IMG/VR virus record: IMGVR_UViG_3300045988_177920
Span: 1 to 64,000 of that record
Origin: a virus
Reading direction: 5' to 3' (one strand)
DNA length: 64,000 nucleotides
The notes under the pieces: generated by a model
Seen by the model: the letters and a program-made list of their open reading frames with translations, nothing else
Told to the model about the DNA's origin: nothing
Database searches by the model: none
In this document: positions 1 to 64,000 of the stretch, piece by piece
How positions within the stretch are numbered: position 1 is the stretch's first letter
Layout of the letters: every line of letters starts with the position of its first letter
Translations under genes and position numbers: made by a program

Positions 1-746
1 AAGATATAGTATATTCAAAGAATGCCCCAAAGGAACATAATGTTTTATGGATAAAGGCTGGCAAATATAACCCACAGGATTAGCCCGACCCTGAAACATA
101 GGATCAGGGGGAATATCCTGGAAGTAGAATGTATCAATTTGTTGATGGACATTGGATATCTGTAAATAATCGTACCAATATAGAGAATGAGATACCATCA
201 ATTAGAGAGGATTTAACTACTCATGAAGAGGCAATAAATGATTTAACAGAAACTACAACAACTATTGATGGAAAAATAACTGCACTTCAAAATTCAGTTA
301 CACAATCTAGAGGTATAGAGCAATAGTTGGCAATGCCAGTAATTTTTGTTAGTGGACTTCATACTTTATCTATGGATACTCAAAATATTACTGTTACTAC
401 TCCTATTATGCCTGTTCCTGTTACTGGCATGAATAATAAAGATGAAGCTATAGGCAATGCTATTTATTATAAGCATGTTCCTTATATTATTTTAACAAAT
501 TCAGCAAATGGTGCAAATAATGAGACAGGCATTCCTTGTAAATTAGACCCTGTTTCTACAAACTTTGCATTTAAAACTAATTATAGTGTAGCATTAAAAC
601 CTACGTATATTACAGAAACTGCTATTGATATAAATGGTGGTAGTGCAGAACCAGCTCTTAAAAAAATTAAAGTAGAATTTGATAGTATTAATGAAATTGA
701 AGCAAATACTAGTATAAATCATATAAAAGTATCATTAATAGATTAA
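1..746 (+). CDS. tail fibre-like protein, 5' end outside window (translate TAG=Gln)
   Basis: The frame is open from the window edge to TAA 744-746. In-frame TAG at 81-83, 99-101 and 324-326 fuse track ORFs 129..326 and 327..746. DIVYSKNAPKEHNVLWIKAG parallels the N-terminus of the next gene. There is a coiled-coil-like stretch TTHEEAINDLTETTTTIDGKITALQNSV. Confidence 0.6.
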
Positions 747-748
747 TT

Positions 749-1465
749 ATGATAAAATACGAAAATATTATATACTCTGCTAATCCTCCTAAACAAACAA
801 ATGTTTTATGGATAAAAGCAGGAAATAGAAAAGTGAAAGATGGCCAAGATAAGGATTCTGTAGAAATATTTCCTGAAAACCAAATAATATATCAATTCAT
901 AAATGGTAAATGGCAGGCCTTAGGAGATATTGACGAATTAACATATATTGTGTCAACTTTAAGAACAGAAGTAAACGCTCTTAATGATAACAGTGTTACT
1001 AAAAGAGAGTGCGGTAATTACGCCTCCAAATATGATCAGTTGACAATGCCTGTATTTTTAGCTAACATCAGAAATTTATTTAAAGATATGCGAGTTGGTA
1101 GTTCTAAAACTATAGAGGTACCTATGGTTGGAAGTGGAGCTGCTCCATATTATTGGGCTGATGAAAAAGAATATAATGGGTATGGTATTTATTTTAATAG
1201 TGCCCCTTATATAGGAATACAAGACTATTATACAGATCCTACAGTAATATGGTGTAAGCATGAAGTGGGTGATGTACTTACTTTTGATAGAGAGCGTATT
1301 TATAAAAGTGATGTTATTACTGCAAGTTGGAAAAATGCATAGGGGGTTGCAACTGCAGGAACAAAAGCATATCTACAAGTAACTATTCCTAAATGGAGTG
1401 ATTCTAGTAGTCTTAGTGCTGAAGGAATGAGAAAAATAAAATTACAATTAATAGCTGCAGAATAA
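749..1465 (+). CDS. tail fibre-like protein, paralog of the preceding gene at its N-terminus
   Basis: ATG 749; one in-frame TAG at 1340-1342; TAA 1463-1465. The N-terminus MIKYENIIYSANPPKQTNVLWIKAG...IYQFINGKW repeats the motif seen at 3-170. Confidence 0.6.
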
Positions 1466-3021
1466 TGTTTTTTGGAAGATTAGAGTTAGAGAAGATAGAG
1501 AAGTGGTTAAATTCTAAAGGAATTAAAGATTTGGAATTTGACTTAAAAACCTCTATTAAAGATGGTGATTCTATAGTTATTGTATAGAATGGTAAAAACG
1601 TACGAGTTACTCTTAGTACTATAAAAGGAAATATATTTACAAGTTCTGAATTTAAATCATTAGAAACAAGGATCTCTGATAATAAAAAGGCTATTCAGGA
1701 TTTAACTCTTCGTACTTCACTTAATGACAATAAAATAGCTACTTTAAATAATAACATTAATACTCTAGATTCTAAAGTTCAAGAATATATTGATAAAATT
1801 AATGCAGTAGACTAGCTTGAAGGTGATATAAAGTACTTTAATAAAGTAGATGCTAGTAGACAAACTTCTGTATGGAGTCCTTCTTGGGAATATGTAGTAG
1901 GTGCTGACTAGTATTATGATAAACATTATTTGTATAGGCTAGAAAGGCAAGAAAAAATAGATGCATATAAAATAGTAGGATATAGAGATGTTGTATATAA
2001 AATATATGAAGACACTACCTAGGAAACTGTATATGTAAAAGAAGTTGCTAATGCAGATGCAAGTATGTTTGGGGATTGTGTATGTGTTAACTACACTGAT
2101 AAAGATTTTAATGAAATATTAGTATCATTGAAATTCACTAATGATAATACAACTACATTATATAAATCATTAGATGAAGGTAAAACCTGGACATCAAAAA
2201 CTTTAGATTTGGTTATAAATGGAATGCATGTTATTCCTACTAATAAAGTGTTTGACGTTAATGGATTTTTTTACTTTATGGCATATGCTAGAAATAGATT
2301 AAAATTTTCTGCAGATGGTTGTTGGCGATCTATATATTTAGTACACACGGCTGATTTTGAAACATTTGATGGAGTTAAAATTGCTGATTTCTCAGGAGTG
2401 CCTTGGGATTCATCTGTAACCCCTACATTTATGCATGGTAACACTACTTTAGTTTCTGAACCTGATTTTATAATAACTGAAGAAGGATATATTTTCTATG
2501 TAATAAGGGCTGTAGGAGATGTCGGAAATGCTTATAATAAATTATTTTGGTTAGGATTTGGAGGCAATGTTGCCGCTCCTTTAGAAAGTGTAATCACAAA
2601 TGGAATTGACGGAACTCCCGATCAAGGATTAATACCTATTAAGGTAAATACAGCAGGGGGGCATTTAAAGGGAGCTTTACCAAGAATAACATATGTTAAA
2701 AATTATTTATCAGATGAGCAATAGATAAAACTAGTTTGTTGTTATTATAACAGATGTTTAGAAAATGGCTCTGAAGATGGTTCTATATATTTAGGTTCAA
2801 TAGATTTTGATCTTGATGATATAGATATAAGCACATTTAGAGAAAAAGCATCTAATATAACATTTAAAAAGATAGCACAAGGAACACCAACAGGAAAAAG
2901 TAATAGTCCGTTAGGGGGCAACGGAAGTATGATTACTCATAAAGATAACATTATTATTGTAGAGCCCAATGTGTATAATAAAACGCTTCATCAAATAATG
3001 TATATAAAAAATAAGTTATGA
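1465..3021 (+). CDS. tail fibre / receptor-binding protein with a BNR (Asp-box)-like motif, 518 aa
   Basis: ATG 1465 overlaps the previous stop (TAATG). I found no TAA/TGA in frame until TGA 3019-3021. In-frame TAG at 1585, 1813, 1909, 2020 and 2722. The Asp-box-like SLDEGKTW lies at about 2167-2190. Confidence 0.6.
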
Positions 3022-3404
3022 AATATTTATTATTAGTTATTTTAGTTTTTCTTGTTGCTTGTAGTTCTACTAAAATAATAGAAAAAGAAGTTCCTATAGA
3101 AAAAGTAAAAACAGAATATATAAATACATTAAAAATAGACAGTGTCTATATTCATGATAGTATAGATAGATTTGTAAATGGAGATACTTTATATTTATAT
3201 AAATACAAATATATTTATAAGTATTTAAATCATATAGACACTGTAATACAAAAAGACTCTATTGAAACTCCTGTATACATAACAAAAACAGAAATAAAAG
3301 AAGTTAATAAACTTAAATGGTATCAAAAATTACTAATGTGGTTAGGTGCTGCATTTGTAATAGGAGGTATCGCAATAACATGGTATAAACTAAAAAAATC
3401 TTAA
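3018..3404 (+). CDS. lipoprotein with C-terminal TM helix; spanin candidate (unimolecular-spanin topology)
   Basis: MKYLLLVILVFLVAC is a signal peptide with a lipobox-like LVAC. The C-terminal hydrophobic helix is LLMWLGAAFVIGGIAITWY. The gene sits at the head of a lysis-type cassette. Confidence 0.5.
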   Translation: MKYLLLVILVFLVACSSTKIIEKEVPIEKVKTEYINTLKIDSVYIHDSIDRFVNGDTLYLYKYKYIYKYLNHIDTVIQKDSIETPVYITKTEIKEVNKLKWYQKLLMWLGAAFVIGGIAITWYKLKKS

Positions 3405-3408
3405 TCCA

Positions 3409-3765
3409 ATGACTGAAATTCTTATAGCAGTAATTGGAGTAGTATCTACAACTGCAGGAAGTTGGCTATCATGGTTTTTAGCAAGAAAGAAATATAATAG
3501 TGAAGTAGATAATAATGTAATAAGTAATATGGAAGCCTCTCTAGAGTTTTATTAGAAATTAAGTACAGACAATAAAGAAAGATTGGATTCTGCATTATAG
3601 GAAAATAAAGAATTACGTGTTGAAATTGCGTCTTTACAAGAAGATAATATAAACTTAAGAAAGGAAATAGAAGATTTAAAATCTGCAGTAATATAGTTAA
3701 CTACTCAAATATGTACTGATTTAACCTGTTAGCTTAGAGTTATGAGCTAGCCTAAAAAAAAATGA
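3409..3765 (+). CDS. N-terminal TM plus coiled-coil protein (i-spanin-like or lysis regulator)
   Basis: ATG 3409, TGA 3763-3765, five in-frame TAG. The TM helix is ILIAVIGVVSTTAGSWLSWFL, followed by the heptad-rich ENKELRVEIASLQEDNINLRKEIEDLKSAV. Confidence 0.5.
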
Positions 3766-3843
3766 TAAAAATGAAAAAGACAAAAACAAAAACAAGACGG
3801 TCTAAACCGTCAACTCCTAAGGCAGGACTAAAAAAAGGAAAGT

Positions 3844-4122
3844 GTGCTAAAGGATGAAAACTTAAGTAAGATTTTGTATAAAGTGTTGTTGAAATTACTA
3901 AAGCTAATTCCAATATTGGGAGCTATATGTTATTTCTTCAACACTTTATTTACTTATTTTGAAATAAATACTCGTGTTCTTGGTTATTTAGGAGGAATGT
4001 CATTACTCCCCTGGATTTTTATATATATATCAGAAATTGTATTTAAGTTTTGTGTTCATCATAAAATATTCCTATGGTATATATTTATTATAGAAACCTT
4101 AAATTTAATAGACAATATTTAA
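3844..4122 (+). CDS. holin candidate (three predicted TM segments)
   Basis: Track ORF with a GTG start. Hydrophobic segments are IPILGAICYFFNTLFTYF, GMSLLPWIFIYISEIVF and IFLWYIFIIETL. It lies just upstream of the amidase. Confidence 0.45.
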   Translation: MLKDENLSKILYKVLLKLLKLIPILGAICYFFNTLFTYFEINTRVLGYLGGMSLLPWIFIYISEIVFKFCVHHKIFLWYIFIIETLNLIDNI

Positions 4123-4262
4123 ATATAAGTAGGGCTACTTTTTATAATTATATTAAACAAGGTAAACTCCAAAAAGGTATGAAGCAGCAGGGGTTTAAAG
4201 AATTATTTTGGTATAAAAAAGATTTAGATTTATATATAAATTCATATGAGGATAATAAATGA
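4074..4262 (+). CDS. small excisionase/AlpA-like helix-turn-helix protein
   Basis: LNISRATFYNYIKQGKLQKG...WYKKDLDLYI resembles the HTH_17 / Xis pattern. It overlaps the holin 3' end and the amidase 5' end. Confidence 0.4.
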   Translation: MVYIYYRNLKFNRQYLNISRATFYNYIKQGKLQKGMKQQGFKELFWYKKDLDLYINSYEDNK

Positions 4263-4656
4263 AATTATAATACATTGCTCTGCAACACCTGAAGGAAAAG
4301 ATTATACTGTAGAGCAAATTAAATAGTGGCATAAACAAAGAGGTTTTAGTGATATAGGATATCATTATGTTATTTATAGGGACGGCTCTATACATTCTGG
4401 AAGACCTATAGAAAGAATAGGAGCCCATTGTCTAAAGCATAATGCTCATTCTATAGGAGTATGTTATATAGGTGGTGTAGCGAAAGACGGCAAAACACCC
4501 AAAGACACTCGCACTGATGCCCAAAAAGAATCTTTAATAAAACTTATAAAAGAACTTAAAGCAAAATATCCTAAGGCCACTGTACACGGTCACAGGGAAT
4601 ATGCTAATAAAGCATGTCCATGTTTTGATGCAAAAAATGAATATAAGAATTTATGA
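4246..4656 (+). CDS. N-acetylmuramoyl-L-alanine amidase (T7-lysozyme / PGRP type endolysin)
   Basis: ATG 4246, one in-frame TAG at 4324-4326, TGA 4654-4656. Motifs IIIHCSAT, GYHYVI, VHGHREY and KACPCF match the Amidase_2 zinc-ligand pattern. Confidence 0.75.
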
Positions 4657-4751
4657 ATACAATACTAAAGGCAATATTCTATAATACAGAGTATTGCTTT
4701 GTTGAACAAGAGATGTTTGAAAATGCTCTTGAATCTATCGTTGAGCTTTAA
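4653..4751 (+). CDS. small ORF (32 aa), unknown function
   Basis: Its ATG overlaps the amidase TGA (ATGA). It ends at TAA 4749-4751, just before the hairpin at 4760. Confidence 0.25.
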   Translation: MNTILKAIFYNTEYCFVEQEMFENALESIVEL

Positions 4752-4759
4752 TATATTAG

Positions 4760-4795
4760 GTAGGGAAGATAACTTCCCTACATAATATTTTTGTT
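4760..4795 (+). terminator. intrinsic terminator candidate
   Basis: Perfect 9-bp stem gtagggaag / cttccctac with an ataa loop (4760-4781), followed by ataatattttt. Confidence 0.6.
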
Positions 4796-4848
4796 AATAC
4801 AACTATAAGTGATTTATTAATTAATAGTTAATATATGATAAATTATAG

Positions 4849-4856
4849 TAATTTTG
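4849..4856 (+). promoter_or_regulatory. Bacteroidota-type -7 promoter element (TAnnTTTG)
   Basis: taattttg lies 30 nt upstream of ATG 4887 in an AT-rich intergenic region. Confidence 0.35.
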
Positions 4857-4886
4857 TATTGATTAAACTAGATAAAAGGAGAATAA

Positions 4887-6026
4887 ATGGAAGGTTTATC
4901 ATTTGATAATATTTATACAGGTTCTGAAATAGAAAACCTGTTTAATGAAGATATACAGGAGGACTCTACAGAAACTGTAGAAGATACTCCTGAAAAAGAC
5001 GAAGAAAAGAAAGAAGATACTACCGAGGTTAATCCTAATACTTTATTTGAGGATTCGCCAGAGAGCGTAAGTAGTGAAGAAGATATAGTTAAGGAACAGG
5101 AAAGTACCTCATCTGAAAAAGGCACTTCTCCTAAATTTTATTCTTCCATTGCTAAAGCTTTTGCAGATGATGGTATTTTCCCTGACCTTAATGAAGAAGA
5201 TATTTCTAAAATAGAAACTTCTGAAGATTTTAGAACTCTTATTGAAAGTAAAATTTCCTCTGAATTAGATGATAGATATAAAAGAATTGATAAAGCTTTG
5301 GGTATTGGAGTAGAGCCTGACATTATTAAATAGTATGAAGGCGCGTTAAATTATTTAGAAAGCATTCAACAATCATCTATAGAAGATGAAAATGAGCAAG
5401 GAGAAGAACTTAGAAAAAAGCTTATATATCAAGATTTTATAAATAGAGGATATTCCCAAGAAAGGGCTCAAAAAGAAGTAGATAAATCTATTAAAGGTGG
5501 TACTGATATAGAAGATGCTAAAGAGGCTCTTTAGGGTAATAAAGATTTTTATAAAACTGCTTATGATAAAGTCTTAAAAGACGCAGAGGAAGCCGCTGAA
5601 AAATCTAAAAAAGAACAAAAAGAACAGATAGACACACTGAAAAAATCTATACTTGAAGATAAGAAGTTTTTTGGAGATTTAGATATAGATAGATCTACAA
5701 GACAAAGGGTTTTGGATAACATAATGAAGCCTGTGTATAAAGATAAAAACACTGGAGAACTTTATACAGCAATTCAACAATATGAAATGGAGAATAAAAT
5801 AGACTTCATTAAGAATCTTGGACTTATTTTTACATTAACAAATGGGTTTAAAGATTTAAGTGGTTTTATTAAAGGTAAAGTAAGAAAAGAAGTTAAAAGA
5901 GGTATTAGTGAACTTGAGAACGTTCTTAATAATACTCAAAGAACTTCTGATGGAAACCTTAATTTTATGGGTGGAGGTAAAGATCCTGAATCCTTTATAG
6001 GAAAAGGTTGGACTTTAGACGTTTAA
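4887..6026 (+). CDS. acidic coiled-coil protein upstream of MCP (scaffold-like), 379 aa
   Basis: ATG 4887; in-frame TAG at 5331 and 5532 fuse track ORFs 4887..5333 and 5712..6026; TAA 6024-6026. It has an acidic, Ser-rich N-terminus. The scaffold call rests on position and composition only. Confidence 0.55.
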
Positions 6027-6047
6027 AATTTTTAATATATATAATTT

Positions 6048-9000
6048 ATGGCTGGTAAATTAGGTAAATTCCAAATGGTTGGATTCCAACATTGGAAGGG
6101 TTTAACTAAAGAGAACCATCTTGGTTCTATTTTTGGTCTTGCTCCCCAAAAGGCATCTAACCTTATGGTACAGCTTTTAGCTTGGTATAGAGGTAAAACA
6201 CTTGATACATTTCTTTCGTAGTTTCCTGTAAAAGAGTTCGATAAACAATTGTCGCGTAGTATAGTAATATACTAATGAAAAGACTTTAAATTGCTGGAAC
6301 GCCTTTAGAGGCACTCTGGCTTTTCTAAATAATTATTATTTCAGCAAAATGTTTAGGCTATGAATAATGAAAAATTTTATGATATAAAAAACTATGAAGG
6401 ATATAAAATTACTAAATCAGGTAAGATATATTCTTTAAAAACAAATAGATTTTTGAAATTTGATTACTCTACAGAGTATCCTAGAGTAAGACTTTATAAT
6501 AAGGCAAAACAAGATTTTGATACTTTGCTAGTGCACAGACTTGTAGCTATACAATTTATACCAAATCCAAGAAATTTGCCTTATATAAATCACAAAGACT
6601 GTAATAAGAAAAACCCTTCTATGTATAACTTAGAATGGTGTACTGCACAGTATAATACAAATTATGCTTATCAACATGGACAAATGGGTACAGAAGAAAG
6701 TAATCCAAATTCAAAATTAACTCAAGAAGAAGTTTATAATATATATAAACTAAATGAACAAGATGGAAAGTCTTATAAAGAAATAGCAAATATTTATAAT
6801 ATAAGTGCTAATACTGTTTCTGACATAGTTAGAGGAAAAAGGTGGACTAAAACTTATAAAGAATATCATGGGGTGGAAACCCCTTATATAAGAGTTCCCA
6901 AAATCTATATATCAGATGAAGAAGCAGATTTCTATATAAGGCAATATTGGATACAAGGTAAAACAACAACTCAACTAGAAGGGAAATTCAGCCAATCCAC
7001 AATAGAAAGAGTTGTTTTTGGTAAGTTAAAAAAAGACAGATTTGAATTATTTAGAAAAGAAATACAGAGAGCATTAGGTAATCAGCAGCCAAATCCTAAC
7101 ATTTAAGGAGAGGTTCAACGACTATAATAAGTCTATCCTAAGGGATAATGGTATAGTCTGAACTTTATAGAGATATAAAGATTAACAAAATTGGATGACA
7201 GTGAATATACGTGGGATGTAATTGGTTCCTCTAGAAGAAATATCCCTCTTGTATGTGCAAGAGATGAGGATGGTGCAGTAGTAACTGCAGGCAGTGCAAA
7301 AATGGTAGGTGCTCATACAGCTCCCTTTGAATTAGTCTTTGCAGAAGACTGGTTTGCCGATGGTGAAGTATTCGCCATCTAAGTATAGTAATATACTTAA
7401 AGAAAATTGAGCAAAATCGGTGAAGCCCGCCACAGCTATGGGTAATACCGAGTTAACTTTAATGTAAAATATTAAAGTAATGTAGAGGGTAGAAATTGAA
7501 ACTACAAATGGTGTTATTTACAAAATAACGTGTCTCTTAGAAAAACAAGAACATATAAATTAACTCAAGAACAAAGAAAACAAATAATACAAGAAATATA
7601 CCAAGGGTATTCAAGAAAAGACATTATTAACAAATGGGGGATAAGTAAAAGTTATTTATGTTAGTTAATAAAAGGCCAACGTAGAATATAATATTTCCAC
7701 GAGTGCTCAACTCCTGAAAAGGATGAAAATTTACCCCGAACTATTACGATGGTAAAGTAATAGAACTATAGGATAAAAAGCCTATAGGATAACATTTGGA
7801 ATACATTGTAGGTGAGCTTAATGAACTCTATCAATTCCGTATTTTAGGTGACCCCAAGAGTGAGGGAACTAATTTTGTATACACTGTAGAACTTGCTGGT
7901 GGTAATACTGCAGGTGTTCCGCCTGAAAGACTTCTCAGTGGTGAAAGATTCTCTATTGAAGCAGCCTTTGTAGAGAAGGAACTTAGTAGAAAAGTGGGTG
8001 ATATAAGATTCACAAGTCCTGTATCTATGCGTAATGAATGGTCTACCATTAGAATACAGCATAAGGTACCTGGTTCAATGCTTAATAAGAAAATTGCTTG
8101 TGGTATTCCTGTAGCAAAAGAAACCCCAAATGGCTATAAGAAAGATGTAGTTAATAAGTGGATGTTCTATGTAGATTGGCAATTAGAACAGCAATTCTCA
8201 GAATACAAGAATAATGCACTTGCATTTGGCAGAAGCAATAGAACTTAGAATGGTGAATATATGAATATAGGCAAATCAGGCAATGCAATTACGACTGGAG
8301 CTGGCCTTTTTGAATAGATGGAGGTATCCAATACTATTTATTACAATAACTTCACTCTCAAATTGCTTGAAGATGCTTTATATCAATTATCTGCTGCTAA
8401 GTTAGACTTTGGTGAGAGAACTTTTATTATAAAGACTGGTGAAAAAGGTGCAATAGCATTCCATAAAGCAGTTCTTGATACTATATCGGGATGGACCACA
8501 TTTACATTAAATGGTGATCAACTCGGAATTGTACAAAAGACTCAAAACAAATTGCATAGCAATGCTTTAAGTGCCGGATATCAGTTTGTAGAATACCTTG
8601 CTCCTAATGGCGTAAGAGTAAAAATTGATGTAGATCCGTGGTATGATGATCCTGTAAGAAATAAGATACAACATCCTAATGGCGGTCCTGCTATGTCGTA
8701 TAGATTTGACATTATGGATATTGGCTCTATGGATTAGCCTAATATCTTTAAGTGTCAAATAAAGGGGCAGCCTGAATATAGAGGATATCAGTGGGGATTA
8801 GCGGCGTAAGCCTTTACACATTTCTCAGTTCCCAATCCACGACCTAGAAACAGAAGAGGTGGATAAAGAAAAACAAGGTTAATTGCTGGAAGTTCCTTAG
8901 AGCTTTCACTGCTTTTTAAACTTCAAACATTTTAATATGGAAGTTAAAGAATTATGGAAACCCTTAGAAGAATATAAGGGTATTGAAATTAGCTCAATTG

Positions 9001-9785
9001 GCAGAGTAAGAAAAGCTGCTAATAAGAGAAGAAAAGAGAGAATATTGACAGAGTTCCCAAAAGATAGAGATGGTTATTACAGGTGCTCGGTTCAAAGACT
9101 TGATGGAACATGGACCTCACAACCAGTTCATAGATTGGTTGCTAAAGCATTTATAAGTAATGTTGATAACAAAACAGTAGTCAATCATATTGATGGGAAT
9201 AGAACAAACAACAGAGTTGAAAATTTAGAGTGGGTAACTCCTAGAGAGAATGTAGTCCATTCCTTTAAATATGGAGCCAGGAAAGTTTGCAAAGATATTC
9301 CTAAGAAAGTGCTACTTACAGATTTTCAAATATCTCAGATAGACACTCTCAGGACTCTGTATACTGTGAATCAAATAGCAAAGATATTCAATATAGAATA
9401 TCAATCTCTTAAGAACATAATTCATAAAAAGAAACAATGTGAAAGATTGGATAATCAGCAGCCAAGCAATTATAATTCAATTTATAATTGAAGGTTCAAC
9501 GACTATCCCATTTGGGAGTAGGCTTCAAGTGAAGCCGAAATGCCTTGCTCAGTTATATAACTGATGAAGATATAGTCTGACCTCTATAGAAATATAGAGA
9601 TTATACATGGAAACGATGTATAAGTAACATTAAATGTGAGAAATCCTTTCACAGGTGCTATTGGTAATCAATACATGAGCTTTGATGAAGATGCTGCTGT
9701 ATTCCACAGAATGGCAACATTTGGCATTTGTGTTTTGGATCCTACTAGAACAATGTCGTTAATACCTGCTTGCTTACAGGGTTAA
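6048..9785 (+). CDS. major capsid protein, four exons: 6048..6242, 7194..7364, 7799..8798, 9637..9785 (504 aa)
   Basis: The exon translations [19 protein letters not shown]..., [19 protein letters not shown]..., [18 protein letters not shown]...[20 protein letters not shown]...[16 protein letters not shown]...MDQPNIFKC and RNPFTG...[31 protein letters not shown] match my recollection of the prototype crAssphage MCP. These junctions preserve the alignment length. Each exon ends in T and each intron ends in G. Confidence 0.85.
6243..7193 (+). mobile_element. group I intron 1 in MCP (carries an HNH endonuclease ORF)
   Basis: Conserved core-like elements are present: aaattgctggaac (P-like), aatcagcagcc (Q-like), ggttcaacgactat (R-like) and ggtatagtctga (S-like). 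gtcg at 6252-6255 can pair with the exon end cgaT. Confidence 0.7.
6360..7106 (+). CDS. HNH homing endonuclease (NUMOD4-like N-terminus, HNH_3 core, C-terminal HTH)
   Basis: [34 protein letters not shown] and [25 protein letters not shown]. There is no in-frame TAG. The C-terminal NQQPNPNI is encoded by the intron Q-like element. Confidence 0.75.
   Translation: MNNEKFYDIKNYEGYKITKSGKIYSLKTNRFLKFDYSTEYPRVRLYNKAKQDFDTLLVHRLVAIQFIPNPRNLPYINHKDCNKKNPSMYNLEWCTAQYNTNYAYQHGQMGTEESNPNSKLTQEEVYNIYKLNEQDGKSYKEIANIYNISANTVSDIVRGKRWTKTYKEYHGVETPYIRVPKIYISDEEADFYIRQYWIQGKTTTQLEGKFSQSTIERVVFGKLKKDRFELFRKEIQRALGNQQPNPNI
7365..7798 (+). mobile_element. group I-like intron 2 in MCP (no intact ORF)
   Basis: gccatc at 7374-7379 is an exact internal guide for the exon end gatggT, with a U-G wobble. 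The intron ends in G at 7798. It shares the hairpin agtatagtaatatact with intron 1. The core differs from introns 1 and 3. Confidence 0.6.
7480..7691 (+). pseudogene. decayed homing endonuclease remnant (GIY-YIG-like start, then an HTH tail in another frame)
   Basis: ATG 7480 is followed immediately by TAG, then [25 protein letters not shown] and a stop. In a second frame, [48 protein letters not shown] ends at TAA 7689-7691. Confidence 0.4.
8799..9636 (+). mobile_element. group I intron 3 in MCP (carries an HNH endonuclease ORF)
   Basis: aattgctggaag (P-like), ataatcagcagcc (Q-like), ggttcaacgactat (R-like), gaagatatagtctga (S-like). The spliced junction gives QWG-L-RNPFTG. Confidence 0.7.
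8937..9491 (+). CDS. HNH homing endonuclease (NUMOD4-like, HNH_3, HTH)
   Basis: [45 protein letters not shown] and [20 protein letters not shown]. There is no in-frame TAG. The C-terminal DNQQPSN is encoded by the Q-like element. Confidence 0.75.
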
Positions 9786-9802
9786 TAAACAATTATATTA
9801 TT

Positions 9803-9830
9803 ATAGGTTAGGAGGAAACTCCTAACCTAT
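9803..9830 (+). terminator. hairpin after MCP (terminator or RNA-stabilising stem)
   Basis: Perfect 12-bp stem ataggttaggag / ctcctaacctat with a gaaa tetraloop, 18 nt after the MCP stop. Confidence 0.55.
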
Positions 9831-9859
9831 ATATAATATAAAACACAATATAAAAGTTT

Positions 9860-9867
9860 TAAATTTG
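9860..9867 (+). promoter_or_regulatory. TAnnTTTG -7-like element
   Basis: taaatttg lies 7 nt upstream of ATG 9875. If functional, the transcript would have almost no leader. Confidence 0.3.
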
Positions 9868-9874
9868 GAGAAGT

Positions 9875-10855
9875 ATGAAAAAAGAAAAGGAAGAATTAGA
9901 TTTGGAAAATAATGAATTGCCTTTATAGGCAATGTCAAAAAAAACCAATAAAAGAACAACTAGAGAACCTGATTATGCATATGACGATATAGTTCCTAAT
10001 TGTTTAAGAAATGAAAGGGTTATAGTTAGATATATCCCTAAAGCTAGTAGTTTGGTTACTAATCCCAAACACATCCTATATGGAGGTATGGCAGAAAATG
10101 CAACTAGAACTTTTACTGTGCCTAGATTAAGTTCAGGAGTATATGTAAATGTTCTTACAGATAAAGAAAAATAGTTTCTTGAGGAAACCATGCAACTCGA
10201 ATATAATGCTTTAAGTATTTATAAAAAAGAAAACAACTTCTGGGATGATTCTAATGATCAAGGTATATCTAGAGTAACTTTACATAAATAGGATAACTTT
10301 TTAGATTTATCATCCCCCGAAGACTATATAAAATATAAAATTCTATTAGCCAATAAAAACCTTATAGCTCCTTCATTAGACGCTTTATAGAATACGCCTA
10401 AAGCAAGTTATCAATTTGTTATAATTTCTGAAGGTGACGAAGTAAACAATGCTAAGCAGAAAATGTCTATTACTATGAGATGTTATGCAGAATATGGTAA
10501 AATAGAAAATGATGTAGATACACTAAGCCTTATAGTAGAAACTCTTGAAGGTCGTGCAGTAGCTCCTAATGTTAAATTGGAGTATCTACAAACTAAGATA
10601 AATGATCTTATTTAGGCAAACAGTAAGATGTTTATTAAAGTAATTACAGATCCTTTACTGCAAACAAAAGTACTTTTAAAGAAAGCAATTAGTGCGGGCA
10701 TTATCTCTAAGAGAGGTGACTATCTGTATTTAAGAAGTGATAACACTCCTTTATGTGAAGCAAATGAAGAGCCTACATTAGGTGTTGCTGCAAGATATCT
10801 TAATAATCCTAAGCACTAGGATGTTAAGTTTTCTATAGAGGCTAAACTAAACTAA
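9875..10855 (+). CDS. virion-module protein, unknown function (326 aa)
   Basis: ATG 9875, TAA 10853-10855. Six in-frame TAG fuse track ORFs 9932..10174 and 10628..10819. I checked the frame line by line and found no TAA/TGA. Confidence 0.6.
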
Positions 10856-10871
10856 ATAAATAAAAAATATT

Positions 10872-11828
10872 ATGACTAATCTAGAATTTAGTAACGAATT
10901 TGACGTACTCTATAATAATATTACAAGTAACCAAGCTCCTGGTCTTGATGAGTATGAAAAATCTGTTTTTCTTACTAAAGCTCAAGATGAAATTATTAAG
11001 GCATATTTTAATCCTAAGACTAATAAAGTACAAGAAGGGTTTGATGGTAATGAGAGAAGGCAAATAGACTTCTCTATGATTATGAGAAGTAACTCTTTTA
11101 AAACTCTTATATACTTGTCAGATAGTACCAGCGTAGGCACTCCCACAATATCTAAAAAAGAATTAGATTTTTTAGTAGCAGATGTTAAAAAAAATTATAT
11201 TAATGGGGAAGCTGTTATTCCTGATGGAGCCATTTCAAAAGTATTTAGAATCGAGGATATAACGGAACCTGAATTAAATAATAAAACCGCCACTGTTGTA
11301 ACTTATCTTAAGGAGGCCCTTTTTGATTCTAGAGATAATAGTAAATCTGTTGATCTTAATAAAGACATTCTTATGTTTACTAATGAGTATGTTATTGTTT
11401 CTAGAGGAGCAAATAATCAAAAAGTAAGACTTACAGTTATGCCTATTAATTATACTGAGTATAACAGATTAATGAGTAAACCTTATAAGAGACCTTTAAA
11501 ATTTAATGCTTGGAGATTGATAGATAACTCTAATTCAAAAAATGTAGCAGAATTAATTGTAGGACCTAATGATACTATAACACAATATAGTATTAGATAT
11601 ATTAAAAAGCCGAAACCTATAATTCTGCAAAATTTAGAAGATGGTTTAACTATTGATAATGAATCAACATCTTCTCCTTGTGAATTAGATTCCATATTAC
11701 ATCCTGAAATATTGCAAAGAGCGGTAGAATTAGCTAAAGCTGCTTATTTAGGAGATCTCAATTCTTAGATAGCTTTAGGACAAACATCTCATACAGAAAT
11801 GGGGATGGTAACACAGAATAGTAAGTAA
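10872..11828 (+). CDS. virion-module protein, paralog A (318 aa)
   Basis: Track ORF 10872..11768 is extended through TAG 11766 to TAA 11826. It has EFSNEFDVLYNN...EYEKSVFLTKAQDEII at the N-terminus and PKPIILQNLEDGLTI...LHPEILQRAVELA at the C-terminus. Confidence 0.6.
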
Positions 11829-11830
11829 CT

Positions 11831-12520
11831 ATGACAAATGAAGAATTTTCTAATGAATTTGATGTTTTAATTAACAGTAATGCGATATCTAAACCTTTCG
11901 GTGCTGGAGATTCATTATTTGAATTTAACGAATATGAGAAATCGGTGTTCTTAACAAAAGCTTAGGAAACCATTATTAGATAGTTATATAATGGCACTCT
12001 TACAGGAACCTCTTTTGAGGAAACGTAGGAGTTAAGAAGATATTTAAGTACATTAATTAAAACTAAAGAGGCTACTTGTACAAATAATAATGATGGTACA
12101 TATACAGTAATCTTTAATGCTGAAGATGGTGTTTGGTTTATTGTGCAAGAAGAAGCTGTTATTACAAAGGGTGGTTGTACTATTAATGCAGATATTGTTC
12201 CTGTAAAACATGATGAGTTAAATAGAATAAGACGTAATCCATTCAGAGGAAATTATAATAATAGAATTCTTAGAGCTGATAGATATAATTCCGGGGAATC
12301 AATGGTATTATATCCACCTAAAAATACTACAATAGACAAATATATTTATAGATATATACAGTAGCCCGAACCTATTATTCTGGAAAATCTTCCTGATGGA
12401 CTTACAATATTGAAAGTTTCAACAAAAAATGAATGCAAATTGAATCCTATACTACATCCAATAATTTTAGATACTGCCGTTAGCCTGGCAATTAAAACTA
12501 AAAGTAGTATGGTAAAATAA
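11831..12520 (+). CDS. virion-module protein, paralog B (229 aa)
   Basis: ATG 11831, four in-frame TAG, TAA 12518-12520. EFSNEFDVLINS...EYEKSVFLTKA-TAG-ETII and PEPIILENLPDGLTI...LHPIILDTAVSLA mirror the preceding gene. Confidence 0.6.
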
Positions 12521-12542
12521 GTTTAATTTAATAATTTTTATT

Positions 12543-13484
12543 ATGGCTGTTTTTTCGACAAATCAAGTTAGACATTTTTACGTAGTAAGCGCAGGTGATA
12601 AGCTTACTAAGAACGCAAAAAATCAAATTTATTTACAAACAACTGATGCTTTAGGCACTCCTATAAGAAGTGATCTTTTTAGCGCAGATAAAGTTCTTTG
12701 GGCAACTAGGGCTGGTTCTGAAAATCTTGTACATAAAGTAAAAGCCTATAAAGTAGAGCTTACTGATGATCCAATTTCAGGATAGGATTATATTCTCAGA
12801 ATTACCATTAAGAATTATCTTGGTATGTCTGATGAGGATCTCTATTTTAAATATGGTGCAGTACATGCAGTTGCAGGTATGACTAAGGGAAAGTTCTATC
12901 AGGCAATGATTAAGTCTCTTATTAAGAACTTTAGTAGAGAAGTTGCTCCTCTAGTTGCTTTCTATGCAGGTAATGATAGCACTTTAGCTAATCCTTTTAC
13001 AGAAAGTGATGTACCTGATGATCTTACTGCCTTTTATATTGCTGAAGTAGAGCAGGCTTGGAATTTAGGAACTATGCCTGTAAACTATGTAGACTTTGAT
13101 GTTACTCCCGGCACTATAATTAATCAAGGTGATGAGGTAGTTTGGGGTACTGCAACTATTGATAGAACTGTAACTAAGACCTTTAATAACGGTAAAATGG
13201 TTGCTGATCTTGAATACTTCTGCTTAGGTGAGAGAGGTGATAAGTATAGAAACATTGGGTGGCCTAATGCAATTCCTACTAAGTATAAAGTAGATCCCAC
13301 TAAGGCATATACTTTGTATGACATTCATTATTGCTATACAGGCCCTAATGAAGGCCCTTAGAAGTCTGAAAAGACCCTTACTATAGCAGTTCCAAATGGT
13401 CTTGCTGTAACCTCTACTCCCACTGGTGCAGAAACTAAATTCTTAGATACATCTGGTATTACTTACGTAGAAGGAGTTTATTGA
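12543..13484 (+). CDS. virion structural protein (313 aa), possibly a capsid accessory protein
   Basis: ATG 12543. TAG at 12783 and 13359 fuse track ORFs 12543..12785 and 12825..13361. TGA 13482-13484, followed by a hairpin. Confidence 0.55.
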
Positions 13485-13502
13485 TTATTAACAATTAAAA
13501 TA

Positions 13503-13540
13503 TAAGGGGAAGGGATTATTATCCCCTCCCCCTTCTTTTT
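13503..13540 (+). terminator. G/C-rich imperfect hairpin plus T-run
   Basis: aaggggaagggat tatt atcccctccccctt is followed by cttttt. Confidence 0.45.
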
Positions 13541-13543
13541 ATT

Positions 13544-14107
13544 ATGGTACATTTTAAAGAATTAAAAATAGACTAGGAAAGAAATAGGTTAATTATATCA
13601 GCATTTGTTGATAATAGTACTTATTATAAAGATGTGTATATATCTAAAATATTTATAGGTACTGATTATTATGTTAGCTGGCCTTCTGAAGAATCTGGAT
13701 TTCATAAAATAGAAGTAGAAAACACTAAAGAAGTAGAACTTTGTTTATCTATAAACGATTTAACAGAATTAAAATTATCATCTTTAAATGAAAAACTTTT
13801 ATTTGTATATATAAAAACCAGTGGTGCTCCTAGTCCTGATACCCCATGTGGGTGTGATTCTGAATATATTATGGGGGTAGTATATGATATTAAAAGTATA
13901 TATGACACTTTAATATAGTATATTAAAGAACTTACCAATAATTGCTCTGTTCCCTCAAATCTAATAAATGCATTTTTAAAATATAAAATGTTGCAAGTAG
14001 CTATAGATACAGGCCATTACCAAGAAGCAATTAATATATGGGAATAGTTTTATGGAGATAATAAATAGATTATAACAACATCAAAACCTTGTGGATGTAA
14101 TGGATAA
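13544..14107 (+). CDS. virion-module protein, unknown function (187 aa)
   Basis: ATG 13544, four in-frame TAG, TAA 14105-14107. It includes track ORF 13634..13918. Confidence 0.5.
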
Positions 14108-14432
14108 TTTATATAAATCTTTAAATCAATATTTTAAAATACTTGAAAGAACAGGATACCTATCCCCTTCTTCTGTAAATAGACTCCTTGCATATATTAT
14201 GATATTAGAATTTTTTGAAGAGCCTTTATATTATTATCTTACAGAAGAGGACTACAAGTATTTACAAAAAGCATTGTATTGTTTATATGGTAAAGATTGT
14301 TTAATCCCCTACCCAACTATCACTGAAAACTTAGTTAGTAAACCAATATTATTATATAATACAAATTGTAGAATTTCATAGGAAAGTGACACACTTAGGG
14401 TTACAGAAGATTAGATAAGAAAGCCATTATAA
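14100..14432 (+). CDS. virion-module protein, unknown function (110 aa)
   Basis: ATG 14100 lies within track ORF 14091..14381. The ORF extends through TAG 14379 and 14412 to TAA 14430-14432. Confidence 0.45.
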
Positions 14433-14480
14433 TAAGCTGATAATATTAATAAAGGACTTGTGAATATTAATTAATATAAT

Positions 14481-14488
14481 TATATTTG
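14481..14488 (+). promoter_or_regulatory. TAnnTTTG -7-like element inside a long-loop inverted repeat
   Basis: tatatttg lies 22 nt upstream of ATG 14511. It is flanked by the inverted repeat aaggacttg (14452-14460) / caagtcctt (14489-14497). Confidence 0.3.
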
Positions 14489-14510
14489 CAAGTCCTTAAT
14501 TGTAAATGAT

Positions 14511-15257
14511 ATGACTTATAGAGAAATAATATATATATGTTTGGACTAGGCTAAGCTGTCTTCAGAAGATTCTTATTTTACTGAGGATCATGTTAAGTTT
14601 TTATTATCTAAAGTAAGGGCAGCTTTACTAGAACAAAAATATTCAACTATTAAAAGAGAGGTTTCCTAGACTAACTATCAAACCTTATGCATTCCTTTGG
14701 AAATAAAAACAGACGGAGGAATATGTGGAAACACCCCATATCTTAAAAGTAAAAATGTAATCCCTACATTACTAAATATAGGAACTTTTGATATATATTC
14801 AGAAGACTTTTATAATACTTCTATAACTTTAGTTTCTAGAGAAAGAATGAAATATGTAGGCCATAATAAATGGCTTAAAAATATAATATACGCATCAATA
14901 GGGCCCGATAATTATTTATATTTAAAAGGTAGCAATCCTCAACATCTTTATTTAAAAAATTTAAAGATGACAGGTATATTTGAGGAACCTGATAAAGTTT
15001 CAGAAAGCTGTAACACTGAGAATAATAAATGTTAGGATCCATTAGATAAAGAATTTCCTTTAGAAGAAGCTCTTGTAGGCAATGTTATAAATGCAGTTGT
15101 ATAGTTATTATTGGGAGCTTCTTATAGACCATAGGATTCTGAAAATGATGATAAAGACGCCCTTTCAGATTTAGTTACTTACATACGTTAGAATGTAAAA
15201 AGTAATCTTTAGAAGTAGATTGATGAAGTTCCAAATTAGTCAACTAATAATGGATAA
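14511..15257 (+). CDS. virion-module protein (248 aa), possibly a head-tail connector component
   Basis: ATG 14511, nine in-frame TAG, TAA 15255-15257. It includes track ORF 14697..15035. The connector suggestion rests on position only. Confidence 0.5.
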
Positions 15258-15777
15258 TTTTAAACTTTAGGTAGTAAAAGCTAGAGGTCCCAAAATTCAT
15301 AAAATAAGAAATTCTTGGGGAGTATATGATGCATATAAATGGATAAGAAAAAACAATTGGTTAGATATCGGTAGAACAATTACTTAGCATTAGTTTTATT
15401 TTATAATAAGGAATATTAATAAAGAATTAGTACAACAGTTCTTTGTTAAACAGTATATTAAATTCCCACATAAAATGGGTAAATTAGAATTAGCAAAAAC
15501 TAAGGCTAAAGTATCAATGAAAAACGGTAAACTTAAAATTAGTAAAATTATAAATTGGGGAGATACTTTAGAATACTGGAAAAACGACCAAGAAGCATTT
15601 AATAATAAAACCCTTATTTATAATAATGCATAGTATATATTTAAAATTATATATAGTAAATATAAAGCTAATTATAAAAACAAGCAGGTGTTTTTCTTTT
15701 ATCCTAACAGAACATTTAAAAGGCAGTTAGCTGCTTTATTAAAAGATAATAAAATAGATACATGGTTATATGGTTAA
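15250..15777 (+). CDS. virion-module protein, unknown function (175 aa)
   Basis: ATG 15250, four in-frame TAG, TAA 15775-15777. I checked the frame line by line. Confidence 0.5.
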
Positions 15778-16465
15778 TTATATATCAATAAAAGAAGTTT
15801 TAGATAACATATTAGCACATCCACTATTATAGGATGTAAGCCTGGAAAGAGCAGTTAACTATACACAATAGTTTATGCGAATAGTTGGAATGCCTAATAT
15901 GTTTATTGAAAAAACAGAAGAATTAAAAATAGAAGATTACAGGGCACAGTTACCTTGTGATTTTTACCAAATGATACAAGTTAGAACCTTGGTATAGCAT
16001 TGTGATACATAGTCTGAGTAGGTATTTGTTTATAGCACAGATAATTTTCATATGTCTTCTTATAAATAGGATTCAGGGTTTTGCTATAAATTACAGGGTA
16101 ATTGTATATTCACATCAATAAAAGAAGGTACTATAGAAATTTCATATCGGGCTATTGCTACAGACGATGAGGGATTTCCTTTAGTACCTGATAATGCAGC
16201 ATTTATTAGGGCATTAGAATTATATATAAAAAAGCAGGCTTTTACAATATTATTTGATATGTAGAAGATAAATGCTAATGTTTATCAAAATGTACAACAA
16301 GAATATGCATGGGCTGTTGGACAGGCATAGTCCAGCTTAGTTATGCCATCTATAGATCAGATGCAAACATTTACTAACAGTTGGAATACTTTAGTTTCCA
16401 GAGCTACTGAACACAGCAGAGGGTTTAGAACTAACAGTATACAAGAAAAGATAAGGAGGCACTAA
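15770..16465 (+). CDS. virion-module protein, unknown function (231 aa)
   Basis: ATG 15770, eight in-frame TAG, TAA 16463-16465. No track ORF covers it because TAG spacing is under 60 codons. Confidence 0.5.
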
Positions 16466-19400
16466 TGGAAGTAGATAAACATGTATTTTAGGGGATGCAA
16501 CAAGATTCCTCAGAAATATACTAGGATAGTAATATGCTTAGGGATGCTTTAAATATACGAATTACTGATAGAGACAATCCAACTCAATTTTCTATTACTG
16601 TAGATAAAGGCAATGTTCTTGGTTCAGACATGACTCTTAAAGGTAAATATATTGGGCATTGTTTATTAGATAAATAGAATGTTCTAGTTTTTACATAGGA
16701 CGAAACTCATACTTATTTTTATAAAGTAGGTGGGACATATAATTATATAGTAGCACAAACAAATGAACCTATACTAGATTCCACTGAAGGTATAAAAACA
16801 CTTCATATATATGAAAATTATAATGTCGATAAAGTCTATTGGGTTTAGCCGAACAGACAACCTAGAGTTATAAATATAGCATATTTTGAAAATACAGGTA
16901 TAACTGAAGTTAGCAACCCAAGTATGTTTAACTTTGTCCCGGAACTTTAGCTAAATGAACAACTATAGATTGATAAGATATATGGTGGTGGTATATTTAG
17001 TCCTGGAGTTATACAATATGGAATAACTTATTATAATTTATATGGTCAAGAATCTAACTTGGCTATAGTATCACCATTGTATTATATTTCAGATATAGAC
17101 AAAGCAGGAGATCCTTCTAAAAGTTATTCTAATTCTTTCAAAATTACAGTTAATGGTATAGATACTAATTTTGAATATATGCGTATATATTCAATACATA
17201 GGACTTCCTTAGATTAGGTGCCTACTGTACATATAGTAAAAGACATTAAAATAGTTGAGTACAATGCAGATTAGAATGTTACTATTATAGATAATGGAGC
17301 ATATAAAGAAACAATAGATCCAACATTGCTACTTTATATAGGAGGTAGGGAGATTTATGCTGGAGCGATAACTCAAAAAGATAATACACTATTCTTAGGA
17401 AATATTACTCTTCCTAATAAAGATTCTTAGTTTATTTATAAAGTAAAAGGAGTTACTATAACAGATCGATCCGATTATATTATATCTAGTCATATACAAA
17501 AGTTTAGTATAAATTAGTATTATTACAAAATTCAAAATTTAAATAACTCATATTCAGGAATATTTAAATATAAACAAAAATATAGAATAGGTATTTAGGG
17601 GCAGTATAAAGATGGAACATGGACAGTTCCAATACATTTATCTGATACAGTACTTAGTTATGACTATCCAAAAGTTTCTTTAGATTATACTGGTGGACAA
17701 TATAGTATTTCAAGTTATTCTAGTAAATTTAAAATAAGTTTTCCACATTTAGTAAAAGATCTTTATGATTTAGGTATTAGAAAACTAAGACCTATTATAG
17801 TATATCCTAAATTTACAGACAAAAGATCTATAGCTCAAGGTGTTCTATGCCCTACTGTATTTAATTATTATAATAGAATGACTAATGCTCCCTTTGCATA
17901 GTCTTCTTGGTTTTTTAGACCTGTCTATAATACTAAATATAAAGGCAGTCCATTATATGGAGAAAAACGTGGTGATTATATCCCATTTAATAATTTAGAT
18001 GTTTTACCTAAAAAAGAAATTGGGAATACAATGCCAGTTGATAAAATACCTAAAGAAGCAAATGATAAATACAATTCTCTGTTTTTTATAGATGAAAATG
18101 TAGTAACATTCCATTCTCCTGATTTAGATTATAATGAAGATTTATGGTCAATAGATTATACAGGTTATGAACTTTAGGTTATAGGTGCAGTACCATTAAA
18201 CTCTATATATGGCAATGTAAATATAGAACCAAAATCTCCTCCAAAATCTTCTTCAGGAGGCTCTATATTTAAACCTGTAGGATATGTAAATAATCAATTT
18301 AATGTATTTGATATTAATGGAGGTGCTGTTGGAGGATCTTGGTGGAAAGATATTGCTGTTAAAGAGCAGGATGATAAGATTATAACTTCTAAGGGTATGG
18401 TTAATTGGTTAGTAAGTACTTGGCAAAGAACAGGATCACTAAACAATGATTTTAACCATGAGAAAGGAGATGCACAATCCTCTATACTTCAGAAAAAACA
18501 AATATCAAATATTAAAGTATTTAATTCTGCTGAAATTTCACCTAATATACTAACGTATAATCCGTAGGATATATAGTTAGTAATGAATTATGGTGAACAG
18601 ACTGTTAATTATTTAGATTTACCATATTTACAATAGTCTATTTAGTATCAAGGAAATATAGATACATTATTACCAACTTCAGAAGAGTATTACATAGGAG
18701 ATACTAATGATGCAGATGTATCAGGACCATTCTATAGTAAATCTCCTGTAAGAATGAAATATCTATCATCTCCGCATCTAGTAATGAGTTTGCCAAGTAC
18801 ATATGAAGAAATTACAGATAGTAATGGAAATAAATCAACACAATCTATAGCAACTTTATTGCCTAGAGTAAAATTCTATGAAGATTTTTCCGGTAATAAA
18901 GACTATGAATTACCTGATTGGTATTATAAATATAGTGGTAATAAAATAGACCTTAAAGAAGATTATCCCGAAGATTCAGGATTTAATATTATGGATATTT
19001 ATTATATAGGTTACTATTATGATGATACCAAAATGACTGGTTTCAACTAGAATAATAAATGGGTTATATCATAGAAGCCTAATTTAGATGCTCCTGCATA
19101 TGGTGCTTGGGCAGTTTGTAAAATATCAGGAAATAAACCATTAGAGAATAATAATGCAAATACAAAAGTTGGATATATTCCTGATACAGTTAATAATGCT
19201 GCTCCTATATTACATATTAGGCCTGATTGTGTTTTTGGTATTCCAAAAAAAGCTTTAGGTACAGATCCTTTAAATAATGATGATGAAATTAAAGAAGCTA
19301 TTGTTTAGCTTTTTGTTAAGGCAGATTATGATTATTTTAATTTGGGTATAAAATTACAAATTACCAAAGAAACTTTAGGGGGGATTGATAAAGGTGATGG

Positions 19401-21222
19401 AGAATTTTTTTATGTAACATTTAATGGTACTTAGGAACAATAGAATATCTATGGATATGTATCAAAAATTAAAACAACATTTCCATTTAAACCTGGAGAG
19501 GGGGAGGAAAAACAGCCTTGGGCTAATAATGATATTGTTGGCTGTAGATTTCAAGAAGCCACTGTTGATAGCAGTGGTACTATAACTACTCCTACTTAGG
19601 ATACAATATAGAAAGCAGACTCTTTCTATTTTAGAAGAGATCTTTTATGGGAAAAGGTTCTTTATGAATATAATCTTCCTGATGTCTTTCAAGATAAAGA
19701 AAATAATACATATTTTAAAAAACCATCTCCTTATTTATTATTAGCAGAAATAGTAAGAAAGGGAGCAGACGATAAGAATAGTGATTACAATAAAAATTTA
19801 TTTGGGGGCACTTCAGAGTAGGCATTAAGTAATAATATATGGGTTCCTGCAGGTAAGGCGGTTAAAATAGAAGATTTTGTAAATAATACTAACAAGACAA
19901 TTCCATTAGAATTAACATATGGAGACTGTTTCTTTGGTAGATATGATTGTTTAAAAACATATGCTGCTAATTTAGATGACGAAAACTAGGTTGTAGAAAT
20001 AGGATCATTTCCATGCGAATCTTGGATTAACTTTGATGGTAGGTATGACAACAGAATTGGTATGTTAACTAATTGGACTACCAATAATACAAACTTTAAT
20101 AAGATTAATCCTGTATATTCATAGAAAGATAATTTCTTTAATTATAATATTCTTCCTGATGATTTTTATAATACTAATTATTTTCGTAATCAAATAACTT
20201 GGGGGTTAACAAAAACTGCAGGAGCTACTACTGATGTATGGACTAATATTACTTTAGCTAATACTATAGATGTAAATGGATCAAATGGAGCTATAACTGA
20301 TTTATTTTCATTAGGGGATAATATATATTGTTTACAAGACACCTCAATTAATTAGATACTTTATAATGATAGAGTTCAAATATAGCCTTCAGATGGGGTT
20401 CCCATAGAAATAGCTAATAGTGGAAAGGTTTCAGGTGTTAGAGTAATTAGTGACTCTGTGGGTATGTAGAATCCTTTTGGTATTTGTAAAGGAGAAAATA
20501 ATATTTATTTTGTTGATGGAATTAATTCTGGATTATATCAGTTTAACGGACAATAGGTGCAGAATATATCAACTCCCAATAAAATGTTTTAGTGGCATAA
20601 AGAGCATGACCTTTCTTCCAGGTGGTACCCTAGTTATGGAATAAACTATCCAGCAATAAGACTTTGCTATGATAAAAAATATAAGGATATTTATTATTTA
20701 TCTTAGGGAAAAGACAATAGTTTAAACTATTCTGCCTTACTTGGAACTTATGTTTCAAACTTTTCTTTATAGAAAATTTTAGGTATGGAAAGAGTAAATG
20801 ATGGCACTAAATCATACTTACTAGGATTTCAAACAACTGATTCTTATACAACAGAAGTACTCCAACTTTTTAATGCCGATGCAGTAATTAAAAATGCTTA
20901 TATAACTTTTATAAGCACTGACAAAACAGATGCTGTTAAAATATTTGACACTATGGATGTAGATGGAGGTGTTTATAAAGATAATAAAGAGTTTTATGAA
21001 GGTGAAAATATTTGTCCTGTAGAAGATGTTGCAGTAACTAATGATTATCAATCAGCCACAGGAAGTAATTTTAAAAAGAAATTTAGACTTTGGAGAACAT
21101 AGTTTCCAAGAGATAAAAGATAGAGAATTAGAAATCCTTGGACATAGATTAAATTAATACTTAATAATTCTACTATAGCATAGCCAAAAATAAACAGTGT
21201 AACAGTACATTATACTAAATAA
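16465..21222 (+). CDS. very large tail protein (1585 aa)
   Basis: ATG 16465 (TAATG overlap). I read all 1585 codons and found no TAA/TGA until TAA 21220-21222, with about 39 in-frame TAG. It contains track ORFs 18754..19050 and 20785..21102. Confidence 0.7.
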
Positions 21223-21225
21223 CTT

Positions 21226-21266
21226 AATAGGGATATAGGTAACACTTATATCCCTATTATTTTTTA
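21226..21266 (+). terminator. intrinsic terminator
   Basis: Perfect 12-bp stem aatagggatata / tatatccctatt with a 9-nt loop, followed by attttttaaa. Confidence 0.65.
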
Positions 21267-21299
21267 AATTATTTAGTTGCTGATATAAAGAACTTTATA

Positions 21300-21307
21300 T
21301 ATCTTTG
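21300..21307 (+). promoter_or_regulatory. TAnnTTTG -7-like element
   Basis: tatctttg lies 14 nt upstream of ATG 21322. Confidence 0.3.
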
Positions 21308-21321
21308 TACAATAAATAAAT

Positions 21322-24177
21322 ATGATCATGAGTATAGACTTAACATAGTTAACATATAATTCTGGTAATAATTCTGAAGCCCTAAAACAAAAGGCTTTGT
21401 AGGAAGGGCTTCTATCACCTGATATTAAGCGCCCAAGTGTTAAAAACCCGATTAATTTTGGTGGTATAGTATAGGCTACTGCAGGACCTGCAAGTGCTTT
21501 AATTGGAAATGCTTTATCAGGAGGTCTTAATTCTGGAGTGGGAAGTGCTTTATAGGGATTAGGTAGTATAGCAAGTGCTATCCCAGGACCATGGGGGGCA
21601 GTAGCAAGCGCAGGCTTAAATGTTCTTGGTGGGATATTTAATAGGACAATAGGTGCTAAATTTAACGATAAGAATATAGCTAATATTTAGTCAGGTATAG
21701 ATGCTGCTAGAGGATATTAGCTAGACAGTAACATGAGCTTAGATTAGTTAGCAAATGAAATATCTTCTTCAAATCAAGCTATGGATTTTACTAATAAATA
21801 CGTAGGAACTGATGGTTGGTTTTCTAATAAAGTTGCTAAGAAAGCAAATGCTTTAAGACAAGCTTAGGATACTGCTTTTGCTTGGCAATCAAATGTTTAG
21901 GATAATGCAATACGTAATGCAACAATGAATAGTAATTAGTAGCTATAGTCAACATTTGCATATGGAGGTGGGATTAATATAAAACCCTCAAAAAGAGGTA
22001 CATTTACGCGTGCTGCTACAAAACATAATATGGGAGTGCAAGAGTTCGCAAATCATGTTTTAAATAATAAAGAAAACTATAGTAGTGCTATGATAAAAAA
22101 AGCAAATTTTGCTAAAAATGCTGTAGGATGGAAACATGCTTTTGGCGGTGACTTAATGACTAATGGAGCAGATTTTAGTAACGGAATATATTATATAGAT
22201 GAAGGTGGGACACATGAATAGAACCCAAATCAAGGAGTTCTTATGGGAATGACTTAGGATGGAACCCCTAATCTTGTTGAGGAAGGAGAAGTTATTAAAA
22301 TGACAGGAGGATAGCCTGATTATGTATTTCCCCATAGATTAAAATTATCTGTAAACAGACTTAAGGATTATGGAATAAAAAGTAAAAAAGCAATGCCTAT
22401 ATCTGAGGTTGCTATGAAAATATCTAAGGAATCTGAAGAAAGACCTAATGATCCTATTAGTATAGCTGGCAGAGAACATTTTCTTAATATGTTAATACAG
22501 GATACTGAAGAAAAAAGACTTTAGGAAGAATAGAAAAAAATGCGTCAAGCTTATAACAATATGACTCCTTCACAATAGGCAGAAGTACTAATGGCAGCTT
22601 AGCAACAATAGCAACAAGAAGCTTATAATTAGGAACTTGCACAGCAAGAATAGGAGCAACAACAGCAACAAGAAGGTTTACCTATATATTCAACATAGTT
22701 TGCTCAAGGTGGACATGTGAATTTATTTAAGGGTCCTGGAGATAAACCACAGTGGTTAAATGGAGTACAAAATATAGTTAATAATGTACTACAAACATTA
22801 TCCCCACAAGAATTTATAAAAACATATTATTCTAGGTATCCTGGAGGTGCAACTGCTAAATATAACTCTAATATATATGGAGATTGGAATAATTTTTAGT
22901 TTAATGGGGAACATCTGTATAATCCATAGACTAAACAATATGCTAATATATACAAGGATCCTAGATTTATTAATTGGTTAAAATCTGACGAGGGATTACA
23001 ATATGCAAAAGATTGGTGGGGAAATCCTAAGAATGCTTAGAATTACTTTTTAAGAAATAAAATAGCACCTACAATAGATGAATTATTAGGTAAAAACGGT
23101 GGAATAGGTTTAATGTATGATGCTCCAACAGGTAATACTTCTGCCTTTTCTGATGCACATAAATATGGTATGGATGCTCTAAAGTTTTGGTATAATAAAC
23201 TAAATCCACAGAAACAGGCAAAACCTAAATATGGTGATAGATATTATACATATACTTTAGATTAGCATGGTATGCCTTAGACTGCTTTAATTAATGACTA
23301 TAATACATGGTCTAAAGATCCTAATAATAGTAACTGGTTATATGATCCTTCTAAAACAAAAACAGGAGTTGTAGATGGAGATACTACATACACAGACCAC
23401 TATTTTATACAAAAACCTGCATCTTAGGAAAGAGATAATGCCGAAGTAAATCCTATAAAAAGAAGACCTGAGTGGTTAAGATATGCATCTGGTTTAGGAC
23501 TAGCTGCAGGAACATTAACTGATTTCTTAGGAATTACAAATAAACCTGATTATAGTAATTTTGCTGATATAAATGCTTCATTAAATAATAGTAGAATATA
23601 TCAACCTGTTGGATTTAATAAAACCTATAATTACCTTCCTTATACTCCTATTGATATTTAGTCTGTAGCTAATCAAATTGAAGCATAGTCTGCAGGAACA
23701 CAAAGAGCAATTATTAATAATAGTGGTATGAATAGAGCATCTGCTTTGGCAGGAATACTTTCAAACAACTATAATACAATAGGTGGAATAGGAAATGCTA
23801 TTGCATAGGTTAACAAAGAAAATCTATAGAATAGAATTGAAAGTGTCAAACAAGCAACTACTACAGATCAATTCAATTCATAGGGATAGTTAGATGCGGA
23901 TAAAGCTAATCAAGCAGCCCCTAATGCTAATAGATGGGAATACACTAAGAATCTACTAGCTGCTGCTGAAGCAAAACAAAAAATTAAAGATACTTCAGAT
24001 GCAGCAAAAGTAGCTAATCTATCAGGGCTTCTTAAATTTATTGGTGATCTTGGTTATGAAAATATGAATAGAAATATGATGGCTGGATTAATAGAATCAG
24101 GAGCCTCTGTATCTGATGATGTTCTTAAATATTGGGGGTATAATACTACTAAAAATAAAAACAAACAAAATGGATAA
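21322..24177 (+). CDS. large virion protein (951 aa) with a Gly/Ala/Ser-rich N-terminus and a poly-Gln tract
   Basis: ATG 21322, TAA 24175-24177, all codons read. It contains track ORFs 22030..22221 and 22717..22899. In the Q-rich tract at 22573-22674, TAG alternates with CAA/CAG. Confidence 0.65.
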
Positions 24178-24179
24178 TT

Positions 24180-25331
24180 ATGTATTTAGTAATAGATAAT
24201 AATTTTAAACCACTTTCATTTGATGATTTATATAAGCCTTATGGTAAATATATAGAATCATATGAAAAAAACTTGGATAAATAGGAAAAACTTCTTGAAT
24301 CTTCCTCTAAACTAGGAATGTTAATTGATTAGTATAGAGACCCTGTATAGTATGCTCAGTTGTAGGATTACAAAAATAGGCTTTTAAGCTATGCAGATGC
24401 TATGGCTAATGGACAAACTAGAAGAATTGTACGAGATATAAATTAGGCAAGATTAGATTATGCCGGAACCTTTAAACCTATGGAAGAACTAGCATAGAAA
24501 AGGGAAGAATTGGCTAAAGAACAAAGAGCGTTAAGGGCTTCGGGTAAAAGAGGTGTATACTTTGATAAAGATTATGGTACAATGTCCCTTTCAGATATGG
24601 CAAGAAGTAATGCTACTTATAATACTATTAAAGGTGAGGATTTATATACTGCAGCATTATAGTTTGCTAATTCAGAGTCTGGTAGGCATTTTATACATAC
24701 TATGCAAAAAGCAACAGGGGATCTTGCAGGGTATTTTTTTGAAAATACACAAAGAAGAGGATATACATCAGATGAATTATAGCAATTGATTAATACTGCG
24801 AATAAAAATTCAGAATTTGTTAAAGCTAGAGATAGAATACTTGATGAGTTTGGAGTTAAAAGTTTAAGTAAATAGGATTAGAATAGAGCTTTATAGAATA
24901 TAATATCTGGATTTCTTGATAATAATGCGTATGCACAAAGTACTTCTTATTCTGAAGATCCTACATTCTCACGTAATATGCAGGCAGCTTAGTTAGCAAT
25001 AAATTAGAGATAGATGAGTCTGCAAGAACATCAATATAATGATAATCGTTTTAACAGAAGATTAGTAAAATTAGAAGATTTATCTGGTGTTAAAAATGTA
25101 GAAGATATTAAAAAGACATTATCTGGTATGAAAGTTCCTTATTTTGAAGATGAAATTGTTGGATTTGATGGTAGTACAACAAAAAGATCACCATATGTTA
25201 TTGTATATGGTCCTGGTAATGATCTTAGTAGATCTTTTTATTATACTACAGATGGAAATCTTATTCCTATTGTTGCTAGCAATGCAAAAAACAGTAGTTA
25301 GAACAATAGTTAGAGTGGATCAACTGATTAA
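24180..25331 (+). CDS. virion protein (383 aa)
   Basis: ATG 24180, TAA 25329-25331, about 19 in-frame TAG. It includes track ORF 25014..25301. Confidence 0.55.
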
Positions 25332-25343
25332 TAAAAATTAATT

Positions 25344-28300
25344 ATGAGTACTTTTTATAATACAAATATAGATATAGCAGAATATAATAAGTGGGCTAAT
25401 AAATATGCAAATGATATACGCAATTTATCAGAGGAACAAAAGAAGAATGCATTTTTAAGGTACCAATATAGAATGAAGCACGGTGAAAGTGCATTAGGGG
25501 CTTTTGACAAAGCTAAAACTTTTGATGAAAAGGTTGCTTTATATAATGGATAGCAAAATATTAATTAGGTTCAACAATCAACTTCTAATACTTCCTAGTA
25601 GTAGACTGTTACTCCTAGTAGAAATAAGGGCACTTCAGCAACATTTTCAAACTCTGATGGCAGCACCTATTCTATTGCTTCTTTAGGGGAACCTGTAGAT
25701 GAAGAAATGGTTAATCCTGCTTTAAAAGCAAAATCTCCTTTTAGTTTAATAAATCCCTATTATCAAGGTGATTTAAATAATACTCTTGGAATAGATTATA
25801 ATAAGAAGATAGACGAATATCAACAGGTTACTTAGTAGTTAGAAAGTATAGGTAGTATTGATGCGCTTTTTAAAGATCCTGATATATTAAAAAATCCCGA
25901 TGCGGTTAAAAAGATAGCTTTATTGTATCGTAGAAAAGACACATTAGAAAAAGAAATCTAGGATGCAATGGCTATAAATTAGGCAATTGCTGATAGAAAA
26001 TTATCTGTAAATCAGCCTAAAGATATTTACATAAATCCTGAATAGGATGTTTATATAGGGAAGGACGGTAAATTTATTTTTAGTCCACATGCAGATAATG
26101 TGTATAAAGTTGGTAAGAAAAACGGTAGAGTCGATCCAACAAGTTTATTATAGAGTTTAGAATAGAAACATGCAGAAGATGTTGGTAATGCAATTGCAAT
26201 AGGTGTTGGTAGTAATGATTATAATCCTTATGCTACTTCTGTTTATGCATCTGCAAGAAAATCAGATTATGAAAGTAAAATAGCAAATGCAAAACATAAA
26301 AAAATTAAAGACTTAACTCCTAAAGAGTTTGAGGATTACATAAAGCAATATTCTGATTATAATACTACTTCACACGTATTATCTAATAAAGAGGCTAATC
26401 AATACAAGAAAAAAGCTGAAAGTAAATGGGAAGCATATTATAATCAAAATATTAAAGAAAAACAAGAAAAATTACAATATGTAAAATCAATAGCTCAAAA
26501 GACAGGATGGTATAGAAAAACTAGAGATAAAAAACTTGCAGAAGCTGCAATTGATAATAATACGTCAAATCCTAAGATTAAAGATTGGATGACCAGTGAA
26601 GACTATGATAAAGTATTGTATGCTTATACGGAAGCTTATGATGCAGCTCTAAGTCATGGTCTTTCAGAAGCAGAAGCAGAGGAGGCAGGGAAAAAAAGAA
26701 TTGCAGAAGAAGTAGAAGCCGCTGCATATAGAGATATGCCCTGGTATGAATAGTGGGGGCATGCCACTGTTTAGGCAGTTGACTCAACTATAACAACTGC
26801 TGCTTCTGTTGCTGGTATGGTAGGTTCTGCTCTTAATCCAGTCAATTGGTTTAGTGGAGAGTATGGTTATAGAGTTATGCATAATCCTTTATCTGAATGG
26901 GCTAGTGAAAAGATGGAGAAAGGTTTATTCACTTCTGATGAAGAATGGGAAAAATATGGTATAAATGCCTTTGCTAATCCCGATGATGTTACAGATTATA
27001 GTATAAGTAATTTCTTTACACATACACTGTCAGAAGCTTGGGGTCAAGGTGGTTTTACTTGGGGTTCTGCATTAGGAGGCAGAGCTTTAGGTTTAGCAAC
27101 TAGATATTTATCTAAAGGGGTATCTACAGCATTTAAAATACCCACTAAAATACAAAAGATGGCTGATATTGCAAGTAAAATCGAAAAACTTGAAGGTGCT
27201 GAAAAAAGATTTGCTAAAATCTAGAATAGAATTAATAAAGCTGAAAATCTAGTACATATTACCATTCCTGGAATTATTGGTACTAATGAGGGAATTATAG
27301 AAGGGCTACAAACTGAAAAAAATGTTCTTAGAGACGGTTATTCTGAATTAACAGATAATATATTAGGGTACTTACAGTAGAAGTAGTTTGATATTATTGG
27401 ATTACAAGAATAGGCTAAAAAAACTGTGGGCAATGACCCTGAAAAACTTGTTAAATATTACCTTAGTTTAGTAGAAGCCGGAGTTAATGGCGGGGATGAT
27501 CCAACATATTATAATATGTTTAAAGATGTTAAAGCCCAAATTGAAGATGCCGCTGCAACTGCAGGAACATAGAATCTTATGATGAACTCTATGATTAATG
27601 GTCTTTTTCATACATTAACTTCTGCAATGTGGACAACTAAACGTACTTAGGAAGCTTTACGTAATACCAGAGATGCAATTGCCAGAAAAGTGGGTAAAGT
27701 TAGCCCGAGACTTGAAAGGGTAATATCTACAAAATAGAAATTTATAGCTACAGAAGCTGCAGAAACAGGAAAAGCCGTTGTAAAACCTATTACTAGGTGG
27801 TATTAGCCTTATACAAGTTTTGCTAATGGTGTTTTAGGAGTTGCAATACCTGAAGGCGCTGAAGAGTATTTATAGTCTATCTCAGATGCTGCTGCTGAAG
27901 GAGGCGCAATGGCTAATATCCATTAGTTTATGAAAGAACGTTATAATGGTGGGTCTCCTGTTATTGGAGAAACTTTTGGTATAGAATGGGCAGCCGCAAG
28001 AGAGGCAGCTACTAATGCTATGGTTGACCCTGAATCTTGGAAATAGGCGTTTTATGGTGCATTAGGTGCTTTAATGCCCTCTCCCTTTTTAGGTCTTCGT
28101 AGTAAATATGTGTCTTATAAAACTGACAAAAATGGAAATCTTATTAGAGGAAAAGATGGTAAATATGAAACTACTATAAAATTATGGAATAGAAAAAATG
28201 CTGTAGATAGGGATGGTAATGTTATTAAAAATGAAGATGGCACTACTAAAAAAGAAAGTATCTTAAAAACTATTGCAAGAGCAGTTCCTTTTCAAAGCAA

Positions 28301-31300
28301 TGCTGTAATGCATTATAAAAATGTCCAGCAAAGAGCATGGGATAGAATTTCCTAGGCTAAAGCTATAGAAGATTGGATAAATGAAGATGAAAAGCATCTT
28401 GAGATGTTTAAGTCTATATAGGGAATTATTTCTGCAGGTGAAATCATAGAAATGTCAGAAAACTATGGTGCAGGTATGGAAAGAAGGGATGCTTTATTTA
28501 GAGGGCTTGTACACTCAGCACTTATGATCTCATAGTTAAAGGGCACTGCATATTATGATAGTACTATGCAGTTGCTTAAAAATATGTCATATGGAGAGAA
28601 TCTAACAGATGAATAGAAAGAGAAATTAATATAGTCTATAGCAGATCCCTCAATGTCTAATGAAGATAAATTAAAATTGGCTACAGATCGTGCTTCCTTT
28701 GTATTAGAAATGTTAGAGCAAATTGATGGTATAAAAGACAGTTTAGAGAAGCAATTAGGTATTCTAACTCCTGATTAGGCTGCAGGATTAGTTTATGGAA
28801 AACTTTCTAATGAAAACTTTAAGTATCGTCATAAGCAATTAGAGGATAGGATTAAAGATATTGCCTCATCCAAAGAGTTTACAAGTAGTAGAGCTAACGG
28901 TGTAAACACTCAAGAATAGGTTGATGATCTTGTTAAATATGGTAGCAAATCTATAGTAGATGCAAAAACTGCAGAACAAGAAAAAACATTAGAGAAGAAA
29001 CAAGAAGAATTAAAGTCTCTTAAAGAAAAATTAAAGTAGGAAAAGTCTAAAAAGAAAGTTGATAGAAAAGATACTTCAAAAATAAAAGAAGATATCACTA
29101 AAATTGAAAGCGAGATCTCTAATATAAATAAACAGTTAAAAATACTTAAAAATAGAAAATCTGCTAATAGTGATGAAATTGTTCTTAATGAATAGGAAAT
29201 AATGAGTCTTCCTGCAGTGCAAAGAGCAATGCTATTAAATTCAAATCCAAGCAATTTTTCTGAAGAACAAGCTAGAATTATAGAAAATGTTAAAGCTCAA
29301 GGTAAACTTATAGATCCTGAGTTTGATGATATTGTTAAGGATTCTGCAGTATTATTAAACAATATAAGAAGGTCTATGATAGAATATTCACTAGCTCTTA
29401 AGAATCCTACTATAGTTAGTGAATTAGGAACTAGAGAAGCACGTATTGCTCAAGCTCAATACAGACAACTTAGGTATGAATCTATAGCTAAAATATCTAA
29501 TTATGAGGATTGGGTAGCCGCTGTAAGAGAAGCAGAATCTAATTCTGATGTGGATCAAGTAACATTACAAAGAGTATTAAAATCTATAAATCCAAAATTT
29601 TATGAAAGGTATAAAGAAGGTAGAGATGATTTACTTACTATGATGTCTCTTATAGCTAATGATCCTTCCCTCGAAACAATAGATGATAGACAACAAGAAT
29701 TATTATATAATACTTTAGAGTTTTTAAGAGCTAAAGGAATTAGTCTTACTAATAAAGATGCTGTAGTTAGTGCTTTATCCGAAATTAATGAGGAAACAGG
29801 AAAAACATTAATTCAAGAGTATATTGAATAGGCAGATGAAAATATACAAAATGAAAATGAAAAGATGGGATTTGATTCTTTAGAAGAAATATTTACTATA
29901 TATAACGCTGTAGTTGATGCCTACCAAAAGGAAATAGAAAGAAGAGTTAAAGAAGCAGAAGCAAATAAACCACTACAAGACCCTGTAAATAGTAAAGAAT
30001 CTAAAGATGTTGTTAAAAACAAATCTAGAAAACAAAAAGATAGAGAATATAAAAAAGCAAAGAAGGAGAATGAGAAAGCAAAGAAAAAGAAGAAAAAAGA
30101 AGAATTAGAACAAGCCGAATAGGAGAAACAATAGGAAAAACAAAATCTAAAAACAGCTCGTACCTTTATCTATAATAAAATAATTACAAGTAGAAAGCTC
30201 AATGATTAGCAAAGAAAGGACCTTACAAAGGTATTTGATGAATCTCAAGTAGGACATGAAACTGAGGAAAGCCTTTTATAGACATTAAGAAATCAAGCAA
30301 ATAAACTTATTTCTGATAATGAAGAAGGTACTGCAGAAGCATCTAATGGGCAGGCTATTCTAGATATTTTAGATTCTTATGATGATTATAAAGAATCTAG
30401 AAAAATCTAGGAAAAAGCTAATCAAAAAGAGGAAGTAAAAAAATCATTAGCTAGAAGAGTTTTAGAGAAAATAAGTGGCAGTTTAAGACAAGCATAGATT
30501 GATACAATGTTGGATAAAGAGGAAGATGCCGTTGATATAAATAATAGAAGATGGCTAACTACTCAAGATGATTTTGTTGAAATCTCGAGATTGGCCAATT
30601 CCTCTACAATGGTGGGGCTGTCCATGGAAGAATATATTAATTCAGGAAATGCCTCTCCATCAATGCAACAATATTGGGAGGATAATGAGGTCACAAAATA
30701 TCTATAGGAACATTCTGATGCTATTCATGGTAAGACTATATATTTCTATTCTCCTAGTGCTATTACAGAGCGTAGAAAAAATAATATTGAAGAGCTGGAT
30801 GCTCCATTAGTTGCTATTATTGAAGATGAAAATGGTAAAGTAGTACTTGAAACAAAAGACGGTCCTAAACATTTTTAGCCTATAGCTATAATGCCAAGTT
30901 CTTTTAATTCTACATTAAGTGCTGCAAGAAATACTAAAATGAAGGTTGGAAATTCCTATGGAATAGGAAGGTCTTTTTATATAAGAAGGAATATTAAAGG
31001 TACTGATCAAATTATATAGGATGAAAACGGTAAAAATATTACTAGTGTTATTAAGAAAATTTCTTCAACAAGACGTGTAATATCTTTAGGCTCTAATTAT
31101 ACTCCTTCCTCAAATAGAGTTGTTAAAGAGTTATAGTTAAAAGATCCTAAGTTTGAAAATAAAACTATAAGAGAAATCATGAAAAGTCCCGAATATTTAA
31201 AGGCCAGACGTGATTTTATTGATAGTTATGTTAGAAAGTATCCTACAGGAGAGGAAACCACTGATTAGATAAAAGCTATGTAGGCCCGTTCATTTAGAAA

Positions 31301-33491
31301 TGAAGGTGGGGTAGATGAAGGATTACATGATTTTACCAGAATAGATGAAGCTAGAAGCAAATATACTGATAAATCTCTGGCTGAAGTTGTTGAAGCAATA
31401 TTAAATGATCCTGAAGCTAATTATGATCAGTTATATGCAGGATAGGATGCAGAAGATGGATTTAATAGTAGAGCCACCTATATAGGGAAAAGGATTCAAG
31501 AAACATTTAAAAATGTTTTTAAGTTCAACTCTTTATTAGGTATGAGTTAGACTCAATAGCAAGAGAAACTTCAAGAATATGAGAAAGCACTTACTAGAGC
31601 ATTTGTAAATGCAAATGGTATATTCTTTAATCCAACTTTATATTCTTTTAAAATTTTAGTATAGGAAGTTGGAGAAGGAGAAAATAAAAAAGCATAGGCT
31701 ACAATCTTTCTTATAAATAACTCTAAACAACAAAGTAAAGTTTTAGCTACAGTAGAAGAGGGTGAAATATCAGATAAAGATACTGCCAAATTAATGGCGA
31801 ATTTCTTTTATAATGGAGGCTATTTAAACAGTGAAGGAAAGGAAGTAAAAACTCCTGAAGGAACTGAAGCCAAACCATTAATTGAGGGAGTAAATTGGCA
31901 GTTAGATGATAAGGAATTAGCTCCTTTTGCAGCAGGATATACAGCAAAAGATAAGAAAGAAATAGATCATGCTAGAAGTTATTTAGCACGTGCTTACGAT
32001 GATGGCCTTTTAGGAGAAAGAGATAATAAGATTGAAGTTAATGTTTCTTCAGTATAGTTAATGGCTCCTGAGGGCAGTGATAAAATACAGCAAGATACTT
32101 CTATAAAAGTAACAAATAAAGATAATGCAGAATCTAATTCAACCAGTTCAAATGCAGCGTCTACAAAGAATGGTTTAGTAGATTCTGATACAGGAGCTTC
32201 ATTGGATGGGCATAACTCTTAGTAGGAAGAAGCAAGATAGTTACGTGAATAGCAAAAAGCATAGTAGGCTTTTGAAGCATTAAAAGAAGAGGCTAAAAAT
32301 TGGGCACTTTCAGAGAGTCGAAAATTCTATGAAAGAAATGGTAGTAATCCACATGCAAGAGTTACTTCAGTAATTGCAGCAGATAGGTTTGCTGAAAGAG
32401 ATAAAGATGGTAAACCTAAAAGATTTGATGAAGAAAGTTCTTGGGCAATCCCTAGTTCAGCAGTTGGTAATGCTGTTGATGCATTTTTAAGAGATGTTTT
32501 TGAAGGAGTATATGATGGTTTATCCGAAACATAGCTTCAAGAAAAATTATCTAAACTCCCAATTGCTCAATATTCAGAGTGGAGAAATCTGTATAATTAT
32601 GTTTCAAATTTTAGGGATAATCTTATTAGAAATGGTTATCATTTTGAATCTATTGGCTTTACTGTAAATGGTATACTTCCTGTATATCAAAATGGTAAGC
32701 AGATAGGAACACTTCCTGTAGCAGGAACATTGGATTTAATAGCTTATGATGCAGAAGGTAATATTATTATATTTGATTTTAAAACTCATCATAATTCTAA
32801 TATATCAGAACTTAAAGGTAAATGGGCGAGACAAACTTCTGTATATAAAACTTTAATACAACAGTTTTTAGAATCTAAAGGTATTTAGGCTAATTTTGCA
32901 AAAAATAGTTTAAAGATTTTCCATATACATTCTGACTATGATACTGCTAAAACTAATAGCTATAAGATAGCATAGAATGGTACTTTAATTTATAGACAAA
33001 ATGAAAGTACTCCGTATACTGAATATAAATCTACTAGGTTTAAAGAGGCTGGGGAAATAAGTATAGCTGAAGTAGCTTCATCAATTTAGTTTGATGATTT
33101 ATTAGAAGAAGAAAAGGCATTAGTTAAAAGAGATGATAATGAACCTCCATCACCTCCATCACCTCCAAAAGGCCCTGAAAATAACGGTCCTGAAAATACC
33201 GGACCTCAAAATACCTCTAATACTGAAAATACAGAAGAAACACCAAAAACAACTTCAAGTAGAAGAGGAAGAGGAATGGTTAAAAAACAAAGAGGAGGTT
33301 ATGCAACTACAAATGCTTTAAATGACCATGTAAGTCTTGAAATAGGAACATAGATTTCCGGTGAAGGAACTGAAAAAATGAAACAAGAAGCACAAGAAAA
33401 GCAAGAAAAGATAAAAAAACTTGGAATAAATGAAGAGGCGTTTTGTTAGTTAAGTAAGGCATCACAAGAACAATTAATGGGATGTGCATAA
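25344..33491 (+). CDS. giant virion / ejected-cargo-like protein (2715 aa) with a C-terminal PD-(D/E)xK nuclease-like domain
   Basis: ATG 25344. I read all 2715 codons and found no TAA/TGA until TAA 33489-33491. It fuses track ORFs 25344, 26817, 28074, 29202, 29865, 30507 and 31794. AGTLDLIAYDAEGNIIIFDFKT (about 32724-32786) and QTSVY (32832-32846) fit the RecB/Cas4-type D...(D/E)xK...QxxxY pattern. Confidence 0.7.
33144..33215 (+). repeat. in-frame short tandem repeats encoding a Pro-rich linker
   Basis: cctccatca x2.5 encodes PPSPPSPP. It is followed by three roughly 15-nt units, ggNcctgaaaataNc, encoding GPENNGPENTGPQNT. Confidence 0.7.
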
Positions 33492-33496
33492 ATAAT

Positions 33497-33535
33497 AAAG
33501 GCGAGAGTTATTAACCCTCGCCTTTACTTTTTTAT
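33497..33535. terminator. bidirectional terminator at the convergent junction
   Basis: Stem aaaggcgag / ctcgccttt (33497-33525) has T-runs on both strands (acttttttat on +, tttattattt on -). It lies between stops at 33491 (+) and 33541 (-). Confidence 0.6.
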
Positions 33536-33540
33536 AATTA

Positions 33541-36500
33541 TTATCTTAAAGTTGCAAACATATATGAATCATAAGCATCTGATGCATTATACATAGTATA
33601 GATAGAACGTAAAAATGGAGCTATCTTTATAAGTTTTTTTGTTAATTTAGCATCATATTTTTTATATGGCTATTCGCTTTTAGTATAAAAAACATCTCCA
33701 TATAGATCATTTAAACCATCTAATTTAAAAATTCTATTCTCTAACATATACTATAAAACTTCTAAATCATCTTTGAATATAGAGTTATAGACTTTACTAG
33801 GGTTATCTGTGAGATCAGATATTAAGTTTTCTATAACAGTTTGTTTACTAGGTTTATTTTTATCAAAACTGTTTATATGATCCTCAAGATGCTATTCAAA
33901 TATCTATACTTGATCTCTCCAATGTCTCTAATCTCCCATCCAATCAAAAGTTCGAAGAGTAGTTCCTAGAATCTCACCAATCTATAATATCATAGCTGGA
34001 GCAATCATTCCACTTCCCACATTTTCCAGGCCTTTAAATTCTCTTCTAGTAGGTGAAGTTTTATCAAACCAAACAAATATATCATTAAAAGCACTATTAT
34101 CATTAGCAACTCTTCCCAATAAATATTTTAAGCAAGCTCTTGTATCAATAGGTCTATCGTCATAATATTTATTTATACCCCTCATTTCATTAGAGCGAAT
34201 CTTTTTAAGCCTTTCTACATTCTGTTTAGTTCCAAATCTTTCAAGAAGAGTTTTTTCACTACATAGTGTTCTTTTTTCAGGATGGTTTGAATCTTTTACT
34301 TCAGTAAATAGAAAGTCTGTTATTCTGACAAATTTTTTTCCTGATAGACCTTTAAAATTTGGTAATCTATTTTCATCATATGCTTCTCTTGCTTCTTTAA
34401 TTGCTTCTTTTAAACGCTTGTTTTTTATCACATCATTATTTAAAAAGTTCCAAGGATTACTATAAGTTAAATCATAATAAGGATCGTCTTCCGGCGGCTA
34501 TTGTAAGCAACCAACTATTGAATTAAGAATAACTGCTACGGTATAATCACCAATAGTTCTTTTTATATTAGAGTATGCTTTCTTACAAAATCCTTCTTTA
34601 ATAAGCATATTAGTTCCTAATTCCTATAGGTAATTTTTATCAGTAACATGTGTCTTATATAAAAGAGAGCTAATATATCCTCCTCCATATACATCTAGCA
34701 TTCCTAAAATAGTGGCACCTATAAATTTAAAGAAGGTTCTAGGACTAGTTATAAAAGATGTTATTCCTTTAAATGAAGTAACTAAACTTCCTTCAACAAC
34801 ACCTCCAAATCCATCTTCACTCTTTTCATATATATTAAAACTGCTATCTGTAAAGCGTCTATGTACTAAACCAAAAACATATCCTTTCATATGTGCCCAC
34901 AAAGCACCCCAGACAGTTTGTTGAAAGGCATTTGCACTATCAGCATCATACATACCATGCATATTATTAAGTACACTACGCATATATGTTTTAAATTGAG
35001 CAATATCATTTATCCCCCATTTTAACTATTCCATAGTAAAGTTGGTATATTTAAGGAGCTCTTCTGCTTGTTTTCTTGTAAGCTCCACTGTATATTTTCC
35101 ACGTATTGGAGATTCTTGTATATCTAATTTACGTAAAAAATCACCGCTATGTTCTCGTATCAATGCCAACTGGTCGTCAGAAATAGTAAAATATGTAGTT
35201 CCTGTAAGGTCAGATTTTAGATAATCAGTTATATCAGATTTAAGATCATTTACTTTATTATAATTATCTGCATCCTACTAATTTCTAAAGTAAGGTTCAT
35301 CAGTCATATTTATTGTATTAACACTATCACCCACTTTATAAGATGCCTTTTTAATAGTCCATTTAAACAAACTTAATTTATCACCATTTACATCATATAT
35401 AAAGTTATTACGAAGCATTGCTATTGCAGGTATCATATTCATAGCAAAATTACCTACTGCCATTCCTGCATATAAAGATTTCATTATTAAAGTATCAACA
35501 GAAGGAATATTCTATGTATTCCATTTTTTAGCTTCTTCCTCAGCAGTTGTGGATATTTCCCAAAATCTATTCAATAGATGTAACTATGTGCTATTAAATT
35601 TCGTGGAGGACGCAGCATTTAATACAGGTATACTTAACCCTACAGACGCAGCAGTATTACTAATATTCATTGTACTAAATATTCCTAAAGCCTCTAATAA
35701 ATCTATCTAAGTGAAGTTTTCATGTGCTCCAGCTTCTTTAGCCATTTCAACTAGACCGTCAGATAAACTCACTGCAGCAACAGCCAGATTGCCTCCAAGT
35801 GCTGCTATACCTGTAATTTTATTTACACTATGTAAAGCGTTCTAAATGGTTTTTGTTCCACCTCCAAATAATGCATTCATTACTTTATTTTTAAACACTT
35901 TAGTATCTTTTACTACAATTCTAGTTAAAAATGGATGTTGATATACTTGTCTATCTAAGAATGAGGCAAATCTTTTATAAAATCTAGGAGTTTGCATATG
36001 TTCTTCTAAATCTTCATTTTTTATACCTGTTCCGGTATTGCGTTCCTAAACTAAATAATCTAATTTAGGATTTATTTTTTCTTTATCATAATTAGCATCC
36101 CGTCTTATTATAAGCTTAGCTCCATTTATAATAGACTGTGTAAACCCCCCAATTTTCCTCTTTTTTAGTACTCCTCGACCTATTTCTAAAGCATGTATAA
36201 TCTTTTCTTTTGCAGCATATTTATAGGCCATATTTCCATACATAGCAAGACCATTCCAAATATCTGTAGAAAATTGGGTATAATTCTTTACCTTTTTTAC
36301 TCCATATATAGGAAGTCTGTCAAGTTTCATATAATCATCATAGTATGGATTTTTTACTATTTGAATATCACTATCTGTAGCATGCATATCACTTCCAAAA
36401 TCCCCTTCAGTTGCATTCATTACAAAAGCTGCACCACAAGCATTTAATCCTGCTAAAATTGCTTTTCCACCTTTTTTAAAAATATTATCATTTCCAATAA

Positions 36501-38880
36501 AGGCATTACCCATTCTATGGAATAAGCTGGTTTTAAATTGAGGGGCTCTATAAGAGACAGTACTTCCACTAGGGAGGTTTTTATCTATTTCTCTTTTTAA
36601 TTGTTTAATTTCAAACAATAACTATTCTTTTTCAGACAATTCTCCCTCATATCCTTTTGAAATTATTTTTGTATACAAGGCATTATAATCTAATTCTTTA
36701 GTATACCCGAATTTTTCTAGATATGCTTTATTAATATATTCATCTTTTAAAATCCAAATTTGTTTACCACCAGGTAATTCTTTATGATAATGTGTTTTCT
36801 TTAAAAACTCACGTCTTGCACTTGCAAATTCTACAGAAAACTTTATAGCTAAGTCTCTTTCATCATAATAATCCTTATACTTCTCTTTAAACTTTTTTTG
36901 AAATTCTAATTTCATGGATTGGTATTCTCTTTCATATTTACCATAATCATATATATCTAGAAAATTCCCGGTATAATGCCCCTATTCATCTTTTTCATAA
37001 AATTCATCATTACGCATACCAATGGAATCAGCACGCTTTTTTAATGCTCTAAGCTAGTCGTGTAATTGTATGGTTTTAATTGCAGCCTGTGTTTCAGCGG
37101 CTTTATATGCCTTATACACAATCTAGTTTAAAACATCTGAAGAATTATACATAGCTCCTATCCACTATCCGAAATAAGTACCATCTTCACTAATTGCTTC
37201 TAAAAGCTATGAAATTTTAACATCCTATTCAGGAACAACAACTTGTTTAGCTCCTTTAAATATTCTCTACTAGGCCATATGTATATAATCTTTTCCATAA
37301 AGCCCCTCTAAAAACTTACAATAATAGTCTCTTGCAATGCCGTGAATGTATCTCTCCAAATTTATTTTTGAATTTTCTTTAGCTGTACTATAACCAACCA
37401 ATTCCGCTAAATTATCATATAATGTACTTAGTTGTTGTGTGTATTTATTACCTTCTTCATCATAAGCTACACGTTCTTTATATTCAGATCTTTTGTTTCT
37501 ATCTCCTATAAAGTTTTTCAAAATAACCATACACTCTAAGATTGCTTTTACAGTATCTCTATACTATCTAATTGTTTGACCATCTTGAGTAAAATTATTC
37601 CAATAATCTGTGTTGTTTTCCATATGTGCTTTTACAACAGAAAGATTTCTCCTAATAGGTTCTACTTGAACAATTAATCTTTCAATAAGAGTAAACAAGC
37701 CATTAACCGCCTATTTACGCATAATCATATCAATATTAGAGTAATCTTTAGACCCCTATACAACAATACTTTTTATTGCCTCAGCAGCTTCAGCATTATA
37801 TGTAGAAAGTAAATCAGACAGTCCCATCAAAGAATTTCTAACACCCTCAAAAGCTTGTGCTACCGCATGTTTTTCTATATCATAAAATGTTTCTTTGGTC
37901 TCCAATGCCTGTTCAACAGTTCCTTCAAAATCTTCATCATTTAAAAAGCTTTCAGCAATTTTATTTGCGCTATTTAGAGCTTCTGTTTTTAATGCTAAGA
38001 CTTCATTAAAAGTAATTTTTGCAAATATTCGTTTAGCTACATATGCGATTCTATTTGCTAATTTATCCCAAGCTGTATTACTGCTAAGCTTATTTATAAG
38101 TGCTTGTCCTACTAAATATCCAGCAGTTTCTCTTCTTGGCTATGCTCCTAAATTTTTATTTTCTAATTCGTCTCCAAAAATTCTATTAATAACGTCTGAA
38201 TTTAATAACTATTCTAATCGTTGTACTAATCTAGATTCGCCCAAAGAACCTATAATAAAGTGCCCGGCTTCTTCTGCTAACACTCCTCCAACATTTTTAC
38301 CGTCTCTAATGGCAATTAAAGCCTACAGACCATTTACAACTCTATCAGATTCTAATGTACTGTATCTTCCTTCAAATTGTGAGTGATCTACAAATTCATA
38401 TGTTACTCCATGCTGATTAAGTTTAGCCTAAAGTTTTTCAGCAAGAGTTCCGCTTTTAAGCTGTTTATATAAATCCTTTGTAGTTTTATCTGTTTTCTCA
38501 GTTATAAATAACCGCACTTTCCCCCCTTCTGTTCTTTGAATTGTTGCAAGGTATTTATCATTATAATTAGAGTTTTTATTAAAGTTAAATAACTTTTCAC
38601 AAGCCTCTTTATATGTCATTTCTCCTGCACCTATCTAATTATTAAGGGTCTCCTTTATCTTTTCATTATATTCTGTTGTATTAGCAGCTTTTAACAAGGA
38701 GGAGAATGTTGGTTCCCCCTCCTCGTTTAAAACTATTTCATTAGCAGAAGCCTCTAAAAATCTACTATCATGAGCAACATTATACCAATATTTTATAAGT
38801 TCTCTATTTTCTTTACCCACAACAGCTTCTATTTCATCCCATAGTTGGTGCTTATCAGGTTTAAGTATACAAAATCCCAT
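33541..38880 (-). CDS. giant protein (1779 aa), last gene of the RNAP block, function unknown
   Basis: ATG 38880, TAA at 33541-33543. I scanned all forward line-aligned triplets and found no tta/tca (TAA/TGA), while many cta (TAG) are present. It fuses track ORFs 38635, 38428, 37270, 36622, 36046, 35278, 34624 and 33982. Confidence 0.7.
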
Positions 38881-38882
38881 AA

Positions 38883-39725
38883 TTAACAAAGTTTTTTACT
38901 AATAGTGCCATCCTCATTTACTTCATAGCACTCTTTTTTATTTTTAATATCATTTAAAATTTTACGTTTACCTTCTTCACTAGAAGTTTCATAAAAATCT
39001 CTAAGCTAATCATCCATTCTATCTATAATGGATTTTTCATATAAAGAATTATAAGAAACAGGTTTAATAATATCAGAATCATCAAATTGTCCAATTAAAT
39101 CAGAATTTTGAATTAATTGTTCACCTTGTTTTAAGGTTCCTTTATCTACTCTATCTTCACTAAATCCTGCTTTCTAAGGAATACTTCTTATATATGTCAT
39201 TGGAATACTTGGGTCATCGGTTTTATTAAATCCCTAATTACTACCGCTATCACAGATATATAAATAATCAATTTCATCTATATTTATTGTAAATGCCGGA
39301 ACATAGCCTTTATCTTGAGATATAAAGAGCGGATTATTTACTTCTTCATTATTAACAATTAATGAAGTATTAACCTATATTTCTTTCTATGCATAACCGG
39401 TATTACCTTTAATTATTCGTTTTATTGCATTATAGTTATTATCATTTTCATATATCTATTTTACAAATCTCCTATTATCGCTATGTCGCAATATATAGAA
39501 CTACGCTATATTATCCTTTGTTTGCTATAATCCGATCTTATCAAAATTATCATTCATCATACTATAAAGCCAATCTCTATATGATTGCCTGTTTCCAGTA
39601 GCTTTATTTATAGTCATTGTTAGATTTGCAGTTATAATCTAAGGTAAATAAGGAGTAAAACTTTTTGGACCAAAGCCTCTTTCATTCTAAAAATAATCAT
39701 ACATATAAAGATCTTCAATAAACCA
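38883..39725 (-). CDS. 280-aa protein between the two giant genes
   Basis: ATG 39725 lies three codons after the RNAP TGA and in the same frame. TAA at 38883-38885, two nt before the next ATG. About 12 in-frame TAG. Confidence 0.5.
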
Positions 39726-39734
39726 TCTGGTATT

Positions 39735-42700
39735 TTCATCTTTATATAGATTTTCAAATAATGCTATTATGTCTTTTTTATCAAAATCTAAATTTGCGGA
39801 GCCTTTAAGACCAATACTATACCAATGTCTTGTTAATCCCATTGCAGTTGTTTCAGAGTGGGGTTCTATTGATATTAAACCATTTTCTTTTAGCAGCTTA
39901 AGGGTCTATATTATAGGCTCCTAATTATATTCATAATCTGAAGTATTTAAAATTATATCAGGAAATTCATATTTATAATAGTATTCCTAGGACATTATCT
40001 GTCCATTTCTTTCTATAAGAGTGTCTTTGTTAAATCTACTCTATGGAATATTTTCCATCATATATACCATTATGTCTTTAAGTATACCATTAACCGTATC
40101 CTCATCCATAGCATAATTAGCCATATCTGCCAGATTCTATATAACACCTTCATATAAATTATTTTTATATGGAAAGTATTTACACATTTTATTTAACGAC
40201 TTCCTATTCATATCAAACATTGCCTATTCATAAGCAAATGGACTAAAATCTATAGAACGTAGATAACTCCAGTTATCTGTATTTATATCAGACATACCAA
40301 TAAAATAATTTGAATCTTCTGATGAATCAGTAATAACCATAGTGGTTTTATTTTTTTTCTTCTTTTGTCTAATAGCTAAATCATCTAAGTATCTTTTAAC
40401 TCTATACTGCTATGCAATCATACTACCAAAAGATACTGCAACAGCATTACTTGCTGTAAATTTAGTATTAGTAACAAACTCAGAAACCTCTCTAGTAACA
40501 TCTAAAATTTCCTAAAATAACTTTAATACAGATAGTTGCCCAATAATAAAATCTGCCTGTTCAGATTTATTTCCAGCAATTGTTCTAGTATCTATGTTAT
40601 TTGAGTTTTTAGCACTGTTTATAACAATATTAGTAGCCAGTCTATTAGCATTTAAGTACTGAGATTCTTTTCCTGTAGCTCTAAACCCACTAAATCTTTT
40701 GTCATTTAAAAGGTAATTTAATGCACTGGAAGTAGTTCTTCCCTCATTTGCAGAAATTTGGCAAAGTTCCTTTATTATAGGCTAATTTAATAATAATCCT
40801 ATTTCTGTAGTAGAATAACCTAATCTTGCTAATACTGCAGCTGCATCTGCAGTAGTTTCATTAAGATTCAAATAATTTAATACCGGATCTTTTACAGCAT
40901 CTACAGATGCAGCGAGCAACTCAGCGCAAGTTTTTTTAGCATTAGGAGAGTGGATTAAATCTTTAAGTCCATCCATGTGATTACCGAAAGCAATGGGGCT
41001 ATTAAGCTCATATTTATGTAACATTGAGGATATGGCATAGTTAACATTTTGGTTTGCAAATATACCAATCAGTTTACTAGCTACCTAATTTTGTTCATTA
41101 TAGATTAATTCTGTTAAAGGATCTGTATAATCATAATTAGGTTTTGGATCAGGTGTATTATCAACACTTTCCTCTATTTTTCTAAAATTTAACTCGCGTT
41201 CATCAACAACATAATCATCAAAAGACTTCTAAGATAAAGTTAATATACGCATTATTTTAGCAGATCTTTTTGCTCCATTAAATTCACCAGGTTGAAATCT
41301 TTCATTAAGAGTTTCAGGGTCTTCAAGTCGTCGCATAATAAGATCCATAAGCATATTATTTCTTGCGACTCTATTATTACCCTTCATAAATTTACCATTT
41401 TCATCATAACTATCCATAACTCTTTGATTAGAATTATAACGATAATTCTATTTACGTACTATTTTTACCTATTTCTCTAATGGTGCAATCTCTCCTTGAT
41501 TTATTAAATCAGATAATGCATTACTAAAGATTTCATTCTTATCATAATTGCTCTTTAAATAATCATTTTCACCCCAATAAGAATTTAATGACTTTTTATG
41601 TATCTTTTCTTTATTTGCAGGATTTTCTTCCCACTATTTTTTTGTCTGCTCCAGATGGGTTTTAATTGAAGGATTATCCTTATAAATTTTAGCCCATACT
41701 GCATTCTTTTCTTCTTCAGATAGATTTTCATCTTCACTTTCATAATACTATGTAAATGCGAATTGTTTACGCATTAAGTATAGTTTGTCAATATCAAAGT
41801 CAAATCCTGCTGTTGTAGTGCCTTGAGCAGGAACTCTGATAACACCGCCTTGTGTTGGCAGTGAACACCTCTTAACTCTAAGGCGCATCATAGAATATTG
41901 AGACTCTGTTGGAATTCTATAAGATACAATATCAAGTATTCCAGGGTAATCCCTTTCTATTAAAGTTTCTTCTACATCAATACCTCCTATATTAATTGTG
42001 CTACCAGGCACTGTTTTAAAAGTGCCATCAGGATTACAATAGTCATTAAAATCTAACTAATGTTCCCTTCCAGACTAATCAGTCCACTTAAAATCAAACG
42101 GTATTTCACAATCTCCATAGACAATATTACCATTCTCTCCTTCTCCAACAGTGTGCCATTGTAGCCCGCCATAGTCTTTAGAATCTTCTTCAATCTTAGT
42201 TATTCCCCAAGCAGATGCTTGAACCAAAGCTCCGCCCTATATCTTCTGTTTATTAACCATTTTCTTAAATAAAGAAATAAGGGCTTGTGAAGTATTATGT
42301 TCTATACCTAATTCATATAAAGGAACTAAAAATTGGCCATCACCTGTAAGACAATAAGCTATTATATTAGCTTCATTTTCTCTACTATTAGCTATAACAT
42401 TTTGAATTAAGGCTTTACTTACCTTATCCATAGAATCTATAGCTTTCTCAAAATCCTGATAGCTTTCTATAATGTTAGCGACTATTAACTAGTTGTAAAA
42501 TTGAATAAGCCTATTGCCGTTTAAATCAACTTTTCCATTTCCTAAATTAACAGTAAGATCTTTAGAAACACCCCTCAAATAACTACTATAATCGCCTGAT
42601 TTATCAATTCCTGTCATTATAATCTTTCTAATCTATGTACCAAATAAATTAGAAGCATTTATATGTGCAGGAACATTAGTTTGTATTCTATAGTCTTTAT

Positions 42701-45700
42701 AATCTAACTCATGTATATAAGCTCCTGTACCATTATTTTTAGTATTATATATGATATCTTTAATACTCTATGAGTCTATTTTAATTAATCCCCCTTCACC
42801 ATACTTTTTAATATAAGCTCTTTGCTAAGATCTAGTTACATTTTCAGAATCAACAATGTTACCATTCTTATCCAGTCCCTATATAACTTCTCCACTCTAA
42901 TCAACGAATAATCCATTTTTATTTGTTTGAAAATCTAAAGCTATAGAGCCAAATGATCCCACTTTTACACATTTAGTAGAACAAGCAACATCTATATCAT
43001 TTTCTTCCATAGCTTCTCCTAAGGCGCGAAGGTTAGAGCCGGGAACACAAAGTTCAGGAATAATAATAACTTCTGCATATTTATGCTATACAGGAACTTT
43101 AAGAACATGCTCATTACTAACACCAACTTCTTCTATTGTATATAAATAAGGTTTTAAGGGCTAAAAAACAACATAAAGCTGAGAAAGTCTTGTTATTTCT
43201 TTCTCTGTAAGCTCTTGTCTATTCTCCTTTTTCATTCTTGATCTAATGCTTTGAATTTCATCATATACATTTTCTAAGTAGTTATTCCATTTACCTGCAG
43301 CAGTCATTACTTTTCTATAGCTTTCTAAAGTTCTATAGCCCTGGCCATCAGTCAAAGTATTATTTTTATAAGCCTTTACAACATTAGAATTTTCTCCAAA
43401 TCTTGCTTTAATTATATCCATGAAAGTAGCAGTACCATGATATTTTCCAACATCATCTGCAGAGATGCTTAAGTCATCAAAATATATAGCATGTTCTTTC
43501 CCATCTCCCAATATAAAAGACTGCTATTTTTGATCAAAAGCTTCTTCATCAAGTTTTGTTCCAGGAGCATGTAATTCCTTATAACGTTTTTGGAGATCTT
43601 CCGTATTTTTATAAAATCCGACATCAATAGTAAGCATCTATAACTAACAAACAGTTGCCAACTTATAATTGATATAAAATTCTTTTAGTCGATCTTTTAA
43701 TATACTTTCAATATCTCCCTTATTATTATCCTTAGCTGTTTTAATTTCTTCCTTTGTTAAAAAGTTTTTTAGATAAGTAGGATTGTTTTCGTCATTTAAA
43801 TCAAGTAAATGATCATTACCAAGCTGTCTATAAAATGCCTCAAAATCATTATCAATAGACTATCTTATACAAGTTTCTATGTAAACATCGTCTGCTAATT
43901 CCTCTATAATTCCCGCTTCCTTATTTGCCTTTTTATATATATGAACTTCTGTACCATTTTCAGTTTGTTCTTTCTTTAAAATTAAAAAGTCATTTAAAAA
44001 AGGTAAAGCTGTAAATTTTAGTTGATCATTTTCATCCTCAAAAGTTTCAAGTCTTTCCCAGCTATTTGCAGAGCATGTTTGGTTCATTTCTAATGCTAAT
44101 TTAGCCCTTTCAACTTCTGATTTTGCTAATCCAACCAATTCCTTTATTGCTGTGTTTTTAGAGTAATATTTAGCAGTTATATTTTTGCATACTCCACTGT
44201 CTCCTAAGATAAATAATGGATAATTTGCATAATTTTTTCCTACACCCTTTTCTCCGGCAATTAATCTTGGGCTTAAAAATAATTCTAACATTGACCAAGC
44301 ATGCCTTTTTCTAGTATAATTTTCAAATCGTCTTGCTCCTGTATTTTTAGAATCTCCTAACAATCTAAATGTTCCAAACTATTCTGCAAAACTTCCCGGT
44401 TTAGAAAGATCAGATTCATATAATTCTCTTAACCAAGTATTTCGTATTATCCATTTACTTCCATCCTCACTTCTTGTCGCAAACATAGGACAGTTATTAA
44501 AGTATTTATCTTCGATGTATAACCTAAGCCCTTCAGTATCTTTTTCTTCTACAAATTCTTGAATTTTCTCAACAAGATCTCCAAGATATGAGGGAAGAAC
44601 ATCACTTGAAAGCATTGTGTTCTTACCTTTTTTATCTACGTAAGGAACTCTTACTTCCTACGTTTTATCCAGAGCGGCTAAAATATCAGCAAGCTTATCA
44701 ATAGCTTCTTCTACTACACCTTTATCACTTATAGATTTTGGAGGCTTTATACTTAAAAAAGAAGCTATTGATAATTGTCCTCCAGAATTTATTATTTGAT
44801 CTATAAGACTTTTGTGATTTAGTGAATATTTATATAAATTCTACATTGCAGACTAAAACCTTCTTGCATATCTGGAATTAGTAGCAATAGTGTTTGCAAT
44901 TTCTGTAGATATATTAAATCCTAGTTTACTTCCTATATACTTTATAATATTAATTCTAGTAAGTCTATCATTATCTTCTTCAGTTTTTGCTGATACTCCA
45001 ACATTTTGCATAAACTTTGTCGGAGATTCTATAAGAGATTTGCTTTCTCCTTCTTTTTTAGTAACCTCTCCCTTTACAAACCAGTCGAATATAGTATTAG
45101 AAAAAGTTTTTAATTCTTCAGTATCTAATACTACACTTCCTCCTTCTTGTCTTTTAGCTAAGGTATTCACATTTCTTCCGGATATAAGTAATTCTCTACC
45201 ATTATATAGTAATGACTTTGCAGTAGCTGCTAAATTAAATCCCTTTTTATCATTTAAACAAAAAGTTTTTAAGTAATGCATTCCCTAAGAAATTACTTCC
45301 TATACTACATATAAGGGTTGAAAATTTCTTTTTAGATCTACAAAAAATTTAGTTTGTAGTTTTGATGCTTCTGCAGCTTCATCTTTTATATACTATATAA
45401 AGTCTCTTTGCTCCTATATTTTAGACTCAGATTCATTACTTAAAATCATATCTGCCAACACTTGTTCCTCTTCAGCAAGTGCATCTAAAAATTCCTATTT
45501 AGTATCAAAAGATTCTGATGAGTCATCTCCATATCGTACAGTTAAAGTTAGTTTATCTAGGATAGGCTTAAGCCAATATCTCCTTCTATTATCGCCAGTT
45601 TTACTGAAAAATTCATTATAAGAAGACTCTGTATATTTACGAAGCTTTCTCATCATTCCTCTAGATGAAGTAGTTCCTCTTACTGCATCTAGTAATACCT

Positions 45701-46589
45701 AATGCACCTATACTGGGTCTAGGTATTTAGTATTACCTAAGTCATCTTTTTCTATTTCACCATATTCATTTAACTAAGGTGTATTTGCTAAAACTGCTCT
45801 TACTTCATTTCCTATAGAAGCATATGCTGACAAAGATTCTGCTATTTCCTACCAGCCTTCTCTGATAGAGGATTCCTCTATATCAATTTTTTCTTGTAAA
45901 TCTTCTAATTCAAAATTGCCGTCATTTGCAGTATCTGTAAAATCATTAAAGGCACCCATTTTAATACCTTCTATATCTCTAAGACGTATTCTTGCAAGAG
46001 TAACCATTGCACTCCAATTTCTTAAGACTAATTCTATTTGTTCTGCTTCATATTTAGCAGTAAGATCTTTTTCATCAGAGGTTTTATATTGTTCCCAGGC
46101 ATCAGATCTCTGTTCAACCAATCTACGGTACATTTGATTAAATATATACTATTGTCCAAAAATAGCTCTTCCTTCACTATCAAAGGTACCTTTAATAATA
46201 AACTCTCTTTCTAATCCTGCGGCATCTAAATCCATTTTCATTGTTTCAGTCACCATATCACTAAACATATGGCTTATCCAACTTACTCTTGCTTCTCTAA
46301 TAGACGCATTAGGAATTTCATCTTGAAGTTTAACAAATACTGAGGCAATATTTGTACCAGCGGCTTTAATCTCTTTAGCTTCTTTTTGCTTTTGTTGTCC
46401 TTCAAATTTAGTTATAATTGCTTTAATATCAGAATCTTCCATAGATTCCCAATTCTAATCTCCATAAGTTTCATCATATAATCCTCGCATCCATGCAAAA
46501 TATTTAGATGTGCTTTCTGGAGAACCTAAGAAAGGGTCACTCTAGGCTAATCTTTTATCAAGTTCTGTAGGTATATAACACGGTCCCAT
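39735..46589 (-). CDS. crAss-type virion RNA polymerase-like giant protein (2284 aa)
   Basis: ATG 46589, TGA 39735-39737. I scanned the frame and found no TAA/TGA across 2284 codons, with tens of TAG. AGFDFDIDKLY (DFDID at 41787-41801) is the DxDxD metal-binding motif reported for crAss-like / phi14:2 gp66-type RNAPs. Confidence 0.75.
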
Positions 46590-46611
46590 ATTTATATTTT
46601 ATTTAATTGCA

Positions 46612-46619
46612 CAAATTTA
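46612..46619 (-). promoter_or_regulatory. TAnnTTTG -7-like element upstream of the RNAP gene
   Basis: The minus strand reads taaatttg, 22 nt upstream of ATG 46589. Confidence 0.3.
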
Positions 46620-46671
46620 CTAATTAATTTCTTATAACACAACTATTTCTAAGTAAATGTATATCTTACTT

Positions 46672-46726
46672 ATAAAAAAAATAAGGGGGCAAGAAGCAGC
46701 ATATGCTACAACTTACCCCCTTATTT
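46672..46726 (-). terminator. intrinsic terminator ending the replication-module transcript
   Basis: The minus-strand RNA reads AUAAGGGGG...(agcauaugcu palindrome)...CCCCCUUAU followed by U8 (forward a-run 46674-46681). Confidence 0.65.
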
Positions 46727-46738
46727 ATAGTGGTTAAT

Positions 46739-46915
46739 CTAATTTTTATTTATTATAGAAGCAAGAACTTTACATGCTTCCTTTATTTTATTTATATCAG
46801 TATTACTAACATCTTTAAGTTCACCAAATTCCTGTTCAAACAAATAGGAATTTATTAAATTGAATAACTTAAGAGTTGCTTTTTTCTTAGTATTTGTTTT
46901 ACAAGTTATTCCCAT
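46739..46915 (-). CDS. small ORF (58 aa) ending in TAG, unknown function
   Basis: ATG 46915 overlaps the TAA of the upstream gene (TAATG). The ORF ends at TAG 46739-46741, with an in-frame TAA six codons later (46721-46723). It is below the track length cutoff. Confidence 0.25.
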   Translation of the reverse strand: MGITCKTNTKKKATLKLFNLINSYLFEQEFGELKDVSNTDINKIKEACKVLASIINKN

Positions 46916-47364
46916 TATGCAAAATTGTTACTTACACTAAAACGTAAATTATCTATATAAAATTCTCCCAAAGTTACTGGTATACCATGAAATATAGCAC
47001 ACGACTGACGCCAATGTCCTCTTCCAGGATAGTCTTTTTCATATGTAATCGCATCATAACCATCCCAGAATCCATTTAAACAATCGTTCCAAAATTCTTC
47101 AAAAGTAAATTCTCGTTTATATTCATCGATGATTTGCCCTGACTTAAGCCATTCTATCAAGGATTCTTTTGTAGGTTCAAAGTATTTGAAGTCATTGGCA
47201 TCCCACAGGAATTTCCAACCTTCAGATCTTTTACCAATATGAATATCTTCAACTTCAGCTATAATATCTCTGGCTTCATCATACTGATCATTATTGATTG
47301 CATCAATAACCTCCTTTTTTTGTTCAGGAGTCATATATTTTTTAATATAGTAATTCGTTCCCAT
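46915..47364 (-). CDS. hypothetical protein (149 aa)
   Basis: Intact track ORF with a TAA stop. Contains the motif IHIGKRSEGWKFLW. No function recognised. Confidence 0.6.
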   Translation of the reverse strand: MGTNYYIKKYMTPEQKKEVIDAINNDQYDEARDIIAEVEDIHIGKRSEGWKFLWDANDFKYFEPTKESLIEWLKSGQIIDEYKREFTFEEFWNDCLNGFWDGYDAITYEKDYPGRGHWRQSCAIFHGIPVTLGEFYIDNLRFSVSNNFA

Positions 47365-47365
47365 A

Positions 47366-47632
47366 TTATATTATAATTTCGGTTTTATTATTTCTAGTAA
47401 TAAATGCTTTAGTAAGGTGTTCAATAACATCTGAAGAAGAAAACTCTATAATAGATATTAATAATGCTTTTCTAAATTTCTTAGAAAGTTCTTCATAAGG
47501 TTTATCCATTATAAAGATTTTATTATTCTCTATTTTCAGACTCAATCCTTTTGAATTGTCCATATATATGATTGTGTTCTTTTCCATCAATAAGTATTTT
47601 ACAGAAACTATTTCTAACACAAATAATAACAC
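47366..47632 (-). CDS. hypothetical small protein (start uncertain)
   Basis: Track ORF. It overlaps 47523..47720, so the true start is probably an internal Met (MEKNT or MDKPY). Confidence 0.35.
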   Translation of the reverse strand: MLLFVLEIVSVKYLLMEKNTIIYMDNSKGLSLKIENNKIFIMDKPYEELSKKFRKALLISIIEFSSSDVIEHLTKAFITRNNKTEIII

Positions 47633-47720
47633 CTTCTTTACCTAAATCATTATTTTTAGGTCCGGTTTTTGTTATTACAACTTTCTCTCCTACATTCCAA
47701 AGTTTATAATTTTTTGCCAT
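47523..47720 (-). CDS. hypothetical small protein (65 aa)
   Basis: Track ORF with a TAA stop. Possibly a KOW/SH3-like small beta-sheet protein (GEKVVITKTGPKNNDLGKEGVII). Confidence 0.45.
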   Translation of the reverse strand: MAKNYKLWNVGEKVVITKTGPKNNDLGKEGVIICVRNSFCKILIDGKEHNHIYGQFKRIESENRE

Positions 47721-48108
47721 ATAAATATTCTAACATTGATTCCCATATATAGATATTATCTGTATATGATTCATGAGATTCTTTTGAATTTGATCTATCT
47801 TCTGTAGATTTAGCATAATTGAATACCCACATTATATGATATTTCCTAAATAAACAAATATCAATATATGGATCCCATTCATGTCTAAACATGCGATATT
47901 TAGTTTTCCAACCTAATGCAGAAGTATTAATACTTATAATCGGATTATAGTATTTTTTATTAACAGGCATACCGAAGAACCAAATATCTTTACCATATAT
48001 AAAGTGACATTTAGGTCTGGGAAATTTCTTTCTAGCTTTATACCATGGATAAAATGGATTATGATATTCTTCCCATATCTTTAATTTCTTTTTTAACTTC
48101 TTAAACAT
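47704..48108 (-). CDS. hypothetical protein (134 aa)
   Basis: Track ORF with a TAA stop and a basic N-terminus. Confidence 0.55.
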   Translation of the reverse strand: MFKKLKKKLKIWEEYHNPFYPWYKARKKFPRPKCHFIYGKDIWFFGMPVNKKYYNPIISINTSALGWKTKYRMFRHEWDPYIDICLFRKYHIMWVFNYAKSTEDRSNSKESHESYTDNIYIWESMLEYLYGKKL

Positions 48109-48159
48109 ATTGATACTTATTTATTGATTAATACAAATCTTCTGAAACCAAACAAGGTA

Positions 48160-48486
48160 TTAATCTTTTTTATTGCTAATTTGACCTGCCTTTTTAGCTA
48201 TTTTATAAGCTTCGACACGATTAACAAATCGTCCTTTGGATGTGTAAAATCCTTGTGCTTTAGGAGATTTATCAATTAGGTCCTTGAAGTTATGTATAAT
48301 ATTATGGTGGCGATACCCTAAAATACATAGATGATCGTCACTAAAATCTGCATTATCATATGTAGGCTCTTTTCTCTTTATAGCAGCGCATAATATGTGC
48401 TCATAGGACTTCTTTTTAGAAGTATTAATATAAAATATTATTAATACCCCTAATAATATTATGTTAAGAATTAACGATATAACCAT
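48160..48486 (-). CDS. membrane-anchored hypothetical protein (108 aa)
   Basis: N-terminal TM helix ISLILNIILLGVLIIFYI. The C-terminal domain has ILGYRHHNIIH...QGFYTSKGRFVNRVEAYKIAKKAGQI. Confidence 0.55.
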   Translation of the reverse strand: MVISLILNIILLGVLIIFYINTSKKKSYEHILCAAIKRKEPTYDNADFSDDHLCILGYRHHNIIHNFKDLIDKSPKAQGFYTSKGRFVNRVEAYKIAKKAGQISNKKD

Positions 48487-48488
48487 AT

Positions 48489-48944
48489 TTATTTATCTGA
48501 AAAACTTTTTTGAGTATAATCATCATAATTATCAGAAGGATGACCTTTTTCAAAACCCCTTTTATTTCTTTTATATAGACTTCCATCAATATCTAATGTG
48601 CCCGATTGCCAACAAGATTGAATATCCATAGAAAACCATTCACCATATGGAGTTCTTGTAAACCATATTATATTTGTATCATATTCTGGTATAGAACAAC
48701 CCACAAAGAAATCAGTGGTTTCAGCATAAAGTTCAGGGTTATCTTCATGTTTTTCTTTTAGAATATTCTGTAATGTCATAGGCATTTCACAGTCATATCT
48801 ACTATTAAAAGCATTTACAATATAGTATTCTTGACTATAAGGAATTATATCTGTTACCTTAGCTTCATAACACCGAGAAGGTGTGAATCTTCCACTATCA
48901 AAGAAATGATAGATTCGCTCTTTTTCAGGAATGGTTGTTTTCAT
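48489..48944 (-). CDS. hypothetical protein (151 aa)
   Basis: Track ORF with a TAA stop. Confidence 0.55.
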   Translation of the reverse strand: MKTTIPEKERIYHFFDSGRFTPSRCYEAKVTDIIPYSQEYYIVNAFNSRYDCEMPMTLQNILKEKHEDNPELYAETTDFFVGCSIPEYDTNIIWFTRTPYGEWFSMDIQSCWQSGTLDIDGSLYKRNKRGFEKGHPSDNYDDYTQKSFSDK

Positions 48945-49120
48945 ATACTATATTTGATTAACTCAGAAGATAATGGAAACACTTTTAACCATTGAATTTC
49001 GCGTTTTTCTTTAAGGCGATTTATGGTAGTTTCAACATCATCTAAAGATTCACAACATTCACAACTAATGTTTACATAAAAAACATCATCTGAATATCTA
49101 TAAATTATTATATATTTCAT
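48941..49120 (-). CDS. small Cys-containing ORF (59 aa)
   Basis: ATG 49120. TGA 48941-48943 overlaps the next ATG (ATGA). MKYIIIYRYSDDVFYVNISCECCESLDD... It is below the track cutoff. Confidence 0.35.
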   Translation of the reverse strand: MKYIIIYRYSDDVFYVNISCECCESLDDVETTINRLKEKREIQWLKVFPLSSELIKYSI

Positions 49121-49135
49121 ACTATTAGAGTATAC

Positions 49136-49291
49136 TCATATTACAAAGTATTTATTATACAAATCTTCAGGTACAAAATATGCAGCATTACTCTCTGAAT
49201 TAATAGAGAAACCTGTATATACTCTACTTTCATATTCAGGGTCTTCCATTACTAACTGAATATCAGGCCATTCCACTAATATATATTTCAT
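49136..49291 (-). CDS. small ORF (51 aa)
   Basis: ATG 49291 overlaps the upstream TGA (ATGA); TGA 49136-49138. MKYILVEWPDIQLVMEDPEYESRVY... Confidence 0.3.
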   Translation of the reverse strand: MKYILVEWPDIQLVMEDPEYESRVYTGFSINSESNAAYFVPEDLYNKYFVI

Positions 49292-49530
49292 ATTTCTAAG
49301 GTATATTCATAAACATTATCGTCGCACTCGTCACAATGATATATAAATTTAGGGATACCATTCAATTCAAGAAAATCAATAATCATATCTTGAATGCTTG
49401 AATTATTACCATATTTATCAATTAAAGATTTAAGTATGTTTTTTTGTTCTTGTAGGGTAAAATCTTCAATTTTTTTATTATCAATATCCAGATTATACGC
49501 CATACAACCATCAGTATATGTTAGTTTCAT
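49288..49530 (-). CDS. hypothetical protein (80 aa)
   Basis: Track ORF with a TGA stop. Confidence 0.5.
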   Translation of the reverse strand: MKLTYTDGCMAYNLDIDNKKIEDFTLQEQKNILKSLIDKYGNNSSIQDMIIDFLELNGIPKFIYHCDECDDNVYEYTLEI

Positions 49531-49561
49531 ATAAATTTATTATAATCCATCTTACAATTAT

Positions 49562-49864
49562 TTACTTTTTATTACTTCGAATTTCTTTTTCTAATACACG
49601 AGTTATTAAATCAAGATTCATTTTAATTTGCTTATATACATCCCATTTCTCCTCTTTACCTGATGGTGGCCAATCAGATATAATTATTTCATATTCACAT
49701 CGTGACCACCATTGATACATAGAATTTGATTTAACAAATTCAACCATTTCTTTATGGGTTTTAGGTTTAGGGGATGCGTTTTTATATCTATCGTAAAGAT
49801 AAGGTATTATATCGTAAGGAACAAATTTACCATTATCTTCAATTATAACATTAAAACTATTCAT
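49562..49864 (-). CDS. hypothetical protein (100 aa)
   Basis: Track ORF with a TAA stop. Confidence 0.5.
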   Translation of the reverse strand: MNSFNVIIEDNGKFVPYDIIPYLYDRYKNASPKPKTHKEMVEFVKSNSMYQWWSRCEYEIIISDWPPSGKEEKWDVYKQIKMNLDLITRVLEKEIRSNKK

Positions 49865-49890
49865 TTATTAATATTATTATTTTTGTTTTT

Positions 49891-50217
49891 TTATTGTTGT
49901 CGATTAATAAGTTTGGTTATGGTTAAGCGAATAATGTCCATAACTGAATATCCCTTAGACGCCAGATTGGCCATTTCGGGCGAATGGACAATGTCATTTG
50001 CAATGTCTTCCATTCCTGCAAGGACATCAATAGTTAAGTCCTTAGCACCGCAAACACGGTATATATCATTAAGATGATCTGCGTTGGTCGTGCTTGCAGA
50101 CATAGGTCCGTGGTGGCGAATATACCATACACCATCCCGCAGGTAGTTTAGATTAACAAGCCTACCGACAGGGATGTATCGGCGGCCTGCTTTGCGATAA
50201 ATATTTTTGTCTGTCAT
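49891..50217 (-). CDS. hypothetical protein (108 aa) in a locally GC-enriched segment
   Basis: Track ORF. Its DNA is visibly richer in G+C than its neighbours (for example gcgttggtcgtgcttgcagacataggtccgtggtggcg and atcggcggcctgctttgcg). Confidence 0.55.
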   Translation of the reverse strand: MTDKNIYRKAGRRYIPVGRLVNLNYLRDGVWYIRHHGPMSASTTNADHLNDIYRVCGAKDLTIDVLAGMEDIANDIVHSPEMANLASKGYSVMDIIRLTITKLINRQQ

Positions 50218-50480
50218 AATAAACTTAATTTATTTTCTAATCGTGCTTGATATTTTTTAATAGCACTCATAATATCAAGAAGTAGATCATAATCATACCT
50301 ATTTAAAGACCAAGTTTTCCAAGTATAGACATTTTCTTTATTACTATTTACCTTTAAAGTAATATTTAAATCTTTCCTATCTTTATAATCATCTAATGAT
50401 TTACAAAAATCGATAGTTTTAATAAGTTTATCTGCTTCTTTAAGAGCTTCTTGTTTTTGTTTGTATTCTTCTATAGTCAT
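50214..50480 (-). CDS. hypothetical coiled-coil protein (88 aa)
   Basis: Track ORF with a 4-nt overlap with the upstream gene. Confidence 0.5.
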   Translation of the reverse strand: MTIEEYKQKQEALKEADKLIKTIDFCKSLDDYKDRKDLNITLKVNSNKENVYTWKTWSLNRYDYDLLLDIMSAIKKYQARLENKLSLL

Positions 50481-50513
50481 TATTATTCTATTTAGTGTTG
50501 TTACATTATTATA

Positions 50514-50759
50514 TTATTCAAAAATTAATATAGTTCCGCTTTCATCTATATCTATAGATTTTAATACTTTGCCGTCTATTTTAAATTCTCCTACAGCCAT
50601 GAAAGGACCTCCAGGAGGATCTACAGCGTAATAAGTTGTATTATCCTCATTATATATAAGTCGACAATAATCCTCATATTGAGCATGAAGTCTATATTTA
50701 TTATTTCCCAGATATTCTAAATAATTATTTGATCTGTCGTGTGTGGGTAATTTAACCAT
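50514..50759 (-). CDS. hypothetical protein (81 aa)
   Basis: Track ORF with a TAA stop. Confidence 0.5.
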   Translation of the reverse strand: MVKLPTHDRSNNYLEYLGNNKYRLHAQYEDYCRLIYNEDNTTYYAVDPPGGPFMAVGEFKIDGKVLKSIDIDESGTILIFE

Positions 50760-50763
50760 AATT

Positions 50764-50803
50764 ATAAAAAATATGGGGAGGAGAAATTACTCCCCCTCCC
50801 CCC
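50764..50803 (-). terminator. G/C-rich hairpin plus U-run (internal terminator or attenuator candidate)
   Basis: The minus-strand RNA reads ...GGGGGAG uaauuu CUCCUCCCC auauuuuuuauaau, between genes ending at 50812 and starting at 50759. Confidence 0.35.
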
Positions 50804-50811
50804 TAATTTAT

Positions 50812-51039
50812 TTATTCACCTTTAAAATAACAATCAATCAAAGTAAATTCGCTTTTACTTTTCTTTATAAACTTAATAAACTCTTCAACAGAACTAAAAT
50901 ATTCTTTGTCTTTAGGATTAAAAGAATATAAAGCATCTTCAGGATATTCTTCTTCTTTTCTCTCTATAATACATTCTGCATATAGAGGTTTTTCTTTTAA
51001 ATCCTTTATATATAAATTCCAATTAGTTTTAATGCGCAT
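50812..51039 (-). CDS. hypothetical protein (75 aa)
   Basis: Track ORF that overlaps the thyX 3' end by 11 nt. Confidence 0.5.
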   Translation of the reverse strand: MRIKTNWNLYIKDLKEKPLYAECIIERKEEEYPEDALYSFNPKDKEYFSSVEEFIKFIKKSKSEFTLIDCYFKGE

Positions 51040-51868
51040 TTAATTTATTTTTAAGAGTTGTACATAAAAATTTAATCTCATCATCTGCTTTTTCAGAACA
51101 TCTTAAATCAAATATATTATTCCAATCACTCTGAAAAGCTGTCATAACCAATTCTGTTTTAGTAGCATTAGGAAGTACCATTCTGGCTTCTTGTGGTTTA
51201 AAACCTTTATTTATAAGCTCCATATAGGCATGTTCTGCATGTTGGTATAATTCTGCTTGTATAGGGTCTATCCCATCTCCTAAATAAATATATGTTATAG
51301 AACCATCAAATTTAGTTTTGTTATACCCACAGAATCGTTGTGATTCCATAGAAAATGAAGCACACCTATGCCTTGTTAATTGCTGGGCACATGCTCTACT
51401 ACATATGAATTTAACAGTGATTCTTTTATTGTGTTTTTCTGTAGGCACACTTAAAAATTTAAGGGCATTTTGTAAATTATTATCTACTATAACCCTATAA
51501 TTAGTTGTTATATAATCATAGTCATTATCCTCATTGAATTTGGTATATGGATTTGATAGTAAAAACCATATCCAATTTAATTCAGATATAGTTCCCTTTT
51601 TAGGGACTTTTAAATATATAGTGCCATGTTCTGCAACACTTCTATGTTTATATACATTTAACAATTTAGCTACAAATGGTTCGGCAGTAATACTTCTGTT
51701 ATCTTCATTATATTGTATATTACATTCTGATTTGTAACATACTCTTGCTGCTAACTCTATTTGTTCTAAAACCTCTTTAAAGTCAAGAGGAGTATGCAAT
51801 ATTTCTACTGAAGGTTTAATCAGTTTCATTATCTTTAGGATCAAATAATTGTGGATATTGCCTTTCAA
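51029..51868 (-). CDS. thyX: FAD-dependent thymidylate synthase ThyX
   Basis: The ThyX signature RHRxxSxxxxSxR is present as LTRHRCASFSMESQRF. The true start may be the MKLIKPSVEIL Met at 51829. Confidence 0.8.
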   Translation of the reverse strand: MKGNIHNYLILKIMKLIKPSVEILHTPLDFKEVLEQIELAARVCYKSECNIQYNEDNRSITAEPFVAKLLNVYKHRSVAEHGTIYLKVPKKGTISELNWIWFLLSNPYTKFNEDNDYDYITTNYRVIVDNNLQNALKFLSVPTEKHNKRITVKFICSRACAQQLTRHRCASFSMESQRFCGYNKTKFDGSITYIYLGDGIDPIQAELYQHAEHAYMELINKGFKPQEARMVLPNATKTELVMTAFQSDWNNIFDLRCSEKADDEIKFLCTTLKNKLNAH

Positions 51869-51952
51869 ATTCTCTAAACAAGTATTTAATATCTATACTT
51901 ATTTTAATTACCCAAAATAATATTATTAGTACTATTAATGATAGTGCCCAAA

Positions 51953-52201
51953 TCATAATGTCTCAATATAATCATTTATTTCCTTTGGTGATGTAATTCC
52001 TACCCATCTTTTAATTTCATTATCGCCTTTAAGTAGAATTAATGTAGGAAGAGCTCTAACTCCAAATAAAGAGGTTAAGTCTTTTTCATCATTATCTACA
52101 CTAATTTCTTCTACAGGAACATTTAAAGGGGTTTCTTTAAGTGCATTTGCCATTACTTTACATTGACCACACCAGGGTGCCCCAAATTTAATTACTTTCA
52201 T
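51953..52201 (-). CDS. thioredoxin-fold redoxin (WCGQC active site)
   Basis: APWCGQCK is a CxxC motif, and the cis-Pro context is RALPTLILL. 82 aa, adjacent to the RNR/ThyX genes. Confidence 0.75.
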   Translation of the reverse strand: MKVIKFGAPWCGQCKVMANALKETPLNVPVEEISVDNDEKDLTSLFGVRALPTLILLKGDNEIKRWVGITSPKEINDYIETL

Positions 52202-52577
52202 TTTCTAATAATTTTATTTTATCGTTTAAGTACCAAATAGCTTTCTTTAAATCTTCTACTGCGTCTTTTTTTCTCCCTGCTCTAAGTATATACTTAATAG
52301 CATTACCTAAATCAAAGTCTAAGTGCCTTGTTATATCAATTACTTCAAGGCCACATTTTTCTTTTAACCAAGAGTAATGTGGAGGAGAATTAACCATATC
52401 AGGTTCTGTACATTCAAATGTGGGAGTAAAAAATTCTTCATCTTCCACAATCTGAGATTTACGAGTCACTCTATAATTATTATTAGTATTAACAGCAGTT
52501 AATATGACATGGTCTCCTTTTTTAGCAAATTGTTTATTGTCTAAATAAAAGTCCTTCTTACAAATATATTCTTTCAT
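52188..52577 (-). CDS. DUF3310-like phage protein
   Basis: SPPHYSW...EVIDITRHLDFDLGNAIKYILRAGRKKDAVEDLKKAIWYL matches the DUF3310 pattern as I recall it. Confidence 0.55.
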   Translation of the reverse strand: MKEYICKKDFYLDNKQFAKKGDHVILTAVNTNNNYRVTRKSQIVEDEEFFTPTFECTEPDMVNSPPHYSWLKEKCGLEVIDITRHLDFDLGNAIKYILRAGRKKDAVEDLKKAIWYLNDKIKLLENESN

Positions 52578-52662
52578 AATAAGGTATTAAATCTCTTGTA
52601 TTAAAATTTATATTATTTACTACCTATCCTGTATTATAAGTAAGAGCATTTCTTAAATAACT

Positions 52663-52851
52663 TTAATGTCTGCTGGTAGTAGGTAAATACTTAGTTTCAT
52701 TATATATTATTATGTTAGAATACCATTGTGCAATACAAGTATTATAAGAGAACAACTTATCTCCTGTTGAAACTAAATTACTTCCACAAGCCGCTATATG
52801 GTAAATAAATTCTTTACATACTTCTTTATTTTTCATAATTAATGTATCCAA
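52663..52851 (-). CDS. hypothetical small protein
   Basis: Track ORF. The likely start is MKNKEV. It overlaps the polA 3' end. Confidence 0.4.
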   Translation of the reverse strand: MDTLIMKNKEVCKEFIYHIAACGSNLVSTGDKLFSYNTCIAQWYSNIIIYNETKYLPTTSRH

Positions 52852-54878
52852 TAGGTTGGGAGATATCCTTTTTCATCATAACTTATATCTGCATCTAATT
52901 TACACTTATCACAAAAGTATTTACCTGCTTTTACCATAAAGTCTTTAAGTTTTAATGCAACTTTATCTGCAATTCCTTTAGGTGCTTCTACATCAAATTC
53001 ATCATAAGGAGTTATACATATAAGAACTTTAAATAATAAATTTTCTTTTCTGAGCCATTCAAAGAAATTTATCATAGACACTCTTAAACAGAAGGATCCT
53101 GCAGCTTGTATAGGAAAATTAATACTGCATCTTTCATTTTCAGATTTTCTTTTAAAAAAGTGTTTTACTTTTTGTACAGTATCACATGTAGGAGCAACTT
53201 GTTTCATTTCTCTATAATAACTCCAAAATCCAGGTTCTTTAAATGAATCTTGAGTTGCCTTTAAATCTTCATAATCATATATAAATACTTTATGTCCTGT
53301 TAATGGACTTAATAATATATACCCTTTGTCAAACCAATCTTTTCTTCTAAAATCTTGATATTTTTTAAGTCCTTTAAAACCTAACATATATTCATTATAT
53401 ATTTTATTTGCTTCCTCTATAGGTATACCTTTATTTCTAGATATTGTGTCAGCATTACCGCCATAATTTATAGCAAATTCAACGCTTTTAGCTTCTTGTC
53501 TAAGATTATGATATTTCTTTTTAATATCTTTAATAGGAGTATCTCTTGGTATTTCTTTATATGTCATATATGCAGTTAAAGAATGAATATCCCCTGAACC
53601 TTCATTAAGCTCTTTAAGTATAGCTGCATCATTTGCTATAGATGCCATTAAATAGGTTTCTTGTCCTACATAATCTATTGATATCCAATTATTATTAAGC
53701 TCTGCTACAAAACAAGAACGTGTTATTTCATCAGAAGGCATATTTAAGAAATTGATGTATTCTTTCTTTCCGTCTTTTCCTCCTGAAGTTATTCTTGTTG
53801 TATCAGCACCAAGTTGGTTAAATTGAGTATAAAGCCTTCCTGTCTTTTTATCAATTTGGTCTAAAACATTTTGCCCATACGTACTTACCACTTTTTGTGC
53901 TGCTTTATATTTAAGATATATAGGAGCAATCGGTGATAAATCTTTTTGTGGCTTTATTATTTTAGCATCAACTGAGGGCTTCATTTTCCCTGTTTGCTTG
54001 TCTTTAGATAATAAGTTAAATCCCAATAAAGTGAATACTTCAATTACTTGTTTAGCACTATTCCAATTTATAGTACACTTAGGAGTTAAATCAAATCCCT
54101 CAAATAAATCTCCTTGTGTATTTATAAACGTAAATTTCTTAAAATTATTGTCTGTTTCTGCAAGATTTATAATGAAATTATTTAAGGAAGCCTCTGCATC
54201 ATCTAAAGCTTCTTTATCTGACTTCATCTTATTTAACCATTTTTCTTGATCTAATCTTACTCCACAAAACTCTTCATAAGCCAATGCTAATACAAATTTA
54301 TTTTCATATTCTATGGCAGTTAGCAGTTCTTTTTTACTAAGTTCTTTATGTTGGGCATTTTTTATCTTCTCTAGATATTGGACATCTTTAGCTGCATATA
54401 TAATAACATCATCTGTTAATCCTTTCCAAATAATTTGTCCCCTTATAGTTTTATCTAATTCTATGCCTAAATAACGTTCTCCAGCAGATTTTAATGACAT
54501 ACTGTGATATCCTGAAGGATATCCTAAATACATAAGTTTTTCTGCTAAATAACCATCATAAACTTTTTTAGGAACAATTTTATATTTATATAACCATTTT
54601 AAATCAAATTTAGCATTCCAAAATAAAAATTCTCTATTAGATTCTAAATAGTCTTTATATAATAGAATATTTATTTTAGTGCAATCAATAACAATTTGAA
54701 AATCATAACATCCTAACTGTAAAGACAGTAATGTGTCATTATGACAATCTAGTCCTGAAGTTTCAGTATCTAAACCCACTATAGATAATGTGCTGAGGAG
54801 TTTTAATGACTCCTCAACACTTATTATCTTATAGGGAGTATCAACTAATCTATTTTCAGTTGTTACTAAATATACCAT
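52839..54878 (-). CDS. polA: family A DNA polymerase with 3'-5' exonuclease domain
   Basis: Exo motifs VGLDTETSGLD and YAAKDV. Polymerase motifs IDYVGQETYLMA (A), RQEAKSVEFAINYGG (B) and TPYDEFDVEAP (C). 679 aa with no in-frame stop of any kind. Confidence 0.85.
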   Translation of the reverse strand: MVYLVTTENRLVDTPYKIISVEESLKLLSTLSIVGLDTETSGLDCHNDTLLSLQLGCYDFQIVIDCTKINILLYKDYLESNREFLFWNAKFDLKWLYKYKIVPKKVYDGYLAEKLMYLGYPSGYHSMSLKSAGERYLGIELDKTIRGQIIWKGLTDDVIIYAAKDVQYLEKIKNAQHKELSKKELLTAIEYENKFVLALAYEEFCGVRLDQEKWLNKMKSDKEALDDAEASLNNFIINLAETDNNFKKFTFINTQGDLFEGFDLTPKCTINWNSAKQVIEVFTLLGFNLLSKDKQTGKMKPSVDAKIIKPQKDLSPIAPIYLKYKAAQKVVSTYGQNVLDQIDKKTGRLYTQFNQLGADTTRITSGGKDGKKEYINFLNMPSDEITRSCFVAELNNNWISIDYVGQETYLMASIANDAAILKELNEGSGDIHSLTAYMTYKEIPRDTPIKDIKKKYHNLRQEAKSVEFAINYGGNADTISRNKGIPIEEANKIYNEYMLGFKGLKKYQDFRRKDWFDKGYILLSPLTGHKVFIYDYEDLKATQDSFKEPGFWSYYREMKQVAPTCDTVQKVKHFFKRKSENERCSINFPIQAAGSFCLRVSMINFFEWLRKENLLFKVLICITPYDEFDVEAPKGIADKVALKLKDFMVKAGKYFCDKCKLDADISYDEKGYLPTYWIH

Positions 54879-54881
54879 TTG

Positions 54882-55403
54882 TTACATTTTTATCCATTCC
54901 CAGAATATCTTATACTTATTTCTCTTAGAATAAGCAATTAAACTAGAAAAGTCCATTACATATGAATATTTAATCAGAAAATCATTACCTAAAATACCGT
55001 GAATACTGGCACCTTCAGAATTTTTAATAGCTTTAAATGTATTATCCAAAGCAGGGGATATTATCAATGTAGTTATATACGTAGCATTTTTATAAGTAAA
55101 ATTTAAATCTATTTTACCTACAGAAAGTGCTATTCCTCCAGCTCCATATACTTGAGTATTTGTCTCATATTTATCCAAATGCAGTTTTTCAAAAGCTTCT
55201 TTACTTATATGAGATTCATTACTTCCGGTATCTAAGATAAAATTTAATTTATGCCCATCAGACTCTAAAGTTATTATGGGTAATCCTACAAGATTCAATG
55301 ATTCTTGTAAAGATATAAAGTTTAGCCTTTTATATGCAATAAACTTTATTAATAGAATTATAAATAGTGCTGCCAAACAGCCGATTATAGCCCATAATAT
55401 CAT
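54882..55403 (-). CDS. membrane-anchored retropepsin-like aspartic protease
   Basis: N-terminal TM helix ILWAIIGCLAALFIILLIKFIAY. The catalytic-type motif FILDTGSNESHIS and the downstream HGILGNDFL are typical of Asp_protease_2. Confidence 0.6.
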   Translation of the reverse strand: MILWAIIGCLAALFIILLIKFIAYKRLNFISLQESLNLVGLPIITLESDGHKLNFILDTGSNESHISKEAFEKLHLDKYETNTQVYGAGGIALSVGKIDLNFTYKNATYITTLIISPALDNTFKAIKNSEGASIHGILGNDFLIKYSYVMDFSSLIAYSKRNKYKIFWEWIKM

Positions 55404-55930
55404 ACTCCAGTGCTTCCAAAGCCTCCTCTATTAATGTTTTCTAAATCTTGAACTTCTTCTATTTTAATACCATTAGTAAATAACCATTTTAGTTTTTGCC
55501 AAATATTAGCTTTTTGGCTAAGCTGTATTCTGAACTGACATACTCTTGCACCTTCAGGAATAGTGGTTTCAGCTAAAGCAATGAGTGGCAATTTCCATTC
55601 GTCTCCATTGCCATTATAGCTATTATCTATAATGCCTATAGAATTAGCTTGTATCAATCCATATTTATGAAGACTACTTCTAGGTACTAATACAGCTTCA
55701 AATCCTGCAGGCAATTTTATTGCCACACCAAGGGGTACAAGTTTCTTAGAGAATTTTACATCTCTATATGCAGTTGTTACTCCATTAACTGTTTTACGTT
55801 TTAATGTTTCCGATTGAGGGGCTTTAAAATACACCTCACATGCAGCAGCAAGATCTACCCAATCTCCCTTTTTAATATCTCTAGGCATATAAGTATTGCC
55901 TATCTTTTTAATTTTAATCTTTAGTTTCAT
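55400..55930 (-). CDS. dut: dUTP pyrophosphatase
   Basis: VLVPRSS, GIIDNSYNGNGDEW and the C-terminal RGGFGSTG (motif 5). Confidence 0.8.
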   Translation of the reverse strand: MKLKIKIKKIGNTYMPRDIKKGDWVDLAAACEVYFKAPQSETLKRKTVNGVTTAYRDVKFSKKLVPLGVAIKLPAGFEAVLVPRSSLHKYGLIQANSIGIIDNSYNGNGDEWKLPLIALAETTIPEGARVCQFRIQLSQKANIWQKLKWLFTNGIKIEEVQDLENINRGGFGSTGV

Positions 55931-56105
55931 CGTTAAATCCTATTACTTTAGTGTCTAATTTAGTTAATGAATGAATGATATTTTTATTAGTTGTATATGT
56001 TTTATTAACATATACTGTTATACCAAAAATTATTAGTTTAATTATACATACTGCATATTCATTTTCTAAATATTCTTTCTGAATTTTTTTAATCATGCTT
56101 TCCAA
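55914..56105 (-). CDS. small hydrophobic protein (63 aa)
   Basis: Track ORF with a TTG start and the TM-like segment AVCIIKLIIFGITVYV. Confidence 0.35.
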   Translation of the reverse strand: MESMIKKIQKEYLENEYAVCIIKLIIFGITVYVNKTYTTNKNIIHSLTKLDTKVIGFNDETKD

Positions 56106-56569
56106 AATTTATGTGTAATGTCTATTAGTTTATCTTTACCACTAGATGTATGTACTACTTTATACATTTTTTGATTTGTAGTTTTCTTATTAAGAGGTCC
56201 TAAATTCTCTTTATATGAACCTATTTTAACATAATCAAAAAAACATAGATGCACGTCTTTACTTAATACATCATTACCACTGTACCATCCAACTTTTAAA
56301 TTGGGATAATATTTCTTAATATCCTGTGCAATATTATCTACTTCACTTGGGAATTTATCGCCCCCCATAATACAAACACAAGTAATGCCTTTATTAGCAT
56401 TAATAAGTTCTGTTAAATGCTGTAAATCAAGGAGCTCTCCTATATCTTCTGTTAAATGAGGCGAGTGGCAATTTATGCATCTATTAGGGCATCCTGTTAT
56501 ATTAATACATAATGTAACTTCATCAGGTATTTCACTGAATGTTATCTGTGTCTCTAGATATTTTAGCAT
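56093..56569 (-). CDS. nrdG: anaerobic ribonucleotide reductase activating protein (radical SAM)
   Basis: The CxxxCxxC cluster motif is GCPNRCINCHSP. 158 aa, immediately downstream of nrdD. Confidence 0.8.
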   Translation of the reverse strand: MLKYLETQITFSEIPDEVTLCINITGCPNRCINCHSPHLTEDIGELLDLQHLTELINANKGITCVCIMGGDKFPSEVDNIAQDIKKYYPNLKVGWYSGNDVLSKDVHLCFFDYVKIGSYKENLGPLNKKTTNQKMYKVVHTSSGKDKLIDITHKFWKA

Positions 56570-59500
56570 ATACTCTAATTTTTTGTTCCTCTTGTCTTCC
56601 TTTAGACCAGTTGTTAATTTTTGTTAAATCATTTATACTCAGACTTTCATCTTATTTCTAAAATATTTTTGTATGACTATTTTTTGTTCATCAGTTAAAG
56701 ATTTAATGCACTCATGCAATTCTTGAGTATTACATATTAACGTATCTTTCATAAATATAGTTTCAAATAGATATCTATAATATGCTGCCTCTTCTTTTGT
56801 TTTTGTTTGGGGACTATAATACTTTTTACCATTATAGCAAAATTCACAATGCCAAGGTTTATTGGGCCTGTTTGGATTATAATATAAGCCCTTTATACCA
56901 CTTTTGTTATCTCTTAAAGTATTATATAACTGTTCTTGTCTAGAGGCAAATCGTAAATTTTTCTTACAGTTATTATGGGTATTTCTGTCTATATGGTCTA
57001 TTTCACAATTAGGATCCCCCATAATTAATCTGTGAAAATAAATAGTATGGCCTGTTACTAAATAGGGCATATTATTTCTGCCTTTATAAACAGTTCTCCA
57101 TTTTTTACTACTAAGATACTTAACATCTTCAATATCTAGTGTATATGTCTCTATGATATTTCCATATTGATCGTAAGTATCTATTTCTGCATAAGTGTCT
57201 AAAATTCTTATTTCATTATCATCCCATACAGTTCTTTGATTATGGTCTTTTACTTCACCAAATCTTCTAAACTGTTGATAATGTTTAGAACATAATTGTA
57301 GTTTTATACTACCATACTTGTCTATAATTTTACCACAAGCACTACAATAATTAATTTTTTTCATACATATAAATATTTGAGATTAGACTATACCTTTATC
57401 CTAAATAGGATACCTCTTGGTAGTCGTTGGGGGCTTTCTCTAAAGAGACTATCCCTGCTGATTATCCATTGTTACATCTTTAAAATTTTTACACTTTGGT
57501 ATTTAAAGCTTTAGGAACTTCCAGCATATTCGAGGTTTGCTATAAATATTACTATTTATAGGGGCATTTAATGTTTACCCGATTACCCTGTCCCATAAAC
57601 TAATTTTAGTAGAACCACATTTAGGACATTTAGTAATGGGGTTCTTTGTTATATATCCACAATCTTCACATTCTGCATTAGGAACATTAAAAGTAAAGTA
57701 TTTACACTTTTGTTTAGCTGCAAAATTAAGTAATTGTTCATATTGCTTAATAGATAAATGAGCATCTAGATTTAAATGCGCAGCAGATCCTCCATCAAGT
57801 TTATTAGATGCAAATTGTTCACTATGTAGAATTATTTTATCCAATATAGAGATATTTGCATCATTAGGTTTAAAAATATAACTAGCATATAAGTTAGTAT
57901 CTTCTGGCACCCAGTATCCGTCTTTTTTATCTCTATTATAAAGCTTTATAGCAGCTGATTCAGCAGGAACTTGTTCAGTATTAAACCTTTCGTGTTTAGT
58001 TCTGTGCTTTTTATTTTCCTCACTAATAGTACTGAATATCAAAGAGCAGAACTCTTTATATTTAATGTTATTATTACACTCTATTCCTAGAAATTCTGCA
58101 GCTTGATTTAGACCGTTAATGCCTATTGTTAAATATTGTTTATCCAAATCTATAAATCCTGCATTATATGCAGCATAAAGATTATTATCTTTTGCCCAAT
58201 GAAGTAAAGCATTATAAGCTCTATGATACTTATAAACATCTTTTAATACCTTTCTAAGATAATTAGAAAGAGACTCTTGCCAATTAATAGATGTTACACA
58301 GCTGCCTTTCCAGTCTTGAATAATTCTATTTAAATCTAAAGTTATAACTTGTTTAGAACCTGTCATAACTCCTATTTGACCATTAGTTGTACTAAAAGTA
58401 TTCTCTTGTACAGCATTCTGTAATCGGCAACAACTACTAAGACTATCTACACTTTCTGATAAATAAGTAAAGAAAGAGTTACCTTCTGAATATTCCTTAC
58501 AAATAAATTTAAAGGCATCTGAATCTTTTAATGTATTATTTTCTATCAAACATGCGTAACTACATACAGGAAAAGTAAGTATACATTTAAGTCTTTCTTG
58601 ATTTAACCAATGAAGATACCTTTGTTGTAGCCAATTAGTGGATTCCCATACAGGTTTTGTTTTATCTGGAAATAAAAACTCTCCAAACATTCCTTCAAAG
58701 AAGTATTTATCAAAGAATGAGAAGTTTACAAAAGGAGATTGCATTCCTCTAGAGCCTGCTATTTGATTTATACTATAGGTAACTTGTTGAAAATATTGAT
58801 CTATTTGAGAGCCTATAGTTTTATGTCTGTTACAGTAATCAGAAGAGATAACAGCATCACTTTTTAAGTAATATTCTTCTCCCCACTCTTTCCTACAAAA
58901 ATAGTCCATGTACATAATAAATTCAGGTGTTGCCACTGCTCCTTTTACTTCTGAAGCCAATGCAAACACAAGATTTACATATATACCACAAAAAGAATCT
59001 ATATTTCTTGGTACTGCTGATTTACCTCCTAAATCTTTAAGACCATTTAATAAGAAGGGATACATAGATACTGCCATACAATATGGCATAAGTACTTGAG
59101 ATGAGGAATCATGTGCATAAAGAATGGTATTAAAATCTTTACGCATCTTTTTAATAGATACTTCTGGAAATAGCTTCTTTACTGCCATTTCCCATAAGTA
59201 CATATTAGTGTTTTTATTAGCAGTTTTATGTATTTCTGCATTTAAAACCCCTATACCTTTAGTTCCTACATTAGAATTATCGTCTATAGTAGCATTAGCA
59301 GTATTATCAGATTTAACAAAATTCTGTATAAACTCCCACATGTTCTGCGCCTGATCTCTAATATTCTTATGAGCTTCTCTATATATAATATATGATTTAG
59401 CAACATCATAAGGTGCAAGATCTATAAGTATCTTTTCAACTTTGTCCTGTATAGTTTCAACACTTATGACTTCCCCATGAACATTAATAATGCCTTTAAG

Positions 59501-59623
59501 ACTTAATAATACATCACTCCCAACAGTTTTACCCTGAGATTTATATGCAGCTTCTACTGCAGATATAATTTTATTAGGGTTAAACATTTCAAGAGTTCCA
59601 TCTCTTTTTAATACCTTCATCAC
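56532..59623 (-). CDS. nrdD: anaerobic ribonucleoside-triphosphate reductase, two exons: 57577..59623 and 56532..56650 (721 aa)
   Basis: Exon 1 ends ...CEDCGY...CPKCGSTKISLWDRVIG plus a U. Joining it to AU at 56650 makes RVIG-Y-ESLSINDLTKINNWSKGRQEEQKIRVY, which restores the glycyl-radical RxxGY and NxGK..E...R tail. The stop is TGA 56532-56534, overlapping nrdG by 38 nt. Confidence 0.75.
56639..57364 (-). CDS. HNH homing endonuclease with AP2-type DNA-binding domain
   Basis: EIDHIDRNTHNNCKKNLRFASRQEQ is the HNH motif. GIKGLYYNPNRPNKPWHCEFCYNGKKYYSPQTKTKEEAAYYRY is AP2-like. Its last four codons (including the stop) lie beyond the proposed 3' splice site. Confidence 0.7.
   Translation of the reverse strand: MKKINYCSACGKIIDKYGSIKLQLCSKHYQQFRRFGEVKDHNQRTVWDDNEIRILDTYAEIDTYDQYGNIIETYTLDIEDVKYLSSKKWRTVYKGRNNMPYLVTGHTIYFHRLIMGDPNCEIDHIDRNTHNNCKKNLRFASRQEQLYNTLRDNKSGIKGLYYNPNRPNKPWHCEFCYNGKKYYSPQTKTKEEAAYYRYLFETIFMKDTLICNTQELHECIKSLTDEQKIVIQKYFRNKMKV
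56651..57576 (-). mobile_element. group I intron in nrdD (carries an HNH-AP2 endonuclease ORF)
   Basis: The minus strand has atgctggaag (P-like), ataatcagcaggg (Q-like), cccaacgactac (R-like) and ggtatagtctaatc (S-like). gccc near the 5' end can pair with the exon end gggU. The intron ends in G at 56651. Confidence 0.65.
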
Positions 59624-60669
59624 CAGTTATTTACTCTATTAATCCATTTTACTATATTATTCGGTCTATCTTCATAGATATCTTTAGGTACTTTAGGTTT
59701 TGATTCCAGATAGTCATGGAGTTCTTCACCTATAACAAAAGGATCTCTCATTTTAATATCAAAACCTGCACCATATATCAATTCTCCTCCAGCTTGTGTA
59801 TCAGTAAATTCCCAAACCAAAGGCGTTAATGTTTTCCTATTAACTACTATAAATCTATAATTTGCAAGTTGGAAGTCTTTAAAATATTCATCTTCATCCA
59901 TATTGGCTCTTAATAATCTCCAGTACAGACGTGATTGTAAATCATATCTCCAAGTGGCAAAACTTTTATAAAACTCCCATTCAGGTTTACCAGATGTTTT
60001 CAAATCTATTGGAATAATTAGTTTTTTATCATGATCAACTATTATCAGATCCATCATTCCTCTATATTCAATATTATTGAATATGTGTTTAAACTTCAAC
60101 TGATAAAGTTGTTCGATATCACCAAAAGGATTGTCTATAAAATATTGACTTGTAGAAGGACTTTCTTTTAAAGCATTTACAGCACTTATAACATCTTGAT
60201 ATATATCTTGAGATAGTATAGTTTTGTCTTGAGCTATATATAAAAGTTTATAGTATTCTTCCCCCTTCTCCTTAATTACCTTAATTCTGGTTTCAGGCTT
60301 CCAATTTTGCTGATAGTTATGACTGTCTATAATAGGCAATAAAACATTATTAGGAATTTCCTCTAAAGAAGTATATTGATTTTTATACACCTCAAAAGCA
60401 TGTTTTACTATAGATATTATAGAGTCAGGAATACTTGGAAATTCCGCTACCATAAATCTGGCGTTAAATTCTTCTTCCCCTCCTGTTATAATACTATCTA
60501 CAGCAGAACCAAATGTTAAAGAAGGAGTGTCTATGTTATCAAATAAACTATCAAGTTTATTAAATCCTTCTCTTTCAAACTTTGCTAAAGTTGAATAGGA
60601 TAAAGCAGGGTCTTTTCTATAAGTATCCTCTGATACATCCCAGCTAATTTCTTTTAATGATTTAATCAT
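59620..60669 (-). CDS. PD-(D/E)xK family (RecB/Cas4-like) nuclease
   Basis: GMMDLIIVD...LIIPIDLKTSGKP...YDLQSRLYW fits the D...(D/E)xK...QxxxY pattern. Confidence 0.65.
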   Translation of the reverse strand: MIKSLKEISWDVSEDTYRKDPALSYSTLAKFEREGFNKLDSLFDNIDTPSLTFGSAVDSIITGGEEEFNARFMVAEFPSIPDSIISIVKHAFEVYKNQYTSLEEIPNNVLLPIIDSHNYQQNWKPETRIKVIKEKGEEYYKLLYIAQDKTILSQDIYQDVISAVNALKESPSTSQYFIDNPFGDIEQLYQLKFKHIFNNIEYRGMMDLIIVDHDKKLIIPIDLKTSGKPEWEFYKSFATWRYDLQSRLYWRLLRANMDEDEYFKDFQLANYRFIVVNRKTLTPLVWEFTDTQAGGELIYGAGFDIKMRDPFVIGEELHDYLESKPKVPKDIYEDRPNNIVKWINRVNNW

Positions 60670-60892
60670 CTATATCTATATATGAAATGTACTCTATTAA
60701 TGCGTAACGCAAATTTTCTAAATCTTCAACAGCAGCTTCCTGTTTAAAATAATCTTCTTCAGTATCACCAAAGGTTTTTCTGAGTTTATATATATCGGAT
60801 TCTACAATTTCCAGAATATCTTGAAATCTTCGATTTTCCAAATATTTACTACAAATTTTAAAATCCTTTTCAGGAAGTGCCGGAAGTAACAT
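60662..60892 (-). CDS. hypothetical acidic protein (76 aa)
   Basis: Track ORF with overlaps on both sides. Confidence 0.45.
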   Translation of the reverse strand: MLLPALPEKDFKICSKYLENRRFQDILEIVESDIYKLRKTFGDTEEDYFKQEAAVEDLENLRYALIEYISYIDIDD

Positions 60893-61418
60893 TCTTATCT
60901 AATGAAGTGGTTGCATATTCTTTTATTATTTCTATTGCTTGTAATAGTTGTTTTTTAGTATAAATTTCAAAGTACATAGAGGGAGTTTTAATTGTATTTA
61001 AGTACCTAAGAAACAGTTTCTTTTTTATAGGAAATACATCATTTTCAAACCCCTTGGATTCTATATAAATATCTATTCCATTATATTTAAAATAAAAATC
61101 AGGAGTGTATCTGATACCTTGAAATTTATTTGATTTTTTAACTAACTTTCTTGCAGAACTATCTCCTAATTCTCTTCTTTTCTTTAATTGGTTATCCGTT
61201 TCTTTATCATAATAAGGAGTTTTAGCTTCAAAAGCATCAATTAAAGTGAAAGTTTTAGGCTCATATTTCGGCTTAAACCCCAACTGTTGAAGAGTGTTAT
61301 AAACACTCTTTTCTAGTTGGGATTTAAACGTAATATTTTTCTGCTTAGTTATTGTGGCGTTCCTGATTTTTTTATTCATCAGGGAACATTTCTTTATAAA
61401 AAGGTTCAAGTGCCTCAA
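60870..61418 (-). CDS. T7 endonuclease I-like junction-resolving nuclease
   Basis: IRYTPDFYFKYNGIDIYIESKGFE matches the PDF...ExK core of phage endonuclease I. Confidence 0.6.
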   Translation of the reverse strand: MRHLNLFIKKCSLMNKKIRNATITKQKNITFKSQLEKSVYNTLQQLGFKPKYEPKTFTLIDAFEAKTPYYDKETDNQLKKRRELGDSSARKLVKKSNKFQGIRYTPDFYFKYNGIDIYIESKGFENDVFPIKKKLFLRYLNTIKTPSMYFEIYTKKQLLQAIEIIKEYATTSLDKNVTSGTS

Positions 61419-61866
61419 TGGCTAATTTAGCATCTTCTTCAGATCTAAATAATGCTATATTAGAGTACTTTCCATGTTCAGTGGAGGTTATCTCACATAT
61501 AGTACCATCAAACAGGCTTATACAATAAAGTTTAGGACTTTTTAATATATGATCCTCATACTTCTTATCCAGATCTATTGCTATTTGTTTAAGCACTAAA
61601 GAGAAGGTAATTGCAATATTAACTTCTTTTAGTTTATCTAGAACTCCAAGAAGTTTTTCAGGCTTCCATTTAAGTTTAGCAGCTAAATTGTCAATTGCTG
61701 TACTTAAAAGTCCTAAAGAAGAAGGCTTTTTATTGAGTTTTTTATCAATATACTCACTTGCCTTTTGCGGATTAACTATTACATCAAAAAGAAAGTCTTC
61801 AAATTCTTCTTTTGTAAAAGTTATTTTAGAAATTGTAGTTTCCATAATAAAATTAATTTTATGCAA
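61372..61866 (-). CDS. hypothetical protein (164 aa)
   Basis: Track ORF with a TAA stop. Confidence 0.5.
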   Translation of the reverse strand: MHKINFIMETTISKITFTKEEFEDFLFDVIVNPQKASEYIDKKLNKKPSSLGLLSTAIDNLAAKLKWKPEKLLGVLDKLKEVNIAITFSLVLKQIAIDLDKKYEDHILKSPKLYCISLFDGTICEITSTEHGKYSNIALFRSEEDAKLAIEALEPFYKEMFPDE

Positions 61867-61895
61867 AGGTAATAAATAATTTTTAATTACAGATA

Positions 61896-62486
61896 TTATT
61901 GTTTATTTATTATAAGACTCCAATATGCTTCTTTTGTTAGTTCTATATTATTAGGTTTAATAACTAATCTATTGATTCTCAAAGGATCTAATAGTCTAAT
62001 TTCCATTGTTTGTTCAAATAATACCGGAATTATTTTTTTAGATAGGAAATTATTAAATATATTATCATTATTTACATATGCATTATTTATAAATATAACT
62101 GATACATCATTTCCTTGCAATCTAGCAAATAGGGTATCAGTAGTTATATAAGTTAATAATATAGGTTCAAACTCATTATTGAATATACAGCCACATCCTA
62201 TATAATAAATCTTATTTCGAATACTAAAACGTGATATTTGATTTCCACAAGATTTTAATAATGCTTCGCAAGGATTTGCAACAGAACAGACTCCATTTCT
62301 AATTATATTTAATGAGACTGCCCTAACTCCATTTTCAATCTTTCTTGCAAACCGATATAATAATCTAGGAAAGCAATCAATGTTATATATCAATGAAGCA
62401 GAGTAATCAATATTTGATTTTTCTACTAAACGAGGGTTAGTAATAAATCTTGTTATGGCATTTCTTGTTTTGGCGGATATTTTCAT
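61896..62486 (-). CDS. hypothetical Cys-rich protein (196 aa), translationally coupled to the ThiF-like gene
   Basis: Track ORF. Its start overlaps the ThiF-like stop by 4 nt (ATGA). It contains no His residue and several Cys (GVCSVANPCEALLKSCG, YIGCGCIF). Confidence 0.5.
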   Translation of the reverse strand: MKISAKTRNAITRFITNPRLVEKSNIDYSASLIYNIDCFPRLLYRFARKIENGVRAVSLNIIRNGVCSVANPCEALLKSCGNQISRFSIRNKIYYIGCGCIFNNEFEPILLTYITTDTLFARLQGNDVSVIFINNAYVNNDNIFNNFLSKKIIPVLFEQTMEIRLLDPLRINRLVIKPNNIELTKEAYWSLIINKQ

Positions 62487-63292
62487 ACTTCAGTTTTTAA
62501 TAACATTGTTGTAGCATCATAAGAAATCTTAAAAGGAAGACATCTAAAATCTCCTGAAACTATGTTAGCTATATGATTTACAAATAAATTAGTAATTAAT
62601 GAAGCAATCATACTTGCACAAAAAGATGTTTGTTTGTATGAACAAGGAGCTTCTTCTACTGCATTATCACTGAATAAGTAATGTTCTTTATATTTAAATG
62701 CTGCATCCGCATTTTCTCCTGTTATACAGAAAATCTGAAAGTCCTCAGCATTTAATCTACCATCTATAAATATAGATTCTGCATCTCTTTTATTGTTTTT
62801 ATACCATGCTTCAAATATCTCTTTACGAGATGCCATATTATCAAATCCACATATGATATTTCTTAGAGTTTCCGTACTTATTGTTGTGTCTGAAGTTAAT
62901 CTGGAAATATTACTATATGCTCTATAAAAGTCACTAAACGCATTTATCGTATTAATACAAGAATATACTTTAGAATCTCCTATATTGTTTTTATTAAATA
63001 ATTGCCCTGCTAAATTAACCTCTTCAACATTATCATTGTCATATAGTCTAATCTTATAAGGATTTAGCCTTGAAATTAATAAAGAAGTCCAAGAACCAAT
63101 ACCTCCACATCCTGCTATAGTAACAGTAGTTTGCTGAATTTTATTAAACCATTCTGCATCATTAAAACGTACTGTATTTAATTTTACCAATAAAGATTCA
63201 GAGTTTTCTTGCAGTTCGGCATTTTCATCTTGTTCTATACTATCTATAGCAGCATTTATTTCTGCCATAAGTTCATTACTTATTCCATCCAT
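62483..63292 (-). CDS. ThiF/MoeB/E1-like adenylyltransferase domain protein
   Basis: The Rossmann loop is TIAGCGGIGSW, followed by LYDNDNVEEVNLAGQLF and CGFDNMASRKE. This matches the E1-superfamily adenylation-domain pattern. Confidence 0.65.
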   Translation of the reverse strand: MDGISNELMAEINAAIDSIEQDENAELQENSESLLVKLNTVRFNDAEWFNKIQQTTVTIAGCGGIGSWTSLLISRLNPYKIRLYDNDNVEEVNLAGQLFNKNNIGDSKVYSCINTINAFSDFYRAYSNISRLTSDTTISTETLRNIICGFDNMASRKEIFEAWYKNNKRDAESIFIDGRLNAEDFQIFCITGENADAAFKYKEHYLFSDNAVEEAPCSYKQTSFCASMIASLITNLFVNHIANIVSGDFRCLPFKISYDATTMLLKTEV

Positions 63293-63870
63293 AATAAAAG
63301 ACTGTTTAGTATTATTTTAATATATTTGTTAGATGTATATTTTGATAATTCTTGATATAAAGCATTTGCTAAATTTCTACCCTCATCTATTCTGAAAAAT
63401 CCTTCTCCATCAGTATATTCTGAAAACAGTACTTCAAGAAGACTATCTATCCACATATTAAATGTTTCTAGATCTTTAAATCTTTTATCATAAATAGCTT
63501 CCATTTTAGGAACCCATTCATAAAGATTTAGATTGGTATTATTGGCAGAAAGAATGCTTCCTGTTATAATTTGTCTAAGTATTGTTTGTACTTGTTTATT
63601 ATCTATATGAATATTTTTAGGAAATTCCGAATAGTCTGCTGTGGCAAATTTATCATTAATACTTTTATCAGCTTCTGAATAAGGACTTTCAGGCATAAAA
63701 GTTTTTGAATAATAAAATGAATTATTTACCCAATCTGGTTGTATCATCAACTTTTCTTGCTTCTTCAGCTCTTCTTGCCTCTTTAATTCCCTTTGTTTCT
63801 TCTCTTCTTCAATCTGTGCTATTCTAGCATCAATTTCAGAGTAATCTATATCTTCTTTAATTATTTCCAT
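63280..63870 (-). CDS. hypothetical protein with a charged coiled-coil N-terminus; the ORF may extend beyond the window
   Basis: Track ORF from ATG 63870. The same frame stays open (no stop) up to position 64000, so the real start could lie upstream of the window. Confidence 0.45.
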   Translation of the reverse strand: MEIIKEDIDYSEIDARIAQIEEEKKQRELKRQEELKKQEKLMIQPDWVNNSFYYSKTFMPESPYSEADKSINDKFATADYSEFPKNIHIDNKQVQTILRQIITGSILSANNTNLNLYEWVPKMEAIYDKRFKDLETFNMWIDSLLEVLFSEYTDGEGFFRIDEGRNLANALYQELSKYTSNKYIKIILNSLLLWME

Positions 63871-64000
63871 TTTACTATATTTTATATTAATAGATTCTTC
63901 AGTATATTCTTTATCTTTAGAAACTTCTTTACCATTAAATGTCTTATACTTTATAGTTTCTTTAATAATTTTATTAGAAACACACTTTCTTGTTATAAAT

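Follow-up and report, generated by a model that had tools for sequence, protein, structure and literature searches.

Why does most of this viral DNA break into short reading frames under the standard code? The window, meaning the whole stretch of 64,000 nucleotides analysed here, behaves differently on the two sides of position 46,589. Open reading frames of at least 50 aa cover 52.7% of 1-46589 with table 11 and 96.7% with TAG as sense, while TGA as sense gives 54.7% and is no help, so the gain is specific to TAG. In 46590-64000 the coverage is 94.0% with table 11 and 93.1% with TAG as sense. The main blocks and the longest frames are these.

1..33491, plus strand: plus-strand part of the late block, with tail-fibre-like, lysis, capsid, ring/tail and giant gp44- to gp47-like genes
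16465-21222, plus strand: frame free of TAA and TGA, 1585 aa, 39 TAG
21322-24177, plus strand: frame free of TAA and TGA, 951 aa, 35 TAG
25344-33491, plus strand: frame free of TAA and TGA, 2715 aa, 65 TAG
33541-38880, minus strand: frame free of TAA and TGA, gp49-like giant protein, 1779 aa, 33 TAG
38883-46589, minus strand: frame free of TAA and TGA, gp50-like RNA polymerase (RNAP), 2568 aa, 56 TAG
46590..64000, minus strand: replication and nucleotide-metabolism (early/middle) genes, by Pfam on an identical contig

In-frame TAG occurs 303 times among the 14,353 codons of the 23 late genes, with 214 of these TAG in the 21 plus-strand genes of 1..33491. In the six giant genes, TAG occurs 244 times in frame and TAA and TGA not once in 9,981 codons, as against 353 and 254 TAG, 359 and 774 TAA, and 82 and 545 TGA in the two other frames. 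The longest wrong-frame run without TAA or TGA in 16465-33491 is 137 codons. A chance origin of the long frames is therefore excluded.

The preliminary description, drawn from the letters and the open reading frames, had called TAG a sense codon and almost never a stop in the first 46.6 kb, and the rise in density from 53% to 97% with table 15 bears this out. Its frames of 1585, 951, 2715 and 1779 codons were all found, each with 33-65 TAG. The 2284 codons given for the RNAP are to be corrected to 2568 aa, in agreement with an independent public gene call on an identical contig. The compact overlaps are there as well, TAATG at 1465 and 16465 and ATGA at 3018, and the late genes do end in TAA or TGA, although this is partly true by construction.

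The early genes in the window contain no in-frame TAG in 3,635 codons versus 128 and 79 in the off frames. Every one of their stops is TAA or TGA, and they read the same under both codes.

Taken at face value, the fragments could mean that the TAGs are true stops, in a late region that has decayed, was assembled wrongly, or yields its products as fragments or through weak, leaky read-through with no real reassignment. Table 11 does break the late half of the phage into about 90 short ORFs, and public TPA records already carry such pieces, for instance the 90-aa 'portal protein' DAI58519.1. However, the giant frames are interrupted by TAG alone, homologue alignments run full length across TAG, TAG positions are common to a relative with 64% protein identity, and a dedicated tRNA with a CUA anticodon, tRNA(CUA), is kept in the genome and its relatives. 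The sequence is identical in independent assemblies, with exact matches in ENA ERZ28595906 scaffold_199, Logan ERR414265_3409 and ULSH01014741.1, so the window is not an assembly artefact. The real-stop reading is already contradicted, and we give it next to no chance.

TAG explains the fragmentation in most of the block, as first proposed, but one gene is broken by something else too. Between 6.0 and 9.9 kb no code makes the frames continuous, since three introns interrupt the capsid gene.

6048..9785, plus strand: major capsid protein (MCP) gene in four exons, 6048-6242, 7194-7364, 7799-8798 and 9637-9785
6243..7193, plus strand: capsid intron 1, with an HNH/HTH endonuclease ORF at 6360-7106, no TAG
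7365..7798, plus strand: capsid intron 2, no ORF
8799..9636, plus strand: capsid intron 3, with an HNH/NUMOD4 endonuclease ORF at 8937-9491, no TAG

The spliced product of 504 aa keeps four TAG and shares 72.7% identity with crAss001 gp32 across residues 1-504. The introns appear group-I-like by their sequence features. Introns 1 and 3 have a common AACGACTA...ATAGTCTGA core, and intron 3 scores 41 bits (E = 3e-8, 9330-9599) against Rfam Intron_gpI, below the gathering score of 50. Introns 1 and 2 do not match this group I model. In all three the 5' exon ends in U and the intron in G.

The endonuclease ORF of intron 3 matches HNH_3 and NUMOD4 in Pfam, and that of intron 1 matches HNH_3 (21.9 versus 24.8 bits) and HTH_38 (24.9 versus 27), both below the curated cut-offs. 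These ORFs and the intron-less alleles in close relatives are signs of mobility. Intron 2, for example, is absent from strain L162, 98.4% identical to the window's genome, where GGT|GAATAC is joined exactly. Gene calling for this phage thus needs code 15 together with the spliced capsid exons.

By homology and gene order the phage is crAss001-like (putatively Steigviridae, formerly the 'beta' group). Positions 1465-46589 are colinear with gp22-gp50 of Bacteroides phage crAss001 (NC_049977; Steigviridae, Kehishuvirus), with the capsid, auxiliary capsid, ring proteins 1-4 and giant cargo/RNAP proteins all recognisable. Pfam matches in 1..33491 include Crass_capsid (2e-109), crAss_AuxCP (5e-90), CrAss_Ring_1/2/3_4 and Amidase_2. 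The 33541..38880 product matches gp49, annotated in crAss001 as 'putative RNA-polymerase subunit' (tblastn E = 2e-31), and the 38883..46589 product, which holds a DFDID (DxDxD) motif, matches gp50 (E = 2e-92).

The gp50-like RNAP is the last recoded gene, and the standard-code-compatible block begins just upstream of its start codon. Pfam matches on the identical contig place DNA_pol_A, NRDD, dUTPase, Thy1 and ThiF in that block. At its other end the recoded block runs on upstream of the window through the portal and TerL genes to tRNA(CUA).

Which amino acid is inserted at TAG? We aligned 181 TAG sites by tblastn to 145 standard-code relatives, and the alignments pass through the TAG positions, neither ending nor gapping there. 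The commonest residue opposite TAG is Q with 19.5%, about 6-fold enriched over the background of 3.3%. The other partners (K, E, S, N, R) follow a profile similar to the one at the window's CAA/CAG codons.

Sense decoding as Lys, Glu or pyrrolysine was weighed at the same sites. K (11%) and E (8.8%) are the next commonest partners, but the log-likelihoods are -492.6 for Q, -536.5 for K and -550.4 for E, putting Q ahead by 44 and 58 units, respectively. Among sites at least 90% conserved in the standard-code relatives, TAG faces Q at 19 of 30 (63%), E at 4 and K at 2, just as real Gln codons behave (CAA/CAG, 41 of 63, 65%). At such sites the window's real K codons face K in 108 of 139 cases, and its real E codons face E 113 times.

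Recoded relatives give the same picture. In the closest, IMG/VR 3300013947_000003, the partner of the window's TAG is TAG at 19 sites and Q at 17, and reciprocally the relative's TAG is paired with TAG at 19 sites and with Q at 15. Across the ten recoded relatives, every one of the 272 stops within the alignments is TAG. In several orthologous late genes, the standard-code relatives stop with TAG and the window with TAA or TGA.

Two pieces of evidence for Gln had been put forward at the outset. TAG indeed lies inside a CAA/CAG poly-Q run in 21322-24177, from residue 427 onward (AAXQQXQQE, X being TAG), which speaks against another amino acid. The MCP codons at 8315 and 8735, in frame in exon 3, do stand opposite Gln in IFEQTEV and MDQPNIFK, but these motifs belong to crAss001 gp32 and prototype crAssphage is not the reference.

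Q is less frequent opposite TAG (19.5%) than opposite CAA/CAG (30.8%), and Gln and TAG together account for 4.8% of the late codons, where relatives have about 3.3% Q. Many TAGs thus lie at poorly conserved positions, where the residue is unreadable by alignment. On these alignments, TAG as Gln in the late genes, suspected from the start, is well supported, and TAG is 44% of all their Gln codons.

What would decode it? The preliminary description saw neither a suppressor tRNA nor a release-factor gene in the 64 kb, correctly: ARAGORN finds no tRNA gene in the window, no Rfam family exceeds its threshold there, and no release-factor gene was found. Searching the whole genome for a CUA anticodon, an avenue suggested by the preliminary description, revealed an intact gene outside the window, its distance upstream of the first position being about 8.7 kb. 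It lies on scaffold_199, identical to the window over both stretches compared (800-10597 and 42839-64000).

L164 3719-3790 (scaffold_199), late strand: tRNA(CUA), by ARAGORN; Rfam tRNA 45 bits

The gene adjoins tRNA-Arg(UCU), an arrangement kept in two relatives, and marks the recoded block's 5' edge. Genes upstream of it in the same arm have no TAG; downstream, TerL has 20 and portal 27. Its acceptor end (U1.G72, G2-C71, A73) resembles that of crAss001 tRNA-Gln(UUG) (U1-A72, G2-C71, A73). By overall identity, though, the nearest crAss001 tRNAs are those for Lys (0.64-0.68) and not tRNA-Gln, a point for Lys at TAG.

ARAGORN labels the gene 'tRNA-Pyl', but it does so for every CUA anticodon, the tRNA folds as an ordinary cloverleaf, and the genome's Pfam lists contain no pyl genes. 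Together with the conserved sites, this makes an amino acid other than Gln highly unlikely. The same whole-genome lists show no RF2 gene, RF1 antagonist or aminoacyl-tRNA synthetase.

The reassignment might instead be the host's own, the phage infecting a bacterium in which TAG already means Gln, with no temporal code switch. In favour of this, the phage yielded no release-factor gene or RF1 antagonist. Against it, the phage carries its own tRNA(CUA), its replication genes have no internal TAG, and a sharply bimodal TAG distribution would be pointless in a code 15 host. The published recoded crAss-like phages have predicted hosts among standard-code Bacteroidota (Borges 2021; bioRxiv 10.64898/2026.08.21.746148).

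Four early-arm genes outside the window point the same way: TAG stands at the C-terminus or close to it and nowhere else in them, and a backup TAA or TGA comes shortly after. In one of them (L167 10309-10737), the TAG occurs also in a relative and the alignment to the crAss001 homologue ends two residues earlier. We hold a recoded host to be very improbable indeed.

Our preferred reading, at a probability of roughly 90%, is that the late genes are written in code 15 with TAG as Gln, decoded by the phage-encoded tRNA(CUA), and that this forms a translational gate on late genes. Direct observation covers the codon statistics, the equivalence of TAG and Gln, and the tRNA's presence and position. 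The window is about two thirds of a crAss-like phage genome of roughly 93-94 kb, whose packaging, virion, lysis and virion-packaged RNAP/cargo genes use TAG as an ordinary Gln codon and TAA or TGA as stops.

Early in infection, the TAG-free genes would be translated by the host's standard machinery, with TAG still a stop. tRNA(CUA) would build up later, presumably charged by the host GlnRS, and TAG would then be read as Gln to give full-length late proteins, a timing we infer. Overcoming the competition of RF1 would be part of this mechanism. Since TAG would mean Gln only once tRNA(CUA) accumulates, the code change would gate late and lysis translation.

The lysis genes are recoded too, and so is the end of one ring protein gene.

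3409..4656, plus strand: lysis cassette, gp28-like protein and amidase
15189..15257, plus strand: Ring protein 2 C-terminal tail, four TAG at codons 227, 234, 236 and 243

The gp28-like coiled-coil/TM protein (3409-3765) has five TAG against two CAA/CAG, and the amidase (4246-4656) one TAG. As a share of Gln codons, TAG reaches 71% in the spanin-like gene and 75% in Ring protein 2, 43-50% in the giant low-copy proteins, and falls to 17% in capsid, 12% in the gp31-like protein and 9% in ring protein 3/4a. That the most abundant virion proteins use TAG least and the giant low-copy ones more suggests that suppression is costly or incomplete. By calculation, a useful yield at 56-65 TAG per ORF needs read-through of about 98% or more per codon.

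Ring protein 2 (14511-15257) is the only gene in which a TAG may have kept its ancestral role as a stop, judging from its homologues. The standard-code ones end at about residues 224-225, 27 of 55 homologue matches stop with TAG near there, and the Pfam model ends at 217.

In L162, the sole tRNA(CUA) is split in the anticodon (U35|A36) by an intron of 1,001 nt that follows U, ends in G and contains a putative endonuclease ORF. This ORF has an HNH-like motif by eye only and no Pfam match. The exons keep a perfect cloverleaf, including a compensatory change in the acceptor stem. tRNA finders miss the gene because the 1-kb intron splits it, and the intron is absent from the window's genome and two relatives.

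Bacterial group I introns in tRNA anticodon loops are known, for example that of tRNA-Leu(UAA) in cyanobacteria, and in phages such introns can carry homing endonucleases, as in T4 td and nrdB. The L162 intron resembles them in lying in the anticodon after U, ending in G and carrying an HNH-like ORF. It has the pairing motif AACGACTA...ATAGTCTRA in common with capsid introns 1 and 3, and no score with the Rfam group I model, its class being putative. Our literature search turned up no recoded phage whose stop-codon suppressor tRNA is described as containing an intron, and the split suppressor tRNA may be a new finding.

Beside the split gene lies a conserved tRNA-like RNA without an anticodon, probably derived from tRNA-Gln; in the window's genome, the 5' half of this relic resembles crAss001 tRNA-Gln. 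It might act as a decoy for a tRNA-targeting or termination factor. A code switch that depends in part of the population on splicing of tRNA(CUA), perhaps with the anticodon-less RNA in the code-change apparatus, is a tentative and rather doubtful proposition.

The late-gene TAG-to-Gln recoding here is a clean instance of a trick known in this phage group and not a new one, just as the preliminary description had it. Late-gene code 15 is known in the crAss-like Beta (Steigviridae), Delta and Zeta groups (Yutin et al. 2021, PMC7886860; Borges et al. 2021/2022; Peters et al. 2022, PMC9523058), and Gln at TAG was shown in proteins of two other crAss-like phages (PMC9523058). We see no essential difference from the published cases, which share TAG confined to late structural, lysis and transcription-block genes, TAG-rich lysis and tail genes, standard-code replication genes, a phage tRNA(CUA) and Gln from alignments.

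The lineage differs from crAss001 in several respects. Its capsid is about 70-73% and its portal 63% identical, and with its best IMG/VR relative it shares about 80% identity in the compared capsid and RNAP segments. crAss001 has the standard code, an uninterrupted capsid gene and 23-25 tRNAs including tRNA-Gln(UUG), whereas the window's phage has about five including tRNA(CUA), plus the tRNA-like relic. In the latter phage, recoding also goes together with introns in the capsid gene and an intein in TerL, which Yutin et al. (2021, PMC7886860) describe chiefly from the Delta and Zeta groups.

E. coli supE, a GlnRS-charged tRNA-Gln with a CUA anticodon, similarly inserts Gln at UAG in competition with RF1 and has a weak first acceptor pair (U1) followed by G2-C71. 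supE suppresses only partially and is tolerated at just a few codons, whereas 303 TAG in essential genes imply near-complete decoding here, presumably with GlnRS charging.

Suppressor tRNAs are found in only 40% of TAG-recoded genomes (Borges et al.). If the L162 intron self-splices, split suppressors invisible to the finders would explain some recoded phages that 'lack' one, and offer a concrete, testable reason for the surveys' frequent failure to find them. The phage adds one more well-documented case for stop-codon reassignment that would gate the translation of late and lysis genes. On this gating model bear both the tRNA(CUA), placed precisely where the recoded block begins on its 5' side, and the scarcity of TAG in the abundant virion proteins.

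The late block of the window (1-46589) reads as nearly continuous coding sequence once TAG is taken as a sense codon. Counted from ORFs of at least 50 aa, the standard code covers 52.7% of it in 88 ORF pieces (median 78 aa). Reading TAG as sense raises the coverage to 96.7% in 31 ORFs (median 232 aa), the gain that the preliminary description had anticipated for translation table 15 over table 11. The early block (46590-64000) is covered to about 93-94% with TAG as either stop or sense. Reassignment of TGA was also considered and is rejected, the coverage of 1-46589 staying at 54.7% with TGA as sense.

The in-frame codon counts are equally one-sided. Six giant genes contain 244 TAG and no TAA or TGA in frame over 9,981 codons, and all three triplets are common in them out of frame. 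In the wrong frames of 16465-33491, runs free of TAA and TGA never exceed 137 codons. Four of the five long frames reported earlier (1585, 951, 2715 and 1779 codons) have exactly those lengths; the last, reported as 2284 codons, is really 2568, as is the public gene call on an identical contig. The compact TAATG and ATGA gene junctions are found as well. Altogether, the 23 late genes, including the spliced capsid gene, carry 303 TAG in 14,353 codons, or 44% of all their putative Gln codons, and 13 early genes carry none in 3,635 codons.

The window has a G+C content of 30%, and its proteins, with TAG masked as X, are colinear with gp22 through gp50 of the standard-code Bacteroides phage crAss001 (NC_049977, Steigviridae). 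Pfam matches include the crassvirus major capsid protein (2e-109), the auxiliary capsid protein, tail ring proteins 1, 2 and 3/4, and an amidase. The RNA polymerase gene ends the late block:

38883-46589, minus strand, gp50-like RNA polymerase of 2568 aa with a DFDID motif, matching crAss001 gp50 at E = 2e-92

Its core gave no phmmer match to PDB sequences. By megablast against 50,697 GenBank phage records, 25344-46589 has no match, the early block matches solely about 320 bp of a crAss001-type DNA polymerase gene at 76%, and no close relative of the phage is found. In IMG/VR, the nearest contig is 3300013947_000003 (96.9 kb), with about 80% identity over the capsid and RNAP segments compared, and an exact 50-mer taken from the first bases of the window has no match there. 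The same genome is represented by ENA ERZ28595906 scaffold_199 (93,398 bp), with 100% identity to 800-10597 and 42839-64000, and identical sequence occurs in Logan ERR414265_3409 (1-9991) and ULSH01014741.1 (1-842).

Two strain-level indels were seen. Positions 68-799 are missing from scaffold_199. The two adjoining tail-fibre-like genes have similar N-termini, as tandem paralogues would, and recombination between these genes may account for the indel. Positions about 3971-4224, around a small HTH ORF (about 4074-4262), do not align to L162, a stretch of a sister strain (ENA ERZ28614590 scaffold_29).

To assign the amino acid, we aligned the X-masked proteins by tblastn, which keeps stop codons in the relatives visible, to 153 related IMG/VR loci around the capsid and RNAP genes and to the crAss001 genome. 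No in-frame stop occurs within the alignments of 145 loci, which therefore use the standard code. Another 10 loci are recoded: their alignments contain 272 stops, every one of them TAG. Portal homologues from a large protein collection were left out of the Gln tally, because the collection translates TAG of recoded contigs as Q and the test would be circular.

Residues of standard-code loci opposite window codons
Residue; opposite 181 window TAG sites; opposite window CAA/CAG
Q; 19.5% (background 3.3%); 30.8%
K; 11%; 10.6%
E; 8.8%; 12%

Gln is thus enriched opposite TAG, as the earlier proposal of Gln required. In a likelihood test with empirical substitution profiles over all 20 residue classes, the best fit for TAG is Gln, with log-likelihoods of -492.6 for Q, -536.5 for K and -550.4 for E. 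At sites at least 90% conserved in the relatives, Q stands opposite 19 of 30 TAG (63%) and 41 of 63 real Gln codons of the window (65%), so TAG and real Gln codons are indistinguishable there. In the alignment to the closest recoded relative, the partners of window TAG include TAG (19 times) and Q (17 times), and those of the relative's TAG include window TAG (19 times) and Q (15 times). The individual sites first cited for Gln agree: the TAG at 8315 and 8735 are in frame opposite Q of crAss001 gp32, and a poly-Q run in 21322-24177 reads AAXQQXQQE. Moreover, several orthologous late genes that stop with TAG in standard-code relatives stop with TAA or TGA in the window, a replacement that true reassignment predicts.

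Fragmentation by TAG, as first described, holds for the late block but does not alone account for 6.0-9.9 kb, where introns also break the major capsid gene:

6048-6242, 7194-7364, 7799-8798 and 9637-9785, four exons of the major capsid gene
6243-7193, intron 1, with an HNH endonuclease ORF at 6360-7106 (Pfam HNH match below the curated cut-off)
7365-7798, intron 2, without an ORF and precisely absent from the 98.4%-identical strain L162
8799-9636, intron 3, with an HNH endonuclease ORF at 8937-9491 and a sub-threshold Rfam group I match

The spliced product of 504 aa is 72.7% identical to crAss001 gp32 from end to end. Every 5' exon ends in T and every intron in G, and among the three group-I-like introns, intron 3 alone gives the Rfam group I match. 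The two endonuclease ORFs contain no TAG, all 23 of their Gln codons being CAA or CAG, and an intron ORF in the L162 tRNA gene described below (2766-3584) is also TAG-free. These ORFs read alike under either code though they lie inside recoded genes, as expected of elements moving between standard-code and recoded phages.

ARAGORN finds no suppressor tRNA in the window, as had been reported, and the 64 kb hold no tRNA of any kind. We extended the search to a relative's contig and then to the phage's own genome, where the CUA-anticodon tRNA sought was found in L164, a stretch of scaffold_199 upstream of the window:

L164 3719-3790, late strand, intact tRNA(CUA) cloverleaf by ARAGORN (Rfam tRNA, 45 bits)

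About 8.7 kb separate it from the downstream position that is homologous to window base 1. The genes run in the order tRNA-Arg(UCU), tRNA-like element, 77-aa membrane ORF, tRNA(CUA), small ORFs, TerL and portal, followed by the window, and two relatives share this arrangement. Four genes upstream of tRNA(CUA) on the same arm have no TAG. Downstream of it, the TAG counts are one in the very first ORF, 20 in TerL and 27 in the portal gene, which includes the run EQQQXQQELAQXQLQXXAXXKXAE.

The tRNA(CUA) has U1.G72, G2-C71 and A73, and crAss001 tRNA-Gln(UUG) has U1-A72 with the same G2-C71 and A73. These positions weakly suggest that GlnRS may charge the tRNA(CUA). Overall identity to the crAss001 tRNAs was dropped as proof of Gln; it does not single out Gln, and the Gln call therefore rests on the protein alignments. 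Elsewhere, the genome has three more tRNAs, Leu(UAA) and Ile(GAU) by ARAGORN and a third by Rfam. The earlier failure to see a release-factor gene extends from the window to the whole phage genome, for which neither a release factor nor an aminoacyl-tRNA synthetase is recorded.

Several other elements were noticed around the tRNA genes. One is a conserved tRNA-like RNA without an anticodon:

L164 about 3401-3466, between tRNA-Arg(UCU) and tRNA(CUA)
L162 2394-2460, L158 about 11787-11855 and L160 about 1880-1946, its homologues in related stretches

A short hairpin takes the place of its anticodon arm, with a loop that varies between relatives and is GAAA-type in two of them; the other arms (acceptor, D and T) are normal, and Rfam scores the L162 copy as a tRNA at 46 bits. 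L160 shows covariation in the acceptor stem, and the 5' half resembles crAss001 tRNA-Gln(UUG). Just 5' of tRNA-Arg(UCU), L164 about 3190-3250 (…TTTACTTTGTAGCGTCTTAATACT…) has counterparts in L158, L160 and L162, is conserved across relatives with protein identity of only 64-80%, and may be a promoter of the tRNA pair. TerL (L164 6667-9921) has 1084 aa versus 762 aa in crAss001 and contains an intein (precomputed Pfam Hom_end_hint and Hom_end). NCBI TPA DAI58519.1, 'portal protein [Crassvirales sp.]', covers just 90 aa of the 801-aa portal and results from miscalling this recoded phage with the standard code; in a large protein collection, the contigs in question are called with TAG as Q.

ARAGORN and Rfam report no CUA tRNA in the sister strain L162. 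The gene is nevertheless present at L162 2719-3789, about positions 38387-39457 of the scaffold_29 record, split between U35 and A36:

L162 2719-2751, exon 1, ending ...CUCU
L162, between the exons, insert of 1,001 nt ending in G, with a 272-aa TAG-free ORF
L162 3753-3789, exon 2, beginning AAAACC...

Joined, the exons form a canonical CUA tRNA fold. Compared with the intact allele, which is carried by the phage's own genome and two relatives, the acceptor stem has a compensatory change. The insert shares a pairing motif, AACGACTA...ATAGTCTRA, with capsid introns 1 and 3. The Rfam group I model does not match it, even when a 421-nt slice is searched with E values up to 10, and its intron class is therefore putative. 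The insert ORF has an HNH-like motif by eye, no Pfam match and no close relative in IMG/VR. The recoding papers searched repeatedly report recoded phages without a detectable suppressor, and no account of a suppressor tRNA split by an intron was found in them.

Two coding regimes coexist in the genome, TAG is equivalent to Gln, and the phage's tRNA(CUA) sits where the regimes meet. In the code-switch model of Borges et al., which is the most likely reading here, the code-neutral genes would be translated by the host first. The tRNA(CUA) would then accumulate and receive Gln from the host enzyme, and the late proteins would be completed only after that.

In four early-arm genes beyond base 64000 (stretch L167 of the same genome), TAG is confined to the C-terminus or its vicinity, and a backup TAA or TGA comes 1-20 codons later:

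L167 10309-10737, 12431-13615, 1260-1988 and 2124-2489, early-arm genes

In 10309-10737, TAG is codon 130 of 142 and is present in the relative too, and the alignment to the crAss001 homologue stops two residues short of it. In the DnaB-like gene, it is codon 393 of 394. Such a TAG looks like a stop early in infection that would be read through harmlessly later, up to the backup stop.

For ORFs with 56-65 TAG, the computed full-length product is below 6% at 95% read-through per codon and about 27-32% at 98%. RF1 must therefore be strongly outcompeted, and no factor for this was found in the phage genome. The share of Gln codons written as TAG differs between genes: 9-17% for the capsid, gp31-like and ring 3/4a proteins, 43-50% for the giant proteins, and 71-75% for ring protein 2 and the spanin-like lysis protein (3409-3765). 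This uneven use fits a real cost, and the enrichment in lysis and tail genes echoes Borges et al. At the C-terminal end of ring protein 2 (15189-15257), the TAG at codon 227 adjoins the homologue stop (residues 224-225), and about half of the standard-code homologues stop with TAG. Past it lies a 21-codon tail that holds three more TAG and shares 35 nt with the next gene, making a retained stop or a read-through extension possible.

Late-gene TAG-to-Gln recoding and phage suppressor tRNAs are described for Beta, Delta and Zeta crAss-like phages (Yutin et al. 2021, PMC7886860), generalised by Borges et al. and confirmed by metaproteomics in two crAss-like phages (Peters et al. 2022, PMC9523058). 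The recoding predicted here is hence an already-known phenomenon, as was said at the outset, and the window shows each sequence-level feature of the published class. As an example of that class it is clean and well supported, and the tRNA position, the split-suppressor allele and the neighbouring anticodon-less tRNA-like RNA are modest additions.

Follow-up and report, generated by a model that had tools for sequence, protein, structure and literature searches.

How could a crAss-like gut phage build its capsid from a major capsid protein (MCP) gene that lies in four pieces? The question is raised by a locus in IMG/VR virus record IMGVR_UViG_3300045988_177920, of which positions 1 to 64,000 (hereafter the window) were analysed. 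Judged by its sequence, the phage is crAss-like, a member of the Crassvirales close to Steigviridae/Asinivirinae, and a megablast search with 24 kb of the window found no match among GenBank phages, so the genome is absent from the GenBank phage set. Our reading, to which we give a probability of roughly 92%, is that the MCP gene contains three mobile group I introns and is spliced to a 1515-nt frame in which TAG stands for glutamine.

The original prediction had recovered the MCP frame by joining four exons, and all of its coordinates hold (Table 1). Joined, the exons make 1515 nt, or 504 codons and a TAA stop, and residues 1-504 of the product align to residues 1-504 of crAss001 gp32 (PDB 7qof; phmmer E 3e-257) with zero gaps at any of the three junctions, the residue count of the prototype MCP being kept as had been claimed. 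This full-length homology places the product among the Crassvirales MCPs, as represented by crAss001 gp32 with its HK97 fold; identity was 73% to crAss001 and 80% to cr85_1 (tblastn). Alignment to Crassvirales MCPs agreed with the junctions, across which the peptides read straight (EFDDDSEY, FADGEYIVG and QWGLRNPF in the window; EFEDDNEY, FADGEVIVG and QWGIRNPF in gp32), and at the DNA level the spliced coding sequence was colinear with 75 uninterrupted IMG/VR MCP genes across all three. Each 5' exon ends in T (U in the RNA) and each insert in G, a rule that the prediction had proposed and that is true at all three introns. A relative with exons 97% identical (L130) has an empty first site reading TTCGAT-GATGAC, and this defines junction 1 with single-nucleotide precision. 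A one-base shift of that junction would produce the consensus EFEDD but was rejected, as it breaks the U and G rules and conflicts with this empty site. The inserts account for 2223 of the 3738 nt, close to the 2.2 kb of a 3.7-kb gene first estimated, and there was no second MCP copy in the window. Between 5800 and 10000, sigma-70 promoters were not above shuffled expectation in a scan that does not cover Bacteroidota promoters, and an intrinsic terminator scan did not flag the hairpin that follows the MCP stop codon.

Table 1. Features of the interrupted MCP gene, by position in the window; intron types, guides, helices and endonuclease functions are predicted.
Feature	Position	Strand	Description	Further detail
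MCP exon 1	6048..6242	+	aa 1-65; in-frame TAG 6219-6221	tblastn/phmmer vs crAss001 gp32
Intron 1	6243..7193	+	951 nt, compact type-1 group I, without P7.1/P7.2	terminal G 7193
Intron 1 helices, 5' part	P1 6239-6242/6251-6254, P2 6257-6263/6268-6274, P3 6281-6286/7129-7134, P4 6292-6297/7082-7087, P5 6302-6304/7076-7078			
Intron 1 helices, 3' part	P5a 6311-6318/7065-7072, P6a 7094-7097/7106-7109, P7 7120-7124/7154-7158, P8 7135-7138/7143-7146, P9 7163-7169/7174-7180			
Intron 1 endonuclease ORF	6360..7106	+	248 aa, HNH-type + HTH	looped out of P5a
MCP exon 2	7194..7364	+	aa 66-122	gp32 alignment + DNA colinearity
Intron 2	7365..7798	+	434 nt, type-2 group I	terminal G 7798
Intron 2 guide	P10 7368-7373, P1 7374-7379		P10 pairs 7799-7804; P1 pairs 7359-7364	
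Intron 2 helices, 5' part	P2 7380-7387/7392-7399, P3 7407-7412/7705-7710, P4 7417-7421/7447-7451, P5 7425-7428/7440-7443, P6 7457-7463/7471-7477			
Intron 2 helices, 3' part	P7 7487-7491/7732-7736, P7.1 7502-7505/7681-7684, P8 7712-7715/7720-7723, P9.0 7741-7747/7757-7763, P9 7766-7772/7781-7787			
GIY-YIG gene remnant	7480..7688	+	in P7.1 loop of intron 2	vs intact L130 copy
MCP exon 3	7799..8798	+	aa 123 to first base of codon 456	TAGs 8246, 8315, 8735
Intron 3	8799..9636	+	838 nt, type-1 group I with P7.1/P7.2, subgroup IA-like	terminal G 9636
Intron 3 guide	P10 8820-8827, P1 8828-8833		P10 pairs 9637-9644; P1 pairs 8793-8798	
Intron 3 helices, 5' part	P2 8835-8840/8859-8864, P3 8874-8878/9543-9547, P4 8884-8889/9455-9460, P5 8894-8896/9449-9451, P5a 8903-8909/9439-9445, P6a 9467-9475/9482-9490			
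Intron 3 helices, 3' part	P7 9501-9505/9573-9577, P7.1 9506-9509/9514-9517, P7.2 9521-9526/9531-9536, P8 9549-9555/9558-9564, P9 9582-9588/9593-9599, P9.1 9604-9608/9616-9620			
Intron 3 endonuclease ORF	8937..9491	+	184 aa, NUMOD4 + HNH_3	looped out of P5a
MCP exon 4	9637..9785	+	rest of codon 456 to aa 504	stop TAA 9783-9785

The joined frame is open only if its four TAG codons are read as sense. Of 74 uninterrupted relatives in the comparison, 73-74 have CAA or CAG opposite three of the four, with 73 of 74 for the one in exon 1, and on this comparison the TAGs of the MCP must be read as glutamine. ARAGORN found no tRNA, suppressor tRNAs included, in the 64-kb window, and the endonuclease ORFs of introns 1 and 3 hold zero TAG codons. 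The same reading of TAG as glutamine is needed elsewhere too in the late genes of this phage. Neither this recoding, nor the homing endonuclease genes, nor the published crAss-like precedent had been mentioned in the original prediction.

Other crAss-like genes, TerL among them, often contain inteins (PMC7886860), and the length of insert 1 is a multiple of three, which would suit inserts that are translated and then removed as inteins, or that are bypassed by ribosomal hopping or frameshifting. The sequence itself already refutes this, leaving it a negligible probability: a TAA is met in the exon frame 11, 6 and 3 codons into inserts 1, 2 and 3, and inserts 2 and 3 are not multiples of three in length, so the inserts are not inteins. 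Moreover there was no Hint domain in the inserts, whose ORFs begin at starts of their own and are of the HNH or GIY-YIG types.

Several lines of evidence support the assignment of all three inserts, as predicted from sequence, to group I introns of two structural lineages, one comprising introns 1 and 3, which have a ribozyme core in common, and the other intron 2. The canonical helices from P1 to P9 could be drawn in all three and are free of mismatches except for one A.A in P5a of intron 1. Each has the P3-P8 and P4-P6 core with a P7 pseudoknot that RF00028 describes, as well as the U.G pair at the exon end in P1 (4, 6 and 6-7 bp in introns 1, 2 and 3) and the intron-terminal G. The extra subgroup IA helices P7.1 and P7.2 are both present in intron 3 and neither in intron 1, while intron 2 has P7.1 and a possible 3-bp P7.2.

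The guide sequences were tested against chance with 20,000 junction pairs drawn at random from the window. In intron 3 the guide spans both exon ends with 15 contiguous base pairs of P1 and P10 (p about 0.0006) and in intron 2 with 12 (p about 0.006); the 6-nt guide originally proposed for intron 2, GCCATC, does pair with the exon end GATGGT, with the U.G at the splice site. The guide of intron 1 forms 7 bp (4 bp of P1 and 3 bp of P10), which is at chance level (p about 0.27). It is covariation with an ORF-less homologue inserted one codon away (L087) that supports this short P1, which is CGAT/GTCG in the window and GGAT/GTCC in the homologue.

The original prediction had proposed a covariance-model scan as a check, and its outcome was mixed. 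The whole window had no match at the Rfam gathering threshold, which is 50 bits for RF00028, a score that none of its introns reaches. With Rfam in E-value mode, intron 3 alone was significant in the window (41 bits, E 3e-8, at 9330-9599, covering the 3' half only); intron 2 scored 12.9 bits (E 8), and intron 1 was unmatched even at E 10. These low scores arise because endonuclease ORFs of 555-747 nt split the ribozyme cores: on RF00028, an ORF-less orthologue at the site of intron 3 (L002, Bajarodcaudo virus 1) scored 77 bits and the ORF-less homologue of intron 1 88.9 bits, and since such orthologues pass the threshold the Rfam miss is not counted against the introns. The lineage of intron 2 is scarcely visible to Rfam; a type-2 homologue of this intron scored 34.3 bits (E 3e-5) on the same model.

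Together with these scores, covariation in both core types bears out the group I identity that had been claimed. For the P3-P9 core of type 2 (17 homologues) 93.8% of cells were paired, against 25-45% when the partners were slid, and for type 1 85.5% against 32-46%, both paired fractions being inflated because each structure was derived from the sequences scored, which does not apply to compensatory changes. Such changes were seen in 30 of 49 type-2 pairs, the P7 pseudoknot included, and in all five pairs of P3 in type 1. The paired fractions were lower for P8 and P7.1/P7.2 in both alignments, as MAFFT partly misaligns these helices. Compensatory changes in close homologues imply selection for a working ribozyme.

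These results also bear on whether the MCP is a pseudogene broken by free-standing endonuclease cassettes, the phage being defective or its capsid being built from separately translated fragments. Public records of relatives do annotate each piece as a 'major capsid protein' CDS of its own, and the window is empty at the Rfam gathering threshold, but the inserts have complete, covariation-backed ribozyme cores and guides precise for both exon ends, and the exons rejoin to exactly 504 amino acids with nothing lost or gained. The ribozyme of intron 2 is intact despite having no functional endonuclease gene, and the same introns are retained in position by many phages that have otherwise diverged, all of which makes a pseudogene very improbable.

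Introns 1 and 3 each contain an intact predicted endonuclease gene whose 3' end runs into the ribozyme, overlapping P5a'/P5'/P4'/P6 in intron 1 and P5a'/P4'/P6a in intron 3. The intron 3 ORF, with both HNH_3 (50.5 bits) and NUMOD4 (31 bits) exceeding the Pfam cut-off, has the domain expected of an HNH homing endonuclease and probably encodes one. Its paralogue in intron 1 (E 5e-15) fell just under the cut-off for both HNH_3 (21.9 bits; cut-off 24.8) and HTH_38 (24.9 bits).

In intron 2 such a gene has decayed. Relative to the intact copy in L130, the protein of which matches Pfam GIY-YIG at 47.1 bits, about 128 codons have been deleted, the catalytic domain among them, leaving two mutually out-of-frame pieces, 17 codons of the N-terminus (7480-7530) and an HTH part from the C-terminus (7518-7688). 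This comparison used endonuclease tblastn, as a global MAFFT alignment of the two introns misplaced the 5' part. No GIY-YIG catalytic domain was found in intron 2 of the window, and a 44-aa ORF at 7530-7664 gave only weak HTH matches in Pfam. Intron 2, as its sequence indicates, now persists as a ribozyme without most of its GIY-YIG gene. Its 3' core matches the ends of introns from Staphylococcus and Clostridium phages at 70-74% identity, and a core of this type also terminates an endonuclease-bearing insert that splits a Staphylococcus phage terminase gene.

We infer the splicing, its autocatalysis and timing and the activity of the endonucleases from sequence, and the preferred reading of three mobile group I introns would work as follows. 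A single late pre-mRNA of about 3.7 kb would be made, in which each intron would fold into a group I ribozyme. Its internal guide would pair with the end of the upstream exon, forming P1, in which a U.G wobble would mark the point of cleavage, and the guides of introns 2 and 3 would pair with the start of the downstream exon too (P10). Attack by free guanosine at the 5' splice site would free the upstream exon, which would then attack the bond after the terminal G of the intron. Translation of the spliced 1515-nt frame, with its four TAGs as glutamine, would give the 504-aa HK97-fold capsid protein. During co-infection the HNH endonucleases of introns 1 and 3 would presumably nick or cut intron-less capsid alleles, into which the intron would be copied.

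A variant of this scheme, which we consider unlikely, is that the inserts derive from group I introns but at least one of them, likeliest intron 1 with its 4-bp P1 or intron 2 with its endonuclease gone, is not self-splicing and either needs a phage or host protein cofactor or splices inefficiently, so that capsid output is throttled or exon-skipped products arise, as in Twort orf142. The chance-level guide pairing of intron 1 and its lack of an Rfam match in the window would fit this; exon 2, at 171 nt, is a multiple of three, and skipping it would therefore keep the frame, and group I exon skipping has been published for a three-intron phage gene (Landthaler and Shub 1999, as cited in PMC11878797). 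Against it, the core helices are intact in all three introns and are kept by compensatory changes, and the capsid protein is indispensable, with no other copy in the window to supply it. Self-splicing of all three introns remains our preferred reading.

Evidence that the introns are mobile comes from their presence or absence, which differs between close relatives, and from intron 3, whose ribozyme parts match other copies at 89-98% identity where the exons on either side match at 70-76%. The compact lineage to which intron 1 belongs was found in 16 IMG/VR stretches, with capsid-gene sequence at 14 of the 16 loci, and occupies at least four sites, at about aa 60-62, 65/66 (this window only), 66/67 and 456/457. 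Across the loci fetched there were at least 12 MCP insertion sites, some capsid genes being in seven pieces. It is possible, though on balance doubtful, that the crAss-like capsid gene is a dedicated hotspot in which a few intron lineages move between sites by changing their guide sequence. If so, introns would have left in a single essential late gene a natural record of their retargeting, via reverse splicing or relaxed endonuclease specificity, and the insertion after codon 65 in the window would be a fresh transposition event.

Split crAss capsid genes have already been described, and the window is a well-documented new example rather than a new phenomenon. Yutin et al. 2021 (Nat Commun, PMC7886860; reviewed in PMC10136315) reported intron-split MCP genes in the Delta and Zeta groups of crAss-like phages. 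As in the window, the MCP of those phages is in 4-5 pieces through group I introns with endonuclease ORFs, and stop codons are reassigned in late genes. Their introns were, however, recognised from protein domains only, while the window phage is nearest the Beta group/Steigviridae, and the published Zeta example has no recoding inside the MCP whereas the exons of the window hold four TAGs. The closest deposited relatives with a split MCP are cr128_1 (Mahlunavirus rarus, NC_055885) and Bajarodcaudo virus 1 (PQ006092). At the aa 456 site both have an intron orthologous to that of the window, and in Bajarodcaudo virus 1 the aa 122/123 site is likewise occupied; unlike the window, they have no intron after aa 65 and carry extra introns, which follow aa 18, roughly aa 292 and roughly aa 340. 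Their records annotate fragments with no joined CDS, and that of cr128_1 misses exon 1.

The introns of T4 td, nrdB and nrdD belong to subgroup IA2, with P7.1/P7.2 and homing endonuclease ORFs looped out of peripheral helices; they lie one per gene in nucleotide-metabolism genes and home into intron-less alleles in mixed infection. The window resembles them in its predicted group I introns, of which intron 3 has both P7.1 and P7.2, in looped-out endonuclease ORFs and presumably in homing, but differs in having three introns in a structural gene, with ORFs that sit in P5a or P7.1 and extend into the core of the ribozyme. Three group I introns are also present in the tail tube gene orf142 of phage Twort (Landthaler and Shub 1999, as cited in PMC11878797). 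As with the MCP in the window, this is one late structural gene of a tailed phage, although a different gene in a phage of another host phylum, and two of the three introns in the window, which are known from sequence, have endonuclease genes. The Twort introns are reportedly ORF-less, and their splicing is said to have been shown experimentally.

In annotation, a gene caller set to the standard code gives at least six MCP fragments because of the three introns and four TAGs; a correct joined CDS can be written from the exon coordinates, guides and helix maps reported here, and the two alignments could seed covariance models for introns that RF00028 misses. For the family, intron-split capsid genes are extended to the crAss001-like (Beta/Steigviridae-like) branch, in which one gene hosts two group I lineages that are unrelated to each other and endonucleases of two families, one endonuclease decaying. 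In this phage, synthesis of the most abundant virion protein would require three RNA splicing events as well as stop-codon suppression. None of these principles is new.

Joining the four exons of the major capsid protein (MCP) gene yields a reading frame of 1515 nt, or 504 codons ending in TAA, which contains four in-frame TAG codons. With TAG read as glutamine, the spliced product aligned from residue 1 to 504 with residues 1-504 of gp32, the solved capsid protein of Bacteroides phage crAss001 (PDB 7qof; E 3e-257), and was gapless at the junctions. A tblastn search of GenBank phages found full-length, uninterrupted crAss-like capsid genes with 73-80% identity (cr85_1, crAss001 and the PhiCrAssBcn series), and the gene is uninterrupted in 75 of the 80 best IMG/VR relatives (of roughly 460), the DNA of these 75 being colinear with the spliced coding sequence over all three junctions. 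The exon coordinates of the original prediction, and its expectation of a match to Crassvirales capsid proteins with the junctions so placed, were thus borne out, as was its rule that upstream exons end in U and introns in G, T and G being the respective last bases at all three junctions.

Coordinates of features of the capsid gene and its surroundings
Feature	Position	Length	Remarks
Plus-strand genes	129-33491		recoded block
Exon 1	6048-6242
In-frame TAG codons of MCP	6219, 8246, 8315, 8735
Intron 1	6243-7193	951 nt	type 1
Intron 1 ORF	6360-7106	248 aa	HNH_3 and HTH_38 slightly under Pfam cut-offs
Exon 2	7194-7364
Intron 2	7365-7798	434 nt	type 2
Intron 2 guide	7368-7379		GTATTC-GCCATC
Exon 3	7799-8798
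Intron 3	8799-9636	838 nt	type 1
Intron 3 guide	8820-8833		ATTTCTCA-GTTCCC
Intron 3 ORF	8937-9491	184 aa	NUMOD4 and HNH_3 above Pfam cut-offs
Exon 4	9637-9785
Hairpin	9802-9831		perfect 13-bp stem, GAAA loop
Minus-strand genes	33541-46589		recoded block
Minus-strand genes	48489-63870		almost TAG-free

The ligated sequences (a slash marks the junction) are AAAGAGTTCGAT/GATGACAGTGAA, which also occurs in intron-less alleles such as L130, TTTGCCGATGGT/GAATACATTGTA and TCAGTGGGGAT/TGAGAAATCCTT, and the peptides that span them are EFD/DDSEY, FADG/EYIVG and QWG/LRNPF. Junction 1 is fixed to the nucleotide by L130, a relative with exons 97% identical which lacks intron 1 and whose empty site reads TTCGAT/GATGAC; moving this junction by one base, which restores the consensus EFEDD, is ruled out by the same site. 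Inserts that were inteins would be translated, and this is excluded because the exon frame runs into TAA after 11, 6 and 3 codons of inserts 1, 2 and 3, and two of the insert lengths are not multiples of three.

The original prediction had also proposed a scan of all three inserts with the Rfam group I intron family (RF00028, gathering score 50 bits), and in E-value mode this gave a significant match for intron 3 only. Nothing in the window matched at the Rfam gathering threshold; in E-value mode RF00028 matched intron 3 (9330-9599, 41 bits, E 3e-8), gave only E 8 for intron 2 (7355-7540, 12.9 bits) and had no match within intron 1. The weak scores are explained by endonuclease ORFs that split the ribozyme cores. 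At the exact intron 3 site, Bajarodcaudo virus 1 (L002) has an ORF-less intron which is nearly identical to intron 3 outside the ORF and scores 77 bits on RF00028, and in the IMG/VR locus L087 the homologue of intron 1 lacks an ORF, lies one codon further downstream than in the window and scores 88.9 bits.

Introns 1 and 3 share a core, CAGCAGCCAA...GGTTCAACGACTA...ATAGTC, which is absent from the rest of the 64 kb. When 17 ORF-less relatives were aligned with the ORF-deleted introns 1 and 3, 85.5% of cells were paired in the mapped structure versus 32-46% with partners slid; this structure, like that of type 2, was derived from the same sequences on which it was scored, and the informative part is the compensatory changes, seen in 5 of 5 pairs of P3 and most of P5, P6a and P9. 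In the ORF-less type-1 introns (for example L002 5680-5740), P5a contains a peripheral extension that is conserved, ACTACAAC...GTGAATGTTTAAAA (columns ~150-200 of the type-1 alignment, A2); it resembles a P5abc-type domain, and in introns 1 and 3 of the window the endonuclease ORF takes its position.

The core of the intron 2 lineage, AAAATCGGTGAAGCCC...TAGAATATAAT..TTCCA.GAGT, was found in 105 copies by an exact-pattern scan of IMG/VR. Its structure, scored over P3, P4, P5, P6, P7 (the pseudoknot), P7.1, P8, P9.0 and P9 in 17 sequences, was paired in 93.8% of cells versus 25-45% when slid, with compensatory changes, the informative part here too, at 30 of 49 pairs; P7, for instance, pairs GGGTA with TACCC in the window, GCATA with TATGC in cr128_1 and GAGTA with TACTC in L185. 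The RF00028 score of one lineage member is 34.3 bits (E 3e-5), and the type-2 3' core also forms the end of an insert with an endonuclease gene that interrupts the terminase gene of Staphylococcus phage S-CoN_Ph10. The helices of the three window introns all form, with one mismatch at most. A further type-2 3' core match, in Clostridium phage phiCD211 (L322, LN681537.2; 1501-1918), is flanked by the genes for the minor tail protein and the tape measure and lies immediately upstream of a feature annotated Intron_gpI, which suggests tandem or composite introns there.

Guide pairings with the upstream (P1) and downstream (P10) exon ends were compared with 20,000 random junction pairs drawn from the window. 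The intron 2 guide complements the ligated GATGGT/GAATAC, P1 and P10 making 12 bp with a U.G pair at the cleavage site (p about 0.006), so that the pairing of gccatc (7374-7379) with the exon end gatggU proposed in the original prediction stands as part of a longer one. The intron 3 guide complements GGGGAT/TGAGAAAT, a total of 15 bp (p about 0.0006). For intron 1 the guide amounts only to GTCG facing CGAT and a 3-bp P10, no better than chance (p about 0.27), and its P1 is supported by the L087 homologue, where exon GGAT and guide GTCC are compensatory to the window's CGAT and GTCG.

The ORFs of introns 1 and 3 are paralogous (27% identity, E 5e-15), both are looped out of P5a, and both end in ...NQQP..., where the coding sequence is the P4'/P6 core itself. 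Intron 2 has a single ORF, for a 44-aa HTH, and comparison with the 830-nt copy in L130 identifies it as what is left, out of frame, of a GIY-YIG endonuclease gene (aa 1-17 and 146-202); the L130 protein scores 47.1 bits in Pfam with in-frame TAGs read as glutamine. Further endonuclease homologues or group I cores were found nowhere else in the 64-kb window, and therefore all its detectable introns lie in this one gene. Both intact HNH ORFs are free of TAG, which is present in all other long ORFs of 129-46589, whereas the intact GIY-YIG ORF of the L130 intron 2 copy (reverse strand) has about nine in-frame TAGs, perhaps because the endonuclease genes differ in age or in time of expression.

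Intron content varies among close and distant relatives, with a dozen or more split sites over the fetched loci. Introns follow aa 18 and 122 in L130 (none after aa 65), aa 18, about 293 and 456 in cr128_1, and aa 18, 122, about 292, about 340 and 456 in Bajarodcaudo virus 1. In the RefSeq annotation of cr128_1 (Mahlunavirus rarus, NC_055885.1; L001 1167-1500), the first capsid exon (locus 1167-1220, encoding aa 1-18) is missing, as is the ORF-less type-2 intron after it, of about 280 nt; counting this one raises the introns of that capsid gene from two to three. In its ribozyme parts, intron 3 shares 89-98% identity with copies in phages whose exons around the intron match at only 70-76%, and ORF-bearing and ORF-less copies both exist at its site. 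Of the 16 loci with the compact intron-1 lineage, 14 show capsid-gene sequence, and in relatives it sits near aa 60-62, 66/67 and 456/457; no second copy after aa 65 was present among the loci found, and the window's intron appears to occupy a new site. Two homologous compact introns lie one codon apart, in L087 (9287-9614, minus strand) after EFED and in the window (6229-7205) after EFD; the guide of each is matched to its own site, which points to transposition between neighbouring positions.

At three of the four capsid TAGs, the aligned codon is CAA or CAG in 73-74 of the 74 relatives with an uninterrupted gene that were compared. With TAG as sense, window 129-46589 holds long ORFs with 1-65 TAGs each (65 in 2715 codons in the richest example), and among the minus-strand genes beyond this block one short ORF has two. 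This pattern is late-gene TAG-to-Gln recoding, already described in crAss-like phages (PMC7886860). ARAGORN found no tRNA genes in window 1-64000, and the expected TAG suppressor tRNA is therefore placed outside the window or supplied otherwise. The hairpin, which starts 17 nt past the capsid stop, is the source of weak spurious Rfam matches (MIR7994, SprD); it lacks a T run and the terminator scan made no call.

Group I introns in Delta- and Zeta-group crAss-like capsid genes, one gene being in five fragments, and their combination with alternative codes were reported by Yutin et al. 2021 (PMC7886860), and three such introns in a Zeta capsid gene are cited in a 2023 review (PMC10136315). In the records of cr128_1 (RefSeq) and Bajarodcaudo virus 1 (GenBank), homing endonucleases alternate with pieces of the capsid gene. 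Phage Twort was shown experimentally in 1999 to have three group I introns in a single late structural gene (cited in PMC11878797). The seven-piece capsid genes, with six introns, of L165 (IMGVR_UViG_3300029614_000004) and L320 (IMGVR_UViG_3300045988_166369) exceed the published five fragments. The observation of a split capsid gene is confirmed and its group I interpretation supported: with a probability of about 0.92, three group I introns would be removed at these junctions. The window's genome had no match among GenBank phages; the phenomenon of an intron-split crAss-like capsid gene is already published and this is another example, but a clean and instructive one: its introns come from two lineages and their endonucleases from two families, one endonuclease gene is decaying, and splicing is combined with stop-codon recoding in one gene.

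Follow-up and report, generated by a model that had tools for sequence, protein, structure and literature searches.

The 64,000-nucleotide stretch of phage DNA analysed here (hereafter the window) contains a block of replication genes written in the standard genetic code, followed on the same strand by two giant RNA polymerase (RNAP) genes in which TAG is densely used as a sense codon. We found that the boundary between the two codes lies in one short gap, as a preliminary description of the sequence had proposed, and that this gap is a conserved transcription-unit boundary with a predicted terminator and a predicted host-type promoter. The gap marks the code switch, probably without causing it.

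Organization of the window and assignment of its genetic code

Judged by its sequence, the window is from a gut crAss-like phage (Crassvirales), kin to Steigviridae/Asinivirinae phages such as DAC15, cr126_1 and crAss001. All three of these phages are placed in the Steigviridae/Asinivirinae. The DNA is AT-rich (GC about 30%), and its open reading frames (ORFs) fall into three blocks: plus-strand ORFs from 1 to 33491, which are long only when TAG is read through; two giant minus-strand ORFs, running from 46589 to 38883 and from 38880 to 33541; and about 35 minus-strand ORFs lying close together between 63870 and 46915. The ORF map confirmed the earlier statement that the replication block and the RNAP block are both on the minus strand. 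An ENA contig, ERZ28595906 scaffold_199 (93,398 bp), is 100% identical to the window across an overlap of 11.5 kb and was the source of 17 kb of flanking sequence.

Opposite the TAG codons, glutamine was the commonest residue in standard-code homologues (22 of 116 aligned positions), a 4.8-fold enrichment over background; we therefore take TAG to encode Gln, as in published code-15 crAss-like phages. The structural ORFs, like the RNAP ORFs, are intact only with TAG as a sense codon. By these alignments and reading frames, part of the phage genome is translated with TAG as glutamine.

The replication block

The upstream side of the boundary contains the following features.

46915 to 63870, minus strand: replication and nucleotide-metabolism block with 32 called genes, assigned by PHROG matches and by Pfam on the identical contig
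50775 to 50803, minus strand: predicted intrinsic terminator inside this block, -20.3 kcal/mol with a T-run
46915 to 47364, minus strand: hypothetical gene of 149 aa, the last clearly standard-code gene before the junction

The products of the block include DNA polymerase A, ThyX, dUTPase, NrdD/NrdG, an HNH endonuclease, an exonuclease, a RuvC-like resolvase, a nucleotide kinase and a ThiF-like protein. The preliminary description had held that everything upstream of the junction is free of in-frame TAG, and this was borne out: the 5,417 codons of the 32 genes include 159 CAA/CAG for glutamine but not one TAG, and the genes translate identically under the standard code and with TAG as Gln. At the rate of the RNAP block, about 73 TAG would be expected among these 159 early Gln codons, and the probability of finding none is about 1e-43. 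Off-frame TAG occurs at 2.7 per 100 codons in the replication block, similar to the 3.0-3.6 in the rest of the window; the depletion is therefore specific to the reading frame. None of the 32 genes ends in TAG, compared with 65 of 642 upstream genes (10%) in standard-code relatives (P about 0.03). The 9 kb beyond the window are likewise without reassigned codons, except for one gene that ends in TAG-TAT-TAA.

Since a second strong terminator is predicted at 50803-50775, the upstream block probably comprises more than one transcription unit. The identity profile against the related locus L007 places a lineage-variable cassette of small ORFs at 50.8-47.4 kb, downstream of this terminator; in its core the block is conserved between lineages, with collinear genes and 85% identity. 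Homologues of the 149-aa gene (74-86% identity) occur also in unrelated large phage contigs. This gene was tried as an anchor for finding relatives and proved a poor one, most of its homologues being in unrelated phages of about 130-150 kb.

The recoded RNA polymerase operon

The features on the downstream side are as follows.

38883 to 46589, minus strand: putative virion RNAP ORF1, homologue of crAss001 gp50, 2,568 aa with 56 in-frame TAG, recognized by tblastn and a DFDID motif
33541 to 38880, minus strand: RNAP ORF2, homologue of crAss001 gp49 by position and alignment, 1,779 aa with 33 TAG
33495 to 33535, both strands: predicted bidirectional terminator where the RNAP unit and the structural strand converge, with -20.8 kcal/mol (minus strand) and -15.8 kcal/mol (plus strand)

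The first TAG of ORF1 is codon 16, and the two ORFs together contain 89 TAG in 4,347 codons, which corresponds to a ratio TAG/(TAG+CAA+CAG) of 0.46. The block is thus as densely recoded as had been described, with TAG making up 46% of its Gln codons. These genes were identified as RNAP by tblastn against annotated phages and by the DFDID motif. ORF1 matched the 'putative RNA polymerase' of crAss001 with 27.7% identity (E 1e-45) and its counterpart in DAC15 with 45.7% identity (E 3e-156), and DFDID, a form of the catalytic motif DFDxD, lies at residue 1597 (41801-41787) and is conserved in the alignment. Both ORFs align end to end with their homologues in DAC15 and cr126_1. In PHROGs neither giant ORF had a match, and a PDB sequence search with the RNAP catalytic region returned only noise.

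The order of genes (replication genes, small genes, a gap of about 140 nt, gp50, gp49 and a convergent gp47-like ORF) is common to DAC15, cr126_1 and crAss001. By this layout the RNAP operon is a discrete unit of 13 kb, closed by the predicted bidirectional terminator at 33.5 kb. In crAss001 and phi14:2 the RNAP was found packaged in the virion (PMC8375218; 10.1101/2020.03.07.982082), and the RNAP of the window is probably packaged as well, judging from its homologues in these phages (gp50/gp49 of crAss001 and gp66 of phi14:2).

Anatomy of the junction

Between the two blocks we located a small ORF, a predicted terminator and a predicted promoter; two further predicted promoters of the same type lie on the plus strand.

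46739 to 46915, minus strand: small ORF of 58 aa, beginning with an ATG that overlaps the TAA of the gene before it (TAATG) and ending in TAG 46741-46739
46674 to 46726, minus strand: predicted intrinsic terminator, a hairpin of 15+5 bp at 46726-46680 with a U8 tract at 46681-46674
46612 to 46642, minus strand: predicted promoter of the Bacteroidota primary-sigma type, with -33 TTG (46642-46640), a 20-nt spacer and -7 TAAATTTG (46619-46612)
21277 to 21307, plus strand: second full TTG-N20-TAnnTTTG match, predicted promoter 15 nt before the ATG of unit 21322-33491 (TAG/Gln 0.46)
14458 to 14488, plus strand: third full match, predicted promoter 23 nt before the ATG of unit 14511-21222 (TAG/Gln 0.49)

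The region between the blocks had been described as intergenic over roughly 300 nt. About half of it is in fact coding, the 58-aa ORF having been missed, and the real gap between the small ORF and the RNAP ATG is only 149 nt if counted from the TAG stop or 131 nt if counted from the next TAA. With TAG read as Gln, the small ORF gains five codons up to TAA 46723-46721, at the foot of the hairpin, and would encode 64 aa. Its TAG, the first in-frame one along the strand, is the only TAG in a gene's reading frame on the 17-kb early strand of the window; it lies 12 nt ahead of the hairpin stem, and the TAA lies inside the stem base. The small ORF had no PHROG hit, a single-protein search of viral contigs with it was also empty, and it has no detectable homology to the last pre-terminator gene of DAC15 or cr126_1.

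The hairpin with a U8 tract that had been noted at 46672-46726 was found. The terminator RNA has a minimum free energy of -32.4 kcal/mol (z = -6.5), none of 200 shuffled sequences folded as well, and the hairpin at 46726-46680 is the strongest hairpin with a T-run in the whole window. This census was made with a purpose-written scan; a standard terminator scan missed the 46.7-kb hairpin on account of its internal loop.

As regards the promoter, TAAATTTG ends 22 nt ahead of the RNAP ATG at 46589, and a TAnnTTTG element is indeed present at 46619-46612, where it had been reported. The motif alone, however, occurs in the window at chance frequency (95 found against 99.9 expected), and on the sequence its significance at the junction comes only from the comparison with relatives. 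The full pattern TTG-N19-21-TAnnTTTG has five matches in the window, three of which are intergenic and 15-23 nt before an ATG. These three predicted promoters precede the three most TAG-dense units (TAG/Gln 0.46-0.49), namely the RNAP operon, the 14511 unit and the 21322 unit, the last of them with its promoter placed after a terminator at 21.26 kb. TAG/Gln is uneven among the late units, being 0.19-0.28 in the plus-strand units 129-4656 and 4887-13484, against 0.46-0.49 elsewhere. A rule that only recoded units have host-type promoters was considered and dropped, because a box matching the -7 element only (61871-61864) precedes gene 61845 in the replication block; this block, too, may have host-type promoters. 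A sigma-70 consensus scan was uninformative, as its counts equalled those of shuffles in the AT-rich window, and Rfam at gathering thresholds found nothing in the window. We infer the functions of the terminator and the promoter from sequence and conservation.

The junction in related phages

An alignment of the RNAP N-terminus, used as a query against viral contigs, yielded 49 related loci; the RNAP N-terminus as a single-protein query gave no matches among viral contigs, so that alignment queries were required. The RNAP gene is without TAG in 48 of the 49, L007 being the only recoded one among them. Of 47 loci, the window included, 46 carry a TAnnTTTG box 28-42 nt upstream of the RNAP ATG, and a hairpin with a T-run of -12 kcal/mol or stronger directly follows the upstream ORF in 33 of 46 related loci. 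When 29 distinct promoter regions were aligned on the box, the footprint was TTG-N20-TAnnTTTGCA, which is the Bacteroidota primary-sigma pattern.

The sequences of crAss001, DAC15 and cr126_1 were read directly and have the same layout of hairpin and promoter as the window. At the gp51|gp50 junction of crAss001 and at its counterparts in DAC15 and cr126_1 there is a gap of about 140-150 nt; a GC-rich hairpin with a T-run comes right behind the stop of the upstream gene, and the RNAP ATG is preceded at 30-40 nt by TTG-N20-TAnnTTTGca. Unlike the window, these three phages use the standard code throughout and have no TAG in the RNAP gene, and their hairpins, of about -16 to -20 kcal/mol, fall short of the -32 kcal/mol of the window. 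Because the junction is present in about 45 standard-code relatives, with the hairpin in most of them, we concluded that it is probably an ancestral operon boundary older than the recoding.

Among recoded phages, L004 is of the same species as the window (99% identical). The lineage L007/L140 has 58% RNAP identity and 30 TAG in 1,600 codons; the window and L007 share 90-92% identity in the gap and 55-80% in the adjoining RNAP DNA, and two changes in the inner stem keep the pairing. L151, with 35 TAG in 1,402 codons, has a terminator (hairpin of -18.8 kcal/mol) and a full promoter, and the lightly recoded L201, with 9 TAG in 2,623 codons, has a strong terminator and a degenerate -7 region. In L007/L140, L151 and L201 the genes upstream of the gap can be translated without TAG read-through, and recoding begins with RNAP ORF1; the proposed search of recoded relatives for TAG-requiring genes upstream of the junction thus gave no counter-example in these lineages.

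The suppressor tRNA and a model for the boundary

No tRNA was found in the window, in L056/L057 or in the 17-kb flank; the roughly 4.5 kb expected to carry tRNA(CUA) lie outside this searched span. Three relatives do carry a tRNA(CUA), at L061:8303-8376, L142:3300-3371 and L068:7688-7761. Each of these tRNAs is encoded at the start of the structural strand, some 1.6-2.3 kb ahead of a GroES-like gene; those of L061 and L142 follow a full host-type promoter located in the divergent region. The GroES-like gene is also present in the genome of the window, and its protein is 95-96% identical to that of two of the three tRNA(CUA)-bearing relatives. From these relatives, it appears that the window's own genome carries a tRNA(CUA) too. 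A tRNA-like gene of L059 (8552-8619) might have been a hidden suppressor, but its loop is UAGUA/AGU and not CUA, for which reason it was rejected.

We consider it probable that these observations reflect an ancestral operon boundary, a confinement of TAG to late and virion units, and a switch set by a tRNA(CUA) elsewhere in the genome. According to this model, the replication and nucleotide-metabolism operon would end at the strong intrinsic terminator in the 46.6-46.74 kb gap, and the 13-kb operon of the two giant virion-packaged RNAP subunits would start at its own promoter for the host RNAP (Bacteroidota sigma-A type). In recoded lineages, TAG sense codons would have built up only in the late and virion units (RNAP, head, tail, lysis), with the replication genes remaining readable in both codes; because TAG would have accumulated only there, the code boundary would coincide with the pre-existing operon boundary. 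The switch itself would most likely be set by the phage suppressor tRNA(CUA) at the head of the structural strand. Before this tRNA accumulates, translation of the RNAP mRNA would halt at codon 16, irrespective of when this mRNA is transcribed. Both the temporal order and the gating of translation by the tRNA are the presumed part of this scheme. The preliminary description had pointed to the gap as the place to look for whatever separates the two regimes of translation; this we could not uphold, since the hairpin and TTG-N20-TAnnTTTG are also found in standard-code relatives and the tRNA(CUA) lies elsewhere.

Competing explanations

The gap could instead be a timing device, in which the terminator would block early transcription and the promoter would fire late, so that there would be no RNAP mRNA until the recoded translation regime is in place. 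The junction does combine a strong terminator with a separate promoter, and the RNAP module of phi14:2 is transcribed by the host RNAP after the replication genes (10.1101/2020.03.07.982082). The hairpins of the two closest recoded lineages, at -32/-33 kcal/mol, are about twice as strong as that of any standard-code relative (-20.7 kcal/mol or weaker), but the recoded L151 has an ordinary one of -18.8 kcal/mol. Moreover, the promoter simply matches the host consensus, has no visible additional operator and is the same as in standard-code relatives. The crAss001 genes gp50/gp49 are assigned, like the replication genes, to the 'middle' (10-30 min) class, with gp47 as a late gene (PMC8375218). 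Because of this class the gap need not separate temporal classes, and gating of the RNAP at translation, which the 'middle' class fits, is favoured. With gp50/gp49 of crAss001 sharing the class of the replication genes, early-versus-late transcription across the gap is not established, and we regard a timing switch at the gap as unlikely. An origin by mosaicism, in which the replication block was recently gained from a standard-code phage and the boundary is a recombination scar, seems to us hardly credible. The boundary is common to four recoded lineages whose RNAP identities to the window are about 25-58%, lineages are collinear and 85% identical in the core of the replication block, and TAG is avoided even as a stop (0 of 32 genes against 10%), as would be expected after a long stay in a recoded genome. 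It is true that crAss-like phages swap replication genes, for instance by DNA polymerase switching (PMC7886860), that the 149-aa gene next to the junction is common to unrelated phages, and that the 50.8-47.4 kb cassette differs between lineages.

The small ORF and the unusually strong hairpin behind it might also form an attenuator that senses suppression, by which the change of code would feed back on transcription. In the absence of suppressor, ribosomes would be released at TAG 46741-46739, 12 nt before the hairpin, and the terminator would form; with tRNA(CUA), they would enter and melt the hairpin, and upstream transcription would read into the RNAP genes. Ribosomes would reach TAA 46723-46721 in the window; in L007/L140, where the next stop after TAG59 is again TAG, they would traverse the hairpin completely and stop at a TAA within the U tract. 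The only in-frame TAG of the 17-kb early strand is placed exactly here, and this TAG at codon 59 is kept in L004, L007 and L140, the second stop differing but still lying in or beyond the hairpin. The terminator is also unusually strong in the lineages that have the small ORF, but these are only two and not independent. A stop 6-14 nt before the hairpin is, however, the usual layout in standard-code relatives, about 10% of whose upstream genes end in TAG anyway, and TAG followed by TAA one to five codons on recurs at early genes free of a terminator, e.g. L056:3174-4358 and L151:5672-6070. With an independent promoter 40 nt further on, read-through would not be needed either. The TAG of the small ORF looks like a tolerated stop with a backup, i.e. 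a tandem stop, and we treated it as such. Were an attenuator nevertheless at work, which we hold to be very unlikely, the change of genetic code would act directly on transcription of the recoded RNAP genes. We thus prefer the model of an ancestral operon boundary with a tRNA(CUA) located elsewhere.

Comparison with known systems

The Bacteroides sigma-A consensus is reportedly -33 TTTG / -7 TAnnTTTG, as attributed to Bayley et al. in 2000. The window has this two-block motif with the right spacing, although its -33 element is gTTG and not TTTG. The motif stands ahead of the RNAP homologue, like the host-RNAP promoters of phi14:2 and other crAss-like phages (10.1101/2020.03.07.982082); in this group, middle and late genes have host-RNAP promoters, with motifs ahead of RNAP homologues and tRNA genes (10.1101/2020.03.07.982082). 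As the junction is common to the cultured standard-code phages crAss001 and DAC15, the predicted terminator and promoter are directly testable there.

Coliphage N4 makes its virion-packaged RNAP late, for the next infection cycle. The RNAP of the window resembles it in being, by homology, a virion protein for which late synthesis is expected, and a review has drawn the N4 parallel for Crassvirales (PMC10136315). N4 differs in having no recoding and in that its RNAP is a single-subunit, T7-like enzyme. In the window the virion RNAP, a 'transcription' gene, is recoded like the structural genes, which fits a packaged protein made for the next infection.

Block-wise recoding of TAG to Gln (code 15) in crAss-like phages is said to have been described by Ivanova in 2014. 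The window is like the published code-15 phages in having dual-coded replication genes and densely recoded late and virion genes, the RNAP subunits included, with TAG as Gln; in the Sup-tRNA(CUA) of its relatives, at the 5' end of the recoded structural strand; and in a few early genes with short C-terminal 'isoforms'. Reassignment has been found mostly in late genes, and the RNAP subunits are among the genes that need TAG read-through (Yutin 2021, PMC7886860); recoding has been proposed to time the translation of late and lytic genes (Borges 2021 preprint, 10.1101/2021.08.26.457843). The Mgcod preprint described early blocks as dual-coded, with short 'isoforms' and with Sup-CTA at the 5' end of the recoded strand, and made the generalization that the code changes where the coding strand does (10.1101/2022.06.29.495998).

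Block-wise recoding of late genes is therefore already published; what is new is a boundary within one strand and its exact mapping to a conserved gap with a predicted terminator and promoter. In the published code-15 phages the code is described as switching at a change of strand, whereas one of the two boundaries of the window lies within a strand, and at the convergent strand switch at 33.5 kb there are recoded genes on both sides. The recoded set of the window thus occupies two separate transcription regions and not one cohesive unit as published. Mgcod, which snaps boundaries to strand switches, would misplace the boundary of the window by about 13 kb. The window offers a case at base-pair resolution of a dual-coded block ending and a recoded block beginning, in which the code boundary tracks operon structure rather than coding strand.

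Candidate regulatory sites and uneven use of TAG in the window

A promoter-like sequence, TACCTTTGca, lies at 61864-61871 on the minus strand, 19 nt upstream of the ATG of gene 61845. It carries the -7 box without the -33 TTG and is nearly identical to the -7 region of the promoter of the virion RNA polymerase (RNAP) gene in some relatives; the replication block may have an internal promoter here. At two sites, 13500-13535 and 33495-33535, a hairpin is accompanied by T-runs on both strands, and these look like bidirectional terminators.

The late units differ in their use of TAG. As a proportion of all Gln codons, TAG makes up 0.19-0.28 in the first two units of the structural (plus) strand, 129-4656 and 4887-13484, which lie upstream, and 0.46-0.49 in the plus-strand units from 14.5 kb on (14511-33491). 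A canonical promoter at 14458-14488 (plus strand) coincides with this step.

Variable and inserted genes

The following stretch lies on the replication side of the junction:

47400-50800, minus strand: about 12 small TAG-free ORFs, bounded by the terminator at 50.8 kb on one side and by gene 47364 on the other

The window and the viral locus L007 share no homology in this stretch, and the flanks on both sides are 80-90% identical; it looks like a hypervariable accessory cassette. The 149-aa gene adjoining the junction (46915-47364, minus strand) appears to be horizontally mobile, with homologues of 74-86% identity in unrelated phage contigs of about 130-150 kb and in a T4-like context (L003, L005 and L141).

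The gene for the major capsid protein (Pfam Crass_capsid) is split in two:

6048-6275, 6360-7106, 8027-8809 and 8937-9491, plus strand: capsid pieces and inserted ORFs (Pfam Crass_capsid, HTH_38-like, NUMOD4/HNH)

Within this locus (6048-9491), a 248-aa HTH_38-like ORF lies between the capsid pieces and a NUMOD4/HNH ORF comes after them; both are probably intron or homing-endonuclease insertions. Neither contains TAG, despite the recoded block surrounding them.

RNAP ORF1 is uninterrupted in the window and is split in several relatives by a 215-aa ORF, annotated as LAGLIDADG in L140 and L006:

L007:14940-15587
L140:15715-16362
L151:11640-12287
L006:18238-18885

An intein with Hom_end_hint and Hom_end domains is present in the gene for the large terminase, which lies in flanking sequence outside the window (L057:1841-5095).

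tRNA-like genes and tandem stops

Next to phage tRNA clusters there are tRNA-like genes with an anticodon loop shortened to 5 nt:

L059:8552-8619
L142:2983-3048
L061, about 7975-8045

None of these has a CUA anticodon. One scored 44.9 bits with the Rfam tRNA model, yet was missed by ARAGORN.

In early-strand genes that end in TAG, a TAA recurs 1-5 codons further on; the DnaB-like gene, for example, ends TAG TAT TAA. Such ends were found at:

L056:4350-4358 (flanking sequence, outside the window)
L151:5672-6070
several genes in L068 and L059

This tandem pattern of the early-strand genes fits dual-code compatibility.
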